From: Balanoglossus misakiensis
Lineage: Eukaryota > Animalia > Hemichordata
Assembly (NCBI GenBank): GCA_040954595.2
Contig: CM082585.2
Span: 5,171,808-5,235,807, forward strand
DNA length: 64,000 nucleotides
Reading direction: 5' to 3'
In this document: positions 1 to 64,000 of the stretch, piece after piece
Position numbering within the stretch: the stretch's first letter is position 1
How the letters are laid out: every line of letters starts with the position of its first letter
Notes under the pieces: model-generated
What the model was told of the DNA's origin: nothing
Databases searched by the model: none
The model's input: only the letters and a program-made list of their open reading frames with translations
Position numbers and translations under genes: made by a program

Positions 1-537
1 GTTCAATTTGTCGCTTATACTAGAAGAAAGTTTTGGGGGCTCAAATTATGATCACTTTTGTGAGCTTCAGACTAAGGCTATGGTTTTATGGGGAAATTCT
101 TCGATGGTATTGGTTAGGACTGGGTAAGACAACATGAGAATGCCACACAAATTATGAAACAGAACAAAATCAGATCAGACCAAATTCAATTAGTAATAGG
201 AGGCATAAGTCCCTCTTGCTATTTGTAACATGGGTACCACACGCCGGGTTCAGAAAAGTAAATATTTCCCATGAACGTTTACGACCGCCTTTATTCAATA
301 AATGCATAGTCTGTACCATCCCCGACTAAACAAGTTGAAAACTGAGAGCGCAACAAGTTATAGTATTAAGGGCCTAGAAAACCTAACGAACAACATCAAA
401 CAGTGAGTTACATATAAAATTTTAAGCAATTACCAGAGAATATGAAAACTATGAAACTGATGATTCACCACATCACACGAATTGAGACAGGAATGATTCC
501 CCTTTGATGGTCTCAACACTAATGTATATTTGTACAG

Positions 538-1506
538 CAACACCAACAGTGATGGAAACGTCATCTAAAGGGACCATTGAACAAATTACAACACAAACTG
601 TGACGACACCCGAGCTCATTATGAAACCCAAGTCGACATCAGCCACCACAACACCAGTCATCAAAACATCATCCACAACATCATATCTTCAACCCACACA
701 AAATGTCCCGTCAACTACAACAGATACTATAGGTAATATTTCTCTGTTTTTCAGGAATGGGAACTTTTTCAGTGGTGCCACATTTTTCTTGTTGTTTCAA
801 ATTTGTATTCAAAGAAGACAAATTCATCGAATATATTTGATTATATTATATCATGCTACCATTCGCCATTCTGATTGGACACTCCAGCGATGCTAAAATA
901 CTCAATATAGCACTGCTAAAACGGGCCCCTTAACTCGCATGCGACAGCAAAACTATGCGGTTAAACAACAGTTGCGTGTGTTTAAACCAAATAAATAAAT
1001 TAAAAATACTGTTGAATTAACGGACGTTATTTTTGAACTGCTCTGTGGGAATATTTGTCACCTGACCGCTAGATAGTGTTTACATTCATCGTTGGATTGT
1101 TGGTTCAGGATCGTAATTTCTCTTTATGACGCTGGTAGAAATTACGCAATGTATATAATTAAAACCCAAATGCCAAAAATAACAGTAACATTTTTTTACA
1201 GATCAACGCCCCCCAATAGTGGACTGGTTTACCGCCTCCTCATATCAGCGTGGAACTGTTATCGTTGAGTTATGGATTGATTTGTATTACTGGTACAATG
1301 ATGACTACTACATCGAGATCGCTTACTGGATTTATCCAAACAAGAATGATAGCATCATAATAACAGAAAACGGCGCATACGGTTATCATGACGTTAATCT
1401 GTACAACTTGGACTCAACTGAAACATACGTAATATCAGCCGTGGTATATCATGGTGACAGTGTAAGTGAGCCGTTTGAAATGAATTTCACAGGTAAGTTT
1501 CAATCC

Positions 1507-1545
<39 letters not shown>

Positions 1546-4425
1546 TTATGTCTGTATGTATGTATGTATGTATGTATGTATGTCTGTTTGTTTGTTTGTT
1601 TGTTTGTTTGTTTGTGCGTGCGTGCGTGTGTGTATGCATGCATCTACATGTATACATGCATAACTTCGATTTTTCCTACATCAATCCATCCATCCATCCA
1701 TCCAACCATGCATGCATACATACATACATGCATGGATGGATGGATGGATGGATTGATGTAAGAAAAATCGATGTTATTAAAAAGACGAAATTCCAAAAGC
1801 GAATTACTTTTTCGTAAGTAATGTTCCATTCCTAAAACAGATCTGTGCACTGTCAAGCATTGCCAGACGAATTCTACGTGCAGCACCTATACTGAAGCAG
1901 GCAGATATGGATACAATTACGAATGGTATCACTGTCAGTGTCTCCCAGGGTTTTTTGGCCAGAGCTGTGAAACAGGTTTGAGTGAAAATACTGTTTCCAC
2001 AATTTCTAGGTATCTCATATTATCACGACAATGTATTTGCAGCACTAATATAATTATTATACTTTCCGTTTTAGAAGTGTTTTTCTTGGCACGACACCTC
2101 TAAATCGATTTGTATTTTACAGGATTCAAACCCAGACCAAACATCTTTTCAGTGCATTGATTTGTTTAATATTTTTTCTTTCTCTCAGAACTGTTAATCT
2201 ACACCGAATTAGTCGACACTACACCAACATCACTTACTATCAAGTGGAACTTAACAGATAACAGTTATCGATGGCATATACGGGAAATCATAGTCATTGA
2301 TTTGATTGATGATGAAATGAATGTATTCCGCTCGCTCGAGTATTATATGCGCCGTCAAACAACACTTGGTGGTCTGAGGCCAGGAATGTCGTACGCTGTG
2401 ACTGTTACAGCGACTGGGTTCGACAATTTCAACATTAGTGATGCAGTAATGGTTTATTTAGGTAAACATATCAATCTACTGCAAATTCATATATGCCAAC
2501 ATCAATGATAGTACTTAGAATTTGCAATGCTGTGAATTTAACCCTGAACTCCACGAACGTCACTGGAGCTGTGACGCTTGAGGTCATCTAAGGCCAGGAA
2601 CATCATACATCGTGACCGTTATGGCTTTCAGTTGGAGGGACTCCAGCATCAGTGATACAGTGATAGCAAGTTTGGGTTTCTGTATGCAACTCCTAGAAAT
2701 AATGCTAAACGCTAGGTAAAGATGTTTGAGCCTTAAAGTGTGAAACTAGTTTATAGATATATTTACATATATGACGCACTATAGCTGCAATGATGTAGGT
2801 CTTTCATAAGTAACACACGAGATTCTAAATGTTTTGTCCATTGTATTTCGGCGCAGGAGAAACAATTCAACAGGTTTGATTTCTCTTATTGTCAGAGCTG
2901 CCTCTTATTGCGCATCTGTCTGTTTACGTCACAGCTCCAGAACCACCAACATGGGCCGATATCAGCCACTACAATTCAACAAGTGTGTCCGTCTACTGGA
3001 ATCCTGGGTACACAGAATACGATTTCTTTGAAGTGACGTATGTTTGCGGATCAACGGATATAACGCTCAATGTGGCGTTAAGTGCTGTAACTCTCAATGA
3101 TTTGCGACCGAACACCTCTTGTCAGATTAACATTACCACTTGGAGCAATGATTTACGGAGCGTAGACAAGTACACAAAGATGATAACAACAGGTATATTT
3201 AATTGTTTTGACGGTTTCATTTGAAAGACAGAGATGGTAAAAATGCCGTGAAAGTAGGACACACAGCATTTTCATTTCTTGGCTAGAGACATCTGAGATC
3301 CCAGTTTCGTTTTAAAACGTTTGAAATCCACAATTGAATTCTACAGAAGATTGTTTATTTTCTCTGTCCAGCTCCTGACTACTGCGCCAGTTCGCCATGT
3401 GGCTTTAACACCACAAGCAGCTGCAAGAGTGATGTCAGCGGATTTACGTGCTCTTGCTCCTCTATTCCAGATAAAGGTTAGGTTAAATAATCTTATATAT
3501 GACACATGTTACCCTTTCTGGCTGTCCTAGATCATATGGAATGCCCCTTTCAGTAGTTATTGGCACAGGGGTGCTGTCTTTTGCATCCGTCGGCTGTTTC
3601 AGCAGTCCGTGTTTGACCCTGATGGATTTCGTGACTGAAGCCAGAGGTGCTGTAATTTGCTGTCGGATGACTGTGAAACGGTTCTCCAGTGATTCGTTTG
3701 CACTTTGAGATGTTCACATCTGGCCAATACTTGTGGTACATAACCTGATATCCTTCTTGTCACACAAATTGTAGCAAAATGATGTCAAAAATCATTGCAA
3801 TGACCCTGTTAGTAGTACTCATCAAGGAATGAGTTACAGTTTCGTAATAAGCCTTTCCCAATACGTCTGTACATTGAATGTACTACTTCTTTTACTCAAC
3901 ATGCTGTCTACCCAGCTGACATACACAATTGAGAGCGCACTAAGTCATACCAGATATGAATAAAATATGCTGACGTCTTTATCCTTTGATAAAGACTGAA
4001 AATGTGCAAATTAAACTTTCTTTCAATACGACTGATCTTTATAATCTATTGCAGTCTTTATGAAATCGTTAGAGAGAGAGAGGGGAGGGAGGGGGGAGGG
4101 AGGGAGGGAGGGAGGGATACAGAGGGAGGGAGGGATACAGAGAGAGAGAGAAAGATGGAGAGAGAGAGAAAGAGGGAGAGAGAGAGACCGGTATCACAAT
4201 ACACACGTGAGCTAAAAATAATTCTTTACACCAACAGGGACTGAAACCTCATCTAAATGGACTACTGTACAAATTACAACCCAACCCGCGACGACATATG
4301 AGAACACTACAGAAGCCACGACGCCATTCGTCACAGAATCCTCCGCAACAAGGGAAATACCTTCTAATCTGTTTTGGATTATTCTGATCTTGCCATTTCT
4401 TGAAATTTTCCCGGGTAAAATGTAA
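538..4425 (+). CDS. 3' part of a mucin-like/fibronectin type III/EGF cell-surface protein, probably GPI-anchored (5' end not located in window)
   Basis: GT-AG exons joined by phase-1 introns: 538-732 (Thr-rich), 1202-1492 (FN3-like, LYNLDSTETYVISA), 1841-1975 (EGF, C..C..C..CQCLPGFFGQSC), 2189-2461 (FN3, LRPGMSYAVTV), 2935-3192 (FN3, W..LRPNTSCQINI), 3372-3476 (5-Cys EGF-like), 4238-4425 (Thr-rich, hydrophobic C-terminus LFWIILILPFLEIFPGKM*). Confidence 0.8.
1508..1635. repeat. Compound microsatellite (TCTG)n(TATG)n(TTTG)n
   Basis: Directly visible tetranucleotide arrays. Confidence 0.95.
1660..1779. repeat. Inverted repeat/hairpin with (ATCC)n/(GGAT)n arms
   Basis: ataacttcgatttttcctacatcaatccatcc... 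mirrored by ...ggatggattgatgtaagaaaaatcgatgttat. Confidence 0.85.
2540..2676 (+). pseudogene. Degenerate intronic copy of the 3' half of the preceding FN3 exon
   Basis: Translates HLRPGTSYIVTVMAFSWRDSSISDTVIASLG versus GLRPGMSYAVTVTATGFDNFNISDAVMVYLG in exon 2189-2461. It appears frameshifted just upstream and has no clear acceptor. Confidence 0.6.
4071..4187. repeat. (GA)n/(GGGA)n purine tract
   Basis: Directly visible. Confidence 0.95.
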
Positions 4426-7039
4426 CATTTCAACAAACTCCAACATTTAATTGTAATTTTGGAGGGCAAAGTATGTGTTTGTAGAAAAGGATCTTTTTGG
4501 ATGATATTTCATAAACACAAAATGAAATTTGTTAATTTGCTTTGAACAAGCTTTCATGTAATTTTGGTATGGCAAAAAGAATGTCTGAAAATAACATCCA
4601 CAGCCAAGTTATTATAGTTGATATTTGTATGAACAAAAGTCAATTTAATAAGCTATCATTATTAATTCTCCTCTAGCTCATTGAAATAATTATAGTGTTC
4701 GTCGATAGGGAGTTATACAATACCCCCGGCAATACCCAAGGTCAAAACAAAGTTTCGTTATATAAATTTCATTTTCTTTATTACCCAGTGCAAAAACTAT
4801 ACATTCAATTTGTAAATCAAAAGCTTACATATTACACATAAGTAAGTTTCATAAAATGTGTTCAATAACGCCAGAATTTATAGCGATAATAGCCCTAATT
4901 TTGTAAAAATTAAAATCATCACCTAATTAACATGAGACTGGTATATGTCTCCAATACATTCATATCTCTGTCAGATCAATATCCGTACCATGTTTCATTC
5001 AAGTACAAGCAGCAATTGCAGTAATATATCACTAATTATATGCAAATTTTCAGCCTGTTGATTATTGATGATTTTGCATTTTCTCTAAAAAAAGTTGTAT
5101 ACCATGAAAAAGTGTGATGGCTCGTTGATGACGCATGAATGAAAGAGCATTGCCGTATGACGCGAAACGGAAGGGAGAGAGAGTTATGGAGGTATAAGTA
5201 ATTTCTTTAATTATAATCTCCACAAAAGCGAGATGAATTGTGTTACCAAATCTGTCAAAACAGGCTACCCATCTGATGACATTAAACAACATTTTTTGAA
5301 ATCACGTGGCCCATACCGAGACTAACTCCGATTTTACTTCGATTCCTTGACCGGTGGTGGCGCACTATTGCAGAAACACTGAAGACTCAAAGACCGGAAG
5401 TGCAGTCGAGTCATGCACTGGCGAAGACATCGTTGTTGTCGTCAAGATTCATATGTGTGCGGTAGGAGATAGTAGTGGTTTCACTCATTCTACTTGCATG
5501 ATAAAACCGTCTTTGCATCAGTCTGCCCACAATAGTACCCGACCCATACAAGTCACCTATATCAAGCCTTTGCCTTCAGTTTCGAGGTCAACAACCTTTA
5601 TTATCATGGTCATGGCATCAGGCTGCGTGAAGTGAGTGTCCAGCGCACAGATTGGGGTCGATTCGTCGACTGTCCTGTCGACCCCCCATATCAATGATCA
5701 ATTATTCGATAACAACGAGCAAACGCCGATGTCAATGGGTGAATGGAGATATATGTTTGTATAACGAGGACGTACTGCAGTGGTAAGATATTAAGATATA
5801 TATACTTTTATACAGGTAGCCACATGCACATAATAAATACAGCAATTTCTCTTGTTTTCTAACAATTTTGCCATGCATGACCCTGCTAAAGGTAAATCCC
5901 ACAATACCTGTAGATGAGCCTTTGTTTATGGGCTCCACAACCATGAAAAGGTTATTTTGGGATGCGCTCATTAACCTTTAGCTGGATCATGCATGGCAAA
6001 CATGGGGAGGCCTCCTCACTTGACCCCTAATACCAGAATAACAGTTATTAATGTAATTAATTGATGATATGTATTTTTAACTTGTATATTGTTTGTTCAG
6101 ATTGGCATATTAGTATCTCCCTGTAAATTACCAGCCATTGACACTTTATAACTCGGATGCATTTACCAGATATACTTATTTCCTCCAAAGTGCATGTCAT
6201 TCATAGCAGCTGCTGCTGCCATGACAACCCTTACCAGCTGTTACCGTTAAAAATAACACTGTATATGATTTTCCCTGGGTGTTTTGTCATGTGTGAAGGA
6301 TTTATGACCCAGTACATGTGTTATTGTCCACGTTTAGGTTAAATTCAGACATAGGATATTTTTTTATGGTTTTCTATTCATATTTTTACTGCATGAAAAC
6401 TTTGGTGGTAAGTGCTGACCTTTGTGTGTTTCTCACTGCCACCTTTATTGGTATTCACATTGGTTGAATTTAGTGATTGTGTATATACTAAGTATGTACA
6501 TGTGTGCATGTGTGAGCATGTACCATATGTATAACCTACATTGTACATGTACTAGCTGTTTGAGCATGTATATATCAAAAACATGTAATGTTCCAAGTTC
6601 CTCATATTCAGATGGAAATGAATGTCTTAGGTGGGTAAGAAGGGGGGGGGGGGAGGGGGCTTCTTTTGTCTCCACCATAATCCAGTTACCCACAACCGCC
6701 ATTTTACATGCTGCCTTACCACATATGACCATGTGAAGGCTCAACTTGTCCAAGGTAATACGTCCACACACACATGAATTTGCAGCGGCCTAGATATTAA
6801 GTCATCCCTGAACCTCCCTTCCTTCCTACCAAGAACAAACTAAGTAGCCCCCAGGCCGACTTAGCATGTCCACATTTTTTACGCTGGCCCAGGCCCGGCA
6901 CCAGTGCCGCACCGCAGTAAATTGTCCAGTGTGAATCCCCTTATTTTATCTTTGAAAACATATTAACAAACATAATTTTCTTTTCTATGTTACAGGTCAA
7001 AGTTTGGGCTAGCTGAACTTTTATATTGACGAAGAGGAA

Positions 7040-10000
7040 ATGAAAATCATGAGTATATTGGCATCGAGGAGAATCAAACTTATTTTTTCAGTTATCCTCC
7101 TTGTTGGATTATTTCTGAGTCTTTTGAATTTTTACGGAATTCACGTGACAGTGCTGACAAACCACAAAAATTGTGTGTGTGGAGAAAAGAAATCCTGTCC
7201 GTGTATTCAGGATGCGAATGTCCGAAAGTATAACCTCGTACAGAAAAACGGAAATGCTGACCACGGGAATCTATCCAAGACTTCAAAAAATGCCGGTTTA
7301 TCAAATGGCGTTCCTGCTGAAAAGAAATCGGAGTCAGACAACAAAATCTATGCATCTTCTCAAAATGGAGTCGGTGAGAGTGTCGGTGATCACCGCAAGA
7401 AATCGGAAATGTTGACTGGTTTCAACAAGAGCAGGGCCGTCGGTCTTCAGGATGATCTGAAAACCGACAAGAATTTGAGCAAAAAGGACAAGGGACACAC
7501 AGAAGGGAGTCCAGCAAAAGATTTGAACAGACAAGGGGATCAGTTGAGCCCAGTGGAAAAAGACAGTTATGCAAAACATCAGACAAAAGATGGCCGCAAA
7601 AGAACGAACAGTAGACAAACAGAGATCAGCCAAAATGGAATAAAAGGAGAGGGGACAGCTTGCAAAATTCCAAAACTTGATCCCTATCACCAGAGTATCA
7701 AACACCTGTTGAGGAAACCATCCCCGCTTGAATGCGCACAGGAAAACAGACAAGCGGACTTGACGTACTACGACGAACACAGCGGCAAAATTTACATCAA
7801 CCACACAGTACTCGACGGTCAGAGTTTAAACGCTTGCAGTTACTCGTACATAGTGATGTTGGACGACTCGTATACGGTATTCAACGAGTCGACTATCGTA
7901 GAATTCGATGAAGACACTGATTTCAGCAAAGATGTTGTCTTGATTGACAATATCGTATCGGACTACTTTGGTGTTATCTGTCAAGTGGGGAATAGTGACA
8001 AGGAAGACGGGGAAATATACAGTGATTTGCACGCTCATGTCGTGCCACAGTCGCATGTGTTCCAACGAGCGCGGGACGCCAGCCCACTGCCGTCATCGGC
8101 GCTGGGAGTTGACGTCATAATCGTAGGATTCGATTCGACGTCCCGCATGAACTTCATGCGCCAAATGCCGAAGTCGTATAAATTTTTAACCGCCGCGATG
8201 GAGTCCACCGTCCTGGAAGGGTTTAACATCGTCGGGGATGCCACCTCGGCGGCCCTGATCCCGATGCTGACTGGTCACTTTCCGGAGGATCTGCCGGAAG
8301 CCCGACGGAACACGCCGGGCGCGACCACTGTGGACGCCTTTCCTTTGATCTGGAAAGAGTTCAGGAATCTGGGATACGCGACGTTGTTCGCCGAAGATTC
8401 TCCATACCTGGGAGCATTCAGCAGATTGTTCAACGGCTTCGAGGAGCAACCAACAGACCACTACATGAGAGCCTTTTGGCTGAAGTCTGTAGAACTAACA
8501 GACGATTACAATAGCATCAGTAATCCCAAAGTATGTCAAGGTGCTCGGCCAGCTCATCAGGTGACCTTCGACTATTTGAAAGAATTCCAAGTGAAATACA
8601 AAGACATTCGAAAATTTGCTTTCGTCTTCATGACCGAGTTGACGCACGGAAATATCAACTCGATAAGCTTAGCAGACGATGATTTTCATAAATACTTGAC
8701 GTTTATGTACGAGAAGAAGTACCTTGACAACACCGTCTTCGTCGTGCTTGGGGATCACGGCGCCCGCTACACGGCCATTCGTGGCACCCTCCAGGGCAGA
8801 CTGGAGGAAAGACTTCCCTTTGTGTCCATCCACATCCCGCAAGCCCTCCGCCAGACCCACCCGGCGATTTACAAAAACCTCCAAATTAACACCGACCGAC
8901 TGACCACTGCGTTTGATTTTCATGCCATGTTGGAAGACGTGATCGGCCAGGCGCAGGACGCAAACGACTCGACAACGAAGCATGGCTACAGTTTGTTTCA
9001 AGAGATTCCAGCATCCAGAGGTTGCCTGGATGCCCATGTAGCCATGCATTGGTGTGCCTGTCTCGACTGGGTGTCAGTTAACCAAACGGATCCAAAGGTT
9101 AGTTTCTAAGATAATTGCCACAATAGTAGTCATCTATTACCATTATCTTGAAACAATTTTGTACATTTTCACCAAACTATGTGAATTTTGTGTCATACAT
9201 GTACCATCACCGTGACAGTCAGTGGACCTTAAAGTGAAGGGGTCGTCGCGCCGCATTTGTTTGTTTATAAACATTACAATTCATCCACAAATCCCTGAAA
9301 TTACAGATAGTAGATCATTCTTAGATTGAATGAAGCAGCCAACCATAGCAAAGACTGGGCATGACAGCAACTGAAGATCCTAGTAGGTCATGGCGACTGC
9401 AGTGGGGTTTGTGCTGGTATGGGAGGATATATTCTCTCATCAGTGGGGACACCCATGCGGTGCGACGACCGCTTCCCGTCAAACAACTTCTAATTTCATT
9501 TTACAGGTACAACATGCAGCTGGTGAATTTGTGAAATATATCAACAACCTGACAGAAGCACATCGTCAATACTGCGCAGTCTTACAAATCAAGAACATTA
9601 GCCATGCAGAACGCAATGTACCAAATAACAAAGTAAGTATTATATATACATATGTACAGTGTTTTATTCAGAATGGCATCAACAGGGGGGATATGTCCTC
9701 CTTTGCCAGAATATTTGAGGAAGATTCCACTCTGGCAAGGGGGGGGGGGGGGGGGCTGTAATATCTCCAACATGTGAATGACATCATTGTAAGGGGCACT
9801 GGTTCCCCTTGACAAAGTGCTAGGGGTGCCAACATGTCAACAGGGGGTGATTCCAGATGAAACACTGTAGGTGTCAGTTACCCCCTTGACTACATTTTGT
9901 ACCATTACCTATGTAATCATGTATACCAGAGAAAGTAAACCATCCAGTCAGTTTGTGATGTTTACTTACGGCGTTCAAGGTATATAACTAATTGTTATAA

Positions 10001-11779
10001 GTCTATTTTCCTCCGCAACACTCAAGGTAGTCAAGTGGTTAAGTACTTTTGTCCCAAGTGGGTTATTCATAAGGTACAAATACCAGTAAAACAGGAAGCA
10101 CTATTATTTAAGTCAGTTAAAAGTAATTTACTAAAGGCTGTTCTCTGCCGATGACAATGTTATCTGTGTTTTTCTTTAATCCTGGTATCTTGCCGTATAT
10201 TCATTTGGACCATGTTGAAGTTGTATTTACTGAGAGCCATTTATTATGAAACTTTGATCCTGTGAATTCTGGGAGGAGTACGTACTCAAACTATGAGACA
10301 ATTCTAGTACTTGTATACTGCCCTCAACGTTCAAAACTATACACACCAGTCTGTAGATTTTGCGCATCATCCCTCACAGCCACTGTGGTTTACCCTCAAA
10401 TTTCAAATTTGAGACAATTTTGCTCTTTCATTCAATATTTTGCACAGTGACCCCCAGTTTTCATTCTCAATTTTAAGAGAGAATTGCCTTTATCAATATA
10501 TGAGAGAAAGTTTAAAACTTTGATTTTTGAGGCACATTCTGCCTTAAAGGGGGAAATGCGGTAAAGTGTAGACAGTGGAACAGCTGGCCTTGTTTCCCAG
10601 TAAACTGTTCTGTGTACAAACAATAGGACTATTGTCTACATCTATAGAAATGCCCACATCAACGCGTATGGCCTTTAACGCTCGCATCCCCACATCTCAA
10701 AATGTTCATCCAACCAAACCATTGAACACAACAGGACAGTATCAATTGTATGAATCAATTCAACATATGGGCGTTGTATCAACCTGGAAACCGACTGATG
10801 CATGATGACAATGCCTTCACGGATCCACTGCAGGAACTATTCTGTGGTCTTCTATTAACAAGTGCAGCTACACTGGTCGACTTGGTTACAAATGTATTCT
10901 CCAATGGGATCCTGTTCTGTTGGAAAATATGCAGATGTTCACTGAGACTAGGCTGTTTTGTGATCCAAAACCAGTCAAAATAACTTTTTTGAAGTCATTT
11001 TTTCCATTGTATGCCTTCTCTTCAACTCAGAAATACTTGAGTGCTGGACCAACATGTAATTAAACAGTAATACAACTGTACTATCAGACCTACACACTGA
11101 CATTTTCTCATCCCAGAATTCCAATTTCAAAATGGCCGATTTTTGCCCTGTTTAAGAAATGGGAGTTCATAAGCGGAAGTGATATTGGTTCATTCTGAAA
11201 CTTATTAACAGAAAAAATAACAAAATGTGAAAAAAAGTTGAATGAGTGTAATATGCTAACTACAAAGACAGAAATGTTTGACCAAAGGAAGTCATGAAAT
11301 ACAGTAAACATATCATTTCTTCTATCTCTTACTACAGTGAGCTGTCGACCTTTTACCCAGAATGCAATTTTTATAATGTGATTTGACCCCCTAGCACAAT
11401 GTAAAAACCTATTAAAGGCAGCCAGAATTTCTATGATGCATGTACAAAGTGAATACACGTGTATTTAATGCTGTCATTTTAGGTCTTGCGCTTCAAAGGC
11501 ACATGGGATGAAGATCAGAGATTTGCAGCATTCGAAGACCATGCACTGGTAGACGTCCACGAGGTTGCCGTGGACTACCAAATCACCGTAGAAACCATAC
11601 CAGGGCGTGGACTCTTTGAAGGAACCGTGCGAATTTTCACTGACGCGGACGGCAAAGACGAATGTGTGGTCGACCGGGAGATAAGTCGCATCAATCTCTA
11701 TGGCGACCAACCCAAGTGCATTGCCGAGAAATATCCCCATCTGACGAAGTATTGTTATTGCAAGAACAATGATACGTGA
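7040..11779 (+). CDS. DUF229-family (alkaline phosphatase/sulfatase superfamily) type II membrane protein, ~826 aa
   Basis: Exons 7040-9097, 9507-9632, 11483-11779 join in frame with GT-AG sites. N-terminal TM (LIFSVILLVGLFLSLL), low-complexity stem, motifs GFDSTSRMNFMRQMPKS, GYATLFAED, GDHGARY, EERLP, RLTTAFD, HWCAC and C-terminal SRINLYGDQPKC..KYCYC, all typical of DUF229 proteins. Confidence 0.88.
9229..9480. mobile_element. MITE-like element with imperfect terminal inverted repeats
   Basis: gtgaaggggtcgtcgcgccgcat ... atgcggtgcgacgaccgcttccc, within a DUF229 intron. Confidence 0.55.
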
Positions 11780-13318
11780 TGGGATAAGATACACACAACT
11801 GCCAAGCCTATCACAGATTTTCTGTGGGCAGTCATGCAAAAATATACCTCACCACATGATCATTTGAAGTGTCAAATAAGAAAGACTTTCACAATCAAGT
11901 ATTTTTTTTCCTAAAATCCTTCATTGTACTATCACTGGATGTATGAGAGGGGGAAAAATCACCTTTTGCCTTGTGATACTTATATATGCAATGATGACAA
12001 AAACTGACTGATTTAATATTCCTGTATCTCAGAGCTTACAGATAAAAACTGAATGGTGATGATAGGTGGCCTTTAATATTCTACAGTGTTACTGAACCAG
12101 GCTCTCAGATGCCCTTCCTGCCCTACCAACAATTACACATTACAGTCATTGATTGAACAAAGCTGAAACTCAGTTAGACTGAAGGGAATGTCAAGCACTT
12201 CCAAACGTGATGTGTCAATCTTGCTGACCGTTGTCTGATATCTGTCGTAGGTCTGTCTTGGGGCACGCAAATCTGAATTCGCTTATGGCCGACAGGAAAC
12301 ATACATTGTATATCACAAGCTTTGCCATCTGTGCATGTGGCAAAATGGGATTTCAGTGCCTACAATGTAAACTGCAAGTGTTTCCCCATTGGTCGTTGAT
12401 AGCTGGATTGACTTCGCTATGTCCAATGCAAGTAAATGCTTTACATCAAATTGATGCTAAAATATTGAATTGCATCAAATTGATGCCCAATTAAATGTGA
12501 ATGATTCACTCATTGCAACTATATTCTAAGAATATGTAAATTTTCGACTAGGATTTTAACATATCCACATAGTCAAAGTAGAGTTACACTTAGGGGACTA
12601 CAAATATAATCAAATGAAAACAGATGGAAATTGCAACAGAGATTCAGGAAAGACATTTTTTGCAGGCATTGGTAAGAAAATTATAAGATTTGTTTATCCA
12701 TCAGTGGTATTGGTTAAACATTCAGCAGATCAAGAATAAGCAAATGGTTAGCATCATATGAAATCTATATGTGCATACTACTTGCAATATGCTCATCATT
12801 TTAGTCGAGACAAAAATGCTCTACATGTATATGATGTATATGTGTGGTCAGATTGTTGTAAAAAATGGTCAACACATACCTTGGTGCTGTTCCTTTTCTA
12901 CAGATGTCTTGAAATTTCTTTTTAATTTTTTTTTGAATTTTTATATTACAGATCTATTAAATTGCCTGCCCCAATTTCTTCCTTTGTAATTTCTTTTTAG
13001 AAGTACACAGGGTTGTTCTCATATCGATTTGTTTGTTTGTTTATTTTGGGTTAATTTTGTTTTTGAGGGACTTTTGTTACTTTTTGTAAGGATTTCTTTT
13101 CTCAGAAAGTGCTGGTCTGCTTTCCTTTACAATGTCCTTGCAGGGTCCTAGAGAAGATTCATTATGATTAGAAAAATGGTGATAAAATTTTATTATATTT
13201 TTGAACGTAAGAGTTCTTATAAACAGAGCACAATGAGTTGGCTACTGTTTGTATTAAAATTTGTTTTATATTAAAATTCCATTCTATACCATGTCAGGTT
13301 GTACATGTATCTGAGTTC

Positions 13319-13524
13319 TTAGGGGAGAACCATTTTATTTCTTGGGGTGGGTTGAGGATTTTTGGGAGTAAAATGTTGGTGCCATGGGGAAAAATTTGTT
13401 CCTGCAATGCCTTGAAAAAGATGGACTGGTTATCGAATAAAAAATTTGCTTTAACAGTGGTTGAAAAAATATGCTGCCCAAAACCTCCACTCCCCCCCCC
13501 CGAAATCAAATGGTTCCCCCCTTA
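13319..13524. mobile_element. MITE-like element
   Basis: TIRs taggggagaaccattttatttc ... gaaatcaaatggttcccccctta. Confidence 0.6.
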
Positions 13525-13759
13525 CACATGCCATGTCAGTTTTTCAAATGTTCCCAGTGACCACTGCATAGGCCCCTTGATAAGATAAAATGAGTCAGTT
13601 AGCCTAAAGAATGCTATGAAATTTGTCAACAAATTTCACTTTTTAACCTAAGATGAAAATAAAATAATTCATATCAATGAATCATCAAGATACTATGCTC
13701 ACTGTATTCACAAACAACTGCGTTGTATTGGCAGCAACCACAGACAGGGCGACACCTAC

Positions 13760-13862
13760 GCTTTCACCCCCCCCCCCCCACCCCGAGTTCCCTGTACAGA
13801 GGTCCAACTTTACCATAGGAAACAATGGATTTGGACCAAACCATGGCGGTGAAAGGGTTAAA
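13760..13862. repeat. Dispersed ~90-100 bp repeat (copies at ~23920-23995, ~29455-29505, and reverse at ~35210-35295)
   Basis: Shared core gaggtccaactttaccat/cagaaacaatgg..ttggaccaaaccatggcggtgaaagggttaa seen four times. Confidence 0.8.
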
Positions 13863-16841
13863 CAAGAATGTTTCGGGCAGTGTGTCAGTTTGACCTATTT
13901 TGCCGTCAAAATACTGGTATTTACAAAGTGTATCTGTTTTCTGTCTGCCGTTTACATTTTATAATTACATGCACTAGCCTCCCCCCTTCCCGTCCCCGCT
14001 TCATGTTGATAATATATATTGCACGACATGTGATGCCTTTGTGAGATTAAATATTACTGGAATTGAGTCTGTAGATTTTCAGAAGTCAAAATATTCATGA
14101 TAAGACCCGAAGTCGATTTCCAACGGAATATGGTCCATGTGTCTAACTATAAAATGGGGTTCTAAAAAGATAAATATATTCATGAATCAAACGATTAAAA
14201 CAGTTGCTGGTATTCATTATTTTCTCATCATTTTTGAGTATAGCTGTTCGGGTACCTATTTCACTGCAAATCCTTTTGCATGTAGTTGTGTAAGCATGCG
14301 CGTTGTGTTTGATCTTGACTGCCATGGTAACAATGTATGGTAGCATTTTAAAATGAAATACTGGCTGTAGCCATTCTGAATGACGTCGCGTATGGACCAA
14401 TTTGAATAAAATACCGAGGAAGATTATACTATTTAAGACATATACATGTGGGCGTGACATGCAGTAGTCAGTTTCCCTCCAAAGTTTTTTTTCTCGTCAA
14501 TCTATCAATCGGGGACTGTGTCATTGGCTACTACTTGTTCACACTATTCTGGATTGTATTCATGTTTTAAATTACATTTTCGGGTGAACGACATCTTGCG
14601 CTGATAACCGGTGAGAAAATACGGGGAACTGTGGGCAATGACCGGGAAGCCCAATTGTTCTAAGGGATAACCTAAAGGGAAAAGAGATGCTCATATTTCA
14701 TCTGTGATTCCCAAAAAATTTAATAGGTCACAGAATTCAGGAATTTGGGGCAGTTTCTAGAGAGAAACGAGAGTTCGTTTCTCTCACAAGACCACACTTG
14801 AGTGACAACGATAGTGAACGCGTTGGTGCTTGACAACCTGATATCTCCTCAGACTGAATTCGATGCATGTGTTCCGTGTATGTATATGTTTTCTGCATTT
14901 CTATCTCATACAACTCTCGTTCAATTGTGGTTTTCAAGTCCAAGACAACCTCTTGAAGCTAGATTCGATCCACTGTTTTCCCACGTGGTCGTTGTGCAAA
15001 ACTCATTGAGTGTACCGGTGTTGAACGTGATCTCTGTAGTTACACAGGCTATAACATACGATTATATTTCTGTTTGTGAACCAAGTCTGAACCAAATAGA
15101 CCTCAAATTGAGCAATGCCATGGCGTACTTTCAAGGTTAAAGTGACAACGTCGTTACCTTTTGACGTGTCGGAATGCTTCAGTCGTTTTATATGACAATT
15201 TATATAGCCTTCTGCATAGCATTGTCGTTATAGTATTGCCAATCATGCTTTCCCTACATGCATATGAGATGTACTGTATTTTCCAGAAACTCATGGACGT
15301 ATCCATACATTATGCCATGGAAATATGCCACAGGTTGCGTCCATCCATAGGCTGTGAGTTGGCAACGACCATCAAACACCATATTAAAAAACTACGTCAA
15401 AATTCAGCGACGTTGCCTTACATGGGTAATAATGCTTCTGAAGTCACTTGGTATGTGCGTATTAAAATTCATTGCCGTTTATAGGAGACAGGAATCGAGT
15501 CAGTTTTTACAACTAAACTTTGTCAATAAAACTACAAGCCGCGTGGTATACCATTGTAACCATTGAATCAATAAGGCGATACCATAGCTATAATCAATTA
15601 TTATTTTTATTTACCCGATTTTCATGTTTTTAAACTTTGAAAAGATCACATGACCGAATTTTCCTAAAACTGGTGTTCTGTTACTAAATTACTGGTACGT
15701 ATGATTATCATCCGTTTCGTGTCAGTTCCTCCGTAATCCAAATACAAGGACGTTTAGCTATAGACTGTCTGTCATCAATAGTGTGAAACTGTAAAGAATT
15801 ATGGGTGATTTTACGAATATTATCGGGTAACCATAGATTCAAATTTGAATGGTGTGGGTCGTGTACGTGTTCGTCGTAGAATATGAGTGTAATTTACTAT
15901 TAATTTAACAGTGATTAAACGCCATGGCGGAAATTAGCAGACGATAATATACATGACGATGAGGTGTAAATGGTTTGGCAATATGATATTCGAACTGCGT
16001 CCAAGGGATCGTCATTCACGGGGCGTCTGTGATCCAACCGTCATAGTATCACTGTAGTTGTCTCGTATTTTCACAATCTAACACACGCTGATTAAATCCA
16101 TGCATGTCAGCATACTTCGCATAATTCTCCGGCAGATATGAAATATTAAACGTAATTTCACCCCAAAAAATGGAAAAATGATCTCCCCTCTTCGAAGGTT
16201 ACGCACACAGAGTCGAGTGCTTTCAAGTCAACGGCATGAATATAATGTGCCGTTGGTATCGTATATCTTGATACTGTGTTTTCAATGTTCATATTTAGAC
16301 CTCGCCGATGACCTCATAGTTCCGAAAATAGCACCACCGACACCGAAACACGGTCGGAATTCTGGCAAATTTGTCCCCCCCCCCCGAAATAACTGCCTGT
16401 ATCGACAGCCACGACATTCACTGACACACACGAAGTCCAGTGCCCACTATACGACAGTGAACGTTTTACGATTTAAAACATTAACATAAAAAAGACAGGA
16501 CAATTCTCACGTGTTTTTATGAAAGTTTAAAATTATATCTAATTCCATATCTTCGATCATTCTTATATAAAAGCCGATGCTAATACAATCTTGGTATAGT
16601 TGAGTGTTTTTGTGATTATTCCGTGGTGGTTTACGTTTTACCGACGTGATCTAGATTCCTATTCCTGATGGCTCGAAGTTGTGTTGAAAAACGTATATGC
16701 ATGGATTGTAAACTTTCTGAGCATTTCTACCATAGAAAGCAATATTGCTCGCTTTCAAACTTTAGGCATACTGAGGTAATGTACAGGCAGTATTGCAATA
16801 CAAAAAATGACATGGTCTCAAAGTGAATGCTTTTCACTGGG

Positions 16842-17095
16842 TTAAAGGCGCCAACGATCGTCTTATGCGCATGTGCTCAATTTCGTTTGTACAAACATTA
16901 CGTCCAATCCAGATGTTCTGCAAATTTTGCGTTCAATGCATTCAAATAGTGGATTGCCTTCGCTTCCTTCCATATTTCATGCGCACCGTTTAAGTAGACT
17001 TTAGTTTTGTCCCTTCTTTTCACCCAATTTGCTATTGTTGTAACCAGAGTATCTGATTTGGCACATGCGCATAAGTGACGATGGTTGCCCTTCAA
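16842..17095. mobile_element. TTAA-associated MITE (Kolobok-like termini); related sequence at ~24905-25075 and ~34805-34995
   Basis: TIRs ttaaaggcgccaacgatcgtcttatgcgcatgtgc ... gcacatgcgcataagtgacgatggttgcccttcaa. Internal tccttctttcacccaattt and ttgttgtaaccagagt are shared with 34815-34990. Confidence 0.65.
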
Positions 17096-17838
17096 TTTGA
17101 AATCCAGCCGAGTGTCCCTTGGCGCTAACTGCTATCAAAATTCATGTAATGACACCTTGACATGAAGTAGGTGGTCGCAATGAAACAGAATACCCACATG
17201 GCACGTGGGAAATGGGCAAAATACCAAAAAGTATACATGTAACTATTCACCCGTAGTTTCCAATTTCCCTGCAATTATAAATAAGCGTCCTATTTCCACC
17301 CAAGACTGGCTTAAATCTTGATTGGAGACTAAACAAAGACATTTTCGATAGTTTGCTGTGGTGATATTTTATCATATCTCTCCATAGCTGCAATAATTGT
17401 AGAATTGGTGGGTTGGGTGGGTGGCTGTGGGAACGCTCATTGAGGTCAGCACAGTTTATGACATTGAACATGTTTCTACTCGATAAATGTCAAGCTGGTC
17501 TTGTTATCGGCGTTGCCCAGGAAAGAAATTGGCACAATTGTGTATAGCAGTGCTTAATTAGCTCGATGAAATGCTATAGATGCAATATGGCGTCATTCTA
17601 TTAAAACTAAATTATTTCTAGAAAGGCGCGCGTGCTTGTTGGGTAATTTATGCGGAAGCTATAGGCTTTCAAATCGGCGCATTGGTGAAAGATTATTGTA
17701 AACTGCATGCATGGCAACTTCTTGTAGAAGTCAGAGAAACAAAAAAAGTAGGATAACGAAAGTCCGCGATAGGCTGAATTTATGATGCCAATAATAGACG
17801 TTTCACGCGATAAAATTAAACTGTCCTGCAGGGCTAGA

Positions 17839-19293
17839 CTACTGTGGTAACACAAACGATACAGACGGATCGAGAAGTTGTTCGAGACTTTCGGTTTTTC
17901 TGTAACCTAGAGTGTCCAGCATGTACGGGCAGTCGCCGACATTTTCGATTTTCTGCACAAGACCTAACGACATCTTTTTGCGCCAAAATTGCGCCGTTTC
18001 TTTGGAATTCCGCTTTGTCTGCCAGGCATAGTAAACGTGGTCGCCGTTGGCGTCTTCTTTGGTGTTCTCGTCTATCCACCGCCTGACGTTGTCGTGCAGC
18101 TCCATGCCGAGAAATCTGTAGACTTTTTGAGCGGTGCCGATGGGGTCTTCCGACAGATCTTCGTAACGGACGGCCATGTAGTTTTCTCTTCGGAACCAGT
18201 CGGCGTGTTGACTGACGAGCACATTTCTCAACATGGTGGTGCAATAAATCATGAGCCGCCGCACGAGTTCCTCGTCGAACTGGGACTCGTTCAGTTTCAT
18301 GTTGACCTCGTCCTTTTTGGTCGCTCGCCAGTTACTGATATGTATCGGCATGACCGACGACATAACGCCCCTGGGGTCGCGGATCAGGTTGATGACGCGC
18401 AGATTAACATCCGGGTCACTAAGTAGATGATGGAGAGGATACACGTCGAATAGTCTGATTTCTTTGACGGCCACGTTATTGTAAGAGCGGCAAGATTCAG
18501 CGGCTTTCTCTGGTGTCATGATTTGGCACGTAGCAAAAGTGTTCTCCTTATCGTTCCAGCCCGAACAGTACTTGTCGTTCACCCACGCCGGTACGACGTT
18601 TCTTTTGGCGCGCGGCGGCACCGGATTGTACAACTTGTCCAAGATTCCCCTAGCAACGCCCGTATAATTGCACGTATAAATCCCCTGGAGCAACTCCATG
18701 CCCCTGACTGCCAGCAAGGGATCATAGTCGTTCAAGCCCAGTCCTTTCGGCGGTTCGAAGAAGTACAAAAAATCAGGATGCTGGCGAAACATCTCGCCGA
18801 AGAACGACGAGCCCGTGCGCATGCTTGCCATCACCAGAACATTGAGTCTTGACGTCACGCGCGATGCACTGTTTTTACCTGTTATTACAGGCGCGGGCGG
18901 CGGGACGAATTTCTTTTCTTCTATCTGCTGCTTTAAAGTGTCGTGGCTGTTTATTAAATTTTGCAGAAGTTTGTGCAGTATCTCCATGCTGTCGTCGTGG
19001 TTGTTGCGAATCAACTCGAAAAGTTCCAAGTTGTTTTGCCTGTCGTTCATCATGATGTGTTTTATATTGCGCAGAGTGTTGTTCAGATCGGAGAGATCCT
19101 TGCGCATGCGGCTGGGCTCGGTGACGGGAGACCCGTTCTGGCGATCCGTGCCCGTATACTCACGTTGTTGAGCCGGGTCCGCGATACCACCATCGCGATC
19201 CTCCAGCACAATTTCGCGCACCCATCCAAATATGAGGATGAGGTTGAAGACGACGAGAAACACCAGGATTGCTGTGGTCTGTTGACGACGCAT
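17839..19293 (-). CDS. Golgi carbohydrate 6-O-sulfotransferase (CHST1/CHST3/GlcNAc6ST family), intronless CDS, 484 aa
   Basis: Likely ATG at 19293 (MRRQQTTAILVFLVVFNLILIFGW = type II TM), coiled stem, 5'-PSB MRTGSSFFGE, YFFEP, 3'-PB LIRDPRGVMSS, VRYEDL, and C-terminal W..C..ML..LGY. Confidence 0.92.
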   Translation of the reverse strand: MRRQQTTAILVFLVVFNLILIFGWVREIVLEDRDGGIADPAQQREYTGTDRQNGSPVTEPSRMRKDLSDLNNTLRNIKHIMMNDRQNNLELFELIRNNHDDSMEILHKLLQNLINSHDTLKQQIEEKKFVPPPAPVITGKNSASRVTSRLNVLVMASMRTGSSFFGEMFRQHPDFLYFFEPPKGLGLNDYDPLLAVRGMELLQGIYTCNYTGVARGILDKLYNPVPPRAKRNVVPAWVNDKYCSGWNDKENTFATCQIMTPEKAAESCRSYNNVAVKEIRLFDVYPLHHLLSDPDVNLRVINLIRDPRGVMSSVMPIHISNWRATKKDEVNMKLNESQFDEELVRRLMIYCTTMLRNVLVSQHADWFRRENYMAVRYEDLSEDPIGTAQKVYRFLGMELHDNVRRWIDENTKEDANGDHVYYAWQTKRNSKETAQFWRKKMSLGLVQKIENVGDCPYMLDTLGYRKTESLEQLLDPSVSFVLPQ

Positions 19294-21460
19294 ACTGCAG
19301 GCATTGGCTCCTAGAGAACTCTGTTCAGGTCTTAGCGCAAAGTGGTGTGGCCGCACTTGGTGACGAGTTTTTTTTACTGATGCGGAGAAAGGTAAATGTC
19401 GACGGTCGCACCCCAACCTAACAGGTGCTTAACTGACAGAGACGGACTGAGTCTGCGCAGTTCTGTTAGTTTCGATGATTACAATATGATACAGGTTATC
19501 GTCTTACAAGTTACACGTATACTAATACACTGTATATACAATGACCACGTCACAACCGTGGCACCTCTGTTGGACGGCGTCGATCAAACTCAATCAAGTG
19601 AACTCGCATCTCATAGTTTGAGTATACCTTGGAAAAAAAACATAAATAAAATCCACGAAATCACCAAGAGAATATGGTGGAACAGGAAGCTCCGAATTTA
19701 GTCCAGCTGCCGGTGTTCTGTAAGCAATATGCGGGTAAAATCCGTTATGTACATGTAAACACCATATGGACCAGCGACGGCGTGTGAATTAACACCTGTT
19801 AACCGTTTCTCAGTGTTCATCTGCCTGTCTATGCATGATTACACTGTTCAACTTTCGGCACGACAACAACATACCGTCACCAGCCATGCACGCAGCGTCG
19901 TTTCCGCCTAGCAGTCAGCACGACCACGCAAGCACTTGTGTCCTTGTAACTGTGTAATGGAATGTCCACTGGCGTCGTAGTACGTGGAGGTCCGGTACTG
20001 GCATCGGGTGTAAACTTTACAACATCATGTGCCGATTATTGTAATCTAGCGGGGCTTATAAAACTGTCTATCATTAGAACACATCGTTTGTTTAGCTGGT
20101 GGTGTGTGGCGGTGTATACGTCGACGTACGAACTGTCATGATGTCATTCTATATCTTGAATGTCCAGCGGGTCACTTTACAATGACCCATGTATGCTAAA
20201 GTATTTGCATTCAGCGCCGACACAATAGAATGCATAATGAATGAGTTCCCACTACAACCACTCGACCGTTTCGCCTATGACCAAATTTTGAAAGCGTTGA
20301 CACATCGTTTAGAAACAAACTGGAAAGCGTTCATTTCTGTCAAAGATCACAACTGAAACGGTTTTTAATTCATTTTATCAGCAGAAGCTTACGGTATACT
20401 AGTCATCTAAATATGTCTCTAATCCCCGTTTCTCCGAATGATTATAGTATGCCCGGTTGTCAGTAGACCTGAAGTGACCTCTAAACTCGGACCACTGTTT
20501 AAATATTAACGCAATCACCTAGTACCTGTCGACACGTGCACACCCCAATATTATATGTTATCATTTGACGTAAGGTTATGCATGCAGAGACGTGGTCTGT
20601 TGAGGCTTTGAATTGTACTTTCAGGTCAGCGGTCTTATGTATTGACATAAACTCTTTTAGTATGTTTGTTTTGCAAAGATAAAATTTTTCACTGAAAAGG
20701 TCAATCATATATTGTAATTTTTCCCATGAAAAGAATAATACCAGAACGTCACAGTGGTTTCTTAATTATATGAATGGTCTAATGACAATTATTGACTGAT
20801 CCAAGCCAGGGTTGAATCAAGTTTTATACCCCTGTCGCTTTACTATCAAGACATTCTCATCCGCCAAGAATTGCATTCAATTCGTTGTTTTGTTCATGTC
20901 TGTTGACTGTGTTAAATTCACTGATGATCAACAACTGTACTTACATGTGTTTTCCTTGGGATTTCTAATCTATTCAAAATCTTGTGGCTTGATTCTCTCT
21001 AAGTTAAGTATGCCGTTCATTTCGCTTTTCTTATGAAATTATAAATGGGTTATGTATAATTCTATGCTGCATATATTTGATCAGCATATAGTTGACTCTG
21101 ACAACTACAGGTCTTTTTGTAAAAGATTTTGGCTGTTCTCCGTTATGTTTTCATCTTAATTATCACCTACTTTATTGTTTCTACAGCAATGCGGATCTGA
21201 GGCTAAGCGCAACTGTCTCCAGATATATTGAATAACATAACACATGCTGTTTACTTAGCAGGTTTGGATCGGAATATATGAATTCTGTTGGAAATTATTT
21301 ATGGTTGATGAGATGAGAGCTACGTGCATGCGTGTACTTGTGGTGACCGTGACCCTCTCAGGGTGTAGCCGCTGCAGTGTCCTGAATTCGTCGTCTTAAG
21401 TTACAAGGTCTTCTGACGTCGACCTACATCCTGAAGTACAGGGCGGGGTGCGAGCTATCT

Positions 21461-21830
21461 TTAGGGAGCTTTCAATTACTATATGGAAGGGGTGGGCCGA
21501 ATAAATATGCGGGAGGGGGGTCGGTCAGTCACGAAAAAGGTGACCCCCTGCACGTAGCTAATACGTGAACCTTGTCCTGTATTATGGTAGTAGTATCGAG
21601 CATGAATATATATTAGTATATTAGCGGAAAATGACATCTTGAGCACAGAAATTGATTGTACATGTACTGAAAAACTGTTAATTTTTTTACCATTGGCAGT
21701 ATGCGATATGACTACCCATTTTCAAATCTCCAATTCTAAAACGTCCCTGTCCCAGGACAGCTGCGTAAAATGTTACCCTTTCCCCGATTCCTCCGACCCA
21801 CCCCCTCTTTACAAATGACAACTCCCTTAA
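21461..21830. mobile_element. MITE-like element
   Basis: Ends ttagggagctttcaatt ... aaatgacaactcccttaa with an internal G-rich/C-rich mirror. Confidence 0.45.
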
Positions 21831-22244
21831 CTCGGTTTATCAGTTTTACCTTGAGCGTGTACATGTACTTGTTTGCCGGTGGTCAAGTAGTTGTTAATCA
21901 TCTTGTCACATTCTTATAATCATTTCGCCTCGCCAACAAAGGGGTTAGCTGTTTGTCCTGTTTACGACTTACTTAAGTAGGACTCTTATCGTCCACTATA
22001 GCGTACGTCACGGAACATAAAAAAGGCAAAGTGTATAGGCCTATAGCCCAGGGCTTAGACCAAAGTGTCTCCACTTATGGGTTTGACAGCGAATGACTGG
22101 GACATACGTCAACCATTGTTAAACGGAAATGAACACTGGATGCAAAATGTAAGTGTCCTCGTGTGTAAATAAAAATATAATGCAAATCTCAAAACAATGA
22201 CATACAGTGCTTTGACTTCTAATAAACAGGTTAGCCACATATGT

Positions 22245-22403
22245 GAATGAATGAAAGAATGAATGGATGAATGAATGAATGAATGAATGAATGAATGAAT
22301 GAATGAATGAATGGATGCATGCATGCATGCATGCATGAATGAATGAATGAATGAATGAATGAATGAATGAATGAATGGATGAATGAATGAATGAATGAAT
22401 GAA
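22245..22403. repeat. (TGAA)n/(TGCA)n microsatellite
   Basis: Directly visible. Confidence 0.95.
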
Positions 22404-23398
22404 TCTATTTGTTAATTACTAATACGATATTTTTCTGTGAAATGTGGTCGTTATCAGTGCGCGCAGTGATGATGGCGGCGGTGTTGGTGGTGGTGAAGAC
22501 AATGGTCTGGACTACATATTAAGCATGCAACTAGGCAACTAGTCTGGTCCCCTGCCCCAATCCAACCGCTGGCTGCGCTACGCTAGAGGCTGTGTGCGTG
22601 GTCAAGGAAGTGCTCGATGATTTGAAACTTCTGCCACTAGGGGCGCTGTTATTTTGAACGGAAGTCTGGGTCATACATCAGCATACATAGACGTTGAATC
22701 GGTAAGGGGTGGATCATTTGAAGTGAAGGGAGGAGGGGGGTCTGATACATTTTTGCACAAGAAAACAGGATCTAAGCAATTATCAATAAAAAAATTCAGC
22801 CAGAAAAGGCTTGAAAAATAAAAAAAGATTTGGTGAAAGAAAAAAAAATATTCCATCAAAAATTACTTTCTGGAACACATTTATTCATTTTCCTTGAGCA
22901 AACTTTTGGTGACTCAGAAATAACATTCACAGAAAGAACTTTCCATTAATATATATAGGTCTTTGGTTGTAAAAATATAGTTTGACCAAGAAACTTGCAA
23001 TAAAAACATGTTGTAACCCTCATTTAATATTGGAATATGCACATTTGTGCGTCATGGAAGTTGTCAAACTGTGATTGTCAAATAATTTTATATCAGAGAG
23101 TGTGATTTTTATATAATCAGCGCTAACAAATGCATTTTTGTCCTTTAATATAGAGAAGTTCACCAGTGTACAAGGCCAAGGCAATTAGAGTAATCCACTG
23201 TTCAACCAATCAGATTGCTCAAGGCAATTGGCGAAATCCCATGTTTAACCAATCAGATTGTTCCACACAATCAGCTAGAGTAATCCACAGTTCAACCAAT
23301 CAGATGTCATATTTTGTCGAATGGAGTAAGTTCTGCTCACTGGCACAGGGACCAGCCCGGCCATGTTGTCTGCGATTGGCATCGATGCTTGTCACCCT

Positions 23399-23608
23399 TC
23401 AAACTACATCTTCATCCTGGGAGTCAGGATCATCTTGGGATGTCAGCCTTTGCAACTCCTCTGCTTCAACCTAAATGAAAGAAAACAAAAATTATATATT
23501 CTAAATGCAAATTTATGCTGGCTGTGTGTATATGTGTGTATGTATGTATGGTATGTATGTTATGTTATGGTATGTATGTATGTATGTATGTATGTATGTA
23601 TGTATGTA

Positions 23609-23641
<33 letters not shown>

Positions 23642-26600
23642 TATGTATGTGTGTATGTATGTATGTGTGTGTGTATGTACATGTATGTATGTATGTATGT
23701 ATGTGAGTGTGTATGTGTGTATATATGTATGTATGTGTGTGTGTGTGCGTGTGGGAGTAATGGAGTGCTGCACAATCTATGTGTAAGATTTGACAGCATC
23801 CATGGTGCACTATGGTGGTGTAACAGTTCAAGGGACAATAGCTGTAACTTTTGCTTTATTTACAGTATTTTTTCTGTGTATCAAATGCTATTTCTTGCTC
23901 TACTGAAACAACATATATCACTCCCTGTATATTGTATCGAGGTCCAACTTTACCACAGAAAACAATGGAGTTGGACCAAACCATGGCGACGAAAAGATGA
24001 AATGAACTTTGTAGGCCCTTTAAAGTCACATGACTGTCACATGACTATCACATGACACTTACAGGTCCGTTTCTTCTCTGCCTGGTCTTGTTACAGTTAC
24101 TCTCTGCTGTAGTAGATTCATCCTTCGGTTTGCTGCCGTTGTACACAAAAATGGAGAGCAAGACGATGGGCGCTTGTAGAAAGAAGTTAAGAGTAGGCCG
24201 GAAATCCAGAAACGCTACTGACAAGGTGATGACGATGACAGTTGCCGTTGACGATGACATAATGTGAAACATGTTGTCTCTGAACTTGAGCATCAGCGCT
24301 ATCGTCAAACCGAAAAACGAGGTGATGAATATCAGGAGCACTGTGAAGATATTGTAGCCGTAAAAGAGTCCGCAGTGCAAGATTCTAGTCCGGTACTTCT
24401 CGTGGATGAGAAGACCCAAGGAGTTGAAAAGCACTCCGAACATGTAGAGTTTGCTGTTCTGTATGTAAATGCTCTCTTCCATCCCCTTGCCTTCTTTGAA
24501 GATTTTCTCGTTGTAAACGTTCGCGGTGGACGACACCAGGCACTGCAGGAGAACCAGAAGGTGACCGTTTGTGAATTTGAAAACATTGTCTGAGTCTTCT
24601 TTCTCTGGAGGTGTCTGTTCATCCCCACCAGCCGAGCTTTGCGTTTTCTGCGGTGAGCACGCAATGTGGTGGGCGTCTGCCGGAGAGACAGTGGAAAGCA
24701 CATGGTCCACGTTGTGCTCTTTGTATTGGTGCACTTGGCTGTCGGTCAGACTTGACAGGGACACTAACGACAGGAAGAGAACCAGCAAAATGGCCCACTG
24801 CACAGAGCTGAACTTCCTCCTACAAACAGAAAGAAAAATTTACAGATAGTACACATAAACCTTAAAGGGGTTTTCTGTAATACCTAACGATTTGTAGTAA
24901 ACAGTACAAGGGCCACTATCATCTTATGTGCATAAGCCAAACCAGAGACAACAACTGTATACAGTTACAACAATTGTATACATTCAATGTCATAAGGCAG
25001 TGTGCTGTCCTAACAACAGACAAGATGGCAGCGACCATAGTCAGTGATGGGAGATCAGCAAAAGCCCGGGCATTTTGGCTATTTTCATACACGATCATTC
25101 AAAAATTTGCTTTATTTTATTTTGGACAAATGACCTGCCTTGATAGGAGAGAAAGCATACAAAATGTCAATGTACGAAAGACAAACTGATTATGAGTACA
25201 CATACCTTAGGACGATTCGGAAAAGAACTGAAGTTGTAATGACAACAAAATTTGACAACAACACAGCCACTGCCTACAAACCAGAACAGAGTAAAACGTG
25301 TTAACTGAGTCGGCTACAAAATGATCATCATGTTTGGAGGAATTGCTTGGAAGGGATGCCTAAAGGGACAGAGTCTCTCTCTCATTGCCCTTTTTCCATT
25401 AATTATGTTTGATACAAGACACTGTTTATGTTATTCTACATGTGGATATATATTGAATCAATGTTCGACCACACACAACTTCCATCCCACTTGTAGACAC
25501 GAGAGTGAAAAACTCGCCAAATGAATAATCGGTGTTTACTATTTATTCATTTTAGTGAGACTTTTACTCTCATATCCTACAAACAGGATGGAAGTTGTGT
25601 GTGGTCGAACGTTGATTCACTATGCGCATCCACATCTCAGCGGCAATGCTGGACTTTCGTACAGAGAAATGATGCAGGGGAGGGGTGGGGGTGGGGGATG
25701 ACGAAAGACAGGACAACCTGTGCAGCAGGTGAGGTGCCATTGTTACTGGTACATGTACTTACTGGACCAAAAGTTGCAATGGTGTAGAACTGGATCAGAT
25801 TGTCGATAAAATAAAGAAGTCCCGGCACGGCCCATTTCAACAATCTACAGAAGTCCCGTAATGACCAAGAAAATACTTCTCCAAAAGATTTTCCTTCTGA
25901 TAGTAAAGTAAAGAAAGGATGCATAGGTTGGAATACTTGTACAGTAACAAGTCTAAACTGAATCCTGTCTAATCTGGAAACCTGTCTATACTGAACACCT
26001 TTTCCAGTCATTTTTTACATAGAAACAAAGATGAAAAGAATGTCTGGAAGTGTAAACTGAACACTTCTAAAAATTGAACAACTTCGTTGGTCCTTTTGTT
26101 GTCAGCCTTAGACTGTTTACACTAAACAGCATATGTAACATTTTGGGATGATTTTTATTTTTGAATGATATGGTATATTTAACATCAGAGAGGCAAGTCT
26201 TTATCATAACAATTGATTATATTGTTATGCAAATTAGCCGATACTGTATCAGAAATTTCCAGGGAGAACACTGGAGCTTACCTTTGATCAACAGTCTCAA
26301 AGCAAGTGTACCACACAGTATCAACTTCACAAGCTCAGCAAAGAAGTTGACTGTTACTGGCAGGTAACTGTACAGGTTATCTGAAATGAACAAGTCATTG
26401 TCAATGACACATTCCCCGCTGGATATCAATATATTATAAAAAAAAATATCATGGTACAGTGAAATCGGTCAAGGTACATGTGTAAAATTTAAATAGTTTT
26501 GACAACATTTCTAACTACTTTACCACTTATCAGTCGAAAAATGTTTGAAATACACATCCATATACAACTACATTTCCCTTTAAAGACAGAGGCTTAACCA

Positions 26601-26682
26601 TTTCATCTCCGGTCCTATCTATAGAAGTCCAACTTTGCAACGTAATTGAAATAACAAGACATTGGTTGAGTTCCTCGATTTT

Positions 26683-26757
<75 letters not shown>

Positions 26758-27041
26758 GACAACAACAACAGAAGCAGCAGCAGTAGTACAAATGTAGTCT
26801 GAGCAACCAACAATCACTCAGGTCAAGCAGATATTTGTGTACCACTATCTTCTGGCAGTTGCACACAGAAGATGAGAGCAGAAGTTAGCAACTGACCTTC
26901 GTTTGACGACAGTCTCATCACCAGAATTCTGGACGTGGCCAGAGTGACATAGACACCACCAAGTAGAATCGTTGTCCATACTGCAGTGTCAGTCAGACAG
27001 TTGGTCAGCTGTTTCAGTTTCTTCTGACACCAAGTCTTCAT
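23399..27041 (-). CDS. SLC35A5: Nucleotide-sugar transporter SLC35A5 ortholog, 424 aa
   Basis: Six exons join in frame: 27041-26897, 26380-26282, 25896-25763, 25273-25206, 24819-24063, 23470-23399 (1275 nt). Motifs YSYLPVTVNFFAELVKL, LKWAVPGLLYFIDNL, SNFVVITTSVLFRIVL, ANVYNEKIFKEG..ESIYIQNSKLY, LKFRDNMFH, FFLQAP, and acidic tail ELQRLTSQDDPDSQDED. Confidence 0.9.
23523..23752. repeat. (TATG)n/(TG)n microsatellite in SLC35A5 intron
   Basis: Directly visible; explains the spurious CVCMY/HTYI ORFs. Confidence 0.95.
25361..25636. mobile_element. Truncated copy of the palindromic MITE at 33184-33548
   Basis: Near-identical blocks aattatgtttgatacaaga..tttatgttattctaca.. and ggatggaagttgtgtgtggt.gaacgttgattcactat. 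Confidence 0.85.
26683..26756. repeat. (CAT)n trinucleotide repeat, ~25 units, intronic
   Basis: Directly visible; gives spurious poly-D and poly-M ORFs. Confidence 0.97.
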
Positions 27042-28049
27042 TGCTTCGGGACAAAAGTGTTGTTCTACAGTGTGCGGAAAAAAGAAACAGAGATGCAGAG
27101 ATGCACGCTAGACTCACACATTGTCACAACACAAAATATCATGCATTTATATCTGCATCAGTTCTCTGTTAATCTCACACGTACATTGGACAGTCGCGAG
27201 CTGTGGGTTGTCAGTGTCAGATATAAATCGTCGCTACACAAAGCCCCGGGTCGGTGATACAAGCATCACACTTCACAGGACTTTCGCGGGGCGACGATTT
27301 GCAGCTTGTGCAGGGCTGACATGCATGTGTGTTACGTGGCAGCCGGTACCAGTACTGCAGTCTGATGGAAACATTGTTGACGCAGGTTGATGAACGAAAA
27401 CATTGCATTACACGGTTCAATGACCAACCTTTTACTACGTATCTGGGTTAAACAACATGGCTACCTGGCCCAGTCATCATATCCTTTATCCATTAACGTT
27501 GCTGATCACTGAATGTTGTGTTTTAGGACATTTATACGACCGGTCCTTAGGACTGTGTACAATGTATCTCTTGACCTCGTCTTGGAGGTCAAAGGTCAAA
27601 CATGGCGCCCTCTAGAGGCTAACCTGTAAAATCGCACTCTGCGTGCGCCCCCAGCTCGCTCTTGATGCATTTTCAGTGCTACATGAAACCATGGAGGTAC
27701 TCTATGATGAAACTGTGAAATTTGAAAGAATCAAATCATTCCTGCTACCAAATTACCCCGTAAATCACACCATCTCAGTGCCAAGGGTTTACGCGTTGCG
27801 CGTCTCTCGGTATCACACGTGTGATGAATATTGACTTTTGATTGGTGGATTCTGAAGAGAAGACGCGTCGAGGTCAAGTTAAGTAAGGACAGTTACCGTG
27901 ACCTCGAATGACCCAGCACGGTGCATGCAATGCACGCAACGCAGTAAGGAAATGTACACGTAGAAACGAGTCAGTGTGCTCAGACAGACATCGTCACCAA
28001 CGAGAAAAGAACATTTACATTGCCGAGCATTTCGACTCGACACGGACTC

Positions 28050-28200
28050 CCCACCAGAACCGAGCTTCATGTTTTATGGAGCCTGGAACCTCCGCCATTT
28101 GTCAAAACTGATACGGAGTTGCTTGCTTGTTTATTGTCGTGCGCCGTGAATTTGTAAGGGTAGGTACATGTACGCGTACTCCGATTTCAGGTGAAGCCTT
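28050..28200. promoter_or_regulatory. Probable bidirectional promoter region between SLC35A5 and the NLR-like gene
   Basis: Head-to-head genes, a CpG-richer stretch, a YY1-like CGCCATTT (~28093-28100), and a candidate + strand donor G|GTAGGT at ~28159. Confidence 0.45.
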
Positions 28201-28394
28201 TTTTTAAGACGATCAGTTGTTCGCAAATGCAAGGATTATACATTCGTGTGTGTGTTATGACATCACTAATCTGTGCACAGAACAGGATAAAATGATGAAC
28301 GTCTTCAGTCTCAGAACCACAGCCTTATAAGGGCACCAGGGCACATGAACTAGTCAGTGGTTGCTGCAGTTTCGTAAAACCTGTCGAAAATAAC

Positions 28395-28486
28395 CGCAGT
28401 TCAGTAGCTCGAGGTTTTGTTCGTGTTTTTGCGAACTCAAACAAAATGTCGCAAACACAAACAAACCTGGAACTACTGAACTGCAG
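28395..28486. repeat. Imperfect hairpin
   Basis: gcagttcagtagctcgaggttttgttcgtgtttttgcga ... tcgcaaacacaaacaaacctggaactactgaactgc. Confidence 0.75.
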
Positions 28487-28511
28487 CTAATGAAGTAGTT
28501 TATGGCATTTG

Positions 28512-28615
28512 CTAGTTGTGGTACGCAGCTGTACCGGGGGGGGGGGGGGGGGGCTGATTACCCCACGGCGACGGACCCCCCCCCCCCCAACGGTACAGCT
28601 GCGTACCACAGCTAG
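28512..28615. mobile_element. Short palindromic element with poly-G/poly-C arms
   Basis: ctagttgtggtacgcagctgtaccg(G)n ... (C)naacggtacagctgcgtaccacagctag. Confidence 0.8.
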
Positions 28616-28740
28616 GCATTTGCCAGAGTTGGCCAGCAAGACTATTCAAAGAACTAAATGTTTTACTTTTATTGACATTCTCTAGTCTCCTCTGGCATTG
28701 ATCTTTTCGAAATCTGGACATTTTATCCTCGGCAGACAGA

Positions 28741-31700
28741 ATGGCCACTGCAGCGCCATACGAAGACAAACCACAGGTTGGACTCTGGGAGAAATTCTTG
28801 ATTGACATGAGCAAAGAACTGACCGACGAGGAACTGAAACGCGCCAAAGTCGCCGCGAAAAAAGCCATCGGTGCCAAGGGCTTCGAAGAGATCACCGACT
28901 CCTTGGCTTTTTTCAGGGCTCTGGAGAAAGGAGGCTACATCCACGATGACGACACACACTATCTAGAAGACATCTTCGAGAGCATTCAAGTGAAAAATGT
29001 ATTGGAGGAACTGAGTGAGTACAAGAGAAAGAGGGAGGAATACGTGAAGAGGAGGAGAGAGATTGCGAACAGGCGCAATGTGGATTTTGTGGGACGAGAA
29101 TCGTATCTGAAAGAAGTGATAGACAAACTCCAGAAGCCGTCGGAGACAGTGACTTGTGTAAGCATCTGTGGTCTTGCTGGAATGGGGAAAACAGAACTGG
29201 CTCTTGAAATCTGCGCAAGGATGGACTGCAGGTATGATGGACAGTCTAATTCTGTACATGTACCAGTAGTAGTGATCTATAATGACTACCACTATGACAC
29301 TTTGAAAGTCCAGTAACATAATCTCCAACTTCTGGCTGTTGTCTGTATATCTTTGTGTTGGGTATCAACTTTGGTTCCTTGTTCTACTCTGTAAAACATA
29401 AAGAATTCCTCAGTATTTGCGTTGTTCTTTTTTCCACAGCCATTTTGTAATAATCACCAGAGAAAACAATGGGTTGGACTGAACCATGGTGGTGAAAGGG
29501 TTAATAATCAAACTACAGCATTGTTGACATTATTGGGGTGGATTGTACAGTGGACTACATTTTTACCGATGAAGATGGCCGGGGAGGGGGCTGGGAAAAT
29601 ATTGAGTACACCTGGGATAGCTACAGTTGGATTTATAGACTGGGCCAGCTGTTGTAGCTATTTCACTTTTGAATTCAATGTATGTAACCTTTCTGCTTTG
29701 ATTCAATTGTTATGAAATAAGAAAGTTCTTATTAGATATTCTTGTACACATCTTTATACCATGTTACATTACTATTGCTGAAACCCTACAAAATGATGAA
29801 ATAACCAGAAAAAAAGACAAAATTGATCATCTTTGACTTTCCCTTCATCACTTTATTTTTTTTTTTTTTGTTATTTCCAGGGCATACTATGTTGATCTGA
29901 GAGAAAAAAGCTCTGGTCGTGAAGTTGTATTGGAAATCCTATCTGCTATTGGAATGAATGTCAGCGTTGACAGTGCAGAATTCAGTATGATAAAAGACTG
30001 GGGCAGTACATGTAAAATAGGTGAGAAATAAACTGTAATTTCTGGATAATTTACACTGAAAATGTACTTGTTCACAAATTGTGCTTAAAAATTTAGCAAA
30101 ATAACAAGAGTAAGACTGAACATGTATTGCCTGGCCATGAGGGTTCTGTACCTGTTGCTTGTCCCTTTGGGACTAAACTACCAGAATAGCTTGTATTTTT
30201 GGTAACTCACAGTCATGAGGGATTATGAATGGATTAGCTCAAGTATTGGCCAGACTGTATGTGTGTGTGTGTGGTACACAGAACAGAATACTGAAATATA
30301 AGCCAAAATTTAATTTTTCAGTGACTCAATATTACAATAACTACTCAACATACTTCAACCAGGGTCGGCTGATAAAATCAACCAAAAAAATATTCCATGC
30401 TCAAAATGTTTTCTTTTCAGATACCATAATTTTCATCGACAATGCGGATCTGATTGTTGAACCGGGCAGCTATGCATCCAATGACTTCCATAACACACTG
30501 ATCGAGCTGCTCAAGGTCAAGAACCAGAGGCTGAAGGTCATGATCACGTCTCGATACGCCCTCCGAGAAAATCTCTTTAAGTCGGTCTCCTTCAGGCAAA
30601 TAGAGTTGAAGCCGTTTGAGGTTCACGAATCGGTGAAATTGCTGCAGAAATTAGCGGCAGTCCCCGACAGGGAAGCCAAAGATCTCGCCCTCTTGACAGG
30701 CAACCTGCCCCTGGCTTTGAAGATCGTCGCGAGTCGATTGAAGGACGGCATCGTCACGGCTCAAGACATTGTGAGCATGCTCGAGCCAGACAAGCAGAAA
30801 ACCATGGCGACGCTGCACTATCCCGTGCGCGACGACATCCGCTCGACCCGGAACGAGAAACCGGTCGACCAGTGCCTGAAGTTGGTCTTCAAAGCTCTCC
30901 CCGAGACGCTGAAGATCGCCTGGCTGAAGCTGTCGGTGTTTCCCAGCTCGTTCGATCAGGCCGCCGTGACGGGCGTCCTGAAGGCGGCCGACCTGGGCAC
31001 CACCAAGCTGGAGATCCTGCAGCCGCTGGTCAGTCTCTGGAAAGTCGTCAACGCGGAGCCGGACGTGATCTTCGAAAACTTGCGCGTCGGCTTCGTCGAC
31101 AAGTACAGCCTCCACCCCCTGGTGAGGTCCTACTTGCAAGAGCGGGGCAAAGACGAGAACCTGAGCAACTTCTTCGACGAGGCGCAGCACGATTACGTCC
31201 GCTACTATGACGACCTGCTGAGGAAAAACTCCAAGAAAATCGAGAGAAATTACATGAAAGTCATGCAGTTTCTGCTCGAGAGCAACAAGACCAACCTTGA
31301 CCATTATTTGAAATTGATGGTCAAACTAAACATTTGCCCTCCGCTTGAAGGCAAAAATGACCACAAGCACCTGTCTTCGACATTCTTATTGTTCGAGCAC
31401 TATCTTGACCCGGACAGACGAATCCACATCTTTGAAAGCATGGCCAAGGTTGCTAAGGACAACGGCAAGAATCTGCAGTTCTGTTTCTTGAAGGGCTTCG
31501 AGGCAGACAGCTGGATTCCCAAGGCGCACCACCAGAAGGCCCTGCGAATTCTGCAGGAGCCTTTGCAGATACTGAAATCGCTGGAAAGTAAAGCGATCGC
31601 CAACACGGATAATTACAAACTGACCTTGGCAAGTTGCGAGTATGTGCAGGGCAGGAGCTTAGTAAAATCCAGCGAATACCAGACCGGCATAGCCTTACTA

Positions 31701-33659
31701 GAAAAATCCATGAATACACGGAAACAGGTGCTGAAAAAACACACCTTCGTGGCTCGTAACATGAACGCCATCGGCCATGCTTACCATCGCTTAGCCGACA
31801 TCGAGAATTCCCTCAAATTCCACCGAGAGGCGGTGGATATGCTGTACAGCATCGCCAAAGAAGGCATGCACTTAGATATGCCCACTTTCATCCTGAATGT
31901 GGGCACGTGCTGCCACGCCAAGGGCAATGAAGCCGCAGATCGAGGCGACGCGAAAGAAAGCGATCATTTCTATCGCGAGGCCATTGAGTATTACAACAAA
32001 GCGATCGATCTGGAGAAATCCATGAATCTCTATGGCTTGGTTAAGACCGCCGTCTGCCTGAAGAACAAAGCGCTGACCTACAGAGAGATGAAGCGATACG
32101 ACGAGGCCATGCCTCTCGCGGTGGAAGCTATGGAGATCCGCATTCAGAGGTTGGGCCTCCGACACCCGGATACTGCACGCAGTGTGTACTTCGTGGGATC
32201 CTTGTACCAGGACAAAGCAGTGGAAGCTCAAGAAAAAGAGGAAATGGAAGAAATTGCAGTAACCAAGGGTAAGATGGACCAGAGCTTTCTGAATGCCCCT
32301 ATTATATCTCCATAGTTGGTTACGTTAGTGACCCTTTGCAAATCCATATGTAAGTGCTGAAATGCTTTATATTGATAAAAAAGGGTGTGTAAATTTATCA
32401 TTAAAGCCCCATGACCTGCCAAATTTCACATATTTTTTCCTCACAATTAAACAACTCAGATCTTCTTCCTATCCTCTCAAATCCTCACCCTTAAGCCATT
32501 TTACTTGTGTTTGCCTCAGTTAGCCAACTCTTGGTGACGTACACCACGAAAGTTGTGTACTCTTTGTATGGAGGCCGGTTAAATGGGTGTGGCACCAGTT
32601 TAATATACCACTTGTTCAAATTGCAACATTACATACAGCTACCATATACCATCGGGCATGGTTTCCAAAACATTGACCATCCTCCAAACCTTTCAATTCT
32701 TTGCTATAGAAAAAGTGTGCAAGGAGTCATTTTTGAACAGAGATGAAATTTGTTTTCATGAATATTGCTATTTTATTTTTTTCTCTGTAGGCTTATACAC
32801 AGAAATTGGCGTATTTCAAATATTCATGATTTAGAAAGCACAACAACATAGGAGGTGCAAGATTTACAGGATAAACATCTTCCAATGTCTTGGACATCTG
32901 TATGTATCATTGTACGGTATGCAAAACATAACATAACTGCATATTTTGGTGTGTTTTTCACAGAGAGCCATGAGTTGTATAAGGTTGCCCTGAATTACTT
33001 CAAGCAGGCTGCTGAGATTGAGGTATCTCTGGAACCGCACAGACGCAGTATTGATTATCCGGATGTTCAGGAAGGACTCCAGAAGGTTCTAACAGCTTTA
33101 CACATGGAGAAGGAAAAGGAGATGTATGAAATGCTGTTTCTGGTACGTATGTTGATTTGCAAAAGAATTATATGGCCCTCCGTATTAAAGACACAAAAGT
33201 CTCTCTCTTGCTGCCCTTTTCCAATTAATTATGTTTGATACAAGAACCCGTTTATGTTATTCTACATCTGGATATATAGTGAATCAATGTTTGACTACAC
33301 TCACACACAACTATCCCATTTGTAGGGTATGAGAGTAAAACTCTCACCAAAATGAATAACTGGTAAACACCGATTATTCATTTTGGCGAGTTTTTCACTC
33401 TCGTATCTGCAAGTGGGATGGAAGTTGTGTGTGGTTGAACGTTGATTCACTATACCGTATATCCACATGTAGAATAACATAAACAGTGTCTTGTATCAAA
33501 CATACTTAATTTAAAACGGGTAATGAGAGAGACGCTTTGTCCCTTTAATCCCGTTTTCAGAAAGCAGCCGATCAGATGTTGGCGTCGGAGGATGGCAGTG
33601 GATCTGACAGCAGTCCTGAGGAAGACACCGAAAGTGACAAATCGGACAAATCCAATTAA
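28741..33659 (+). CDS. NLR-like STAND NTPase: DED - NB-ARC - TPR repeats, ~918 aa
   Basis: Exons 28741-29231, 29881-30020, 30421-32268, 32964-33142, 33561-33659 (2757 nt, in frame). DED pattern FLIDMSKELTDEELKRAK..FFRALEKGGYI..YLEDIFESI; FVGRE; Walker A GLAGMGKT; Walker B IIFIDNAD; sensor-1 MITSR; GNLPLAL; LSVFP; MHD-like LHPLVR; TPRs (ARNMNAIGHAY, AIEYYNKAI, HPDTARSVYFVGSLY). Confidence 0.9.
33184..33548. mobile_element. ~365 bp fold-back MITE with TTAA flanks (Kolobok-like) filling the last NLR intron
   Basis: The whole element is a long imperfect palindrome: ttaaagacacaaaagtctctctc ... gagagagacgctttgtccctttaa. Confidence 0.85.
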
Positions 33660-36297
33660 ACAAGTCAGAGAAACGAAGTCTCATCGAGTCTTGTTTCCAT
33701 GGTGATGCACAGAACTTGTTAGTCAAGCAGGAGACGAGCGTGAATGTTTTGCCAAGTGCTAGCAACGGAACGGTAGAAATGCAGCTTGCCTCTCACTTCT
33801 TGCCAATAGCTGTCAACTTTTTGAATCGTGTACTTGTACATATAGTGTACAGAACAATCGAAATCATAGCAAAATGTAATTTGTAAAGAATCTTAGATGT
33901 ATAGTGAGTGAGATGTATCCTATTAAATATCGTGACTTTTATCTTCCATTATGATCTGTATATATGGAATAATTTTATATTTTTTGTAATCAATAACATA
34001 GGTACTGTAATGTGTGCCTTGAAAACATTTTTTTTGTTTTGTTGGAAAAATGATAGTCCTACATACATTTCAGTTCCTTATTATTTTATTGTGTGTGGGG
34101 AGCTTTGGAAAGCAAACAAGAAAACAGGGTGGACTGGTAAAAGTGCCATGGAACTCCCTCCATTATTCAAATTATAGTAGCTTTCAGAATCCCTGATATT
34201 AGAGAAATCGTATAATTTATTGGTAAAAATGGCTTCTATTGGCCAACCAGATCACTTGGAACACGTAAGTCAGTATAATTCGCCTTTCAATTACTAGTAC
34301 TGTGCAATTGTAGGAACCAGAACTTTTAGAGAAGAAAATTGAAATTTTCAACCCTACACAAATGTATAAGACTTGTAGGTGTTTGAAAGTAGCACTGAGT
34401 TGAAATGATTGATGTGAATGACATCATCCAATGATTTGAGTTTCAATTTTTTATAGTGTATATTTTCTTGCTATTGAAACTTGACTTCAGATTTGTTTTC
34501 AGCAGTTGTTAATCCAGAGAACATGAAGTTGAAAATTTTACTTGGCTGCTTGTAGTCTGTTGTAGGCTAGTTAACGCTGATTGGTCAGTGGAAACTGTCA
34601 ATCAAGAGATTGCAGTATACCATAGGTCATTGGTCTGTGGTTACATACATAATCAATTATTTAATCATATGAAGTCCTTATAAGGCCTTAGATTGATACA
34701 TTTACATGTAATTTACATATACCCATATATGGTTATAAGTGAGTATATGTTTTCTGGTGATGCATGTGGTAGTGCTCTTTATTTCTTGTGGCCATCCAAG
34801 TGAAAGTAGACCTTAAGTTTGTCCTTTCTTTTCACCCAATTTCTGTCTTTTGCCGATCTCTGACACAGACTATGGTCGCCGCCATCTTGTCTGTTGATAG
34901 GACAGCACACTGCCTTAATTATGGCATTGACTGTATACAATTGTTGTAACCAGAGTCTCTGGTTTGACTTATGTACATATGACGATCATCTCCCTATAAT
35001 AACCTACCTTAAGTCATTTTATGCATAGTTACAAGCTGGTTGACTTTTTAAAATGAAATTTTATTTTGAAAAATTTTATGTAATGCGCTATACAAGAAAT
35101 AAAGATTAATAGGATGATTCTTGATATATGTATTTTGATTGAGCATATATTTTCCACTGCTAACTAGTCATTTGAAAAGTTAGCTGGGAATAAAATACAA
35201 CCGCACTTGTCCCTTTCACCAAAATGGTTCAGCCCAAACCCATTGTTTTCTAAGGTAAGGTTGGACCTCTGCAGAGGGAACTGGGGGTGAAAGGTTTTTT
35301 TTGATTACCAGACTAGTCATCACTGGTAGTGCGCCTCCACAGTGTACAATTTTGTTTAGTTTTGTTTAAATATGGTCTTTCCTAATGTTTATCACTGCGT
35401 AATGTTTCTCCTCTTGTAGCTAGAGGGCGCTCTTCATACTGCAATGAAGAAACAGTCGGAACTTGCCATATTACATTATTGCAAACGTTTGAATTCATCA
35501 AAGACATGATGATGACTATGAGGAGGAGGGGGAGGAGGACATACAATTTATCTCAGTTGGCCAGAATATAGACTGATTTCTGTGTTCTATTTTGCCCTAC
35601 CATCACAACAAGGTATCGCTTTGGCAACCAAAACATCCGTGTGGTAATAGGCCTATTACATGAAAGAAATGGATAGTTTTTCACAAAACTTATATAAATG
35701 TAATAAAATTGGAATCCTGTGTCTGTGTTGTACGTAGGCCTACCTCTTTGCGCGAATTCATAAATTTTAATTAGGCCTAATGCTAATTATTGTCAAAATA
35801 TCAGCAACCTGCGGCCAATCAGTAGTGTGTCACGTGAGGTGATTGACTTGAACGTCGTGAGTGTCAAGATCACGTGGTGACCTCGATGTCGAGCCATCGC
35901 ATTTGGAAAAAAATATATAAAATCGACGATAGCAGACCTCGACTCCAGAACTTGTGTGTGACTCTGTCTGAAACACACTCGGTCTGAATTCTATAGTAGG
36001 CCGGGGTAAATTTAGGACGAATTAAGAATAAAGGGCGCTTCGAGTAGGTTGGCCAATCGATAAAAACTAATGTGGACAAAATAAGAATAGCCAAGAGAAA
36101 AGTGGGACATAACCTCATATACAATAGCGCAGCGTGTTGGAGTTTTCTCGGAAGTCAACAACAAACTGCGAACCCACGTGGACCCGATAGCTCAGTGCCA
36201 TTGGCCTAGACCACAGTCGCTTGGGAATTGGGTCGTATATACACGGCTACCGTGGTCGTATACATTGTATATAAAAAAACTAACATGCAAGCTATAG

Positions 36298-36366
<69 letters not shown>
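36298..36366. repeat. (GATA)n microsatellite
   Basis: Directly visible. Confidence 0.97.
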
Positions 36367-36367
<1 letters not shown>

Positions 36368-37645
36368 GATAACAGTGCCTACGGCAGCTGGCAACCCACT
36401 ATTACGAGGCGAGAACTGTGACTAGCGCCACCAAGTGGCTGCAGGGGGATTGTGAGTGGAGTTAGGCAAATTCATCAGCACATGTATGTGGCTTCTTTGT
36501 TCGTTTGTTACACAAAAGACGAAATATTTAAAAGTATTAAACAAGAAATTTACATGCCCGCGATGCATGGTTATTAGTAAATATCTTTCTGGATCAACTT
36601 TACCACCATTGCAGCGTAAAAAGATATACAATGCATGGTTTGCTCGAGGAAATCCAGACCCTGGCATTCTCTCCGTGTCTGCTTGTATCAATCGACCTTC
36701 AATTCACCATGCGCAGTCGCAGACTGTGAGTGCGCCACCAAAGGATGAACTGACATCGCTTCGCAGCTTTCCTTGTGACAAATCCCAGCACGTACATAAA
36801 GCAATCTTTCGTTTCTTGGGAGGCCTCTTGAAATGCCAATAAATCATGCTGTTGTTGTTGTGCACGAGATAAAACCTTAGCGCAACCCTTTTGGTAGACA
36901 CTGATTAACATGGCAGTGTCGAAGGGAACCTGGTATTTGCCCTTCAATAAACACCCAGAAATTTTGTTCAGTTTTTCAGGGATTGAGCCGGATTTGAACC
37001 TGCATCTGAAGTTCAGGTCTACATCACTCGATTTCTGCGGCATACATCTGCTTCTCATTGACTCAATCCTTAACCCCAAGCCCCTGTGAATACTGTTAGG
37101 ACATTATGGCTTAGCAAGATTATCGGGTGAACAAAGAGAAACATGAACAGAAAGTGACAATAAAAAGTCTTTTAAAATAACAAGCGATTTTACTTGTTCA
37201 TAACAGGAAAATATCACATGTTGGACAAAATCTTTGCATCCGGCCAAATAAAATACAAAGAAGCTTCCCCGCACATTGGATGGATGTCGACAACATCACG
37301 CCTGTTGAGCGTGTTCTCCTAGTTGCATGCTACGCGGCTATTGGCTGCCGTGAATAATTATTTATAGTTCACGCCTTAGTTTTCAACCGGATTCTTCGCT
37401 TTTGTCAGCTCCTCTGCATGCAAATGAGAAAATGAAATGTTCACACCATATTTGGCCATCTGAAATCACGTAATTCTCAAAACACAACGTCTGGAAACTC
37501 CGAGGCTGACACCATTAACAGTTGGCGCCGACACACCACACAACCATGGATTGGTTGACGCCTTGACCTTGTCGTCTGCTCTTTTCCACTGGTTAGATTC
37601 AGAATTGGGGCGTGTTCAGTTCAGCAGCTTGACACGTCACCTCTG

Positions 37646-38196
37646 TCACTTCTTTTGTGCGTCTTCTGCAAAAAATAGAGAACTCGGGTGAACACCACGA
37701 TCCACGGTTAAACCATTAACATAGGGCCGCGTTCGACTGCCAAAATTGCTGATAAAATAGCAATACAGAGATACTGGGCAAATAACACCAACGGTCAAAC
37801 ATGCTTTGAGTTTTGTCTGTCACACGTTGTCCGTTCCCCAACACATCGGGCGGGGATGGTGGGGGAGGGGGGGTGGTAGTTGGCACGTTTCTTTCGATTC
37901 ACGACTCAAATGTCTCTGATAATGCCTACTACACACTAGGCAACTAAAGTGTTTCACGCGAGTGAGTTATAGCGTTAAAATACATGTATGTCCAATTAAC
38001 AAAGCTAAAAATAAGAGAACTTTACGGCACCTTTAGGCTTTCGTCTTTGTGGCTCGTTGGCATCCACGTCTGTGAGGGCGACGGCGGCTTGGAATTCTGG
38101 TGTGTTTTCGGGGTACATGTCTGTGTTTTCCCCTTCTTTGCGTTCAGGTGCACCGCCTGTCGGTTTATCGCCATTATCGTTTCCCTTTGAAGACAT
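37646..38196 (-). CDS. DxNE microprotein A (61 aa, unknown family)
   Basis: Exons 38196-38031 (phase-1 donor AAG|GTGCCG, weak) and 37665-37646 (acceptor ttttttgcag): MSSKGNDNGDKPTGGAPERKEGENTDMYPENTPEFQAAVALTDVDANEPQRRKPKEDAQKK*. TATA-like element at ~38236 and kB-like site at 38477-38486. Confidence 0.55.
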
Positions 38197-40912
38197 CGCT
38201 GCGTCTTTAAATATGTGTGTTTACGAGATGCAGGTCTATAAGGCCAGTGCAACTAATTAGCCTAGAACAAAGGATGAATGACAAGTTAAGAACGCGTCTA
38301 ATTTATTCCATTATTCAATCATTCTCGGTCGAATATCATTATCGGTCTATGAAACGCAAAAATTAAATTTCAACAAAGTGGACTGACGCACACAAGTGAA
38401 AAATTGTCAGTGTACATACAAAAATAGACCAATAAATTGTCTCCCATATTTTGGTTAAAATTACTGACCTGCAGCTGGAAATCCCCTTTGAATTGTTTTA
38501 AGAAAGACTGGTTGAAGGCGGTTCAGTCCGGTCCAATCTGCAAACGTTGCAGGCCGTTCTGTTACCTGCGAATGAGTAAAAAGCAGATCCGGTGACGGAA
38601 TTACTATGTATAGAGTCACTTGTCCCAGTCAGCTGAGGGCCAACAGACGCGGTAATTTCCATACCAGAGCTTAGTCATGCACCATTTGCATAATGTTTTC
38701 AACGAAAAACGGGGCGTATTTTATTCCACTGAAACGACTGGTGTCATCGTCAGGGCAACAGACGACCCCGGATTCGTGTGCATAATTTCAAAGGCACCGA
38801 GGGTTGGCCAAAAATCCCCCTAGCTCTTGAGGCTCTCATGACCGACAGCGACAGACGTTAACAATCGATTGAGGCCAACAGTAAGGGGGGAACGACACTG
38901 CCATTGTTACAGTAAATTGTGATCACAGAGACAAGTTTTAGCACGTTTTAGCGCGTTTGAAGTATTTTCACAGTGGAACAAAGGCCCCTGCTATTTGAAA
39001 CACCAGAAGTACCCCGGGGAATGTGGAAGGACAAAGGATCTGAAATTAAACTAATTTGGGACATTTTAGAAAGACTCCTGCCCAATAAACAGATGTGCAT
39101 CTCAGATTTTTTTGTCAATAATTTTTGAGCCATTAGAGATTGCAACGATTGAGTTAATTTTGTCGAATGCTCCAGGTTGGGCTGTGATATTTAAAGGAAC
39201 ATGCTGATATCTAGAGATTTGTTTCAATGTATACACAGCTGTGAGCTGATAAGATGGCAATGGGGCGTGTTTACCCCACAATTCGGTTGTAATGAAATAT
39301 TGTGAAATTAAGCTGTCAACCAAGGTTGGTTGGCGATGTACAACACCTTTTAACCTCGCTTTAAATACAACACTTGGCTTGGCTACGGTATGATATGGCG
39401 TGGGGCCCACCAAGGTGTTTTCAGGCGGCAACTGCAGACAAAATCTGGTCCATTTCAATAAATTGCAAAATGTTTCTTTTTGATATTGGATAGAGAAAAT
39501 AACTATAAAATATAAAGAAATTTCATCTGTTTAATATTTTGTGGTTTGGATATATTACAAATGTGTTTTATTTTATTAAAATCCATGATTGTGAGTTTTA
39601 TGAATACATGTCTAGAGGGCAGGGAGACCAAGCTGTCTTTTTCAACAAATAGAATTTTCACAAATTCAGGGTTTTGTCATTCCAGGTTTGTTTGGCAGAT
39701 ACCTAAATTTTGAACTTTTAATTTGGTATCAGTGCCAAATTCGTATGTGACTATTAATCGTAGAATTTTGGCCATTTCATATTTGACCTAGATAGCATTT
39801 TTGCTGTATTGAATAGGAGGCTTGCATGACTCTGAGAGGCCAGGCGTGTACTCCAGAGGGCCTGTTCTATACAAGTAGACGCTCCATATTCATTTACACA
39901 CAGTCATATCATGATTGCAATACACTGTTCATTGCCTGGAAATGTGACGTGACGTTTTGCCCAATTCAACGACAATGCCAATATGCTAAAAATGAACTAA
40001 ATTTTTAGTTAATTTAAAAGAACTATTTAACTACAAATAATTTCAATATTTTAAATGTGTCCAATTGCTGACTATACACTGTTCTGCGTGAGATTATCGT
40101 TGGCATGAGATCACGACCTGGATATTCAACACATATAGACAATTTGTGGTGTAAAGGAATCATGTCATTTCTATTGTACGCATAGGAAATTGCAAATAAG
40201 GAGGAAATTTCAAAATATACATATTCTTTTATTTGTTATATTAAAATGTCTATTATCATGGTTATAATAAAATCAACAATGTGATTTTTGGCCGGACTGA
40301 AATGGAATAATCAGTAGCTACCAAGTAAAACGCAAAATCATTTGGGTTTGAACTGGCATGGAAATGTGTCGCATTAAAATTTCTCAATCTCTAGTAACTC
40401 CAATTTTTGACTTCTTCCTCACTAGTTTCTTGTTTTCCTCTGTAAGACATAAAATGGCTAAATATCTATTTTTTTCATCCCAGTCCTTTTGTGGTAATAT
40501 GTATTGTTTAATAATGTTGAAAATTGAATTCAAGACTTGAATTCATTTGTCGACAATAACAATTGGTCGCTACTCATATACTTGCACAAGCTTTTTTAAA
40601 CCTATCCATGGTAAATCAAGAGACCAGACTTGATACATGGGAGACGAATTCTGAAAAAGGGTCAAAAGTTACAATTACTGCTGGTTTCATTGACCACGAG
40701 CATATTGGCCAACATTATCAAAGCCAGGTGCATACTTATACCAACTTGGCAATGCTAAAGCAATATCGCGCTCAACTAAAGTTTTGTTCAACAGAGAATG
40801 AAGCGATTCCATTTTTATTTTTGAAAATCAGACCAAAATCATCTATGCTGATTTGTAGGCAGTGGTCATCAGCTAACCAATAATGCCACGTATGTCATAC
40901 ACGCCATTTTAT

Positions 40913-41201
40913 TTAAGGATGTACGTTCCTCAAAATCGAAAGTATTGTCATTTCTTTTAATTGTTGATTTTTAGATTATCCTGTGTATGTGTAATGAAAA
41001 TCCGTGATAAAATATAGGGGTCACGGGCTGGTTTTTGAAATACTAAGCCATGAATTTAGTCGATAGTAGAAGAAAAATGCTGACTCAGCATTTTTCACCA
41101 ATGGTTTGTCTATGGGCAAAAATTTTAACGAAATTTATCTCAAAATAGAGCGCGGTGACCACACGATTTTACCAGTGTACGTTCTACGCGTACATCCTTA
41201 A
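40913..41201. mobile_element. Kolobok-like MITE (TTAA TSD, GG...CC termini)
   Basis: ttaaggatgtacg ... cgtacatccttaa. Confidence 0.75.
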
Positions 41202-42013
41202 GGCTCTGTAAGCTGTAAGCTGTTTGTTTTGGCACTTTTATTATGTATTTATCCTTTCATTTCCCGTTCGAATCCCTGGACCATGGTAGAACACCTTATA
41301 AACCCTGCCAATACGTATTCAGTCAGCATTACTATTGTTGAAATTCGTCCGGACTGGAATTCATAGGGCAATATCTATTAGCCTATTACATAATATACAA
41401 CTAACCATTGTCCAGAGCATATCAACCTGAATTTCTCCGTTCTTATTTTATTCTTTCATATTCGATCAATATTGCTGACAAGGTAACTGACCGGATTGTC
41501 TGTGTAAATACTGTAAAAATTAAGCCAAAATACAATTTCAGTAGGAGACTGTTCAATTCTGTATTGGTCTGAACTTTCGCAGGGCCAGACATGTTTGCTA
41601 GAATTTAATATGTTCATGTATAGGTGAGCAAATGTGGTTTCTTTATCAACCTATCGCTTAACGGATACTTTACGGACAATAATTAACAATAGTAATTTTT
41701 ATACCAAAAAAACCCAGACTATTGTAAATTCCTTTTTTAGTATAAGATGTTGTAAATTTTGAAATGCAAACGATTAAAATGATAACGTCATTTCAAACCA
41801 TGAAAGGTGATGTCAGACCATTTAAATAACATATCGTTGTCTACATGGAAGCAGCCAATCACCATTCCTCAAATAAATCACGTGGTACTATATTTTATAA
41901 TAAAAACACCTGTTGAGTGTTACCTTTTTGCATAGTCATCTCGGTCTAAAAAGGCGCATCAGCTAACAGACAAAACTACGAAGTTTCAATTGTCTACTCT
42001 AAAAAATACCAAT

Positions 42014-42739
42014 ATGAGTGATACAAATGAACCCAAGGAGGTAGCCATAACTGCAACCACTGCAACAACTACCAGCACCGAACCATCTACCGATTCCAAC
42101 GAACCACAGGGTAACCGTGACGTATTGAACATTCAGTTTTGCCATCCGTATTTATAGTTGTTAACCATTTTGAATGGTTTTCAAATACATGAACCATTTT
42201 GAGTGGTTTTAGAACACTTTAAGAAACAGTCACTTCTCTGATCCTACAACTTTGTCTTTAACAATTTGTTTGTCCCACAGGTCGAGATGGCAAATATAAA
42301 TTTGAAGTGTGTGAGGTCGGCTTGGTACCAAGTCAACTGCTTGGAACCGTTTTCGGTAAGGCAATTTCAAAGGAGAATGTTTAATGTCAGTAATGGATTT
42401 CATTTCTTTCCAAATGAAAAAATGGATAGGTCATTTTACTTACTAAATCTTATTATCAACTAATTATCACAAGTCCCAACCACCGTTTTTTTCTAATCCG
42501 TGACGAAAAGCCTGGTATTAACATGCTCCATATTCAAAATGTTGGCAGCAAGTTTAGCTCAAAATACTGGATTAAACCATTATACAACTTACGAATCTGT
42601 GTTGACCGTATTCCTATGGACAATATACTCCCAGAAATACACCATTCAAATTTCAGCATATTTATTTTCTTACTTTTTACAATTGTATTAATATCATGTC
42701 TCTCACTTTATCCAAGGCGGGGCACAGTTTAGGCGTTAA
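42014..42739 (+). CDS. DxNE microprotein B (64 aa)
   Basis: Exons 42014-42110, 42281-42355, 42717-42739, then a 3'-UTR intron from 42773 to ~43438: MSDTNEPKEVAITATTATTTSTEPSTDSNEPQGRDGKYKFEVCEVGLVPSQLLGTVFGGAQFRR*. TATA at ~41896 and CCAAT upstream. Confidence 0.7.
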
Positions 42740-44290
42740 AACAACGGGTAGAGTTCGTGCTGTTCCTACTAGGTAAGTTGAGCCTAACAATACATTATGT
42801 ATTACACGAAATAGGTAACTTATGTTGAAATGTTAATACGAGATTATACCATGGATACTTCATTTCATGTATGCCACAACGAGGCAAAAACAGAAACTGG
42901 AGATGCACAAACAAGAGTCAATGAGATATATTTACAATAACGTTTCGCGTCTGTGCACACACATGAGTTTTGTGGTTTTGTGACATGAAACGAAATTAAG
43001 TCCAAGCCATATATTCAAGATGACGGTTTCTCCTGATCTGTGAAAAATAGTCAATTTTTTCTCTCTGAATTTTCGCGCACTTTTTCGCATACTTTTCAAT
43101 TTGTATACACATACATATAATTGTGGCGAGGACAACTAGGGCATGTAAAGGTTGAAAGACGATATTAAAGGAAGGGAAGGGGGATGGGAACAGACAGAAA
43201 GAGAAAAACTAAGAATGAGTGATAGCCAGAAGGAGTGGGTGGATGGGGATGGAAAGAGGTTGGGGGGGGGGGGGTCATAACAGCGTATCATTCTTTATGT
43301 GTAAAGCAGTTGTGATATTTATAACAATGTTAATGTATATGTCTCTAGGAATTTGGTTGTCATAGATTCATAGATCTTGCTGTGATTTACCATTACTTTG
43401 TGTACAGTTAACTGAAGTTTGGAATTTTATTGTTGCAGATAACTGATCACCCACCAAATAGAACAGAAGATCTTGTCAACTGGTATAGAGGTCCATTCTG
43501 GATTTGTGATATTGCAATAAGAATGACAAGCTTTAAATCACTTACTGAAAAGCACTTGTTTAAGAAATATACACTTTTCACACGTACCAACATATTTTAG
43601 ATTTATGACCATGGAATTTTCCTACCTTGAATAAAACATAAATACATGTACTTTTAAGTTGTTTTTCTTTGCTTGCAAGTAATAAGAAAGTTAAAAAGTT
43701 ATTATCCACGAAAAGATGGCAGACTAAATGCAAAAGAATGTTGGTTAATGATTTACTGAGTTTTCTGACAGCGCCCATTGCTGTGCATATATAGAGTGAA
43801 TTGAGGTTTATCAAGGCACATTCAAGGAACAGCATTTCCTCTTACCAGCGGTTAAATGAAATGGGCCCCAGAACAAGCATTTTAACTGTCCATTGATATT
43901 CGCACACTCCAAATATGGAGAGAATCCCATAAGATAAGTAGCAAAAAAATCCTGATATGTAGATTTGTTGTTTGTTTACGCATTCAACTAGTATAATCAT
44001 ATTCCATAGCCAATAAAACACTGCATTATCCTCTGTTAAACCATGGCTTGCATAAATTAAAAGAGGGTCCCGGCCAATCACGACACAGTACATGTGGCAC
44101 TGACATAATATAATTGTATGTAAATTACAGTCATAAAAGTATCCAGGTATTGTCCAATCCGCTGAAATATTAAAATTGAGGAACTCCTACAAAAGATTTT
44201 GAAACTAATATAAGAGCAGTTTCCACAGCAAATTGCATCTCTCGGTGAAAAGACAAACTGAAGTTGTACAGCACATCGAAAGTAATCAGT

Positions 44291-44413
44291 ATGCCCGATA
44301 CGAATCAGCCACAAGGTACCAAGACCAGAATACCCACCACACCAAAGCCAAAGCCACCGGTCCAAGGTCCCAGCTCGAATACACCTTCCAACGAAGGTTC
44401 CAAAAGGAAGTAG
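44291..44413 (+). CDS. DxNE microprotein C (40 aa; 67 aa if the in-frame TAG is read through or is a recent nonsense change)
   Basis: TATAAGA at ~44210; MPDTNQPQGTKTRIPTTPKPKPPVQGPSSNTPSNEGSKRK*. The frame stays open to donor 44465 and into an exon starting at 44828. Confidence 0.55.
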   Translation: MPDTNQPQGTKTRIPTTPKPKPPVQGPSSNTPSNEGSKRK

Positions 44414-46747
44414 AGGGACTCGGAGAAGAAAAACGCTGCCAAACATGACAATGCAGACTCACAGGTTAGCGTGAAATAAGTTAACATTTCTTAAATGGAC
44501 AAACACCCTACCGTTTCCCCTCCTTTGTTATCTAACAAGTCTGATACTTCTCATGCTATAAGCACACGGGTTCAATTAATTAATCTTAAGTCAAGTTACC
44601 CTTGGTTTGGATTCAGAGACATATGAGTAAACTTTCATGTCATAAGTACAGAACTTGAGTTCTATACACCACCAACCTGTCACATTTCTCACAATTCCTT
44701 ATGCATAGTTTAAGTACCAAAACCTAGGTGTCCATGTAAAGGACCGGTATTCTTTATTTTATTATAGTATTTGGAACACCTTTGGCGGTAGCATACAACA
44801 CTATACGCAATTTTTGTGTATTCACAGCATACGGCATCAACATCAATAACGCAATAATAAATGAATGATTCTACAAGATGAAGAACAAGAAATTACAGTT
44901 ACTACTGCTTTGCAACTAACGCTGCGTTAACCTCTGCAACGTCTAAAACTGTGCACCATCTAAGCGGTAGACCCGGTGTGGTAACCAATGCGAAATGACG
45001 ACTGAATTATCAAGCTTCAGCGGTCAAGCTCCGACAAATCCAAGAAAAACTACCAAAGACAACCACATACAACTGGTGTACATCCGGCCAATTTCTTCAT
45101 GACCAATGACATTATACTTTCCAACCCTTCAAAGCTAATAACATAATATTCAATGTAAACCGATTACATGTATTTTAAAGATGATGTATCTCCAGCATAA
45201 TTCAATCGAGAAAGACATTGTCATACTTGAAGAACAGTTTAACGCGTTTTCATTTTCACTTTTAAGGCAGATCGCAACAGCTAAGCTTAGTCACTGTTTT
45301 GCCACAGTATAAATAAAGTTACCCGAGATATTGATGTTTGATCTTTATATTCACTAGTAGTTTTTTGCATTTTCATCCTTTATATGTATGCATGTAACAT
45401 GATTGTATTCTGTGATACATGTAGCATTCAGAACTTGTGACACTCGCGTGAATAAAGTTAATGCTGAACGATTTATGCCTCATGATTTCATTCACACTCG
45501 ATTTCGTCATTCGGATTGAAAGTATGCCAACAACATGCCATCCTTTTGTTGTCAAATGAGATTGTCCTGTAAATTTCATGTAACAATCGAGCATTCCTGT
45601 AGCCCAGATTGGCCCTGTCCTTACATCCCTAATACTCGGGAATATTTCTCAAACAAAACAAGTTGAAGACATAACCTACAATCTCCCTATTCCACAAAAT
45701 TTATGCTGAGAGACTAAGTATGCTCAGGTTGACAGGTTGTATTCATAGCATGATGAATGGACTCGTTTGACCTTTGGGGTCATGCAACTGAAAGACCTAA
45801 GTAACAAAGCTAGCCATTGGTTGAAAAGATTTATACTGACCTGAGTATGTTAAGTAGCAAAACGTCGATAAACCACTGGGTGCACTTTCGTTATGATAAT
45901 GCCCACCTTTTCACGTCAACCTGTTTGTCTTCCAAATATCACCAAATTGGTTTTTGTACTCTCAATAGAAAGGGAATTTCCGTTACACACAAAACAGAAT
46001 AGTTACATACGCACGAGGATGAAAACCTCAATTCTATGTACGGGGTCTCTCAGTGCAGATAAGTTGAGACGAAAGTCAATGTGATAGTTATTTATCTGTT
46101 TTGCCAAATGGTGTATAGACAAAATTAGTAAACGCTGAACAAGACGGCATGTGCATGTTTTCAAGAAAATAAAATAACGGGGACCTCACTTAAACATAAC
46201 TGTCCGAAGGAAATGTGCCAAAACAGCATGAGAAGGCAGTCACGTCATGATATCGCCCACCCAATCCCATTTGAATAAATGTCCTAAATTGTGACATTGT
46301 ATGCCCTGTTTTCTTTAAAAAGTGACAAAAACTTTTGAAGTGGACGGAATTTCAAATGAACAAAAAAAAGTCAATTATTCCCGATTGTGAATCGTGTTGT
46401 GAAATTGCTAAAGGTGGCATCATTTAATGGACAGGACTGCAAAAGGTATCTTAAAAATTGGAAAAAAATGTGACAGTAATAAAGCTCAGAGAGATTCAGT
46501 ATAGTCCTAATCAAAGATGTAATTTTAAAGCTTATGCATGATCGGAAACAGCATACTGAGAATCGTGTTACAACTTGGGATCACTGACCAATCGTGGAGG
46601 TAATGCATCAACCACGTGACAATTTTCATCATAATAAATTCAGAGCTGAGCTTGTGGCAGCCATTTTTATAAGAACTCTCTGGAACATCCGTCTCATTCG
46701 AAACCATCTTCTTCGTTGAATTTTATCGCGAAATATTAACTACAATT

Positions 46748-47594
46748 ATGGGAGGCTCTTCCAGTACAGACGGTAACGAGGGTTCCGGTTCAAAAGGTTC
46801 CAGTGGAAACGGCAATAGTGGTAGTTCGAATACAGATACGAACGAGAGGAAAGTTGAACTAGGTGTGTATTCTCAGATGACGAATTTCAAATTTATTTTC
46901 TCTCACTCAAAACACAGACACTTTTTAAATCATGATTTATAATTCGCTTGTAGGTAACATTTGGATCATGACACCTTGTACTTCCATGCGTTACTTTGAT
47001 CAAAAGAAAAAAAGTGAAAATTCGCCATGGTTTGCCGCCACGCCTGCCATAGCGTTAACACGCCCGTTAACGCGCACGTAGCTGTAGACACAATTTTCAT
47101 AGAAACGTTTGGTGCTAGCGGTGAAATGAAATGAGCTTCTAGACTTTAGTACGATCTACAGTGTTGATCAACATAACATTAAAAAACCTCTGGCGTTGCT
47201 TTTCTCCAGATGTACTAAGCAACAATCCCTGTCTCCGTCAGCGTCCTGCCGATGGTCTTTCTGTTTCTACACGTAAGTGTATCTATATTATATACATGTA
47301 CTAGAAGCGTACAAGCAGCTACGTTGAATAGGAACAAGCGTTTAGTACATTTTATCTCGTGTCGTTTTGTACCAAATGCCGTGCTATATGATATGTAGTC
47401 AATCAAGTTTAAGCAATTCGACAGTGGACACTATCAATTCTCTATTGGACTGACAAATACTATCACCAGGGTACGTGTACCTGCTCAACATATTCATTCC
47501 TTTTTGGATATGGTCCAAGAGTTATTTAAAAGGGGGTTCCCTTCAATGAAATGACAAATACTTTTAATTTTACACAGATGGTGGTCTGCGTTAG
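46748..47594 (+). CDS. DxNE microprotein D (64 aa, MGxxxS myristoylation start)
   Basis: Exons 46748-46862, 47210-47272, 47578-47594, 3'-UTR intron 47631-47864, AATAAA 48145: MGGSSSTDGNEGSGSKGSSGNGNSGSSNTDTNERKVELDVLSNNPCLRQRPADGLSVSTHGGLR*. TATAAGA at ~46668. Confidence 0.72.
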
Positions 47595-48864
47595 AAGGAT
47601 GACGCATCTGGACAGTATGGACAAATAGAGGTATGTATTCATTGGTCGATATTTTCATGGTAAATACCTGCGTTCTCTACTATTGGCGTTAAGGTCAAGT
47701 CATCCTTATGTAAATCGCATACCCAGAAGCTATTATAAAGGACTTCTACAAAGGTCACCAAAGGTCATCAATACCTGATTTAAGTTCTATAGCGAATGAG
47801 CTGGTGAAAGGACATTTTATAAAATAACTGTGACAGTTGATTTTTGTCGTTTTCGTTGCTGCAGGTTGATCTAAAGAAATGGCGTGGAAACGCTCAAGTA
47901 AAGTGAACGTGCAGCCATGGCATACTCATCATCTTCACTTAGAAACCATTTTTGTGATTTTCTTGAATTATAATTGTCGTTTATACCGTACTGTACCTGT
48001 ATGTTAACACATCTGTAATAATTATGTTACCATCAATGTGATGTAAAATTCGCTATTTTCTTTACTCTTCAGCTGCTGTGAATTTCACCTGTAAGAACAT
48101 GATTTTCTGCATTAGAGGTTGATGTGTTTAATACAATTGTATTCAATAAAATAACAGACATTCTTGAACCCGTCGTTATTTTCGTGTGTTTTTTTTATAC
48201 GAGCTGCCGTATGGCCACATTGCATTTGTTTTATTTTGGACCATGCTCGTTTAGATGCCCAACGTAAACACCTCGAGGACAGGTAAATACTTTGGGAAGT
48301 AAAAAAACTGTTTAGCTTAGAGACAACACAAACAGTACGTTGTCATTGGCTGCTGGCCAACAATTAGAGAGCTGGAACGACACAGACGGACATTAGTCTA
48401 ATTATGGAAATCAAAGTAATGCTCGTGATTTACACATGCGACATGAATACCCTTATAGTTTTGGTGGAAATCATACTTTGTTAGTTCTACAGACACAGCT
48501 CCGGCAGATAGGCACACATTTTCAACATCAGAAAAACAACAGTGGTACATTAAAATATTAGGGTAAAGAATTAATTGACATTATACAGTGATTTTCAATG
48601 GAATTGCAATTCTTAACCGGGTAAATGTCACATGATAGGGATTCTTGTGAATGACTCACGTAAACAAAACCATCGGTCATCACGACTAAAAAAAGAAAAT
48701 CGTATGACATCACAGACACAAAGAAAAGGATTGACCAATAGAAAGGGAGAACGCGGCAGGGCAGGTAAAAAGCACGACATCGACAAAAACTCTTGCAGGT
48801 AAACTTGCGAAGAACATTTTGGTAGATGACGAGCATCTGTGAGGAGCATCTGAAGTCAAAAAAG

Positions 48865-49567
48865 ATGGGTAATTGGTGCAGTGGTGGCGACGCCAACGAA
48901 GGTTGTCCACGAGGTTGCAAATACCAACCATCAAACACAGGTTCCTGCGTAGATTCTAATGAACCGAAGGGGACGTACACACGACCACCAAATTCAGGTT
49001 TGCAAAATGAATAACGTATATGATAGTTGTGACAGATGAGAAGACGACCATCACTTGAACGTATATTGCAAATAACTGAGTGTTCTGGTTCACAAGTAGT
49101 TTAACCTTCCATTGCGAGATTTTGTGGAGAACGATCAACGTTTAGCAGAAAAACTCAAAGTATATTTAAGTCTATCAAATAACACATAAAACTTTAAAAT
49201 GCTGGCGGGTGACATTTTTTCAGAACCAATAAATTCGACTGATCATAAATATACTAATACCAGGTGTTTCTTTTGTTCTTACAACACAATTTCTCATTTT
49301 TACAGAGCAAATAGATTTATCCTTGTACGATGGAGGGCTTTACGATAGTTCAGGTACGTAGGCAGCGTTTACTACGCACATAGTTTTAGGTTTGGTCAGA
49401 TGGTCTTACATCCAGGCTAGTTTTATGACATTTCCAATCATGGTAACATTTCTTAAGAAACAATCAAACCTTATGAAGTGACAGTTTCTCCATTTTCTTG
49501 CAAGTTTTTTGCAATGAGTAAAGTCTACAATTCTTCTTTGTTTGCAGGAAACTACTATCGCCGCTAG
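48865..49567 (+). CDS. DxNE microprotein E1 (66 aa, MGNWCS myristoyl/palmitoyl-type start)
   Basis: Exons 48865-48997, 49306-49353, 49548-49567: MGNWCSGGDANEGCPRGCKYQPSNTGSCVDSNEPKGTYTRPPNSEQIDLSLYDGGLYDSSGNYYRR*. Confidence 0.72.
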
Positions 49568-51548
49568 TGCTTCAGGTAACACAGGTAAGACAATAAAATT
49601 AAAATATAGATAATCCGTCAAATATTTGATTGGTGTGCAACCAACGATGTATTTAGTTGACATCAATGGTTCTTTTGTTTAAACTGTGATTCAAATTAAG
49701 ACGAGTTGGACAGTCTTTGGACAGTCAGTTACAATGACGAATTGGGGATTCCCCCTGCAGACGAATGACTATAATCTAAAAGTATATTAATCATTTTGGA
49801 ATAGTAATTTTGACTTTCGATGGGCTTTTAAATATATATACCATTTAACACTGTAATATCCAAATTTTGTTGTTGTTTTCATAGTGCTAGGAAGTTCTGT
49901 TTTTCCTTTGCTTTGGTGAGAAATACTGGTTTGGTCACAAATGCCATAATCTTTCTTACTGTGTGCTGTGATGCTCCATATTAGCTCAGAAATTCTTCTT
50001 CAGAAAATATTGCGTCCAATTCAAACAGAATAGCATGCACATGGATATTGTACACAAAATGGTGATTGGAAGCTCAGGCCAGTTCAGTGTCCAAGAATAA
50101 ATTGTCGTTTGTTTGATTTTTTTCACGTGGCCACCCGGCAGAAATTGGCTGATCTCACATTTCCACGCGTACGGTAGCGCTGCTTAAATTTGCATAGGAA
50201 ACCTATATTTTTTACTTTTGAAAACAATGTAGTTCAAGAAAAACGCCTTGACCCATATCCGTTGACACAGAGATGTAGTAAATATTTTGAGTAATTTGTA
50301 TTTCATAGAATACCACTGACTTTATATGTACATTTTCAGTTCTTATATACAGTGATTTTGTTTTGTACATTATATGAATGGTACTAAGGTTTCATTGTAC
50401 ATGTATTTCAAAGTTGACATGTAATATCTTTAGTGTGAAATAGTTCACAGGTTAGGTCTGACCATGATGAGTTGCCAATATAGACATTAGTTTTAGTCTT
50501 CCATGGTAACTGTACATTTTTAACTTAATCAATCTAATAAAATACACTAGTTGATAATACACACCTGAAGATGCGTGATCTTTTGTTAATTACATTCTTT
50601 GCAAATAGCTTCACACACAGTCCAGAAGGTTAACAAGAAAATTGATCTTTTGGCGCTACTAAATATGCACCCAAGACACATAATACATAATGGAATGACA
50701 TTTTTGGGATATCCACCTGATATAGACGTGTGCCATTTTCCCCACGAAAACGCAGACAACAGATTACCAGCGTGTATTCCAATGGTGAAGCGAAAGTGTG
50801 CCACGTGAACTATCTATACACACTACTAGCAGCTGATAACATTGCTGCAATTGTTTTTCAAAATACAATGGCAACAAAATCTGTCGTGTGTGCATGGTGT
50901 GAATCTGAGGCGATTAAAGAGAAAAATTTAGCTGCCAACTCGGTGTCTTTGGCCAATAGTACTATTGGCACCATGAGAAAGTGTGCGCATTGAGTCGATA
51001 TTACTTGAGAACATCGAACACTTAATTACTAAATTGTAGACAAATTTAGCAAATTATACACAGCTGACCTTTGACCGAGAAACTCATTCCGTAAAGGTCA
51101 TGCGCAGAAATTCAAAGGGCATATATAGGTTTAGCTTAAACAACATTTAGAGCTTTAAATATACCATTACACTAAAATCTTATAAACATTCAGAACTTGT
51201 TAAAAAGAATCACATAACCAAGAAATATTTAAATCAATATTTAAGTCAAGCGCCTTCAATTGTTACAAGAACGAATATTCATTGCAAGCTCGTTCCATAT
51301 ATGATTAAGTTGATGCTTCGTATGTGATACTGATGTATCATATTTGTTCTAGTTGCAAACGTCTTTAGTGGACGAATTCCCTGTCTACTTGTGTTTATAT
51401 TATTTTCAATATAAGTCAACATAATTTTTTTCAACCATAACATACATTTTTTGTTAATAATGTTTAATATTAAATTAAATGAGGCCAGAAGCCGTCATTA
51501 AGTCGTCGGGTGTTTTCAAAAGATATATTGGTGATTTCATGACTTGTT

Positions 51549-51674
51549 GGGGAATTCCAGAAATTGGCCAATGGCAATGACACACGCGCGCCGCTTCTAA
51601 GACCAATAGCAAAAATCTACGTGTTGCTCCACACTGACACACGAGATCTTGCGCAATTCCAATACTATAAATAT
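51549..51674 (+). promoter_or_regulatory. kB-like site GGGGAATTCC, CCAAT boxes and TATAAAT upstream of gene F1
   Basis: GGGGAATTCC 51549-51558, several CCAAT, TATAAATA at ~51666, about 100 nt before the ATG. Conserved in copy 2. Confidence 0.6.
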
Positions 51675-51767
51675 CGAACAAGCGTTTTGTAGAAAGTAGT
51701 TTGGTGACCACATCATCCACGACATTTGCAGAAATCTGTTTTTCCTCTCGCAAAAAAATCAAAAACC

Positions 51768-52287
51768 ATGGGCAACCAAAGCAGCAACGAGCCTCGACCA
51801 AGAACTAGCAATTCAGGCTACTACTCAACCAGAGGTTATTCGTATCCGAATGTCAGTTCTAACGAACCGAAGAAAGGTATGTCAAATTTCCGTTGAAATT
51901 ATCTTTGCCTTTTGCGCCAGTGTTACAGCGAACTCGATTCCCACGAAAAGTAAGTTCCATAACCATTTGCAAAAACCCAATCAGCCAATGCATTTTCTGA
52001 CCAACTTTTTTTTCAAATCTTATTAACAACAACTTTTTTTCTGTGTTTTTCTCAAGCTGTGCGCAAACGTCGTTACGAACCTGAAGGTGGGCATTGCGGC
52101 GACGCAGACTGTCTTGAAAGAGGTAAGTATTTAAATAAATATCACGCAGTTTTCCAAAAGAAAAGAAAATATCACGAGAAATTACCAATGTGTTTCATAC
52201 GATTCCTATCTCCTCATGGACCTCATTTTCTGTCAATGTTCTCACTGTTTACAATTTTCTTCTACAGGATTTGTTCATAACCGTTAA
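51768..52287 (+). CDS. DxNE microprotein F1 (64 aa, MGxxxS start)
   Basis: Exons 51768-51876, 52057-52122, 52268-52287, then a 3'-UTR intron to ~52721: MGNQSSNEPRPRTSNSGYYSTRGYSYPNVSSNEPKKAVRKRRYEPEGGHCGDADCLERGFVHNR*. Strong Kozak context accATGG. Confidence 0.75.
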
Positions 52288-53484
52288 CACATTTGGACAG
52301 GTACGTCCACGTCCTACTTTTGGCCGGTGAGTACATCAGATTACCTCATTGTTTACAGTGCACTACTTCTAAAACAACCTCCTTGATGTCTTCTCTGAAG
52401 GGAATACTCACTGTGTATCATGTCCATGCCCAAGTGGTACTACATGTATTTAAAGTCCGTATAGCTTGTTGCCAAAGCAAAATAGAGTACCGCCTTTAAT
52501 ACTGTCATGATATTATCCGGGGTCAATATTCATGTTACCTTGTGTTGCAAATACAATGCTCTGACAAAAGGCACTCGGGTCTAGCACATTCCAGCTCAGC
52601 TAAACCCTGAGGTTTTGTTGATTTATTTATAGCAGAGAGTCACACGAGAACAGATCAGAATTTTTCGTTGTGGCACTGTTAGATTTGCTCTTGCACTTAC
52701 TGTATTTCGATTCATTTACAGATTACCATATAAATTCTGAAACCGGCAAATACCTCCTCAAGCCTTCACCATCGTCTACAGTGCACAACATCATGTTTCA
52801 AGGACAAGTACTCCGTCCCAGGGAAAATCCAAGTCGTTTTAGCAAGGACGCAGAGAAACTTGTTGCAATAACCATCTTTAGTACTGTTGACATTGTCATT
52901 AATTATGTTACGTTACCATGACACCGTTGTCCAAACACTGTAATTCAACACAATGATTATTGTTTAACCACAAACACCCGATCTGTATCATTCACTGTCT
53001 ACGTCAGTACCGTGTGATACCCGCTTTTAAATATCACAGTTTTCACAGTTTAACATTAAATTACACTAATATTATTTTTTAGGCTGTGTCAATCAAGTTT
53101 TATAGTAATGTCTATACATGTTGTCAGGTCATTCTTTTACTGCCAGAGTTTTAATTGTTCACTTTCATTCCTTTGTCGCAATGTAAAATTAATTCGGTAA
53201 GGTTTTATACTAGTGTGCATGGATTTTTCACTTTTTCAAAATGAACAAAGGTCAATTCTCCCAAGGAAGTTACTCATAGTTCTTTATATGCAATACAAAT
53301 GTGTTCAATTACATGGAATGTATCCTGTTTGATTATAGTTTATCACAGTAGTATAGTGTAGGTCAATTTGCCTTACTTTTGGATGTGCAGGTAATCTGAA
53401 GTTCTGTTATTAAAATATTAATATATTGACTCGATATGTCCATTAGTTTGTATGTATGGGTGAAACACCGTAACGTTAGTAGCA

Positions 53485-53651
53485 TGACTCATTTTGACCG
53501 AGATTGGTTGGTTAACGATGATTGATAGACGAAACAGTTTTTTTTTTTTCATAAACGTTCTCACAAAAACACTGTGCATGAATCAGCTAATTCTTGTGGA
53601 AATCCCCTCATCTATTATGCACTGGAATTTACCGACCAGTAGCATGACTCA
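53485..53651 (+). promoter_or_regulatory. AP-1 (TGACTCA x2) plus kB-like (GGAAATCCCC) module upstream of gene G1
   Basis: TGACTCA 53485-53491 and 53645-53651; GGAAATCCCC 53598-53607. Confidence 0.5.
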
Positions 53652-54098
53652 CTGTTGGCGTTGATTGGCTGATCGTCCTGAATGACCGGGAGTATCTTTT
53701 AAGAATACACAAACCCTAACACACACACAAACAAACAAACAAACAAACACTTTTCAATTTACTTTTTTTCCGATGCAACGGACGACAAAAAGGATGATGA
53801 CATCGCTGGACAGAACATGAGAAAATAACCACTGAAATGCTAATACGGTTGTGCCCAGAACCTTATTGGTCGTAATTTTATTCTATCAGCCAACCAAAAA
53901 ACAACACCAGATCCCATTGGTCACAACTAAATAATAGCATTCCTCCAAAATCACACATATACAATTTTAACTTCAGGGTGCGTAGTTGTCTACCTTGAGC
54001 ACATTCAAAATCAAGACTGTCAAGTATTGGCCCAAAAGCAAATTCATCGAGTTGAACGTCTGTTGTTTTATCACCTGTACAACTTACTATTGCTCATC

Positions 54099-54404
54099 AT
54101 GTCAGCTACAGAAACTGGACTAAGACACCCACACAATGGCGTGGAAATACACTATGACGAGAGATGCGAATATATTATTTTGAGACGAAGGTCGCAATAC
54201 GACCAAGAAGACCGCCAGTATCAAGTGAAGGTAATCCAACGACATTGCTACTGTCCAAACCCCAAGCCGAGGGTGGAAACACATCGAAATCATTGGTGTG
54301 CCTACAGGCAAACCCGCCATCGTTACTCTTACAAACTGGTTCGAAGTTGTGTGTGTGGACAATTCTACTCTCCTAATCCAAACATTGATGTAAACGAGCT
54401 GTAA
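54099..54404 (+). CDS. Cys/His-rich microprotein G1 (101 aa), two internal repeats, C-terminal DVNEL
   Basis: Single-exon ORF MSATETGLRHPHNGVEIHYDERCEY...RHCYCPNPKPRVETHRNHWCAY...RSCVCGQFYSPNPNIDVNEL*. The frame is kept in copy 2, including a 3-nt indel. Confidence 0.72.
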   Translation: MSATETGLRHPHNGVEIHYDERCEYIILRRRSQYDQEDRQYQVKVIQRHCYCPNPKPRVETHRNHWCAYRQTRHRYSYKLVRSCVCGQFYSPNPNIDVNEL

Positions 54405-55491
54405 ATCACGGGTGGTGACGTTAAGGACAGGTCCCGAGAAACAAAAACTTTACAGCTGTGACGTGGTGGAGAAAAGCGTCAAAGAGCTCGCATTGGCCTA
54501 ACTGGAACGAGTGACGTCTCTGAACAACATGCGTTGGAAGATTACACAGCGACATTGAATCAAGTCACCTATGGACATGTACTTCTACACGGGACATAAT
54601 TTTCCTCATCATCAACATTCGTCGGTGAAAGATTGGCTACTGACTGATTTAATCCACACATAGCAAAATGTGTGCACCATCTAAAAAGGCAACGTTTAAA
54701 AATATCGGACACGGTAAATTCACATAAAGTTTCATTTCGCAACAGGTTTTGAACAACATGTTTTGTATTTTATTTTAGTAGTGACTTCATTCTTGAACCC
54801 GTCGTTATTTTCGTGTGTTTTTTATACGAGCTGCCGTATGGCCACATTGCATTTGTTTTATTTTGAACCATGCTCGTTTAGATGCCCAACGTAAACACCT
54901 CGAGGACAGGTAAATACTTTGGGAAGTAAAAAAACTGTTTAGCTTAGAGACAACACAAACAGTACGTTGTCATTGGCTGCTGGCCAACAATTAGAGAGCT
55001 GGAACGACACAGACGGACATTAGTCTAATTATGGAAATCAAAGTAATGCTCGTGATTTACACATGCGACATGAATACCCTTATAGTTTTGGTGGAAATCA
55101 TACTTTGTTCGTTCTACAGACACAGCTCCGGGATATAGGCACACATTTTCAACATCAGAAAAACAACAGTGGTACATTAAAATATTAGGGTAAAGAATTA
55201 ATTGACATTATACAGTGATTTTCAATGGAATTGCAATTCTTAACCGGGTAAATGTCACATGATACGGATTCTTGTGAATGACTCACGTAAACAAAACCAT
55301 CGGTCATCACGACTAAAAAAGAAAATCGTATGACATCACAGACACAAAGAAAAGGATTGACCAATAGAAAGGGAGAACGCGGCAGGGCAGGTAAAAAGCA
55401 CGACATCGACAAAAACTCTTGCAGGTAAACTTGCGAAGAACATTTTGGTAGCTGACGAGCATCTGTGAGGAGCATCTGAAGTCAAAAAAAG

Positions 55492-56193
55492 ATGGGTAAT
55501 TGGTGCAGTGGTGGCGACGCCAACGAAGGTTGTCCACGAGGTTGCAAATACCAACCATCAAACATAGGTTCCTGCGTAGATTCTAATGAACCGAAGGGGA
55601 CGTACACACGACCACCAAATTCAGGTTTGCAAAATGAATAACGTATATGATAGTTGTGACAGATGAGAAGACGACCATCACTTGAACGTATATTGCAAAT
55701 AACTGAGTGTTCTGGTTCACAAGTAGTTTAACCTTCCATTGCGAGATTTTGTGGAGAACGATCAACGTTTAGCAGAAAAACTCAAAGTATATTTAAGTCT
55801 ATCAAATAACACATAAAACTTTAAAATGCTGGCGGGTGACATTTTTTCAGAACCAATAAATTCGACTGATCATAAATATACTAATACCAGGTGTTTCTTT
55901 TGTTCTTACAACACAATTTCTCATTTTACAGCGCAAATAGATTTATCCTTGTACGATGGAGGGCTTTACGATAGTTCAGGTACGTAGGCAGCGTTTACTA
56001 CGCACATAGTTTTAGGTTTGGTCAGATGGTCTTACATCCAGGCTAGTTTTATGACATTTCCAATCATGGTAACATTTCTTAAGAAACAATCAACCCTTAT
56101 GAAGTGACAGTTTCTCCATTTTCTTGCAAGTTTTTTGCAATGAGTAAAGTCTACAATTCTTCTTTGTTTGCAGGAAACTACTATCGCCGCTAG
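55492..56193 (+). CDS. DxNE microprotein E2 (66 aa)
   Basis: Exons 55492-55624, 55932-55979, 56174-56193; differs from E1 by T25I and E45A. Confidence 0.72.
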
Positions 56194-58773
56194 TGCTTCA
56201 GGTAACACAGGTAAGACAATAAAATTAAAATATAGATAATCCGTCAAATATTTGATTGGTGTGCAACCAACGATGTATTTAGTTGACATCAATGGTTCTT
56301 TTGTTTAAACTGTGATTCAAATTAAGACGAGTTGGACAGTCTTGTGACGTGAGCACACAAGTTGGAAGTTGACGTCTTTGATAGGGAGCGGCTGTGTGGA
56401 ATTTCAAAAGTGAAAGTGACTTCACTCTAATGTCGTCTGATAAAAAATGGCAAAAACAACTGACAGAGCATGCGTGGACAAGAAAACAGGCGGGGCTGGG
56501 AGGTCAGATGATCGATCATTATAACGTCTATGTGAACGACTGAAGGTTTATTACAATAGAGTAATTTTATGACAAACAGCACACTAATTACTTTATTTTC
56601 ACGTTATTTACTTTCAGGCGTTTCGATTTACCCGAAACTTGTGACAGAGTCTACATTGTTTTAAGACCATATAAGGAGATGGTTACCATATAAGGAGATG
56701 GTGACAAAGCAGAAATCATTGGAATTCAGTTACAATGACGAATTGGGGATTCCCCCTGCAGACGAATGACTATAATCTAAAAGTATATTAATCATTTTGG
56801 AATAGTAATTTTGACTTTCGATGGGCTTTTAAATATATATACCATTTAACACTGTAATATCCAAATTTTGTTTTTGTTTTCATAATGCTAGGAAGTTCTG
56901 TTTTTCCTTTGCTTTGGTGAGAAATACTGGTTTGGTCACAAATGCCATAATCTTTCAATTTCTTACTGTGTGCTGTGATGCTCCATATTAGCTCAGAAAT
57001 TCTTCTTCAGAAAATATTGCGTCCAATTCAAACAGAATAGCATGCACATGGATATTGTACACAAAATGGTGATTGGAAGCTCAGGCCAGTTCAGTGTCCA
57101 AGAATAAATCGTCGTTTGTTTGATTTTTTTCACGTGGCCACCCGGCAGAAATTGGCTGATCTCACATTTCCACGCGTACGGTAGCTCTGCTTAAATTTGC
57201 ATAGGAAACCTATATTTTTTACTTTTGAAAGCAATGTAGTTCAAGAAAAACGCCTTGACCCATATCCGTTGACACAGAGATGTAGTAAATATTTTGAGTA
57301 ATTTGTATTTCATAGAATACCACTGACTTTATATGTACATTTTCAGTTCTTATATACAGTGATTTTGTTTTGCACATTATATGAATGGTACTAAGGTTTC
57401 ATTGTAAATGTATTTCAAAGTTGACATGTATTATCTTTAGTGTGAAATAGTTCACAGGTTAGGTCTGACCATGATGAGTTGCCAATATAGACATTAGTTT
57501 TAGTCTTCCATGGTAACTGTAAATTTTTAACTTAATCAATCTAATAAAATACACTAGTTGATAATACACACCTGAAGATGCGTGATCTTTTGTTAATTAC
57601 ATTCTTTGCAAATAGCCTCACACACAGTCCAGAAGGTTAACAAGAAAATTGATCTTTTGGCGCTACTAAATATGCACCCAAGACACATAATACATAATGG
57701 AATGACATTTTTGGGATATCCACCTGATATAGACGTGTGCCATTTTCCCCACGAAAACGCAGACAACAGATTACCTGCGTGTATTCCAATGGCGAAGCGA
57801 AAGTGTGCCACGTGAACTATCTATACACACTACTAGCAGCTGATAACATTGCTGCAATTGTTTTTCAAAATACAATGGCAACAAAATCTGTCGTGTGTGC
57901 ATGGTGTGAATCTGAGGCGATTAAAGAGAAAAATTTAGCTGCCAACTCGGTGTCTTTGGCCAATAGTACTATTGGCACTATGAGAAAGTGTGTGCATTGA
58001 GTCGATATTACTTGAGAACATCGAACACTTAATTACTAAATTGTAGACAAATTTAGCAAATTCTACACAGCTGACCTTTGACCGAGAAACACATTCCGTA
58101 AAGGTCATGCGCAGCAATTCAAAGGGCATATAAAGTTTAGCTTAAACAACATTTAGAGCTTTAGATATACCATTACACTAAAATCTTATAAACATTCAGA
58201 ACTTGTTAAAAAGAATCACATAACCAAGAAATATTTAAATCAATATTTAAGTCAAGCGCCTTCAATTGTTACAAGAACGAATATTCATTGCAAGCTCGTT
58301 CCATATATGATTAAGTTGATGCTTCGTATGTGATACTGATGTATCATATTTGTTCTAGTTGCCAGCGTCTTTAGTGGACGAATTCCCTGTCAACTTGTGT
58401 TTATATTATTTTCAATATAAGTCAACACAACTTTTTTCAACCATTACATACATTTTTTGTTAATAATGTTTAATATTAAATTAAATGAGGCCAGAAGCCG
58501 TCATTAAGTCGTCGGGTGTTTTCAAAAGATATATTGGTGATTTCATGACTTGTTGGGGAATTCCAGAAATTGGCCAATGGCAATGACACACGCGCGCCGC
58601 TTCTAAGACCAATAGCAAAATTCTACGTGTTGCTCCACACTGACACACGAGATCTTGCGCAATTCCAATACTATAAATATCGAACGAGCGTTTTGTAGAA
58701 AGTAGTTTGGTGACCACATCATCCACGACATTTGCAGAAATCTTTTTTTTTCCTCTGGCAAAAATCGAAAACC

Positions 58774-59295
58774 ATGGGCAACCAAAGCAGCAACGAGCCG
58801 CGACCAAGAACTAGCAATTCAGGCTACTACTCAACCAGAGGTTATTCGTATCCCAATGTCAGTTCTAACGAACCAAAGAAAGGTATGTCAAATTTCTCAT
58901 GAAATTGTCTTTGCCTTTTGCGCCAGTGTTACAGCGAACTCGATTCCCACGAAAAATAAGTTCCATAATCATTTGCAAAAAAACAATCATGCAGCCAATG
59001 GATTTTCTGACCGATTATTTTCCAAATCTTTTAACAACAACTTTTTTTCTGTGTTTTTTTCAAGCTGTGCGCAAACGTCGTTACGAACCTGAAGGTGGGC
59101 ATTGCGGCGACGCAGACAGTCTTGAAAGAGGTAAGCATCTAAACAAATATCACGCAGTTTTCCAAAAGAAAAGAAAATATTACGAGAAATTACCAATGTG
59201 TTTCATACGATTCCTATCTCCTCATGGAACTCATTTTCTGTCAATGTTCTCACTGTTTACAATTTTGTCCCACAGGATTTGTTCATAACCGTTAA
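58774..59295 (+). CDS. DxNE microprotein F2 (64 aa)
   Basis: Exons 58774-58882, 59065-59130, 59276-59295; three synonymous Pro-codon changes and one Cys>Ser change versus F1. Confidence 0.75.
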
Positions 59296-61061
59296 CACAT
59301 TTGGACAGGAATGCCCACGTCCTACTTTTGGCCGGTGAGTACATCAGATTACCTCATTGTTTACTGTTCACTACTTTTAAAACAACCGCCTTGATGTCTT
59401 CTCTGAAAAGAATATTCACTGTGTATCATGTCCACGCCCAAGTGGTACTACATGTATGTAAAGTCCATACAGCTTGTTGCCAAAGCAAAATAGAATACCG
59501 CCTTACTGTCATGATAGTATACGGGGTCAACATTCATGTTATCTTGTGTTGCAAATACAATGCTCTGACAAAAGACACTCGGGTCTAGCACATTCCAGCT
59601 CAGCTAAACCCTGAGGTTTTGTTGATTTATTTATAGCAGAGAGTCACACGAGAACAGATCAGAATTTTTCGTTGTGGCACTGTTAGATTTGCTCTTGCAC
59701 TTACTGTATTTCGATTCATTTACAGATTACCATATAAATTCTGAAACCGGCAAATACCTCCTCAAGCCTTCACCATCGTCTACAGTGCACAACATCATGT
59801 TTCAAGGACAAGTACTCCGTCCCAGAGAAAATCCAAGTCGTTTTAGCAAGGACGCAGAGAAACTTGTTTCAATCACCATCTTTAGTACTGTTGACATTGT
59901 CATTAATTATGTTACGTTACCATGACACTGTAATTCAACACAATGCTTATTGTTTAACCACAAACACCCGATCTGTCTACGTCAGCACCGTGTGATACCC
60001 GCTTTTAAATATCACAGTTTTCACAGTTTAACATTAAATTACACTAATATTATTTTTGAGGCTGTGTCAATCAAATTTTATATTAATGTCTATACATGTT
60101 GCCAGGTCATTCTTTTACTGCCAGAGTTTTAATTGTTCACTTTCATTCCTTTGTCGCAATGTAAAATTAATTCGGTAAGGTTTTATACTAGTGTGCATGG
60201 ATTTTTCACTTTTTCAAAATGAACAAAGGTCAATTCTCCCAAGGAAGTTACTCATAGTTCTTTATATGCAATACAAATGTGTTCAATTACATGGAATGTA
60301 TCCTGTTTGATTATAGTTTATCACAGCAGTATAGTGTAGGTCAATTTGCCTTACTTTTGGATGTGCAGGTAATCTTAAGTTCTGTTATTAAAATATTAAT
60401 ATATTGACTCGATATGTCCATTAGTTTGTATGTATGGGTGAAACACCGTCACGTTAGTAGCATGACTGATTTTGACCGAGATTGGTTGGTTAACGATAAT
60501 TGATAGACGAAACAGTTTTTTTTTTTCAAAAACGTTCTCACAAAAACACAGTGAATGAATCAGCTAATTCTTGTGGAAATCCCCTCATCTATTATGCAAT
60601 GGAATTTACCGACCAGTAGCATGACTCACTGTTGGCGTTGATTGGCTGATCGTCCTGAATGACCGGGAGTATCTTTTAAGAATACCTTAACACACACACA
60701 AACAAACAAACACTTTTCAATTTACTTTTTTCCGATGCAACGGACGACAAAAAGGATGATGACATCGCTGGACAGAACATTGAGAAAATAACCACTGAAA
60801 TGCTAATACGGTTGTGCCCCGAACCTTATTGGTCTTAATTTTATACTATCAGCCAACCAAAAATCAACACCAGATCCCATTGGTCACAACTGAATAATAG
60901 CATTCCTCCAAAATCACACATATAAAATTTTAACGTCAGGGTGCGTAGTTGTCTACCTTGAGTACATTCAAAATCAAGACTGCCAAGTATTGGCCCGCAA
61001 GTCAATTCATCGAGTTGAACGTTTGCTGCTTAATCTCCTGTACAGCTTACAATTGTTCATA

Positions 61062-61370
61062 ATGTCAGCAACAGAAACTGGACTAAGACACCCACATAAT
61101 GGCGTGGAAATACACTATGACGAGAGATGCGAATATATTATTTTGAGACGATGGTCGCAATACGTCCAAGAAGACCGCCAGTATCGAGTGAAGGTAATCC
61201 AACGACATTGCTACTGTCCAGACCCCAAGCCGATGAGGGTGGAAACACATCGAAATCATTGGTGTGCCTACAGGCAAACCCGCCATCGTTACTCTTACAA
61301 ACTGGTTCGAAGTTGTGTGTGTGGACAATTCTACTCTCCTAATCCAAACATTGATGTAAACGAGCTGTAA
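61062..61370 (+). CDS. Cys/His-rich microprotein G2 (102 aa)
   Basis: Paralog of G1. All Cys/His and DVNEL are kept, with an in-frame Met insertion; TATAAAA at ~60921. Confidence 0.72.
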   Translation: MSATETGLRHPHNGVEIHYDERCEYIILRRWSQYVQEDRQYRVKVIQRHCYCPDPKPMRVETHRNHWCAYRQTRHRYSYKLVRSCVCGQFYSPNPNIDVNEL

Positions 61371-61753
61371 ATCACGGGTGGTGACGTTAAGGACAGGTCC
61401 CGAGAAACAAAAACTTTACAGCTGTGACGTGGTGGAGAAAAGCGTCAAAGAGCTCGCATTGGCCTAACTGGAACGAGTGACGTCTCTGAACAACATGCGT
61501 TGGAAGATTACACAGCGACATTGAATCAAGTCACCTATGGACATGTACTTCTACACGGGACATAATTTTCCTCATCATCAACATTCGTCGGTGAAAGATT
61601 GGCTACTGACTGATTTAATCCACACATAGCAAAATGTGTGCACCATCTAAAAAGGCAACGTTTAAAAATATCGGACACGGTAAATTCACATAAAGTTTCA
61701 TTTCGCAACAGGTTTTGAACAACATGTTTTGTATTTTATTTTAGTAGTGACTT

Positions 61754-64000
61754 CATTCTTGAACCCGTCGTTATTTTCGTGTGTTTTTTATACGAGCTGC
61801 CGTATGGCCACATTGCATTTGTTTTATTTTGGACCATGCTCGTTTAGATGCCCAACGTAAACACCTCGAGGACAGGTAAATACTTTGGGAAGTAAAAAAA
61901 CTGTTTTGCTTAGAGACAACACAAACAGTACGTTGTCATTGGCTGCTGGCCAACAATTAGAGAGCTGGAACGACACAGACGGACATTAGTCTAATTATGG
62001 AAATCAAAGTAATGCTCGTGATTTACACATGCGACATGAATACCTTATAGTTTTGGTGGAAATCATACTTTGTTCGTTCTACAGACACAGCTCCGGGATA
62101 TAGGCACACATTTTCAACATCAGAAAAACAACAGTGGTACATTAAAATATTAGGGTAAAGAATTAATTGACATTATACAGTGATTTTCAATGGAATTGCA
62201 ATTCTTAACCGGGTAAATGTCACATGATACGGATTCTTGTGAATGACTCACGTAAACAAAACCATCGGTCATCACGACTAAAAAAGAAAATCGTATGACA
62301 TCACAGACACAAAGAAAAGGATTGACCAATAGAAAGGGAGAACGCGGCAGGGCAGGTAAAAAGCACGACATCGACAAAAACTCTTGCAGGTAAACTTGCG
62401 AAGAACATTTTGGTAGCTGACGAGCATCTGTGAGGAGCATCTGAAGTCAAAAAAAGATGGGTAATTGGTGCAGTGGTGGCGACGCCAACGAAGGTAGTCC
62501 ACGAGGTCGCAAATACCAACCATCAAACACAGGTTCCAGCGCAGATTATAATGAACCGAGGAGGACGTACACACGACCACCAAATTCAGGTTTGCAAAAT
62601 GAATAACGTATAGGATAGTTGTGACAGATGAGAAGACGACCATCACTTGAACGTATATTGCAAATAACTGAGTGTTCTGGTTCACAAGTAGTTTAACCTT
62701 CCATTGCGAGATTTTGTGGAGAACGATCAACGTTTAGCAGAAAAACTCAAAGTATATTTAAGTCTATCAAATAACACATAAAACTTTAAAATGCTGGCGG
62801 GTGACATTTTTTCAGAACCAATAAATTCGACTGATCATAAATATACTAATACCAGGTGTTTCTTTTGTTCTTACAACACAATTTCTCATTTTTACAGAGC
62901 AAATAGATTTATCCTTGTACGATGGAGGGCTTTACGATAGTTCAGGTACGTAGACAGCGTTTACTACGCACATAGTTTTAGGTTTGGTCAGATGGTCTTA
63001 CATCCAGGCTAGTTTTATGACATTTCCAATCATGGTAACATTTCTTAAGAAGCAATCAAACCTTATGAAGTGACAGTTTCTCCATTTTCTTGCAAGTTTT
63101 TTGCAATGAGTAAAGTCTACAATTCTTCTTTGTTTGCAGGAAACTACTATCGCCGCTAGTGCTTCAGGTAACACAGGTAAGACAATAAAATTAAAATATA
63201 GATAATCCGTCAAATATTTGATTAGTGTGCAACCAACGATGTATTTAGTTGACATCAATGGTTCTTTTGTTTAAACTGTGATTCAAATTAAGACGAGTTG
63301 GACAGTCTTGTGACGTGAGCACACAAGTTGGAAGTTGACGTCTTTGATAGGGAGCGGCTGTGTGGAATTTCAAAAGTGAAAGTGACTTCACTCTAATGTC
63401 GTCTGATAAAAAATGGCAAAAACAACTGACAGAGCATGCGTGGACAAGAAAACAGGCGGGGCTGGGAGGTCAGATGATCGATCATTATAACGTCTATGTG
63501 AACGACTGAAGGTTTATTACAATAGAGTAATTTTATGACAAACAGCACACTAATTACTTTATTTTCACGTTATTTACTTTCAGGCGTTTCGATTTACCCG
63601 AAACTTGTGACAGAGTCTACATTGTTTTAAGACCATATAAGGAGATTGTTACCATATAAGGAGATGGTGACAAAGCAGAAATCATTGGAATTCAGTTACA
63701 ATGACGAATTGGGGATTCCCCCTGCAGACGAATGACTATAATCTAAAAGTATATTAATCATTTTGGAATAGTAATTTTGACTTTCGATGGGCTTTTAAAT
63801 ATATATACCATTTAACACTGTAATATCCAAATTTTGTTTTTGTTTTCATAGTGCTAGGAAGTTCTGTTTTTCCTTTGCTTTGGTGAGAAATACTGGTTTG
63901 GTCACAATCGCCATAATCTTTCAATTTCTTACTGTGTGCTGTGATGCTCCATATTAGCTCAGAAATTCTTCTTCAGAAAATATTGCGTCCAATTCAAACA
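61754..64000 (+). repeat. Tandem segmental repeat, copy 3 (truncated by window end; gene E3)
   Basis: Same start sequence; colinear with copy 2 to the end of the window. Confidence 0.95.
62457..63159 (+). CDS. DxNE microprotein E3 (66 aa, Cys-poor variant)
   Basis: Exons 62457-62589, 62898-62945, 63140-63159: MGNWCSGGDANEGSPRGRKYQPSNTGSSADYNEPRRTYTRPPNSEQIDLSLYDGGLYDSSGNYYRR*. Confidence 0.72.

Follow-up and report, generated by a model that had tools for sequence, protein, structure and literature searches.

The Bearded family of Drosophila (Brd, Tom, Ocho, m4 and m-alpha of Brd-C and E(spl)-C) comprises clustered genes for small, poorly alignable proteins, which are targets of the pathway that they damp. 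The IAP antagonists Reaper, Hid, Grim and Sickle (RHG) form a gene cluster sharing a short motif, a free N-terminal A-V-x-F, and the Bomanins of Drosophila are encoded by a tandem cluster of tiny, fast-evolving, NF-kB-induced genes, with secreted products having a CxxC core. The mammalian BEX/TCEAL genes are also tandem, tiny and fast-evolving, the BEX proteins being alignable and ending in Pro. In plants, RIN4/NOI and PBS1 are guardees or decoys of NLRs, and NOI proteins are membrane-tagged and disordered with paired motifs. Guard and decoy are used here as defined in an excerpt of PMC11781737. The locus compared with these systems is a cluster of small predicted genes, at least 11 in number and of seven types (A, B, C, D, E1-3, F1-2 and G1-2), in the window, i.e., the whole stretch of 64,000 nt that was analysed (Table 1).

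Table 1. Genes, NF-kB-type sites and repeat units in the window.
Feature	Position	Strand	Remarks
DED-STAND(NB-ARC-like)-TPR (NLR-type) gene	28741..33659	+	918 aa, intact; Pfam and open model; five coding exons (28741-29231, 29881-30020, 30421-32268, 32964-33142, 33561-33659)
Gene A	37646..38196	-	61 aa as modelled; exon 1 38196-38031, DANEP at 38064; modelled exon 2 37665-37646 uncertain
NF-kB consensus site	38477..38486	.	290 nt upstream of A
Gene B	42014-42110, 42281-42355, 42717-42739	+	64 aa; DTNEP + DSNEP; Arg end
Gene C	44291..44413	+	40 aa; one coding exon; DTNQP + PSNEG
NF-kB consensus site	45972..45981	.	776 nt upstream of D
Gene D	46748-46862, 47210-47272, 47578-47594	+	64 aa; myristoylation-type start; DGNEG + DTNER; Arg end
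NF-kB consensus site	47532..47541	.	D intron 2
Tandem E-F-G unit	48159-54787, 54788-61753, 61754 to window end (third partial)	+	self-BLAST 97-99%
Gene E1	48865-48997, 49306-49353, 49548-49567	+	66 aa; myristoylation-type start, Cys5; DANEG + DSNEP; Arg end
NF-kB consensus site, palindromic	49744..49754	.	intron after E exon 3; identical at 56745, 63711
NF-kB consensus site	51549..51558	.	219 nt upstream of F1; identical at 58555
Gene F1	51768-51876, 52057-52122, 52268-52287	+	64 aa; myristoylation-type start; SSNEP x2; basic cluster; Arg end
NF-kB consensus site	53598..53607	.	501 nt upstream of G1; identical at 60575
Gene G1	54099..54404	+	101 aa; single exon; 6 Cys, two CxC; C-terminal DVNEL; weaker member
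Gene E2	55492..56193	+	open model
Gene F2	58774..59295	+	open model
Gene G2	61062..61370	+	102 aa; open model
Gene E3	62457..63159	+	DANEG + DYNEP; exon 1 with 7 non-synonymous changes private to this copy

Gene models and the shared motif

All 11 models are open in translation with GT-AG introns, and the reading frames and motifs claimed in an earlier sequence-only reading were recovered at their positions. The gene plan which it had described as common to B, D, E and F (phase 1/1 introns and a tiny third coding exon with the stop) holds as well, the middle exons (75, 63, 48 and 66 nt, respectively) each being a multiple of 3. An ad hoc score that takes no account of frame puts the internal acceptors used in the models first and second within the interval for B, E and F, and first and fourth for D. 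The frame and motifs of B stand, while its third acceptor is moved from 42,728 to the best-scoring 42,717, and B thus terminates in Arg like D, E and F. In gene A, exon 1 and the motif are retained, but exon 2 is insecure: only one donor is available, a weak one, and two other acceptors score higher than that of the model, leaving the C-terminus open (61-97 aa). A TATA-like element lies at -45 of A; in E1, the MG start could be hidden by a private ATG, in frame and 13 codons upstream; and a purine occupies -3 of the start in 7/7 gene types. Strong 3'UTR donors are located 13-51 nt past the stop in B-F (33 nt in B, 51 nt in C), i.e., within the NMD limit of ~50-55 nt, and were counted as a coding sign.

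Motif frequency was assessed in the non-redundant cluster (36,501-54,800; 18.3 kb, one copy of each type) against 300 dinucleotide shuffles of the same interval, with the left 36.5 kb of the window as control region. This check, named along with the original claim, places the cluster far above chance: [DS].NE[PGRL] has 10 matches against a mean of 1.4 (0/300 shuffles reach 10), and 4 Met-initiated frames carry two copies against 0.0 in shuffles (0/300). Since the pattern was derived from these same peptides, plainer ones were also run, namely D.NE (8 against 1.6; 0/300), [DS].NE (15 against 6.3; 2/300) and NE[PG] (9 against 4.1; 7/300); within Met-initiated frames only, all four patterns give 0/300. 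The control region holds 4 matches and no paired frame. As many as 12/13 N-E/N-Q dipeptides of the seven proteins lie inside the motif, refined here to [DS]-[AST]-N-[EQ]-[PG], with A/S/T at position 2 and P/G at position 5 in 10/12 each (Pro in 7/12) and a spacing of 21-29 residues between the pairs of B-F. The motif is written in mixed synonymous codons and is thus not a DNA repeat.

With the motif masked, 19/21 protein pairs are unalignable, the marginal ones being C-G (2/300 shuffles) and C-E (9/300); among promoters, only 2/21 pairs exceed nearly all shuffles (C-E 0/200, B-G 3/200), in short AT-rich matches. Judging by motif, gene plan and clustering, the genes are likely paralogues, and the proposed fast-diverging cluster that keeps only a short linear motif finds support in the shuffle, masked-alignment, codon and copy-constraint tests. 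The membership of G is weaker: its frame and DVNEL are present, but this is a single off-consensus copy of a kind carried by 1-7% of G shuffles, depending on the pattern.

For none of the small proteins did the protein collections searched yield a homologue. Pfam gave no match with E up to 1, the scan covering C and G whole and, for A, B, D, E and F, the peptide of exon 1; the family libraries searched likewise gave no match, in line with the earlier reading, which had not recognised a described family. Partner-domain motifs (TRAF, Neuralized, SPRY) are absent from the 11 proteins. The SPSB/SPRY-box ligand motif [ED][LIV]NNN has 0 matches; TRAF1/2/3/5 ligand motifs ([PSAT]x[QE]E, PxQxT, PxQxxD) do not occur, only positions 1 and 3 fitting (10/12); the N-terminal Ala motif of RHG antagonists is lacking, the starts being MS, MP or MG in 11/11; and the NOI/AvrRpt2-cleavage domain of RIN4-type guardees is absent from the Pfam scan (same peptides). 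Bearded membership was also rejected, as Neuralized-binding NxxN, in which single N changes abolish function according to an excerpt of PMC12678834, occurs in 0/11 proteins and the box elements considered below show no excess. The TRAF6-type motif PxExx[FYWHDE] (from an excerpt of PMC9597381, where 0/236 TRAF6 binders have Pro after Glu) is found in 0/11 proteins; TRAF6 ligands admit no Pro from the fixed Pro to the aromatic or acidic residue. Thus, given the lack of a TRAF motif and the presence of Pro after Glu/Gln in 7/12 motifs, the TIFA/TRAF6 likeness suggested earlier fails, while a docking or decoy motif is still the best reading.

Regulatory sites, protein ends and copy divergence

The cluster holds 6 distinct sites of the NF-kB consensus used (GGGRNWYYCC) against 0.54 expected (0/2000 shuffles reach 6) and 1 in the control region (p=0.007), the motif having been first noticed by eye and then scanned as 1 of 15. 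A perfect site within 1 kb upstream is present for only 4/7 gene types, namely A, D, F and G; none occurs there in B and E even with one mismatch allowed, and the NLR gene has no perfect site. The three sites that recur with the tandem unit do not differ between its copies. CCAAT boxes accompany 7/7 gene types, with CACGTG at -135 in B and D. Su(H) sites (3 against 2.5), K-boxes (22 against 15.8), Brd-boxes (4 against 2.5) and GY-boxes (2 against 1.4) are all inside the range of 40 shuffles, and proneural E-boxes (11, the maximum of 40 shuffles) are equally enriched in the left control.

The N-myristoylation (NMT) consensus requires MG, an allowed residue 3 and a small residue at 6. D, E1-3 and F1-2, which begin MG..S, match it and are predicted to be modified, whereas A, B, C and G do not. 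The three-exon genes B, D, E and F all end in Arg (4/4, against 8% Arg composition), with CGY as the codon throughout, so that conservation at the DNA level is possible. Basic clusters are seen in A, C and F, and a Cys-rich small domain in G. The claimed lack of signal peptides agrees with a simple hydropathy scan.

Coding constraint is observed between the F copies (4/195 coding against 47/700 local non-coding differences, p=0.013) and between the G copies (6/177 coding against 17/149 differences in the 5' flank, p=0.008), the latter also differing by an in-frame 3-nt indel. E copies behave in the opposite manner to purifying selection, with 9 non-synonymous and 0 synonymous changes overall. 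In E3, the 133 nt of exon 1 hold 7 private changes, compared with 5 over 1353 nt of flanking sequence (p=2e-5); every one of the 7 is non-synonymous, and 3 remove Cys (3/4 Cys hit), the motif core being spared, though non-synonymous against synonymous changes alone are not significant (p 0.11-0.18). As F and G gene bodies diverge by 5-7% between units, the E3 changes are explicable by conversion from an older copy. The constraint on F and G is new here, as are the kB sites, myristoylation-type starts, Arg ends and E3 burst, which the first reading had overlooked.

The neighbouring receptor gene and competing explanations

The intact gene located 4 kb from A has the NLR-like STAND-TPR architecture, with a DED death fold (Pfam 1e-13) nearest to the caspase-8 prodomain, an NB-ARC-like P-loop (5e-4, below cut-off) and a TPR sensor (TPR_12, 3e-18) nearest to kinesin light chain. 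It has orthologues in acorn worms, at 72% in P. flava and 59% in both S. kowalevskii and G. talaboti, and at 27% in sea urchin; P. flava carries several copies on a single chromosome.

The favoured explanation, held tentatively and at somewhat below even probability, is that the products of the cluster are induced by NF-kB, are short-lived and compete, through two sites, for a single conserved domain of the host, Bearded-like in action without being members of that family. At every step from DNA to function, we infer as follows. An immune or wound stimulus would switch the cluster on via NF-kB; the products, likely disordered, would dock via the refined motif and compete for one host signalling or ubiquitin-ligase domain, two copies allowing avid binding of a partner that is a dimer or oligomer. 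D, E and F may be brought to membranes by myristate, alone or together with palmitate, while the basic clusters and the Cys-rich domain may act as further address tags, so that one motif reaches several compartments. Fast turnover by a FEM1-type ligase could follow from the Arg end, giving a short feedback pulse; Arg/C-degrons bind FEM1B, and BEX2 is a FEM1B client, as stated in an excerpt of PMC11053023. A conserved host partner is preferred over a pathogen enzyme because the motif core is fixed while its surroundings have diverged beyond alignment.

A hitherto undescribed animal immune module, in which NF-kB-driven motif-only microproteins would define a new short linear motif and be wired to the adjacent DED-STAND-TPR receptor as guarded baits or as two-ended tethers that grip a host signalling domain by DxNE and pass it by the Arg end to a FEM1-type ligase, is considered unlikely. 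A guarded-bait reading, with small proteins that would mimic a host target of pathogen effectors or proteases, be watched by the TPR sensor and on damage trigger DED-caspase-8-type signalling (RIN4/PBS1 logic), appears more improbable still: the nearby receptor with its caspase-8-like DED, peptide-binding-type TPRs and multicopy P. flava counterpart, the membrane tags, disorder and paired motifs recalling NOI proteins, and the E3 burst would suit it, but adjacency is the one tie between receptor and cluster, the receptor lacks a perfect kB site, conversion could explain the burst, and the motif core is frozen where pathogen-chased baits are expected to vary. Protease recognition, also proposed earlier, is unlikely, as Pro after the scissile bond hinders cleavage and follows it in 7/12 motifs. 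This bears on host caspase-like (pseudo-)substrates, cut before Gly, uncuttable before Pro and acting as NF-kB-induced apoptosis brakes, which are very doubtful: Asp at P4 relative to Glu (9/12 motifs) and a DED-bearing neighbour agree with them, yet the invariant P2 Asn is not favoured by caspases and both F motifs lack Asp. Although caspases-3, -6 and -7 take P1 Glu at about half rate (excerpt of PMC7225963), the better residue, Asp, occupies P1 in 0/12.

That the motif family is real but serves outside immunity (in development, regeneration, stress or the germ line), with the kB-like sites and the neighbouring NLR as incidental features, is rather unlikely, though not negligible. Such developmental use is exemplified by Bearded clusters (excerpt of PMC12678834), and B and E lack upstream kB sites, while the CCAAT boxes and CACGTG suggest other inputs; against it stand the strong kB excess, the Su(H), K-, Brd- and GY-box counts inside the shuffle range and an E-box enrichment that the left control shows equally. 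Finally, mostly non-coding sequence or artefact (chance frames, lncRNA exons, or haplotypes assembled in tandem) is highly improbable. The lack of homologues in the collections searched, the ambiguous splicing of A and a unit divergence of ~2%, which is within the heterozygosity range, would fit; however, the motif and pair statistics, frame-preserving middle exons and F and G constraint argue for coding, two haplotypes cannot account for three distinct E copies, and one falsely duplicated unit would still leave seven gene types.

Meaning and comparison with known systems

The constancy of one motif in seven proteins that otherwise cannot be aligned points to a pocket, itself conserved, that none of the motifs tested accounts for, and the partner may occur in vertebrates. 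The cluster would represent a layer of invertebrate deuterostome immunity missed by annotation and homology searches, and, if the NLR link were true, a rare animal case of a receptor gene beside its baits. It may also bear on the many genes without orthologues in the NF-kB-linked response of acorn worms (excerpt of PMC10210618).

Compared with TIFA/TRAF tails, the cluster proteins share the small residue two before Glu/Gln, as in the TRAF2/3/5 core, and an NF-kB context, but have neither a full TRAF motif nor an FHA domain; Pro or basic residues after Glu, present here, block TRAF6 binding (excerpt of PMC9597381). Bomanin and BEX/TCEAL clusters are similar in being tandem sets of tiny fast-evolving genes, whereas secretion and the CxxC core of the former and the alignability and Pro end of BEX are absent here. 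RIN4/NOI and PBS1 resemble the cluster in small size, disorder, lipid anchoring (predicted here), two short motifs and NLR association; unlike RIN4/NOI, the neighbour here is an animal DED-STAND-TPR receptor, and guarding or cleavage is purely a candidate role. With Reaper, Hid, Grim and Sickle, the cluster shares products having little in common beyond a docking motif for one host domain, although its motif is internal and mostly doubled. Bearded offers clustered small proteins with a short Asn-containing motif, which in Bearded competes for an E3 ligase, while the present genes are spliced, predicted to be lipid-tagged and equipped with kB sites.

The motif and the gene models

All eleven gene models proposed in the sequence-only reading (seven types, A to G, with E in three copies and F and G in two) translate open with GT-AG introns, and the expectation that their five-residue [D/S]-x-N-E motif (for example, DANEP) exceeds its frequency in shuffled sequence was borne out. 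In the non-redundant 18.3 kb (window 36,501-54,800, one copy of each gene type), [DS].NE[PGRL] is matched 10 times, where 300 dinucleotide shuffles average 1.4 matches (0/300 equal it), and four Met-initiated frames carry two copies against none in 300 such shuffles. Since this pattern was derived from the same data, plainer patterns were tested as well on the same stretch: D.NE occurs 8 times (1.6 expected; 0/300 shuffles), [DS].NE 15 times (6.3 expected; 2/300) and NE[PG] 9 times (4.1 expected; 7/300). The motif is encoded with mixed synonymous codons and thus appears to be conserved at the protein level. Within the seven proteins, 12 of the 13 N-E/N-Q dipeptides fall inside the motif, whose position 2 is A, S or T and position 5 P or G in 10/12 each; therefore, it is better written [DS]-[AST]-N-[EQ]-[PG]. 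Paired motifs lie 21-29 residues apart, and basic residues often stand after the last one. After motif masking, the description of the proteins as otherwise unalignable holds for 19 of the 21 pairs, the remaining two being marginal.

The gene plan ascribed to B, D, E and F was recovered: both introns are phase 1, and the middle exons preserve the frame. On a simple, frame-blind score, the modelled acceptors of B, E and F take the top two ranks in the interval and those of D ranks 1 and 4; a donor of top 2% strength lies 13-51 nt after the stop in B-F. A purine occupies -3 of the start codon in 7/7 gene types. Gene A has a poor donor and several possible C-termini, and a better acceptor in gene B gives 64 aa with a C-terminal Arg. 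As judged by hydropathy only, none of the small proteins contains a signal-peptide-like stretch, as had been stated, or a membrane-spanning one. In E1 only, an in-frame ATG in poor context lies 13 codons upstream (absent in E2 and E3); if used, it would mask the predicted myristoylation start.

No match to a known family was found in searches of these short, low-complexity queries. A word search with G returned no homologue, nor did an exon-1 alignment search with E, F and part of A (3/7 types; 17-72 aa), and exact look-up of G1, G2 and C gave 0/3. ESM Atlas held no usable match to G and E exon 1, the PDB none to G and the exon-1 profile, NCBIfam 0/9 and Rfam none; Pfam returned only DUF6174 for G (E 0.09). 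Such searches are weak for low-complexity pieces of 30-60 aa, and of the seven types the word and alignment searches took in A, E, F and G. The sole HMMER match of G among 1.84 billion representatives was discounted because its score was a sum of weak matches along a 7-fold repeat (pairwise E 0.59). Loci L001-L003 were set aside as chance matches to seed patterns, at 28-29 bits and one of them with a stop. In literature searches that left subscription journals largely uncovered, no account of a "DxNE motif" was found, and the hemichordate immune and small-ORF matches listed included no such cluster; the matches listed for DSNEP, DTNEP, DANEP, SSNEP, DxNEP and D-x-N-E were all unrelated by title.

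The tandem array and genes E3 and G

E, F and G form a tandem unit of 6.6-7.0 kb, present in 2.3 copies and extending past the window end. Divergence between units is uneven: it falls to 0% at the unit end, is roughly 1% in the vicinity of E and reaches 5-7% across F and the beginning of G, the pattern expected from unequal exchange. That E is present in three copies, all distinct, speaks against a simple duplication of haplotypes. The F copies differ at 4/195 coding positions (3 of the 4 differences silent) against 47/700 in introns and flanks (p=0.013), and the G copies at 6/177 coding positions against 17/149 in the 5' flank (p=0.008), with one indel, in-frame.

Private changes are concentrated in exon 1 of E3, whose 133 nt carry 7 of them, compared with 5 over 1353 nt of non-coding DNA (p=2e-5). 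Each of the seven alters an amino acid, and three abolish cysteines (for 3/4 Cys among 9 changes, p is about 0.007, a pattern noticed post hoc), while D, N, E and P/G are spared in both motifs. Non-synonymous against synonymous change alone is not significant (p 0.11-0.18), and hence conversion from an older copy competes with positive selection as the explanation. In the intron after exon 3, about 370 nt just upstream of an NF-kB site are present in E2/E3 and absent in E1.

G, a weaker member of the set, is a Cys-rich protein of another kind; its single motif copy is off-consensus and also arises in 1-7% of shuffles of G. Its two halves each end in CxC (50-52, 84-86), and several His are present; this composition suggests a small metal-binding domain without known relative. 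A cystine-knot reading was rejected by inspection, given CxC plus CxC and no signal peptide. AlphaFold gave G alone one beta-hairpin in a low-confidence model (pLDDT 38.5).

Features of the window
Feature	Position	Strand	Remark
Fibronectin type III exons	1189-3224	+	ordinary neighbour
DUF229 protein	7013-9109	+	ordinary neighbour
Sulfotransferase	17839-19428	-	ordinary neighbour
Nucleotide-sugar transporter	24048-26014	-	ordinary neighbour
MITE-like element	25361-25623		long inverted repeats
NLR gene	28,741-33,659	+	918 aa; death effector domain, STAND P-loop, TPRs
Related MITE-like element	33184-33549		long inverted repeats; inside NLR intron 4
Stop-free frame	36699-37103	-	134 codons, between NLR and gene A; weak P-element transposase match (E 0.22)
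Promoter of B	41850-41900
Promoter of D	46585-46635
Upstream ATG of E1	48826-48864
Intron after exon 3, E1	49717
Intron after exon 3, E2	56343-56716
Gene G	54099-54404

Promoters, terminal tags and the NLR gene

The cluster contains six distinct NF-kB consensus sites (GGGRNWYYCC) against 0.54 expected (0/2000 shuffles), and the left 36.5 kb, the control, contains one (contrast p=0.007). The motif was first spotted by eye and was then one of 15 scanned; the excess holds after that correction. Sites stand upstream of A, D, F and G, and others lie within introns of D and E; gene B has none, gene C one-mismatch sites only, and the NLR gene no perfect site. The promoters of B and D do not align overall despite common elements, namely CCAAT at -159/-160, CACGTG at -135 and TAATAAA at equal offset from the start codon.

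The starts of D, E and F match the myristoylation consensus, E with a Cys at 5 as well. Arg is the last residue of B, D, E and F (8% Arg background), though encoded by CGY every time; C-terminal Arg is a FEM1B degron (PMC11053023).

The best relatives of the NLR are in Ptychodera flava (72%), Glandiceps talaboti and Saccoglossus kowalevskii (59%) and sea urchin (27%), and four P. flava relatives lie on a single chromosome. By these identities, the window probably comes from an acorn worm other than those three. Among solved structures, its DED is nearest the caspase-8 prodomain and its TPRs kinesin light chain; one database entry is labelled "kinesin light chain-like" from the TPRs alone. The Saccoglossus accession is absent from one supplement of PMC10210618. 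The sea-urchin orthologue has DYNEL close to the last TPRs, absent in the acorn-worm orthologues and probably there by chance.

Proposed action and comparison with known systems

The motif, its doubling, the tags and the NF-kB sites lead us to propose, tentatively, that the small proteins are a battery of inducible competitors for a putative partner, the likeliest of the readings considered. NF-kB would switch on the genes, the two motifs would engage an oligomeric host domain, the tags would decide whether the motif reaches membranes, the nucleus or the cytosol, and the Arg end would give a short protein life. A host partner is favoured since the motif core is fixed while everything else drifts. 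A non-immune role is rather unlikely. That the proteins are baits guarded by the NLR, for which its adjacency and the E3 burst speak, and these only, is unlikely, and caspase pseudo-substrates are a doubtful reading: Glu is tolerated at P1 by caspases (PMC7225963), but Asp never stands at the P1 position of the motif. An artefact is very improbable.

The cluster features of Reaper, RIN4/NOI, PBS1, Bomanin and BEX form the general background for comparison. The proposed mode of action resembles that of the Reaper group, whose N-terminal IAP motif is absent here, and of the Bearded proteins, which likewise compete via a short motif; however, the NxxN of the latter (PMC12678834) is absent from the small proteins, and the cluster has no excess of Notch-type regulatory boxes. 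The likeness to the TIFA tail that binds TRAF6, suggested earlier, fails because the small proteins contain no TRAF motif of any type and Pro after Glu is foreign to TRAF6 binders (absent in 236/236; PMC9597381). Nevertheless, with its small residue two positions ahead of Glu/Gln, the motif recalls the TRAF2/3/5 core, and thus a divergent MATH-type domain may be the partner. The cluster is a real family, apparently undescribed, that follows an already known design.

Follow-up and report, generated by a model that had tools for sequence, protein, structure and literature searches.

Inspection of the 64,000-nucleotide window, the whole stretch of DNA analysed here, delineated six small predicted genes, termed A to F, together with recent duplicates of E and F, three in number and designated E', F' and E'' (Table 1). 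Gene A is encoded on the minus strand and all others on the plus strand, where E and F form a tandemly repeated unit whose third instance is incomplete, as it is cut by the end of the window.

Table 1 Predicted genes, recent copies and repeat unit of the array, with positions counted from the first nucleotide of the window.
Feature	Position	Strand	Model	Motifs and protein start
Gene A, exons	38196-38031 (166 nt); 37665-37646 (20 nt incl. TGA)	-	186 nt, 61 aa, hand-made model	
Gene A, span	37646..38196	-	exon 1 donor GTGCCG	single motif DANEPQ (Asn47)
Gene B, coding	42014-42110; 42281-42355; 42717-42739	+	195 nt, 64 aa	DTNEPK (Asn5), DSNEPQ (Asn29); without Gly2
Gene B, span	42014..42772	+	exon 3 to 42772, then GTAAGT	
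Gene C	44291..44413	+	unspliced 40-codon ORF	DTNQPQ (Asn5), PSNEGS (Asn34)
Gene D, coding	46748-46862; 47210-47272; 47578-47594	+	195 nt, 64 aa	DGNEGS (Asn10), DTNERK (Asn32); Met-Gly start
Gene D, span	46748..47630	+	exon 3 to 47630, then GTATGT	
Gene E, coding	48865-48997; 49306-49353; 49548-49567	+	201 nt, 66 aa	DANEGC (Asn11), DSNEPK (Asn32); Met-Gly start, Cys5
Gene E, span	48865..49584	+	exon 3 to 49584, then GTAAGA	
Gene F, coding	51768-51876; 52057-52122; 52268-52287	+	195 nt, 64 aa	SSNEPR (Asn7), SSNEPK (Asn32); Met-Gly start
Gene F, span	51768..52300	+	exon 3 to 52300, then GTACGT	
E' (recent copy of E)	55492-55624; 55932-55979; 56174-56193	+	201 nt	
F' (recent copy of F)	58774-58882; 59065-59130; 59276-59295	+	195 nt	
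E'' (recent copy of E)	62457-62589; 62898-62945; 63140-63159	+	201 nt	
E+F unit, tandem repeat	48159..64000	+	unit starts 48159, 54788, 61754; 96-99% identity	

All exon junctions were of the GT..AG type, and for the originally predicted exons of B, D, E and F both introns were in phase 1, with an exon 2 length divisible by 3 in all four. Five genes share a common plan of phase-1 introns and a final coding piece of 17-23 nt, followed by a further intron beginning 5-36 nt past the stop codon, which puts an intron of the 3'UTR right behind the stop (in gene A the extra donor lies 5 nt past the stop). We read this plan against the background of the NMD distance rule. The exon 1 donor was the best or tied-best GT within the unspliced ORF in five of the six genes. 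The exception was gene C, for which the originally predicted donor at 44396/44397 (GTTCCA) is weak. Because no model with three coding exons, ~64 aa and usable sites could be found for it, gene C may have decayed or may follow a different build. Upstream of the ATG, a forward CCAAT was present at 130-165 nt in all five plus-strand genes, with a chance expectation of 0.046 per gene for a distance window that was picked post hoc; a promoter search for shared words yielded none beyond CCAAT.

The encoded peptides are characterized by the repeated motif D-[S/T/A/G]-N-E-[P/G]-[K/Q], with two instances in each of B-F and a single one in A. Across these 11 instances the codons vary synonymously: the Asn is encoded by AAT (3) and AAC (8), the following position by GAA (6), GAG (4) and once by CAG, corresponding to Glu in 10 instances and Gln in 1, and the Pro uses all four codons. 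Synonymous variation at the conserved motif residues thereby extends to paralogs that can no longer be aligned as DNA. The predicted proteins contain 74-93% disorder-promoting residues with GRAVY values of -0.6 to -1.7, and on this composition the 61-66-residue chains are likely disordered. Their carboxy-termini are basic, ending in Arg in B (RR), D (LR), E (RR) and F (NR) and in Lys-Lys in A. On indirect support from the synonymous motif codons, the F/F' comparison below and the CCAAT boxes, we regard it as likely that these small proteins with their motif form a genuine orphan family.

At the amino-terminus, the original prediction had assumed frequent lipidation. N-myristoylation sites follow the PROSITE-type pattern M-G-{EDRKHPFYW}-x-x-[STAGCN]-{P}, and a regular-expression search matched it in D, E, F, E', E'' and F', with Ser at position 6 after the Met-Gly start in D, E and F, whereas A, B and C failed. 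A putative myristoylation start is therefore a feature of half the family and does not characterize it throughout. Furthermore, Cys5 of E represents a possible candidate site for palmitoylation.

We next compared the recent copies with their sources. The coding parts of E', E'' and F' contained zero indels and kept their splice sites, and the reading frame was intact in 8 of 9 copies. E' differs from E at two positions, both nonsynonymous, and exon 1 of E'' at seven, all nonsynonymous and none synonymous, so that 9 of 9 coding differences among E, E' and E'' change the protein. For E'' exon 1 this is an excess over the flanking non-coding DNA (16/1664 differences; P = 0.0009), and the changes fall around and between the motifs, with length and Asn-Glu-Pro kept and no indel. 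F and F' differ by three synonymous and one nonsynonymous change (P = 0.034). As these are mostly synonymous, the F sequence itself appears to be conserved. Their coding difference of 4/195 was lower than that of the two introns (21/323; P = 0.02), but not below that of the intergenic DNA (60/2349; P = 0.8).

Homology searches were performed with several parts of the family. A word-index search returned no homologue for full-length F, and with the six aligned exon-1 peptides as query gave 4 candidates at near lengths and 2173 at longer lengths, none of which scored. Pfam yielded nothing for any of the six exon-1 peptides, the ESM Atlas no usable match for exon 1 of E, a PDB profile search a best E-value of 0.64, a metagenome locus scan with the A exon no locus, and Rfam, run on the whole window, no family at gathering score. 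An exhaustive HMMER search with the 55-residue exon of A as query (A alone) gave one match, the 3385-aa repeat protein P0007, sharing 11 of 20 identical residues in one 20-residue stretch in which the Glu of Asn-Glu-Pro is unmatched. The E-value of 1.5e-05 rests on four near-identical stretches of P0007, and we judged the match to be a short similarity inflated by repeats. P0007, which we take to be an AHNAK-like repeat protein, itself gave nothing in Pfam, and A contains no long repeat arrays of that kind, only the single stretch.

Several identities suggested by the motif were likewise rejected. "NEP motif" led only to glycosidase papers among the literature matches listed, but proteins of 61-66 aa are incompatible with the TIM-barrel of several hundred residues of the glycoside hydrolase clan with a catalytic NEP motif, and there is no Pfam match. 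2A-like skipping peptides follow D-[VI]-E-x-N-P-G-P with an invariant N-P-G-P, and Asn-Pro-Gly-Pro occurred in 0 of the 11 motif instances. Caspase sites were dropped, as an Asp two residues before the Asn is present in 8 of 11 instances and absent in F and in the second motif of C. EH-domain NPF, TRAF and KEN-type motifs as well as FIH-type Asn hydroxylation were considered and dropped, either for lack of fit or as lying beyond a test.

The starting point of the analysis was the claim of a constant protein length and motif position. For the hand-made models, the arithmetic of the coding totals was confirmed at 195 nt (64 aa) for B, D and F, 201 nt (66 aa) for E and 61 aa for A, as was the position of the second-motif Asn at residue 29 in B, 34 in C and 32 in D, E and F. 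A general rule was not confirmed: B, D and F are equal in length and A and E near, whereas C is without a ~64-aa model. Similarly, a fixed Asn near residue 32 is exact in D, E and F, but the sole Asn-Glu-Pro of A is found at residue 47. The notion that exon sizes offset one another was borne out on the same models: across five genes the size of exon 1 varies between 97 and 166 nt, but its sum with exon 2 only between 166 and 181 nt and the total between 186 and 201 nt.

To judge this tightness against chance, sizes and offsets were shuffled. When the sizes of exons 2 and 3 were redistributed among the four genes, 6 of 576 permutations matched the observed tightness of the totals and 8 of 576 had at least three totals equal. 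Exon 1 and exon 2 sizes correlated with r = -0.998, which among 24 pairings was the tightest, and motif offsets were as tight in 6 of 120 shuffles, with three equal values in 2 of 120; these figures carry no correction for a pattern that was picked once the data had been seen. Independent paralogs number only four or five, E', E'' and F' being 96-99% identical recent copies. Simulations with free indels gave a range of at most 5 residues in 8-44% of runs for 1-3 indels per lineage, and the observed tightness in 1-3% of runs for 5-8 indels per lineage.

The reading we prefer, with a probability of roughly one half, is that the region is a tandem array of small four-exon genes whose similar lengths most probably stem from common descent with at most a mild and unproven constraint, and not from an established ruler. 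Differences in exon size would then have arisen from shifted splice sites and small indels, with the coding region staying near 64 codons. The Asn32 common to D, E and F is explained just as well by simple inheritance in the absence of indels, the short first Asn-Glu motif having been turned over in place.

A true molecular ruler, or conformational buffering, would mean that selection holds length and motif distance while the spacer drifts or diversifies, with indels and splice shifts offset between exons. The compensating exon sizes, the rare shuffles and the scarcity of such tightness under 5-8 indels per lineage point in this direction, as do the protein alignment of E and F, read by eye, in which indels of about +9, -2 and -5 residues past the second motif nearly cancel (net +2), and the seven nonsynonymous changes of E'' at unchanged length and motif; moreover, the concept is established for adenovirus E1A, as set out below. 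Set against this are the handful of independent paralogs behind a post hoc pattern, the tightness reached under 1-3 indels per lineage, gene C, and a distance between the two motif Asn residues of 24, 29, 22, 21 and 25 residues in B, C, D, E and F, respectively. Measured from a lipidated amino-terminus, as originally proposed, the ruler fails: B lacks Gly2 and has its Asn at residue 29, A also lacks Gly2, C has no lipidation start either, and this part of the proposal is contradicted because the motif of A lies at residue 47. Selection on length and motif rather than on spacer sequence agrees with the seven changes in E'' without an indel, but not with the conservation of the F sequence itself relative to F'. 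We therefore regard the ruler as suggestive and unproven, and as an unlikely account of the array.

To a similar extent we consider it improbable that the equal lengths are an artefact of hand-made models, with loci spliced otherwise or partly untranscribed and the freedom in choosing GT and AG sites producing the agreement. The original prediction had taken the coincidence of lengths as independent support for the models, which it is not, since one and the same reader had picked them. The freedom is evident in gene B, whose last coding piece is non-unique (five AG sites in 42356-43600 each lead to a 23-nt ending and 195 nt), whose exon 2 ties with two other candidates under a crude site score, and which would encode 59 aa if splicing skipped exon 3 and used a strong acceptor at 43439. 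A 29-nt candidate exon lies within intron 1 of F, C is modelless, and codon usage, trained on 1967 codons of large neighbouring ORFs, placed A alone above the 95th percentile with B near it, while D, E and F could not be separated from stop-free random segments. However, a frame-blind site score ranked exons 2 and 3 of D, E and F as well as exon 3 of B among the top candidates, and the plan of two phase-1 introns, a short exon that holds the stop codon and an intron in the 3'UTR recurs across five diverged genes. The splice sites kept in E', E'' and F' and the mostly synonymous F/F' differences in the predicted frame also argue against an artefact.

A further combination, in which the genes encode a lineage-restricted, partly lipid-anchored family of bivalent ligands, with two docking motifs and the carboxy-terminal Arg kept in register by indels and splice-site shifts that compensate between exons, a conformational buffering at gene-structure level, and with the spacer under arms-race-like selection as the seven changes in E'' would show, appears quite unlikely. 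That there are no functional proteins at all, but young, decaying or non-coding transcripts with the motif as a relic of a duplicated DNA segment, is least probable: the lack of a homologue in any library searched, the decayed appearance of C and the wholly nonsynonymous E-type differences would fit, but the synonymous variation at motif residues in paralogs unalignable as DNA, the intact frames, the purifying pattern of F/F' and the positionally conserved CCAAT boxes oppose it.

For the preferred tandem array shaped by common descent, the proteins could act as small docking ligands, with the Asn-Glu-Pro motifs as short linear motifs for one partner. The spacing of 21-25 residues in B, D, E and F would be compatible with a two-site or dimeric partner, D, E and F would be tethered to membranes by a myristate, and the carboxy-terminal Arg may provide a third motif, possibly an Arg/C-degron.

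Comparable behaviour is described for adenovirus E1A, a disordered tether with two motifs whose linker dimensions are conserved by "conformational buffering" (10.1101/2021.05.14.444182). Measured against that account, the present proteins likewise combine two short motifs with a fast-changing hydrophilic spacer, a length seemingly more conserved than the sequence and offsetting changes. They differ in their variable distance of 21-29 residues, in the single motif of A and in resting on 4-5 paralogs of one genome instead of many orthologues. The likeness is one of behaviour only, not of homology.

Small N-myristoylated disordered membrane proteins include those with BASP1/MARCKS-type amino-termini and SH4-type Met-Gly-Cys starts. 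D, E and F resemble these in Met-Gly and Ser6, E in addition in Cys5, and in their hydrophilic, low-complexity character, but the family is far shorter, shows no similarity to Pfam families of any kind and lacks Gly2 in A, B and C. To our knowledge, the Asn-Glu-Pro motif is absent from such proteins. A carboxy-terminal Arg is the hallmark of Arg/C-degron substrates of CRL2-FEM1 ligases (PMC10026218); B, D, E and F share this ending, by itself weak evidence, whereas A ends in Lys-Lys. With lineage-restricted orphan tandem families the array shares very recent duplication, the lack of detectable relatives and at least one fast-changing copy, although this is a descriptive class, not a family, and silent on mechanism.

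If orthologues showed the same constancy of length, the array would exemplify, in compact natural form, selection for a disordered protein's dimensions over its sequence, visible, if true, as compensating exon sizes and easily tested at ~64 residues. The present data fall short of the ruler claim. Their value lies in at least nine small genes, unannotatable by homology, in the clear motif and the unusual but conserved gene plan found there, and in one copy, E'', with a burst of amino-acid changes.

As to the genomic surroundings, a DED-NB-ARC-TPR gene of immune type lies a few kilobases away from the array, and a neighbouring sulfotransferase groups with animal carbohydrate sulfotransferases in the Atlas.

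We rebuilt the models of the six predicted small paralogous genes (A–F) from their coordinates alone. The original prediction had held that total length and the position of the second Asp-x-Asn-Glu-Pro-type motif stay fixed despite differing exon sizes, and its arithmetic proved right: the predicted coding lengths are 97 + 75 + 23 = 195 nt for B, 115 + 63 + 17 = 195 nt for D, 109 + 66 + 20 = 195 nt for F and 133 + 48 + 20 = 201 nt for E, with A, lacking the middle exon, at 166 + 20 = 186 nt (61 aa). The second-motif Asn likewise lies at residue 32 in D, E and F, 29 in B and 34 in C; A carries a single Asn-Glu-Pro, at residue 47. For B, D, E and F every junction is GT..AG, both introns are in phase 1 and the length of exon 2 is divisible by three (four of four genes). 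In C the reading frame is closed by a stop after 40 codons and the donor is weak (GTTCCA); no model with three coding exons was obtained for it under a crude site score. E', E'' (from E) and F' (from F) have the lengths of their parents but, as recent copies, do not count as independent data.

Without correction for the pattern having been spotted before testing, shuffling the sizes of exons 2 and 3 among B, D, E and F gave totals as tight in 6 of 576 permutations and at least three equal totals in 8 of 576, and exon 1 and exon 2 sizes correlated with r = −0.998, the tightest of 24 pairings. Shuffling the first-motif offsets of B–F (5, 5, 10, 11, 7) against the spacers (24, 29, 22, 21, 25) reached equal tightness in 6/120 and three equal values in 2/120 permutations, again uncorrected. 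On predicted models of four or five independent genes, the length and motif coincidence is statistically suggestive, at about the 1–5% level before correction, and a constraint on total length is possible. In an indel simulation on a star tree of five paralogs (mean indel size 2.5 residues, random sign), the range stayed within 5 residues in 44%, 17%, 8%, 3% and 1% of runs at 1, 2, 3, 5 and 8 events per lineage, respectively. A hand-read alignment of E and F suggests about three indels past the second motif (+9, −2, −5), which makes 1.5–3 events per lineage a fair guess; at such rates the simulation renders the length coincidence suggestive, but not compelling.

Gene A contradicts the further claim of a distance measured from a lipidated N-terminus, as does the lack of Gly2 in B and C. 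A myristoylation pattern is fitted by D, E and F and not by A, B or C. A simpler reading of Asn32 may be that D, E and F, all of which begin with Met-Gly, inherited residues 1–32 free of indels. On that view, turnover within an Asn/Ser/Gly-rich stretch would account for the first Asn-Glu motif, which is very short. The paralogs are so highly diverged (pairwise global z-scores 0.5–4.5) that their sequences do not discriminate between the readings.

Support for the models from scoring against a crude splice-site consensus is rough: the best or tied-best GT inside the unspliced ORF was the predicted exon-1 donor in five of six genes, C being the exception, and in a frame-blind search for acceptor–donor pairs exon 3 ranked with the leading candidates in B, D, E and F, as did exon 2 in D, E and F. 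Exon 2 of B tied with two alternatives by site score, and the same 23-nt end can be obtained from five AG sites. A, B, D, E and F have an unusual layout in common: the exon that carries the stop codon is very short, and the next GT donor follows the stop by 5–36 nt, implying a conserved 3'UTR intron directly behind the stop. This distance falls inside the range usually held to escape nonsense-mediated decay.

Coordinates of the small genes, their recent copies and neighbouring features
Feature	Strand	CCAAT box (approx.)	ATG	Short stop-bearing exon	Extent
A	-		38196	37641-37665	
B	+	41855	42014	42717-42772	
C	+	44154	44291		
D	+	46588	46748	47578-47630	
E	+	48735	48865	49548-49584	
F	+	51603	51768	52268-52300	
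Stretch of A similar to P0007	-				38047-38106
Exon 1 of E''					62457-62589
E+F tandem repeat					48159-64000
Tandem copies of E/F unit, starts					54788; 61754
Extra ~370 nt in repeat copies, relative to 49717					56343-56716
Intronless open frames	+				53931-54404; 60894-61370
NLR-like gene	+				28702-32315
(GATA)n microsatellite and G-run, intergenic/intron DNA of array					36296-36368; 43260-43275

The paralogs are beyond DNA-level alignment. Among 11 motif instances, Asn is encoded by AAT (3) and AAC (8), Glu by GAA (6) and GAG (4), and Pro by all four codons; such synonymous variation in conserved residues argues for coding. Codon-usage scoring, with 1967 codons from neighbouring ORFs as the training set, placed only A above stop-free random segments, leaving D, E and F undistinguished. 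A further point in favour of coding is a forward CCAAT 130–165 nt upstream of the ATG in all five plus-strand genes (0.046 chance per gene, for a window chosen post hoc), which suggests that each of B–F has a promoter of its own, all of one type.

Three of the four coding differences between F and F' are synonymous (P = 0.034 at a synonymous fraction of 0.217), each in a Pro codon, a further sign of coding. Their coding divergence (4/195) is lower than that of the two introns (21/323; P = 0.02), but not below the intergenic background (60/2349; P = 0.8). F' lacks the Cys at codon 55. E behaves in the opposite way to the conserved F: exon 1 of E'' carries seven differences from E, all nonsynonymous and within codons 14–36, replacing three of four Cys (codons 14, 18, 28), an excess over flanking non-coding DNA (16/1664 sites; P = 0.0009); the adjacent introns show 1 change in 308 and 2 in 194 sites. 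E' adds two nonsynonymous and no synonymous changes; the 0/9 synonymous count is not significant alone (P = 0.11). Length and Asn-Glu-Pro are unaltered in both copies, and the pattern fits fast, possibly adaptive, spacer change. Gene conversion from an unseen paralog is another possible source of the E'' changes.

The family looks real and without detectable relatives. No relative came from word-index searches that used either the full-length F protein or an alignment of six exon-1 peptides (near and longer lengths), nor from Pfam, Atlas, PDB profile and metagenome scans; Rfam returned no RNA family. An exhaustive HMMER search with the 55-residue exon of A alone matched one protein of the representative library, P0007 (3385 aa, composed of repeats, without Pfam match). 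Around the motif, 11/20 residues of A are identical to a P0007 unit, the motif Glu not being shared; the unit recurs at least four times, and the E-value of 1.5e-05 reflects four near-identical stretches. We set P0007 aside as a short similarity inflated by repeats.

The proteins are hydrophilic (GRAVY −0.6 to −1.7) with 74–93% disorder-promoting residues. Their most likely role would be in docking: through D-[S/T/A/G]-N-E-[P/G]-[K/Q] motifs these small proteins would bind a single putative partner, and myristate would tether half of them to membranes. The C-terminal residue is Arg in B, D, E and F, whereas A ends in Lys-Lys; this Arg may serve as a third motif. C-terminal Arg is recognised by FEM1-type ligases (PMC10026218). 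The nearest known behaviour, by analogy and not membership, is that of the adenovirus E1A two-motif tether, where compensating length and sequence changes conserve linker dimensions (10.1101/2021.05.14.444182).

The window (GC ~0.34–0.50) reads as an animal genome, its large ORFs matching Pfam DUF229, sulfotransferase, nucleotide-sugar transporter and a DED + NB-ARC + TPR protein. The small-gene array spans 37.6–64 kb, with B–F spaced by 2.1–2.9 kb. E and F are carried on a 6.6–7.0-kb unit whose tandem copies, 96–99% identical, give rise to E', F' and E''; at least 2.3 units are present and the array continues past the window end. The E half of the unit is ~99% identical between copies, whereas the F half is more diverged (~96%). 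Intronless open frames of 157–158 codons within the unit would encode a Cys-, His- and Arg-rich product of ~100 residues from Met, the sole Pfam match being DUF6174, under cutoff (E = 0.43 and 0.012). The NLR-like immune-type gene, ~6 kb from A, combines a death effector domain, the start of an NB-ARC/STAND NTPase and TPR repeats.

Follow-up and report, generated by a model that had tools for sequence, protein, structure and literature searches.

Among described protein modules, those that come closest to the sequence considered here are the zinc knuckles and the zinc clasps. The CCHC knuckle ends in H-x4-C, and the CxCP motif in the tails of CD4 and CD8 shares a zinc ion with Lck. In the window analysed here, a single stretch of 64,000 nucleotides, an open reading frame that we call G (54099..54404, plus strand; ATG at 54099, 101 codons, TAA at 54402-54404) encodes a product of 101 amino acids with a comparable layout, i.e., short clusters of Cys and His in a hydrophilic, cytosolic-type sequence, with H-x4-C present twice and C-x-C-P once (C50-Y-C52-P53). 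As in the zinc clasps, its likely partner exon (see below) begins with an N-terminal acylation-type sequence. Unlike the knuckles and clasps, G has no CxxC half-site, its putative ligands would stand 27 or 17 residues apart across a hairpin, and neither the whole protein nor either of its halves matched a zinc-finger or zinc-knuckle family in Pfam at E values up to 10; in addition, the C-x-C spacing is uncommon among zinc knuckles, which counts against a zinc model. The reading that we prefer, tentatively and at somewhat less than even chances, is that G is coding sequence of a lineage-restricted small-protein gene, in which it forms the terminal exon behind a small upstream exon starting MGNQ, and that its two half-sites clasp beta-hairpins around zinc.

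The product of G is very hydrophilic and basic (GRAVY -1.15, pI 9.0), with 13 Arg, 9 Tyr, 7 His and 6 Cys among its 101 residues; it starts with MSATE. Its first half-repeat (54141..54263, plus strand) reads V15-E-x-H18-x4-C23-x-Y25...C50-x-C52-P-N-P and the second (54273..54380, plus strand) V59-E-x-H62-x4-C67-x-Y69...C84-x-C86...P-N-P. The twofold V-E-x-H-x4-C-x-Y...C-x-C pattern described in the initial annotation thus matches the translation exactly, and it is found in the paralogous copy G2 as well. The C-terminus, given there as PNIDVNEL followed by the stop, was likewise confirmed in the translation; it carries D-V-N-E-L at 54387..54401 on the plus strand (DVNE at 54387-54398), and D-x-N-E is common to the neighbouring small ORFs. 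A signal peptide had been declared absent, and in agreement with this the N-terminus has no hydrophobic segment: nowhere is G hydrophobic enough for a signal peptide or a membrane-spanning helix, the Kyte–Doolittle maximum (9-residue) being -0.11 in the first 35 amino acids. A KDEL-type ER-retrieval protein was considered and rejected, since G ends in V-N-E-L and has no signal peptide; the C-terminus of such proteins follows [KRHQSA]-[DENQ]-E-L, a set in which V does not occur.

Two hairpin-like segments that each end in C-x-C, together with six Cys, also give G a likeness to the IL-17-type and cystine-knot cytokines, and a basic strand followed by the CxC spacing loosely resembles the last hairpin of the IL-17-type members. 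On this basis G could form the final exon of a protein that is secreted and disulfide-bonded, with two beta-hairpin fingers, three disulfides and a signal peptide on an upstream exon, a reading that is helped by the even number of Cys in the layout C...CxC...C...CxC and by an in-frame acceptor at G that permits an upstream exon. We hold it to be very unlikely: the signal peptide is missing from G itself, the nearest first-exon candidates on the same strand start MG..., of the myristoylation type, with no hydrophobic leader, and a search at E values up to 10 gave neither a cystine-knot or IL17 match in Pfam nor a sequence match in PDB. G also differs from these cytokines in having neither C-x-G-x-C nor C-x4-C, and membership of the two families was rejected, as neither a signal peptide nor a match to a family model or a solved member was found. 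With no secretion signal, a product of G would be expected in a reducing compartment, the cytosol, where metal ligation is likelier than disulfide formation.

G lies in the first of three tandem units of about 7 kb, whose copies are 96-99% identical. Unit 1 (48159..54787) carries a small exon starting MGNW, the MGNQ exon and G; unit 2 (54788..61753) carries G2 (61062..61370, plus strand, 102 codons); unit 3 (61754..64000) is truncated where the window ends and does not reach its copy of G. G and G2 are located 384 nt before the 3′ end of their respective units, and there is neither a third copy upstream of unit 1 nor any copy elsewhere in the window outside the units. A segment of 372 nt at 56344-56715, which begins with TGACGT motifs, is present in units 2 and 3 and absent from unit 1, the result of either an insertion or a deletion. 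G2 differs from G by 2 synonymous changes, by R30W, D35V, Q42R and N54D, and by one inserted Met codon (3 nt). Despite the four substitutions and the codon insertion, G2 retains all 7 His and all 6 Cys, as the initial annotation had pointed out; this retention is nevertheless uninformative, because G and G2 are recent copies carried by successive tandem units and random placement of 4 substitutions misses all 13 His and Cys in about 0.58 of cases.

The differences between the units (194 in 5135 aligned columns) are very unevenly spread. The bin 54014-54113 holds 15 of them, all but one upstream of the ATG of G; within the ORF the count drops to 3 and 5 in two bins of 100 nt, a point in favour of coding, and no difference is seen over the 430 nt that follow the stop. 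The low divergence extends past the ORF, and recent homogenisation may therefore explain the quiet zone as well as constraint does. The main alternative, which we hold to be almost as probable as the preferred reading, is that G is a chance open frame in the non-coding DNA of a recently duplicated and partly homogenised unit of about 7 kb, with the His/Cys pattern, the repeat and DVNEL being coincidental and picked post hoc. The indel between the two copies is a point against it, since the only one is in frame. Within the quiet zone, just 3′ of the stop of G, three TGACGT motifs resembling CRE half-sites occur in about 100 nt (54416-54517), a tract that is 100% identical between units and that could be a promoter or enhancer for the MGNW exon of the next unit, or for a minus-strand transcript.

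Searches with G, G2 and both halves against Pfam reached no family at threshold, and the sole match was DUF6174 (PF19671), whose function is unassigned, at 13.5 bits for G and 18.6 bits for G2 against a gathering cut-off of 23.8 bits. Halves scored separately gave 16.1 and 15.9 bits, confined to positions 3-40 of the 122 in the profile, a third of it; the match comes from the second half-repeat (16 bits, E 0.015), and the first half-repeat had no match. No sequence in PDB matched G at E values up to 10. A word-index homology search found nothing at near lengths, and at longer lengths none of the 5 candidates that were scored had E <= 1. An exhaustive HMMER search of 1.84 billion protein representatives gave a single match, P0101, a protein of 603 aa with E 4.6e-9, which proved to be about 7 near-identical units of about 84 aa of a translated tandem repeat (satellite). 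A single stretch of it scores 16 bits against G (E 0.59), and P0101 was rejected as a homologue because its E value sums weak matches over identical repeat units. The protein atlas gave no usable match either, with a recognition score of 1411 compared with the 2300 reached by 91 in 100 proteins of known families. No true homologue of G was found, though the collections searched include annotated hemichordate proteomes. The nearest annotated relatives are distant, the best named relatives of the neighbouring DUF229 protein being hemichordate at 60%, 50% and 46% identity (Ptychodera flava, Glandiceps talaboti and Saccoglossus kowalevskii are named), which makes the absence of homologues for a small, fast-evolving protein a weaker argument. 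Judged by the same DUF229 relatives, the source genome is acorn-worm-like.

The initial annotation had called the putative domain in G unrecognised; with no Pfam family at threshold, no PDB sequence match and no true homologue, this description holds, and as far as sequence comparison goes G is an orphan. AlphaFold2, run on the single sequence with no alignment, gave a mean pLDDT of 38.5, with 93 of the 101 residues below 50, and the only secondary structure in the model is a low-confidence hairpin (25-35/40-51); such a prediction is unusable as a structure. The lack of a homologue, a domain and a confident fold is what a chance frame would give. It is also a trait of the taxon-restricted orphan ORFs of young tandem arrays, which G resembles in having no homologues in very large collections, a codon usage near background, and copies in tandem units that are 96-99% identical, beside small exons that change fast; these ORFs are a class rather than a family, and their usual criterion is expression. 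No paper on a DxNE motif or on DUF6174 was found in the library searched, and among the matches listed for HCCC zinc sites, tandem-repeat genes and orphan genes none was relevant.

The weak DUF6174 match of the second half (16 bits, E 0.015) and the position of G in a repeated unit would also fit a relic of some older gene or mobile element, decayed and since duplicated together with the rest of the unit. We consider this the most remote of the readings, as the match covers only positions 3-40 of 122 and lies under the 23.8-bit cut-off, no further copy of G occurs in the window outside the units, and 33001-54800 (unit 1 and the DNA upstream of it) showed no terminal repeats and no DNA paralogy. 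Moreover, none of the 28 ORFs scanned from 32852 onward (hand-picked, at least 70 aa, none beyond 54449) has a Pfam family, transposase and reverse transcriptase included. An Rfam scan of 47000-64000 gave no match.

Small ORFs that resemble first exons are clustered upstream of G; every one of them has two [DS]xNE[PGR] motifs, and they are probably the family that the initial annotation had labelled A-F. On the plus strand these are MSDTNEPK...DSNEPQG (42014-42157), MPDTNQPQG...SNEG (44291-44413), MGGSSSTDGNEG...DTNERK (46748-46942), MGNWCSGGDANEG...DSNEPKG (48865-49014, the MGNW exon, with copies at 55492 and 62457) and MGNQSSNEP...SSNEPKKG (51768-51896, with a copy at 58774), and on the minus strand ...DVDANEPQRR (38005-38196). 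Three of them open with MGxxxS, their ATG having A at -3 and G at +4, and MGxxxS fits the N-myristoylation consensus. Each of the six loci offers a phase-1 donor on a GGT codon at which it can end; the clearest, AAAG/GTATGT at 51877/51878, closes the candidate first exon MGNQSSNEP...SSNEPKK (51768..51877, plus strand, phase 1), itself one with the N-myristoylation-type start. Several pairs are more similar than shuffled sequences, among them MGNQ/MSDT, MGNW/MPDT and MGGS/MPDT, which are closer than any of 500 shuffles, and a comparison of 33-55 kb with itself, at both the DNA and the ORF level, revealed no paralogy among the loci; the count of NEP, 12, is not above that in shuffles (mean 6.4, maximum 15 in 100).

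The copies of these exons in the successive units follow two patterns. Between 51768-51877 and 58774-58883 the MGNQ exon has 3 changes, all in synonymous Pro codons, and its flanks, immediately 5′ of the ATG and immediately 3′ of the GTATGT donor, are much more diverged between units than the exon. In the MGNW exon (48865-48996, 55492-55623 and 62457-62588) all 8 variable columns are non-synonymous, three of the four Cys are replaced in unit 3, and the flanks hardly differ, a pattern in the aligned copies that suggests diversifying selection or decay. Taken together, the family looks like real, fast-evolving coding sequence.

The likeness of G to the six family members is weak beyond the four-residue motif, since between 7 and 470 of 1000 shuffles attain the scores of its alignments with them. 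G carries [DS]-x-N-E in frame, and it has neither the MGxxxS start nor the wider similarity of the family. A six-frame translation of the window contains the motif D.NE at 17 places, of which 11 are in small family-like ORFs or their duplicates, 2 in G and G2, and 4 elsewhere. Only in G and G2 does it stand within 2 residues of a stop, and in the other small ORFs it is internal, so that it is not a shared C-terminus; the earlier claim that G bears the same DxNE motif as A-F holds for the motif in frame. The rarity of D.NE outside the family (4 of 17) makes it unlikely that a chance frame would carry it, and in G the motif ends the frame on the strand of the family and within its cluster.

A possible structural link between G and this family is offered by a candidate 3′ splice site at the start of the ORF (54083..54105, plus strand), which consists of a pyrimidine-rich tract, a branch-like CTTAC and an AG at 54104-54105. 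An exon beginning from it at 54106 would be in phase 1 and keep the frame of G, and the site is conserved in G2. The start of G has A at -3 or, if spliced, an in-phase acceptor, and the conservation of these in both copies speaks against a chance frame. The acceptor agrees in phase with the MGNQ donor, which lies in the same duplicated unit and on the same strand, 2.2 kb upstream, an agreement to be expected by chance one time in three. It may be, then, that G is the terminal exon of the MGNQSSNEP gene, with a putative junction at 51877^54106, and the joined product would have roughly 135 aa and a lipid-anchor-type start. Should G be coding, we give a terminal exon and a stand-alone gene equal weight. 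The initial annotation had taken G to be intronless, which is not supported in view of this frame-keeping, phase-matched acceptor. It had also proposed a convergent acquisition of DxNE; if G belongs to the MGNQ gene, the motif would be shared by common descent or by common gene membership, and the proposal of convergence is probably wrong.

The internal repeat was assessed both by shuffling and against other frames of the window. A local alignment of the two halves of G scores 41, where the shuffle means are 22-24, and this score was reached in 12 of 2000 shuffles of the second half, in 3 of 2000 shuffles of the whole protein and in none of 500 with a free split. The halves differ in codon at 11 of their 15 identical aligned residues, and at the DNA level they give at best a weak, out-of-register alignment, whose score 28 of 1000 shuffles attain. 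The repeat is, on this reading of the sequence, one of protein rather than of DNA and, if real, would be old at the protein level rather than the product of a recent DNA duplication; Tandem Repeats Finder reported nothing within the ORF. Repetition of this kind, with different codons and a score that no shuffle with a free split attained, argues against a coincidental frame. Real sequence was less accommodating than shuffles: among 104 windows of 101 aa from other frames, which comprise every open frame of at least 101 codons in bases 1-54788 (units 2 and 3 being omitted as duplicates), G ranks 8th for self-repetition. Five of the seven windows that outscore it are translated microsatellites and two are ordinary frames (scores 42 and 43), of which one runs antisense to a real gene; the existence of these two favours coincidence. 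The repeat of G is nominally significant, yet it is unexceptional once the frames open to inspection are counted.

Most of the remaining statistics are also compatible with a chance frame. In 300 Markov-shuffled versions of the non-redundant 21.8 kb, frames of at least 150 codons arose 0.39 times per simulation, and 33% of the simulations contained at least one, so that the length of the ORF is ordinary; the real 21.8 kb has two such frames, of which the other (48558-49100, minus strand, 180 codons) is not kept across units. Upstream, the frame of G remains open over a further 56 codons, a stretch with 17 differences between the copies, and the antisense frame is open as well, over 109 aa; both facts favour chance. 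A codon score trained on five Pfam-supported exons of the window (ends trimmed) gives G -0.058, the best of its six frames, which falls below both the mean (0.28) and the 5th percentile (0.12) of true coding windows and is equalled or exceeded by 14% of 128 ORFs from the gene-poor 33-64 kb. Its synonymous-only score is -0.063, compared with a coding 5th percentile of -0.018, and is reached by 9% of 53 ORFs of the non-coding region; its GC3 is 0.44, compared with 0.64 in the known genes of the window. With both scores at about the 86th-90th percentile of the ORFs from non-coding regions, G is intermediate and closer to the latter, again a point for chance. The neighbouring small exons score much like G, however, and the codon test may thus miss the whole young family.

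DNA contigs from three runs of one sample supplied further versions of G with D35V and N64S in new combinations, none of them frame-broken. The tally over copies and contig variants, 2 synonymous and 5 non-synonymous substitutions with one in-frame indel of 3 nt, appears to lie roughly at the neutral expectation, as a chance frame would have it. In the same sense, the plus strand has no AATAAA or ATTAAA for about 770 nt after the stop of G, until 55176. Neither the substitution tally nor codon usage nor the length of the ORF tells coding from chance here, and whether G is a real coding sequence is, in our estimate, an even question.

In the reading preferred above, the MGNQSSNEP first exon would be spliced to G across 51877^54106 and the joined product would be N-myristoylated. 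H18/C23/C50/C52 and H62/C67/C84/C86 would each form one zinc site, giving the two HCCC sites that the initial annotation had put forward with a disulfide fold as the alternative, with each H-x4-C...C-x-C half-site clasping the open end of a beta-hairpin around the ion; the hairpin modelled by AlphaFold2, at low confidence, would place C23 beside C50 and C52. If G is coding, zinc has about the same chance as disulfides or neither taken together, and zinc binding by G is, overall, rather unlikely. A broader scheme may be drawn, of an acorn-worm-lineage family of membrane-anchored, N-myristoylated mini-proteins with repeated [DS]xNE[PL] docking motifs, of which one member gained a last exon with a hitherto undescribed double zinc-clasped hairpin, in a locus that expands by 7-kb tandem duplication and whose coding exons diverge fast; we offer it as speculation with little probability. 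If translated, G would be a small Cys/His module with no detectable relative, and the locus would show clearly, in a genome of hemichordate type, a small-protein locus that is young and expands in tandem, useful for studying the origin of new genes and of new metal sites. If G is a chance frame, it serves as a warning that a neat arrangement of His and Cys, even when a 95%-identical duplicate preserves it, does not demonstrate function. The finding bears on no long-standing open question.

A Pfam scan of 41 hand-picked ORFs, out of 202 frames of at least 70 aa, assigned families to 7, all of them left of 32.4 kb: fn3 (twice), DUF229, a sulfotransferase, a nucleotide-sugar transporter, DED/NB-ARC and TPR. 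The last of these belong to a gene on the plus strand (28702-29313 and 30219-32315), upstream of the small-ORF cluster, with a DED - NB-ARC/STAND NTPase - TPR architecture of the innate-immunity type. At 33184-33549 there is a large imperfect palindrome of about 366 nt, with 76% identity to its own reverse complement. Two microsatellite tracts, at 22109-22415 and 23330-24055, yield long frames of IHSF and CMYV repeats, which inflate lists of ORFs and self-repeat scores.

Follow-up and report, generated by a model that had tools for sequence, protein, structure and literature searches.

An array of small spliced genes

The window, by which we mean the whole stretch of 64,000 nucleotides of Balanoglossus misakiensis that was analysed, is animal DNA with a G+C content of about 38%. 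Apart from the genes that concern us here it contains genes for a DUF229 protein, for a sulfotransferase and for a nucleotide-sugar transporter, as well as one DED/NB-ARC/TPR gene. The frames of the last of these lie on the plus strand at 28702–32315 and encode a death effector domain, the start of an NB-ARC/STAND NTPase and TPR repeats. The death effector domain frame has a single protein match (69% identity), which is named caspase-8-like and comes from the acorn worm Ptychodera flava; this match by itself points to a hemichordate or a close ally. Two tetranucleotide microsatellites are also present, (TGAA) with about 40 copies at 22244–22404 and (TATG) with about 52 copies at 23531–23744.

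From position 48165 to the end of the window, the DNA is organised into three tandem units, with starts that are about 6.6–7.0 kb apart. Unit 1 (48165–54790) carries the gene E1 together with a sister gene, g51. Unit 2 (54791–61756) carries E2 and the sister gene g58, and unit 3 (61757–64000) carries E3 and is cut by the end of the window. All three units are read on the plus strand. A pattern search with the first 20 bases of E exon 1 gave exactly three matches in the window, where none were expected, at the three start codons (48865 for E1, 55492 for E2 and 62457 for E3).

The E genes belong to a local family of eight small spliced genes on the plus strand between 42014 and 63176, which are, in order, g42, g44, g46, E1, g51, E2, g58 and E3. 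The first exon of every member encodes two x-N-E motifs (in one case N-Q), which are 21–29 residues apart. For g51 (exon 1 at 51768–51876) and g42 (exon 1 at 42014–42110) this exon is supported by splice joints and for g46 (exon 1 at 46748–46862) by one joint; g42 and g46 both show the twin N-E motifs. Exon 1 of g58, the copy of g51, lies at 58774–58882. When the exon-1 peptides of E1–E3, g51, g58, g46 and g42 are aligned, the spacing between the motifs is 21–25 residues, and apart from the initiator methionine only the N and E residues in the two motifs are invariant. The spacers between the motifs are otherwise unrelated among family members and cannot be aligned residue by residue.

Each E gene encodes 66 codons in three coding exons, with an exon 1 of 133 nt, an exon 2 of 48 nt and an exon 3 in which the stop codon is complete after 20 nt. 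To examine the genes in reads we used the contigs of three public runs (X1, X2 and X3), which were all made from a single sample that may also have been used for the assembly. X3 is not recorded as RNA, though it behaves as RNA. We take it to be RNA-like because it yields a spliced contig without depth in the introns. This contig joins four exons of E3 on the plus strand. Exon 1 (62457–62589; 44 codons and one base from the ATG) is joined to exon 2 (62898–62945), exon 2 to exon 3 (63140–63176, with the stop codon at 63157–63159) and exon 3 to exon 4 (63584–64000), so that the joints are 62589|62898, 62945|63140 and 63176|63584. All joints are of the GT..AG type. Exon 4 is untranslated and runs off the window; the contig extends about 306 nt past the window end. 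Hence, the model of three coding exons proposed in the earlier note is borne out at its predicted borders, and a fourth, untranslated exon has to be added to it. X3 also gives spliced models for four more small genes on the plus strand, upstream of and inside the units.

A second X3 contig, which carries the E3 form of the sequence, stops at the exon border, and its three extra letters do not match the intron, as expected for spliced RNA. The reading frame of E3 is intact. A low-depth RNA-like contig also covers the region ahead of the E start codon for about 800 nt (61700–62495 and 54683–55314), which suggests either a transcription start far upstream or read-through from the preceding gene.

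The copies differ at their 3' ends. At 49722, E1 lacks 375 bp whose equivalent in E3 is 63315–63689. In E2 and E3 this segment contains the end of intron 3, the acceptor and the initial 106 nt of exon 4, which is untranslated. Therefore, the 3' end of E1 must be processed differently. A further frame of 157–158 codons is open in both complete units (53931–54404 and 60894–61370, plus strand). Between units 1 and 2 it shows 7 synonymous changes, 12 replacements, two double changes and an in-frame 3-bp indel. This candidate has no Pfam match and its RNA-like depth is low.

Seven replacements within 67 bp of E3

Exon 1 is where the E copies part ways. Compared with E1, codons 14 to 36 of E3 (62496–62562, plus strand) contain seven changes that are private to E3, and all of them replace an amino acid. 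Three remove a cysteine: C14S (TGT>AGT at 62496), C18R (TGC>CGC at 62508) and C28S (TGC>AGC at 62538). The other four are V29A (GTA>GCA at 62542), S31Y (TCT>TAT at 62548), K35R (AAG>AGG at 62560) and G36R (GGG>AGG at 62562). Our codon comparison reproduces every one of the changes that had been listed before, and with them the count of seven nonsynonymous and zero synonymous differences. Exons 2 and 3 of E1 and E3 are identical.

Hence, the exon-1 sequence exists in two forms. The cysteine form is found in E1 (48865–48997) and E2 (55492–55624), both on the plus strand, and has cysteines at positions 5, 14, 18 and 28. Cys5 is common to all three copies and is the only one that E3 has. E2 carries two private replacements, T25I in exon 1 and E45A. 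The codon 25 base of E2 (55565) is not among the variant letters of the aligned contigs, and contigs drop simple variants.

Are the seven bases real? Against the possibility that E3 is an error of sequencing or assembly, or that one allele was taken for a third copy, its form is found as a contig of its own in two of the three runs. In X1, a contig of 127 nt matches E3 with zero differences at a depth of 33.6, next to a contig of the E1/E2 form at a depth of 69.7. In X3, the depths are 48.9 for the E3 form and 63.5 for the E1/E2 form. X2 contigs show the E1/E2 form only, and contigs drop minor variants. Unique flanks in X1 have depths of about 40–50, and therefore the E3 form is present in approximately a single copy. 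The joint of the E1-specific deletion has a similar depth in the reads (32.3), as expected if E1 and E3 are represented by one copy each. In favour of an artefact one could say that all read sets stem from a single sample, possibly the assembled one, and that regions common to the three copies have depths of about 97–104 in X1, slightly below three times the unique depth. We consider an artefact extremely improbable. The seven bases are real, and the sequencing errors that the earlier note had named as one possible refutation do not account for them.

The changes are strongly clustered. In a three-way alignment of the copies, E3-private substitutions occupy 7 of 133 columns in exon 1, 0 of 68 columns in the remaining coding sequence and 7 of 1657 non-coding columns. 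The concentration in exon 1 is significant against all non-coding columns (Fisher P 2.4e-5) and also against introns 1 and 2, where 3 of 502 columns are changed (P 0.001). In simulations, half of the 14 E3-private changes fell inside 67 bp with a probability of 3e-5. Replacement divergence (dN) of E3 is about 16 times the divergence of the flanking non-coding DNA. Thus, the earlier description of flanks and introns as nearly identical holds up, and divergence in the introns does not equal that in the exon; equal divergence would, by the note's own standard, have refuted it. Another E3-private change, the nearest one outside the island, falls within the intron at 62613, 51 bp further on.

The excess of replacements is less telling. 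Seven replacements and zero synonymous changes, on 102 nonsynonymous and 30 synonymous sites, give a Fisher P of 0.16, and allowing for a transition bias changes this to 0.10–0.15. Across all variants of the test (P 0.10–0.17) the ratio is not significant. Hence, the ratio of 7:0 does not stand on its own as evidence for a dN/dS above one, contrary to what had been proposed.

None of the seven changes affects a column that is invariant in the family. It had been noted that the changes in E3 spare the region of the initiator and the two D-x-N-E motifs; this agrees with the family alignment, in which N and E of the motifs are invariant in seven of seven members. At the same time, all three spacer cysteines have changed. 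The simulated probability of this is 0.0037–0.026 if the cysteines were lost and 0.0036–0.005 if they were gained, for a test that was chosen post hoc. With this proviso, the concerted switch of three cysteines that had been suspected is non-random in either direction (P 0.004–0.026). Weak pointers suggest that the cysteines were gained by E1 and E2 rather than lost by E3, because the spacers of all five other members are free of cysteine (g51, g58, g46, g42 and g44, which represent four gene types), and because the change from CGC to TGC is a CpG transition.

Possible roles of conversion, mutation and selection in the array

The array is a mosaic of homogenised and diverged tracts. Units 1 and 2 differ by 140 substitutions, which are distributed very unevenly: the E gene is diverged by at most 1%, g51 by about 5% and the stretch at 54000–54260 by about 9%. 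Thus, the E segments, which are nearly identical amid more diverged units, have been homogenised recently, and the units themselves are older. The homogenised tract that the E2 and E3 segments have in common begins at a sharp edge (61232–61234). The 240 bp upstream of this edge (54268/61234) hold 20 substitutions, and the 597 bp downstream of it hold none. The stretch with about 9% divergence (54000–54268 against 60963–61234) ends at a 3-bp indel, which appears to be the border of such a tract. Non-coding changes that are private to E1 are clumped as well.

Against this background the island in E3 could be neutral. It could be a short conversion tract whose source was a diverged E-type sequence (another copy or an allele), or it could be a patch that escaped when the remainder of the E segment was homogenised. 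In either case it would lie within a disordered and weakly constrained spacer on which no positive selection acted. Several observations fit such a history. Divergence between units is patchy, with sharp edges and with non-coding tracts of 5–9%, and the island, with its divergence of 5.3% (7/133), is not exceptional by the standard of the older inter-unit divergence, under which 6.65 changes would be expected (P for seven or more = 0.50). The ratio of replacements to synonymous changes is compatible with neutrality (P 0.10–0.17), and spacers are wholly different among family members. The nearest further E3-private change (62613) is intronic and just 51 bp away from the island, and interlocus gene-conversion tracts are usually shorter than 500 bp (PMC3790853).

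Other observations do not fit. The rest of the window contains no sequence from which the island could have been copied; the longest match is 12 nt. At a likeness of at least 90%, only two forms of the island segment occur among the contigs listed, and the approximately single-copy depth of the E3 form in X1 does not point to a further copy as a possible donor. If the island were an unconverted remnant, two tract ends would have to lie within about 40–50 bp of it. Moreover, a neutral mosaic leaves the change of all three cysteines to chance (P 0.004–0.026). Overall, we regard a neutral origin as the main rival explanation, though as less likely than not. Conversion, which had been offered originally as the alternative to selection, has some probability: the array is a mosaic of tracts with 5–9% divergence beside tracts with none, and the island is diverged to the same level.

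The sister genes provide a further argument against a neutral spacer. Between g51 and g58 (51768–52326 and 58774–59334) there are three synonymous changes and one replacement, and the introns are about 5% diverged. In spite of this divergence exon 1 contains no replacement at all, which indicates purifying selection on the sister spacer. Since g51 and g58 are conserved and have the same exon-1 architecture as the E genes, family spacers are therefore not simply unconstrained. The contrast between the E genes (7:0 replacements to synonymous changes) and the sister genes (1:3) is significant (Fisher P 0.024). The sole replacement between g51 and g58 is a switch between cysteine and serine, too (TGT/AGT, codon 55).

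One could also argue that the changes, all or several of them, arose together in one clustered mutational event such as error-prone repair synthesis. Adjacent double changes do occur in the non-coding DNA of the array (63908–63909 and 48505/48507). The island, however, contains seven changes of mixed types (two T>A, two T>C, C>A, A>G and G>A) spread over 67 bp, which is far above the usual size of multi-nucleotide events, and neither the sparing of the motifs nor the changes of the cysteines would be explained. We regard such an event as very unlikely.

It is less likely still that the exon-1 stretch does not function as plus-strand coding sequence, and that an antisense gene or an RNA structure matters instead. 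Open frames of 151–180 codons do lie opposite exon 1 in E1 and E3. However, the antisense frame of E1 is not that of E3, and stop codons close each of them in the other copies. The GT..AG splice joints are on the plus strand, and the sister gene is under purifying selection in the plus-strand frame. The predicted folding of exon 1 is no better than that of shuffled sequences (z 0.10 and −0.60).

Our preferred reading is that selection likely produced or retained the island because it favoured a spacer variant without cysteines, in a protein that is predicted to be N-myristoylated and S-acylated. We base this reading on the clustering of the changes, the pattern of the cysteines, the sparing of the motifs, the conserved sister gene, the intact and expressed reading frame and the lack of a donor in the window or of an extra copy in the reads. 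It is weakened by the non-significant replacement ratio, by the mosaic nature of the array and by its reliance on a single genome. On balance, we see about an even chance that it is correct. Selection could have acted in two ways. It may have driven the changes after the last homogenisation, or it may have shielded an older divergent patch from homogenising conversion, since the two forms would differ in what they do. Host-pathogen conflict had been suggested as the driving force, and nothing in our analysis supports it.

A putative lipid-anchored protein and its analogues

Currently, the E family is an orphan with no detectable relatives in the libraries that we searched. Word-index protein searches gave no match, either with the full-length E product against proteins of 36–116 residues or with the alignment of seven exon-1 peptides against proteins of 17–77 residues. 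Pfam returned zero families for the first member, and the sole row among the seven members had an E value of 2.5. The ESM Atlas and a string search of the literature gave no match, and a profile search of the PDB gave zero matches at E values up to 1. A metagenome scan gave one locus; its 11-residue match is preceded by stop codons and shows no similarity beyond it, and we dismissed it as a chance match to the search pattern. Resemblances to TRAF-type, ITAM-type and other linear motifs were also rejected, as the sequences did not fit the consensus.

The E product is probably disordered, judging from its composition. Its N-terminus is polar, with 77–82% polar or disorder-promoting residues, and when we looked there for a signal peptide or hydrophobic leader, it was absent. 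AlphaFold2, run on single sequences, models the exon-1 fragments with low confidence. For E1 the model contains a hairpin (residues 18–20 and 28–30; pLDDT 63.8, pTM 0.38), and for E3 it is without secondary structure (pLDDT 60.7, pTM 0.13). The modelled presence of a hairpin in the cysteine form and its absence in E3 would be a weak hint at a functional difference. A Foldseek search against the PDB gave no match at an E value of 0.001 or better (best E 5.4).

Six of the eight family members (E1, E2, E3, g51, g58 and g46, but not g42 and g44) match a PROSITE-type pattern for N-myristoylation. We picture the E product as a disordered, lipid-anchored mini-adaptor, in which the twin N-E motifs would be constrained elements for binding a partner. 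The cysteine form of E1 and E2 may carry several acyl chains, or it may hold a metal or a disulfide. E3, with only Cys5, would then be anchored more weakly or differently. By analogy with known lipid-anchored proteins, the number of cysteines in the spacer could set the placement of the protein at the membrane, and E1/E2 and E3 may be functionally distinct paralogues.

The closest parallel that we see to such an anchor is eNOS, in which Gly2 is myristoylated and Cys15 and Cys26 are palmitoylated, with a spacer between them (PMC11678294). The cysteine form of the E product similarly has Gly2 in a myristoylation-type context, followed by cysteines 5, 14, 18 and 28 in a flexible N-terminus, and if the analogy applies, the cysteine count would determine how strongly and how reversibly the protein binds membranes. 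Dually acylated N-termini with Met-Gly-Cys motifs are also characteristic of Src-family and G-alpha proteins. Unlike eNOS, Src-family and G-alpha proteins, to which it has no sequence homology, the E product has 66 residues and no catalytic or folded domain, and its acylation is predicted only.

The kind of event that we describe is already known, whereas the E family itself is an orphan. In snake-venom toxin genes, accelerated segment change in exons has been termed ASSET (Doley, Mackessy and Kini 2009, PMC2711939; it is also the topic of PMC2474615). The situation resembles ours in that small, recent duplicates have a short exon segment that is radically changed between nearly identical introns and flanks, and in that functionally important residues are replaced as a block. 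There are also differences. ASSET toxins are secreted, disulfide-rich and have known targets, whereas the E product has no signal peptide, a predicted intracellular lipid anchor and no known target. Furthermore, ASSET swaps a segment for unrelated sequence, whereas the changes in E3 are point substitutions in a segment that can still be aligned.

The second class of analogues concerns paralogues that are homogenised along most of their length. In a model for RHD and RHCE, Innan (2003) reportedly described a divergent island that is kept by selection against homogenising conversion, and the morpheus family (Johnson et al. 2001) is said to have a divergent coding stretch within otherwise homogenised paralogues. 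The E genes likewise differ strongly in one short coding stretch only. The cases of RHD/RHCE and morpheus rest on population and multi-species data, whereas E is known from one genome.

It is tempting to go further. The genes may encode lineage-restricted, lipid-anchored mini-proteins with two invariant N-E motifs, and positive selection may act on a module of three cysteines that is present in some paralogues and absent from others, as a switch for acylation or metal binding. The proteins would then represent a novel type of rapidly evolving membrane adaptor, with a possible link to the nearby death-domain/STAND immune genes. We regard this extended proposal as speculative and unlikely.

If the island is merely a conversion patch, then the locus is a case of ordinary concerted evolution in a tandem array. 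In addition, the window contains an unannotated family of eight tiny genes without detectable relatives, in a deuterostome invertebrate lineage. If selection is confirmed, the E genes would be a compact natural experiment, in which expressed paralogues have the same promoter, the same introns and 59 of 66 residues in common. With three of the four cysteines removed in E3, one could then test directly, in an otherwise constant background, what multi-site S-acylation or a small cluster of cysteines does.
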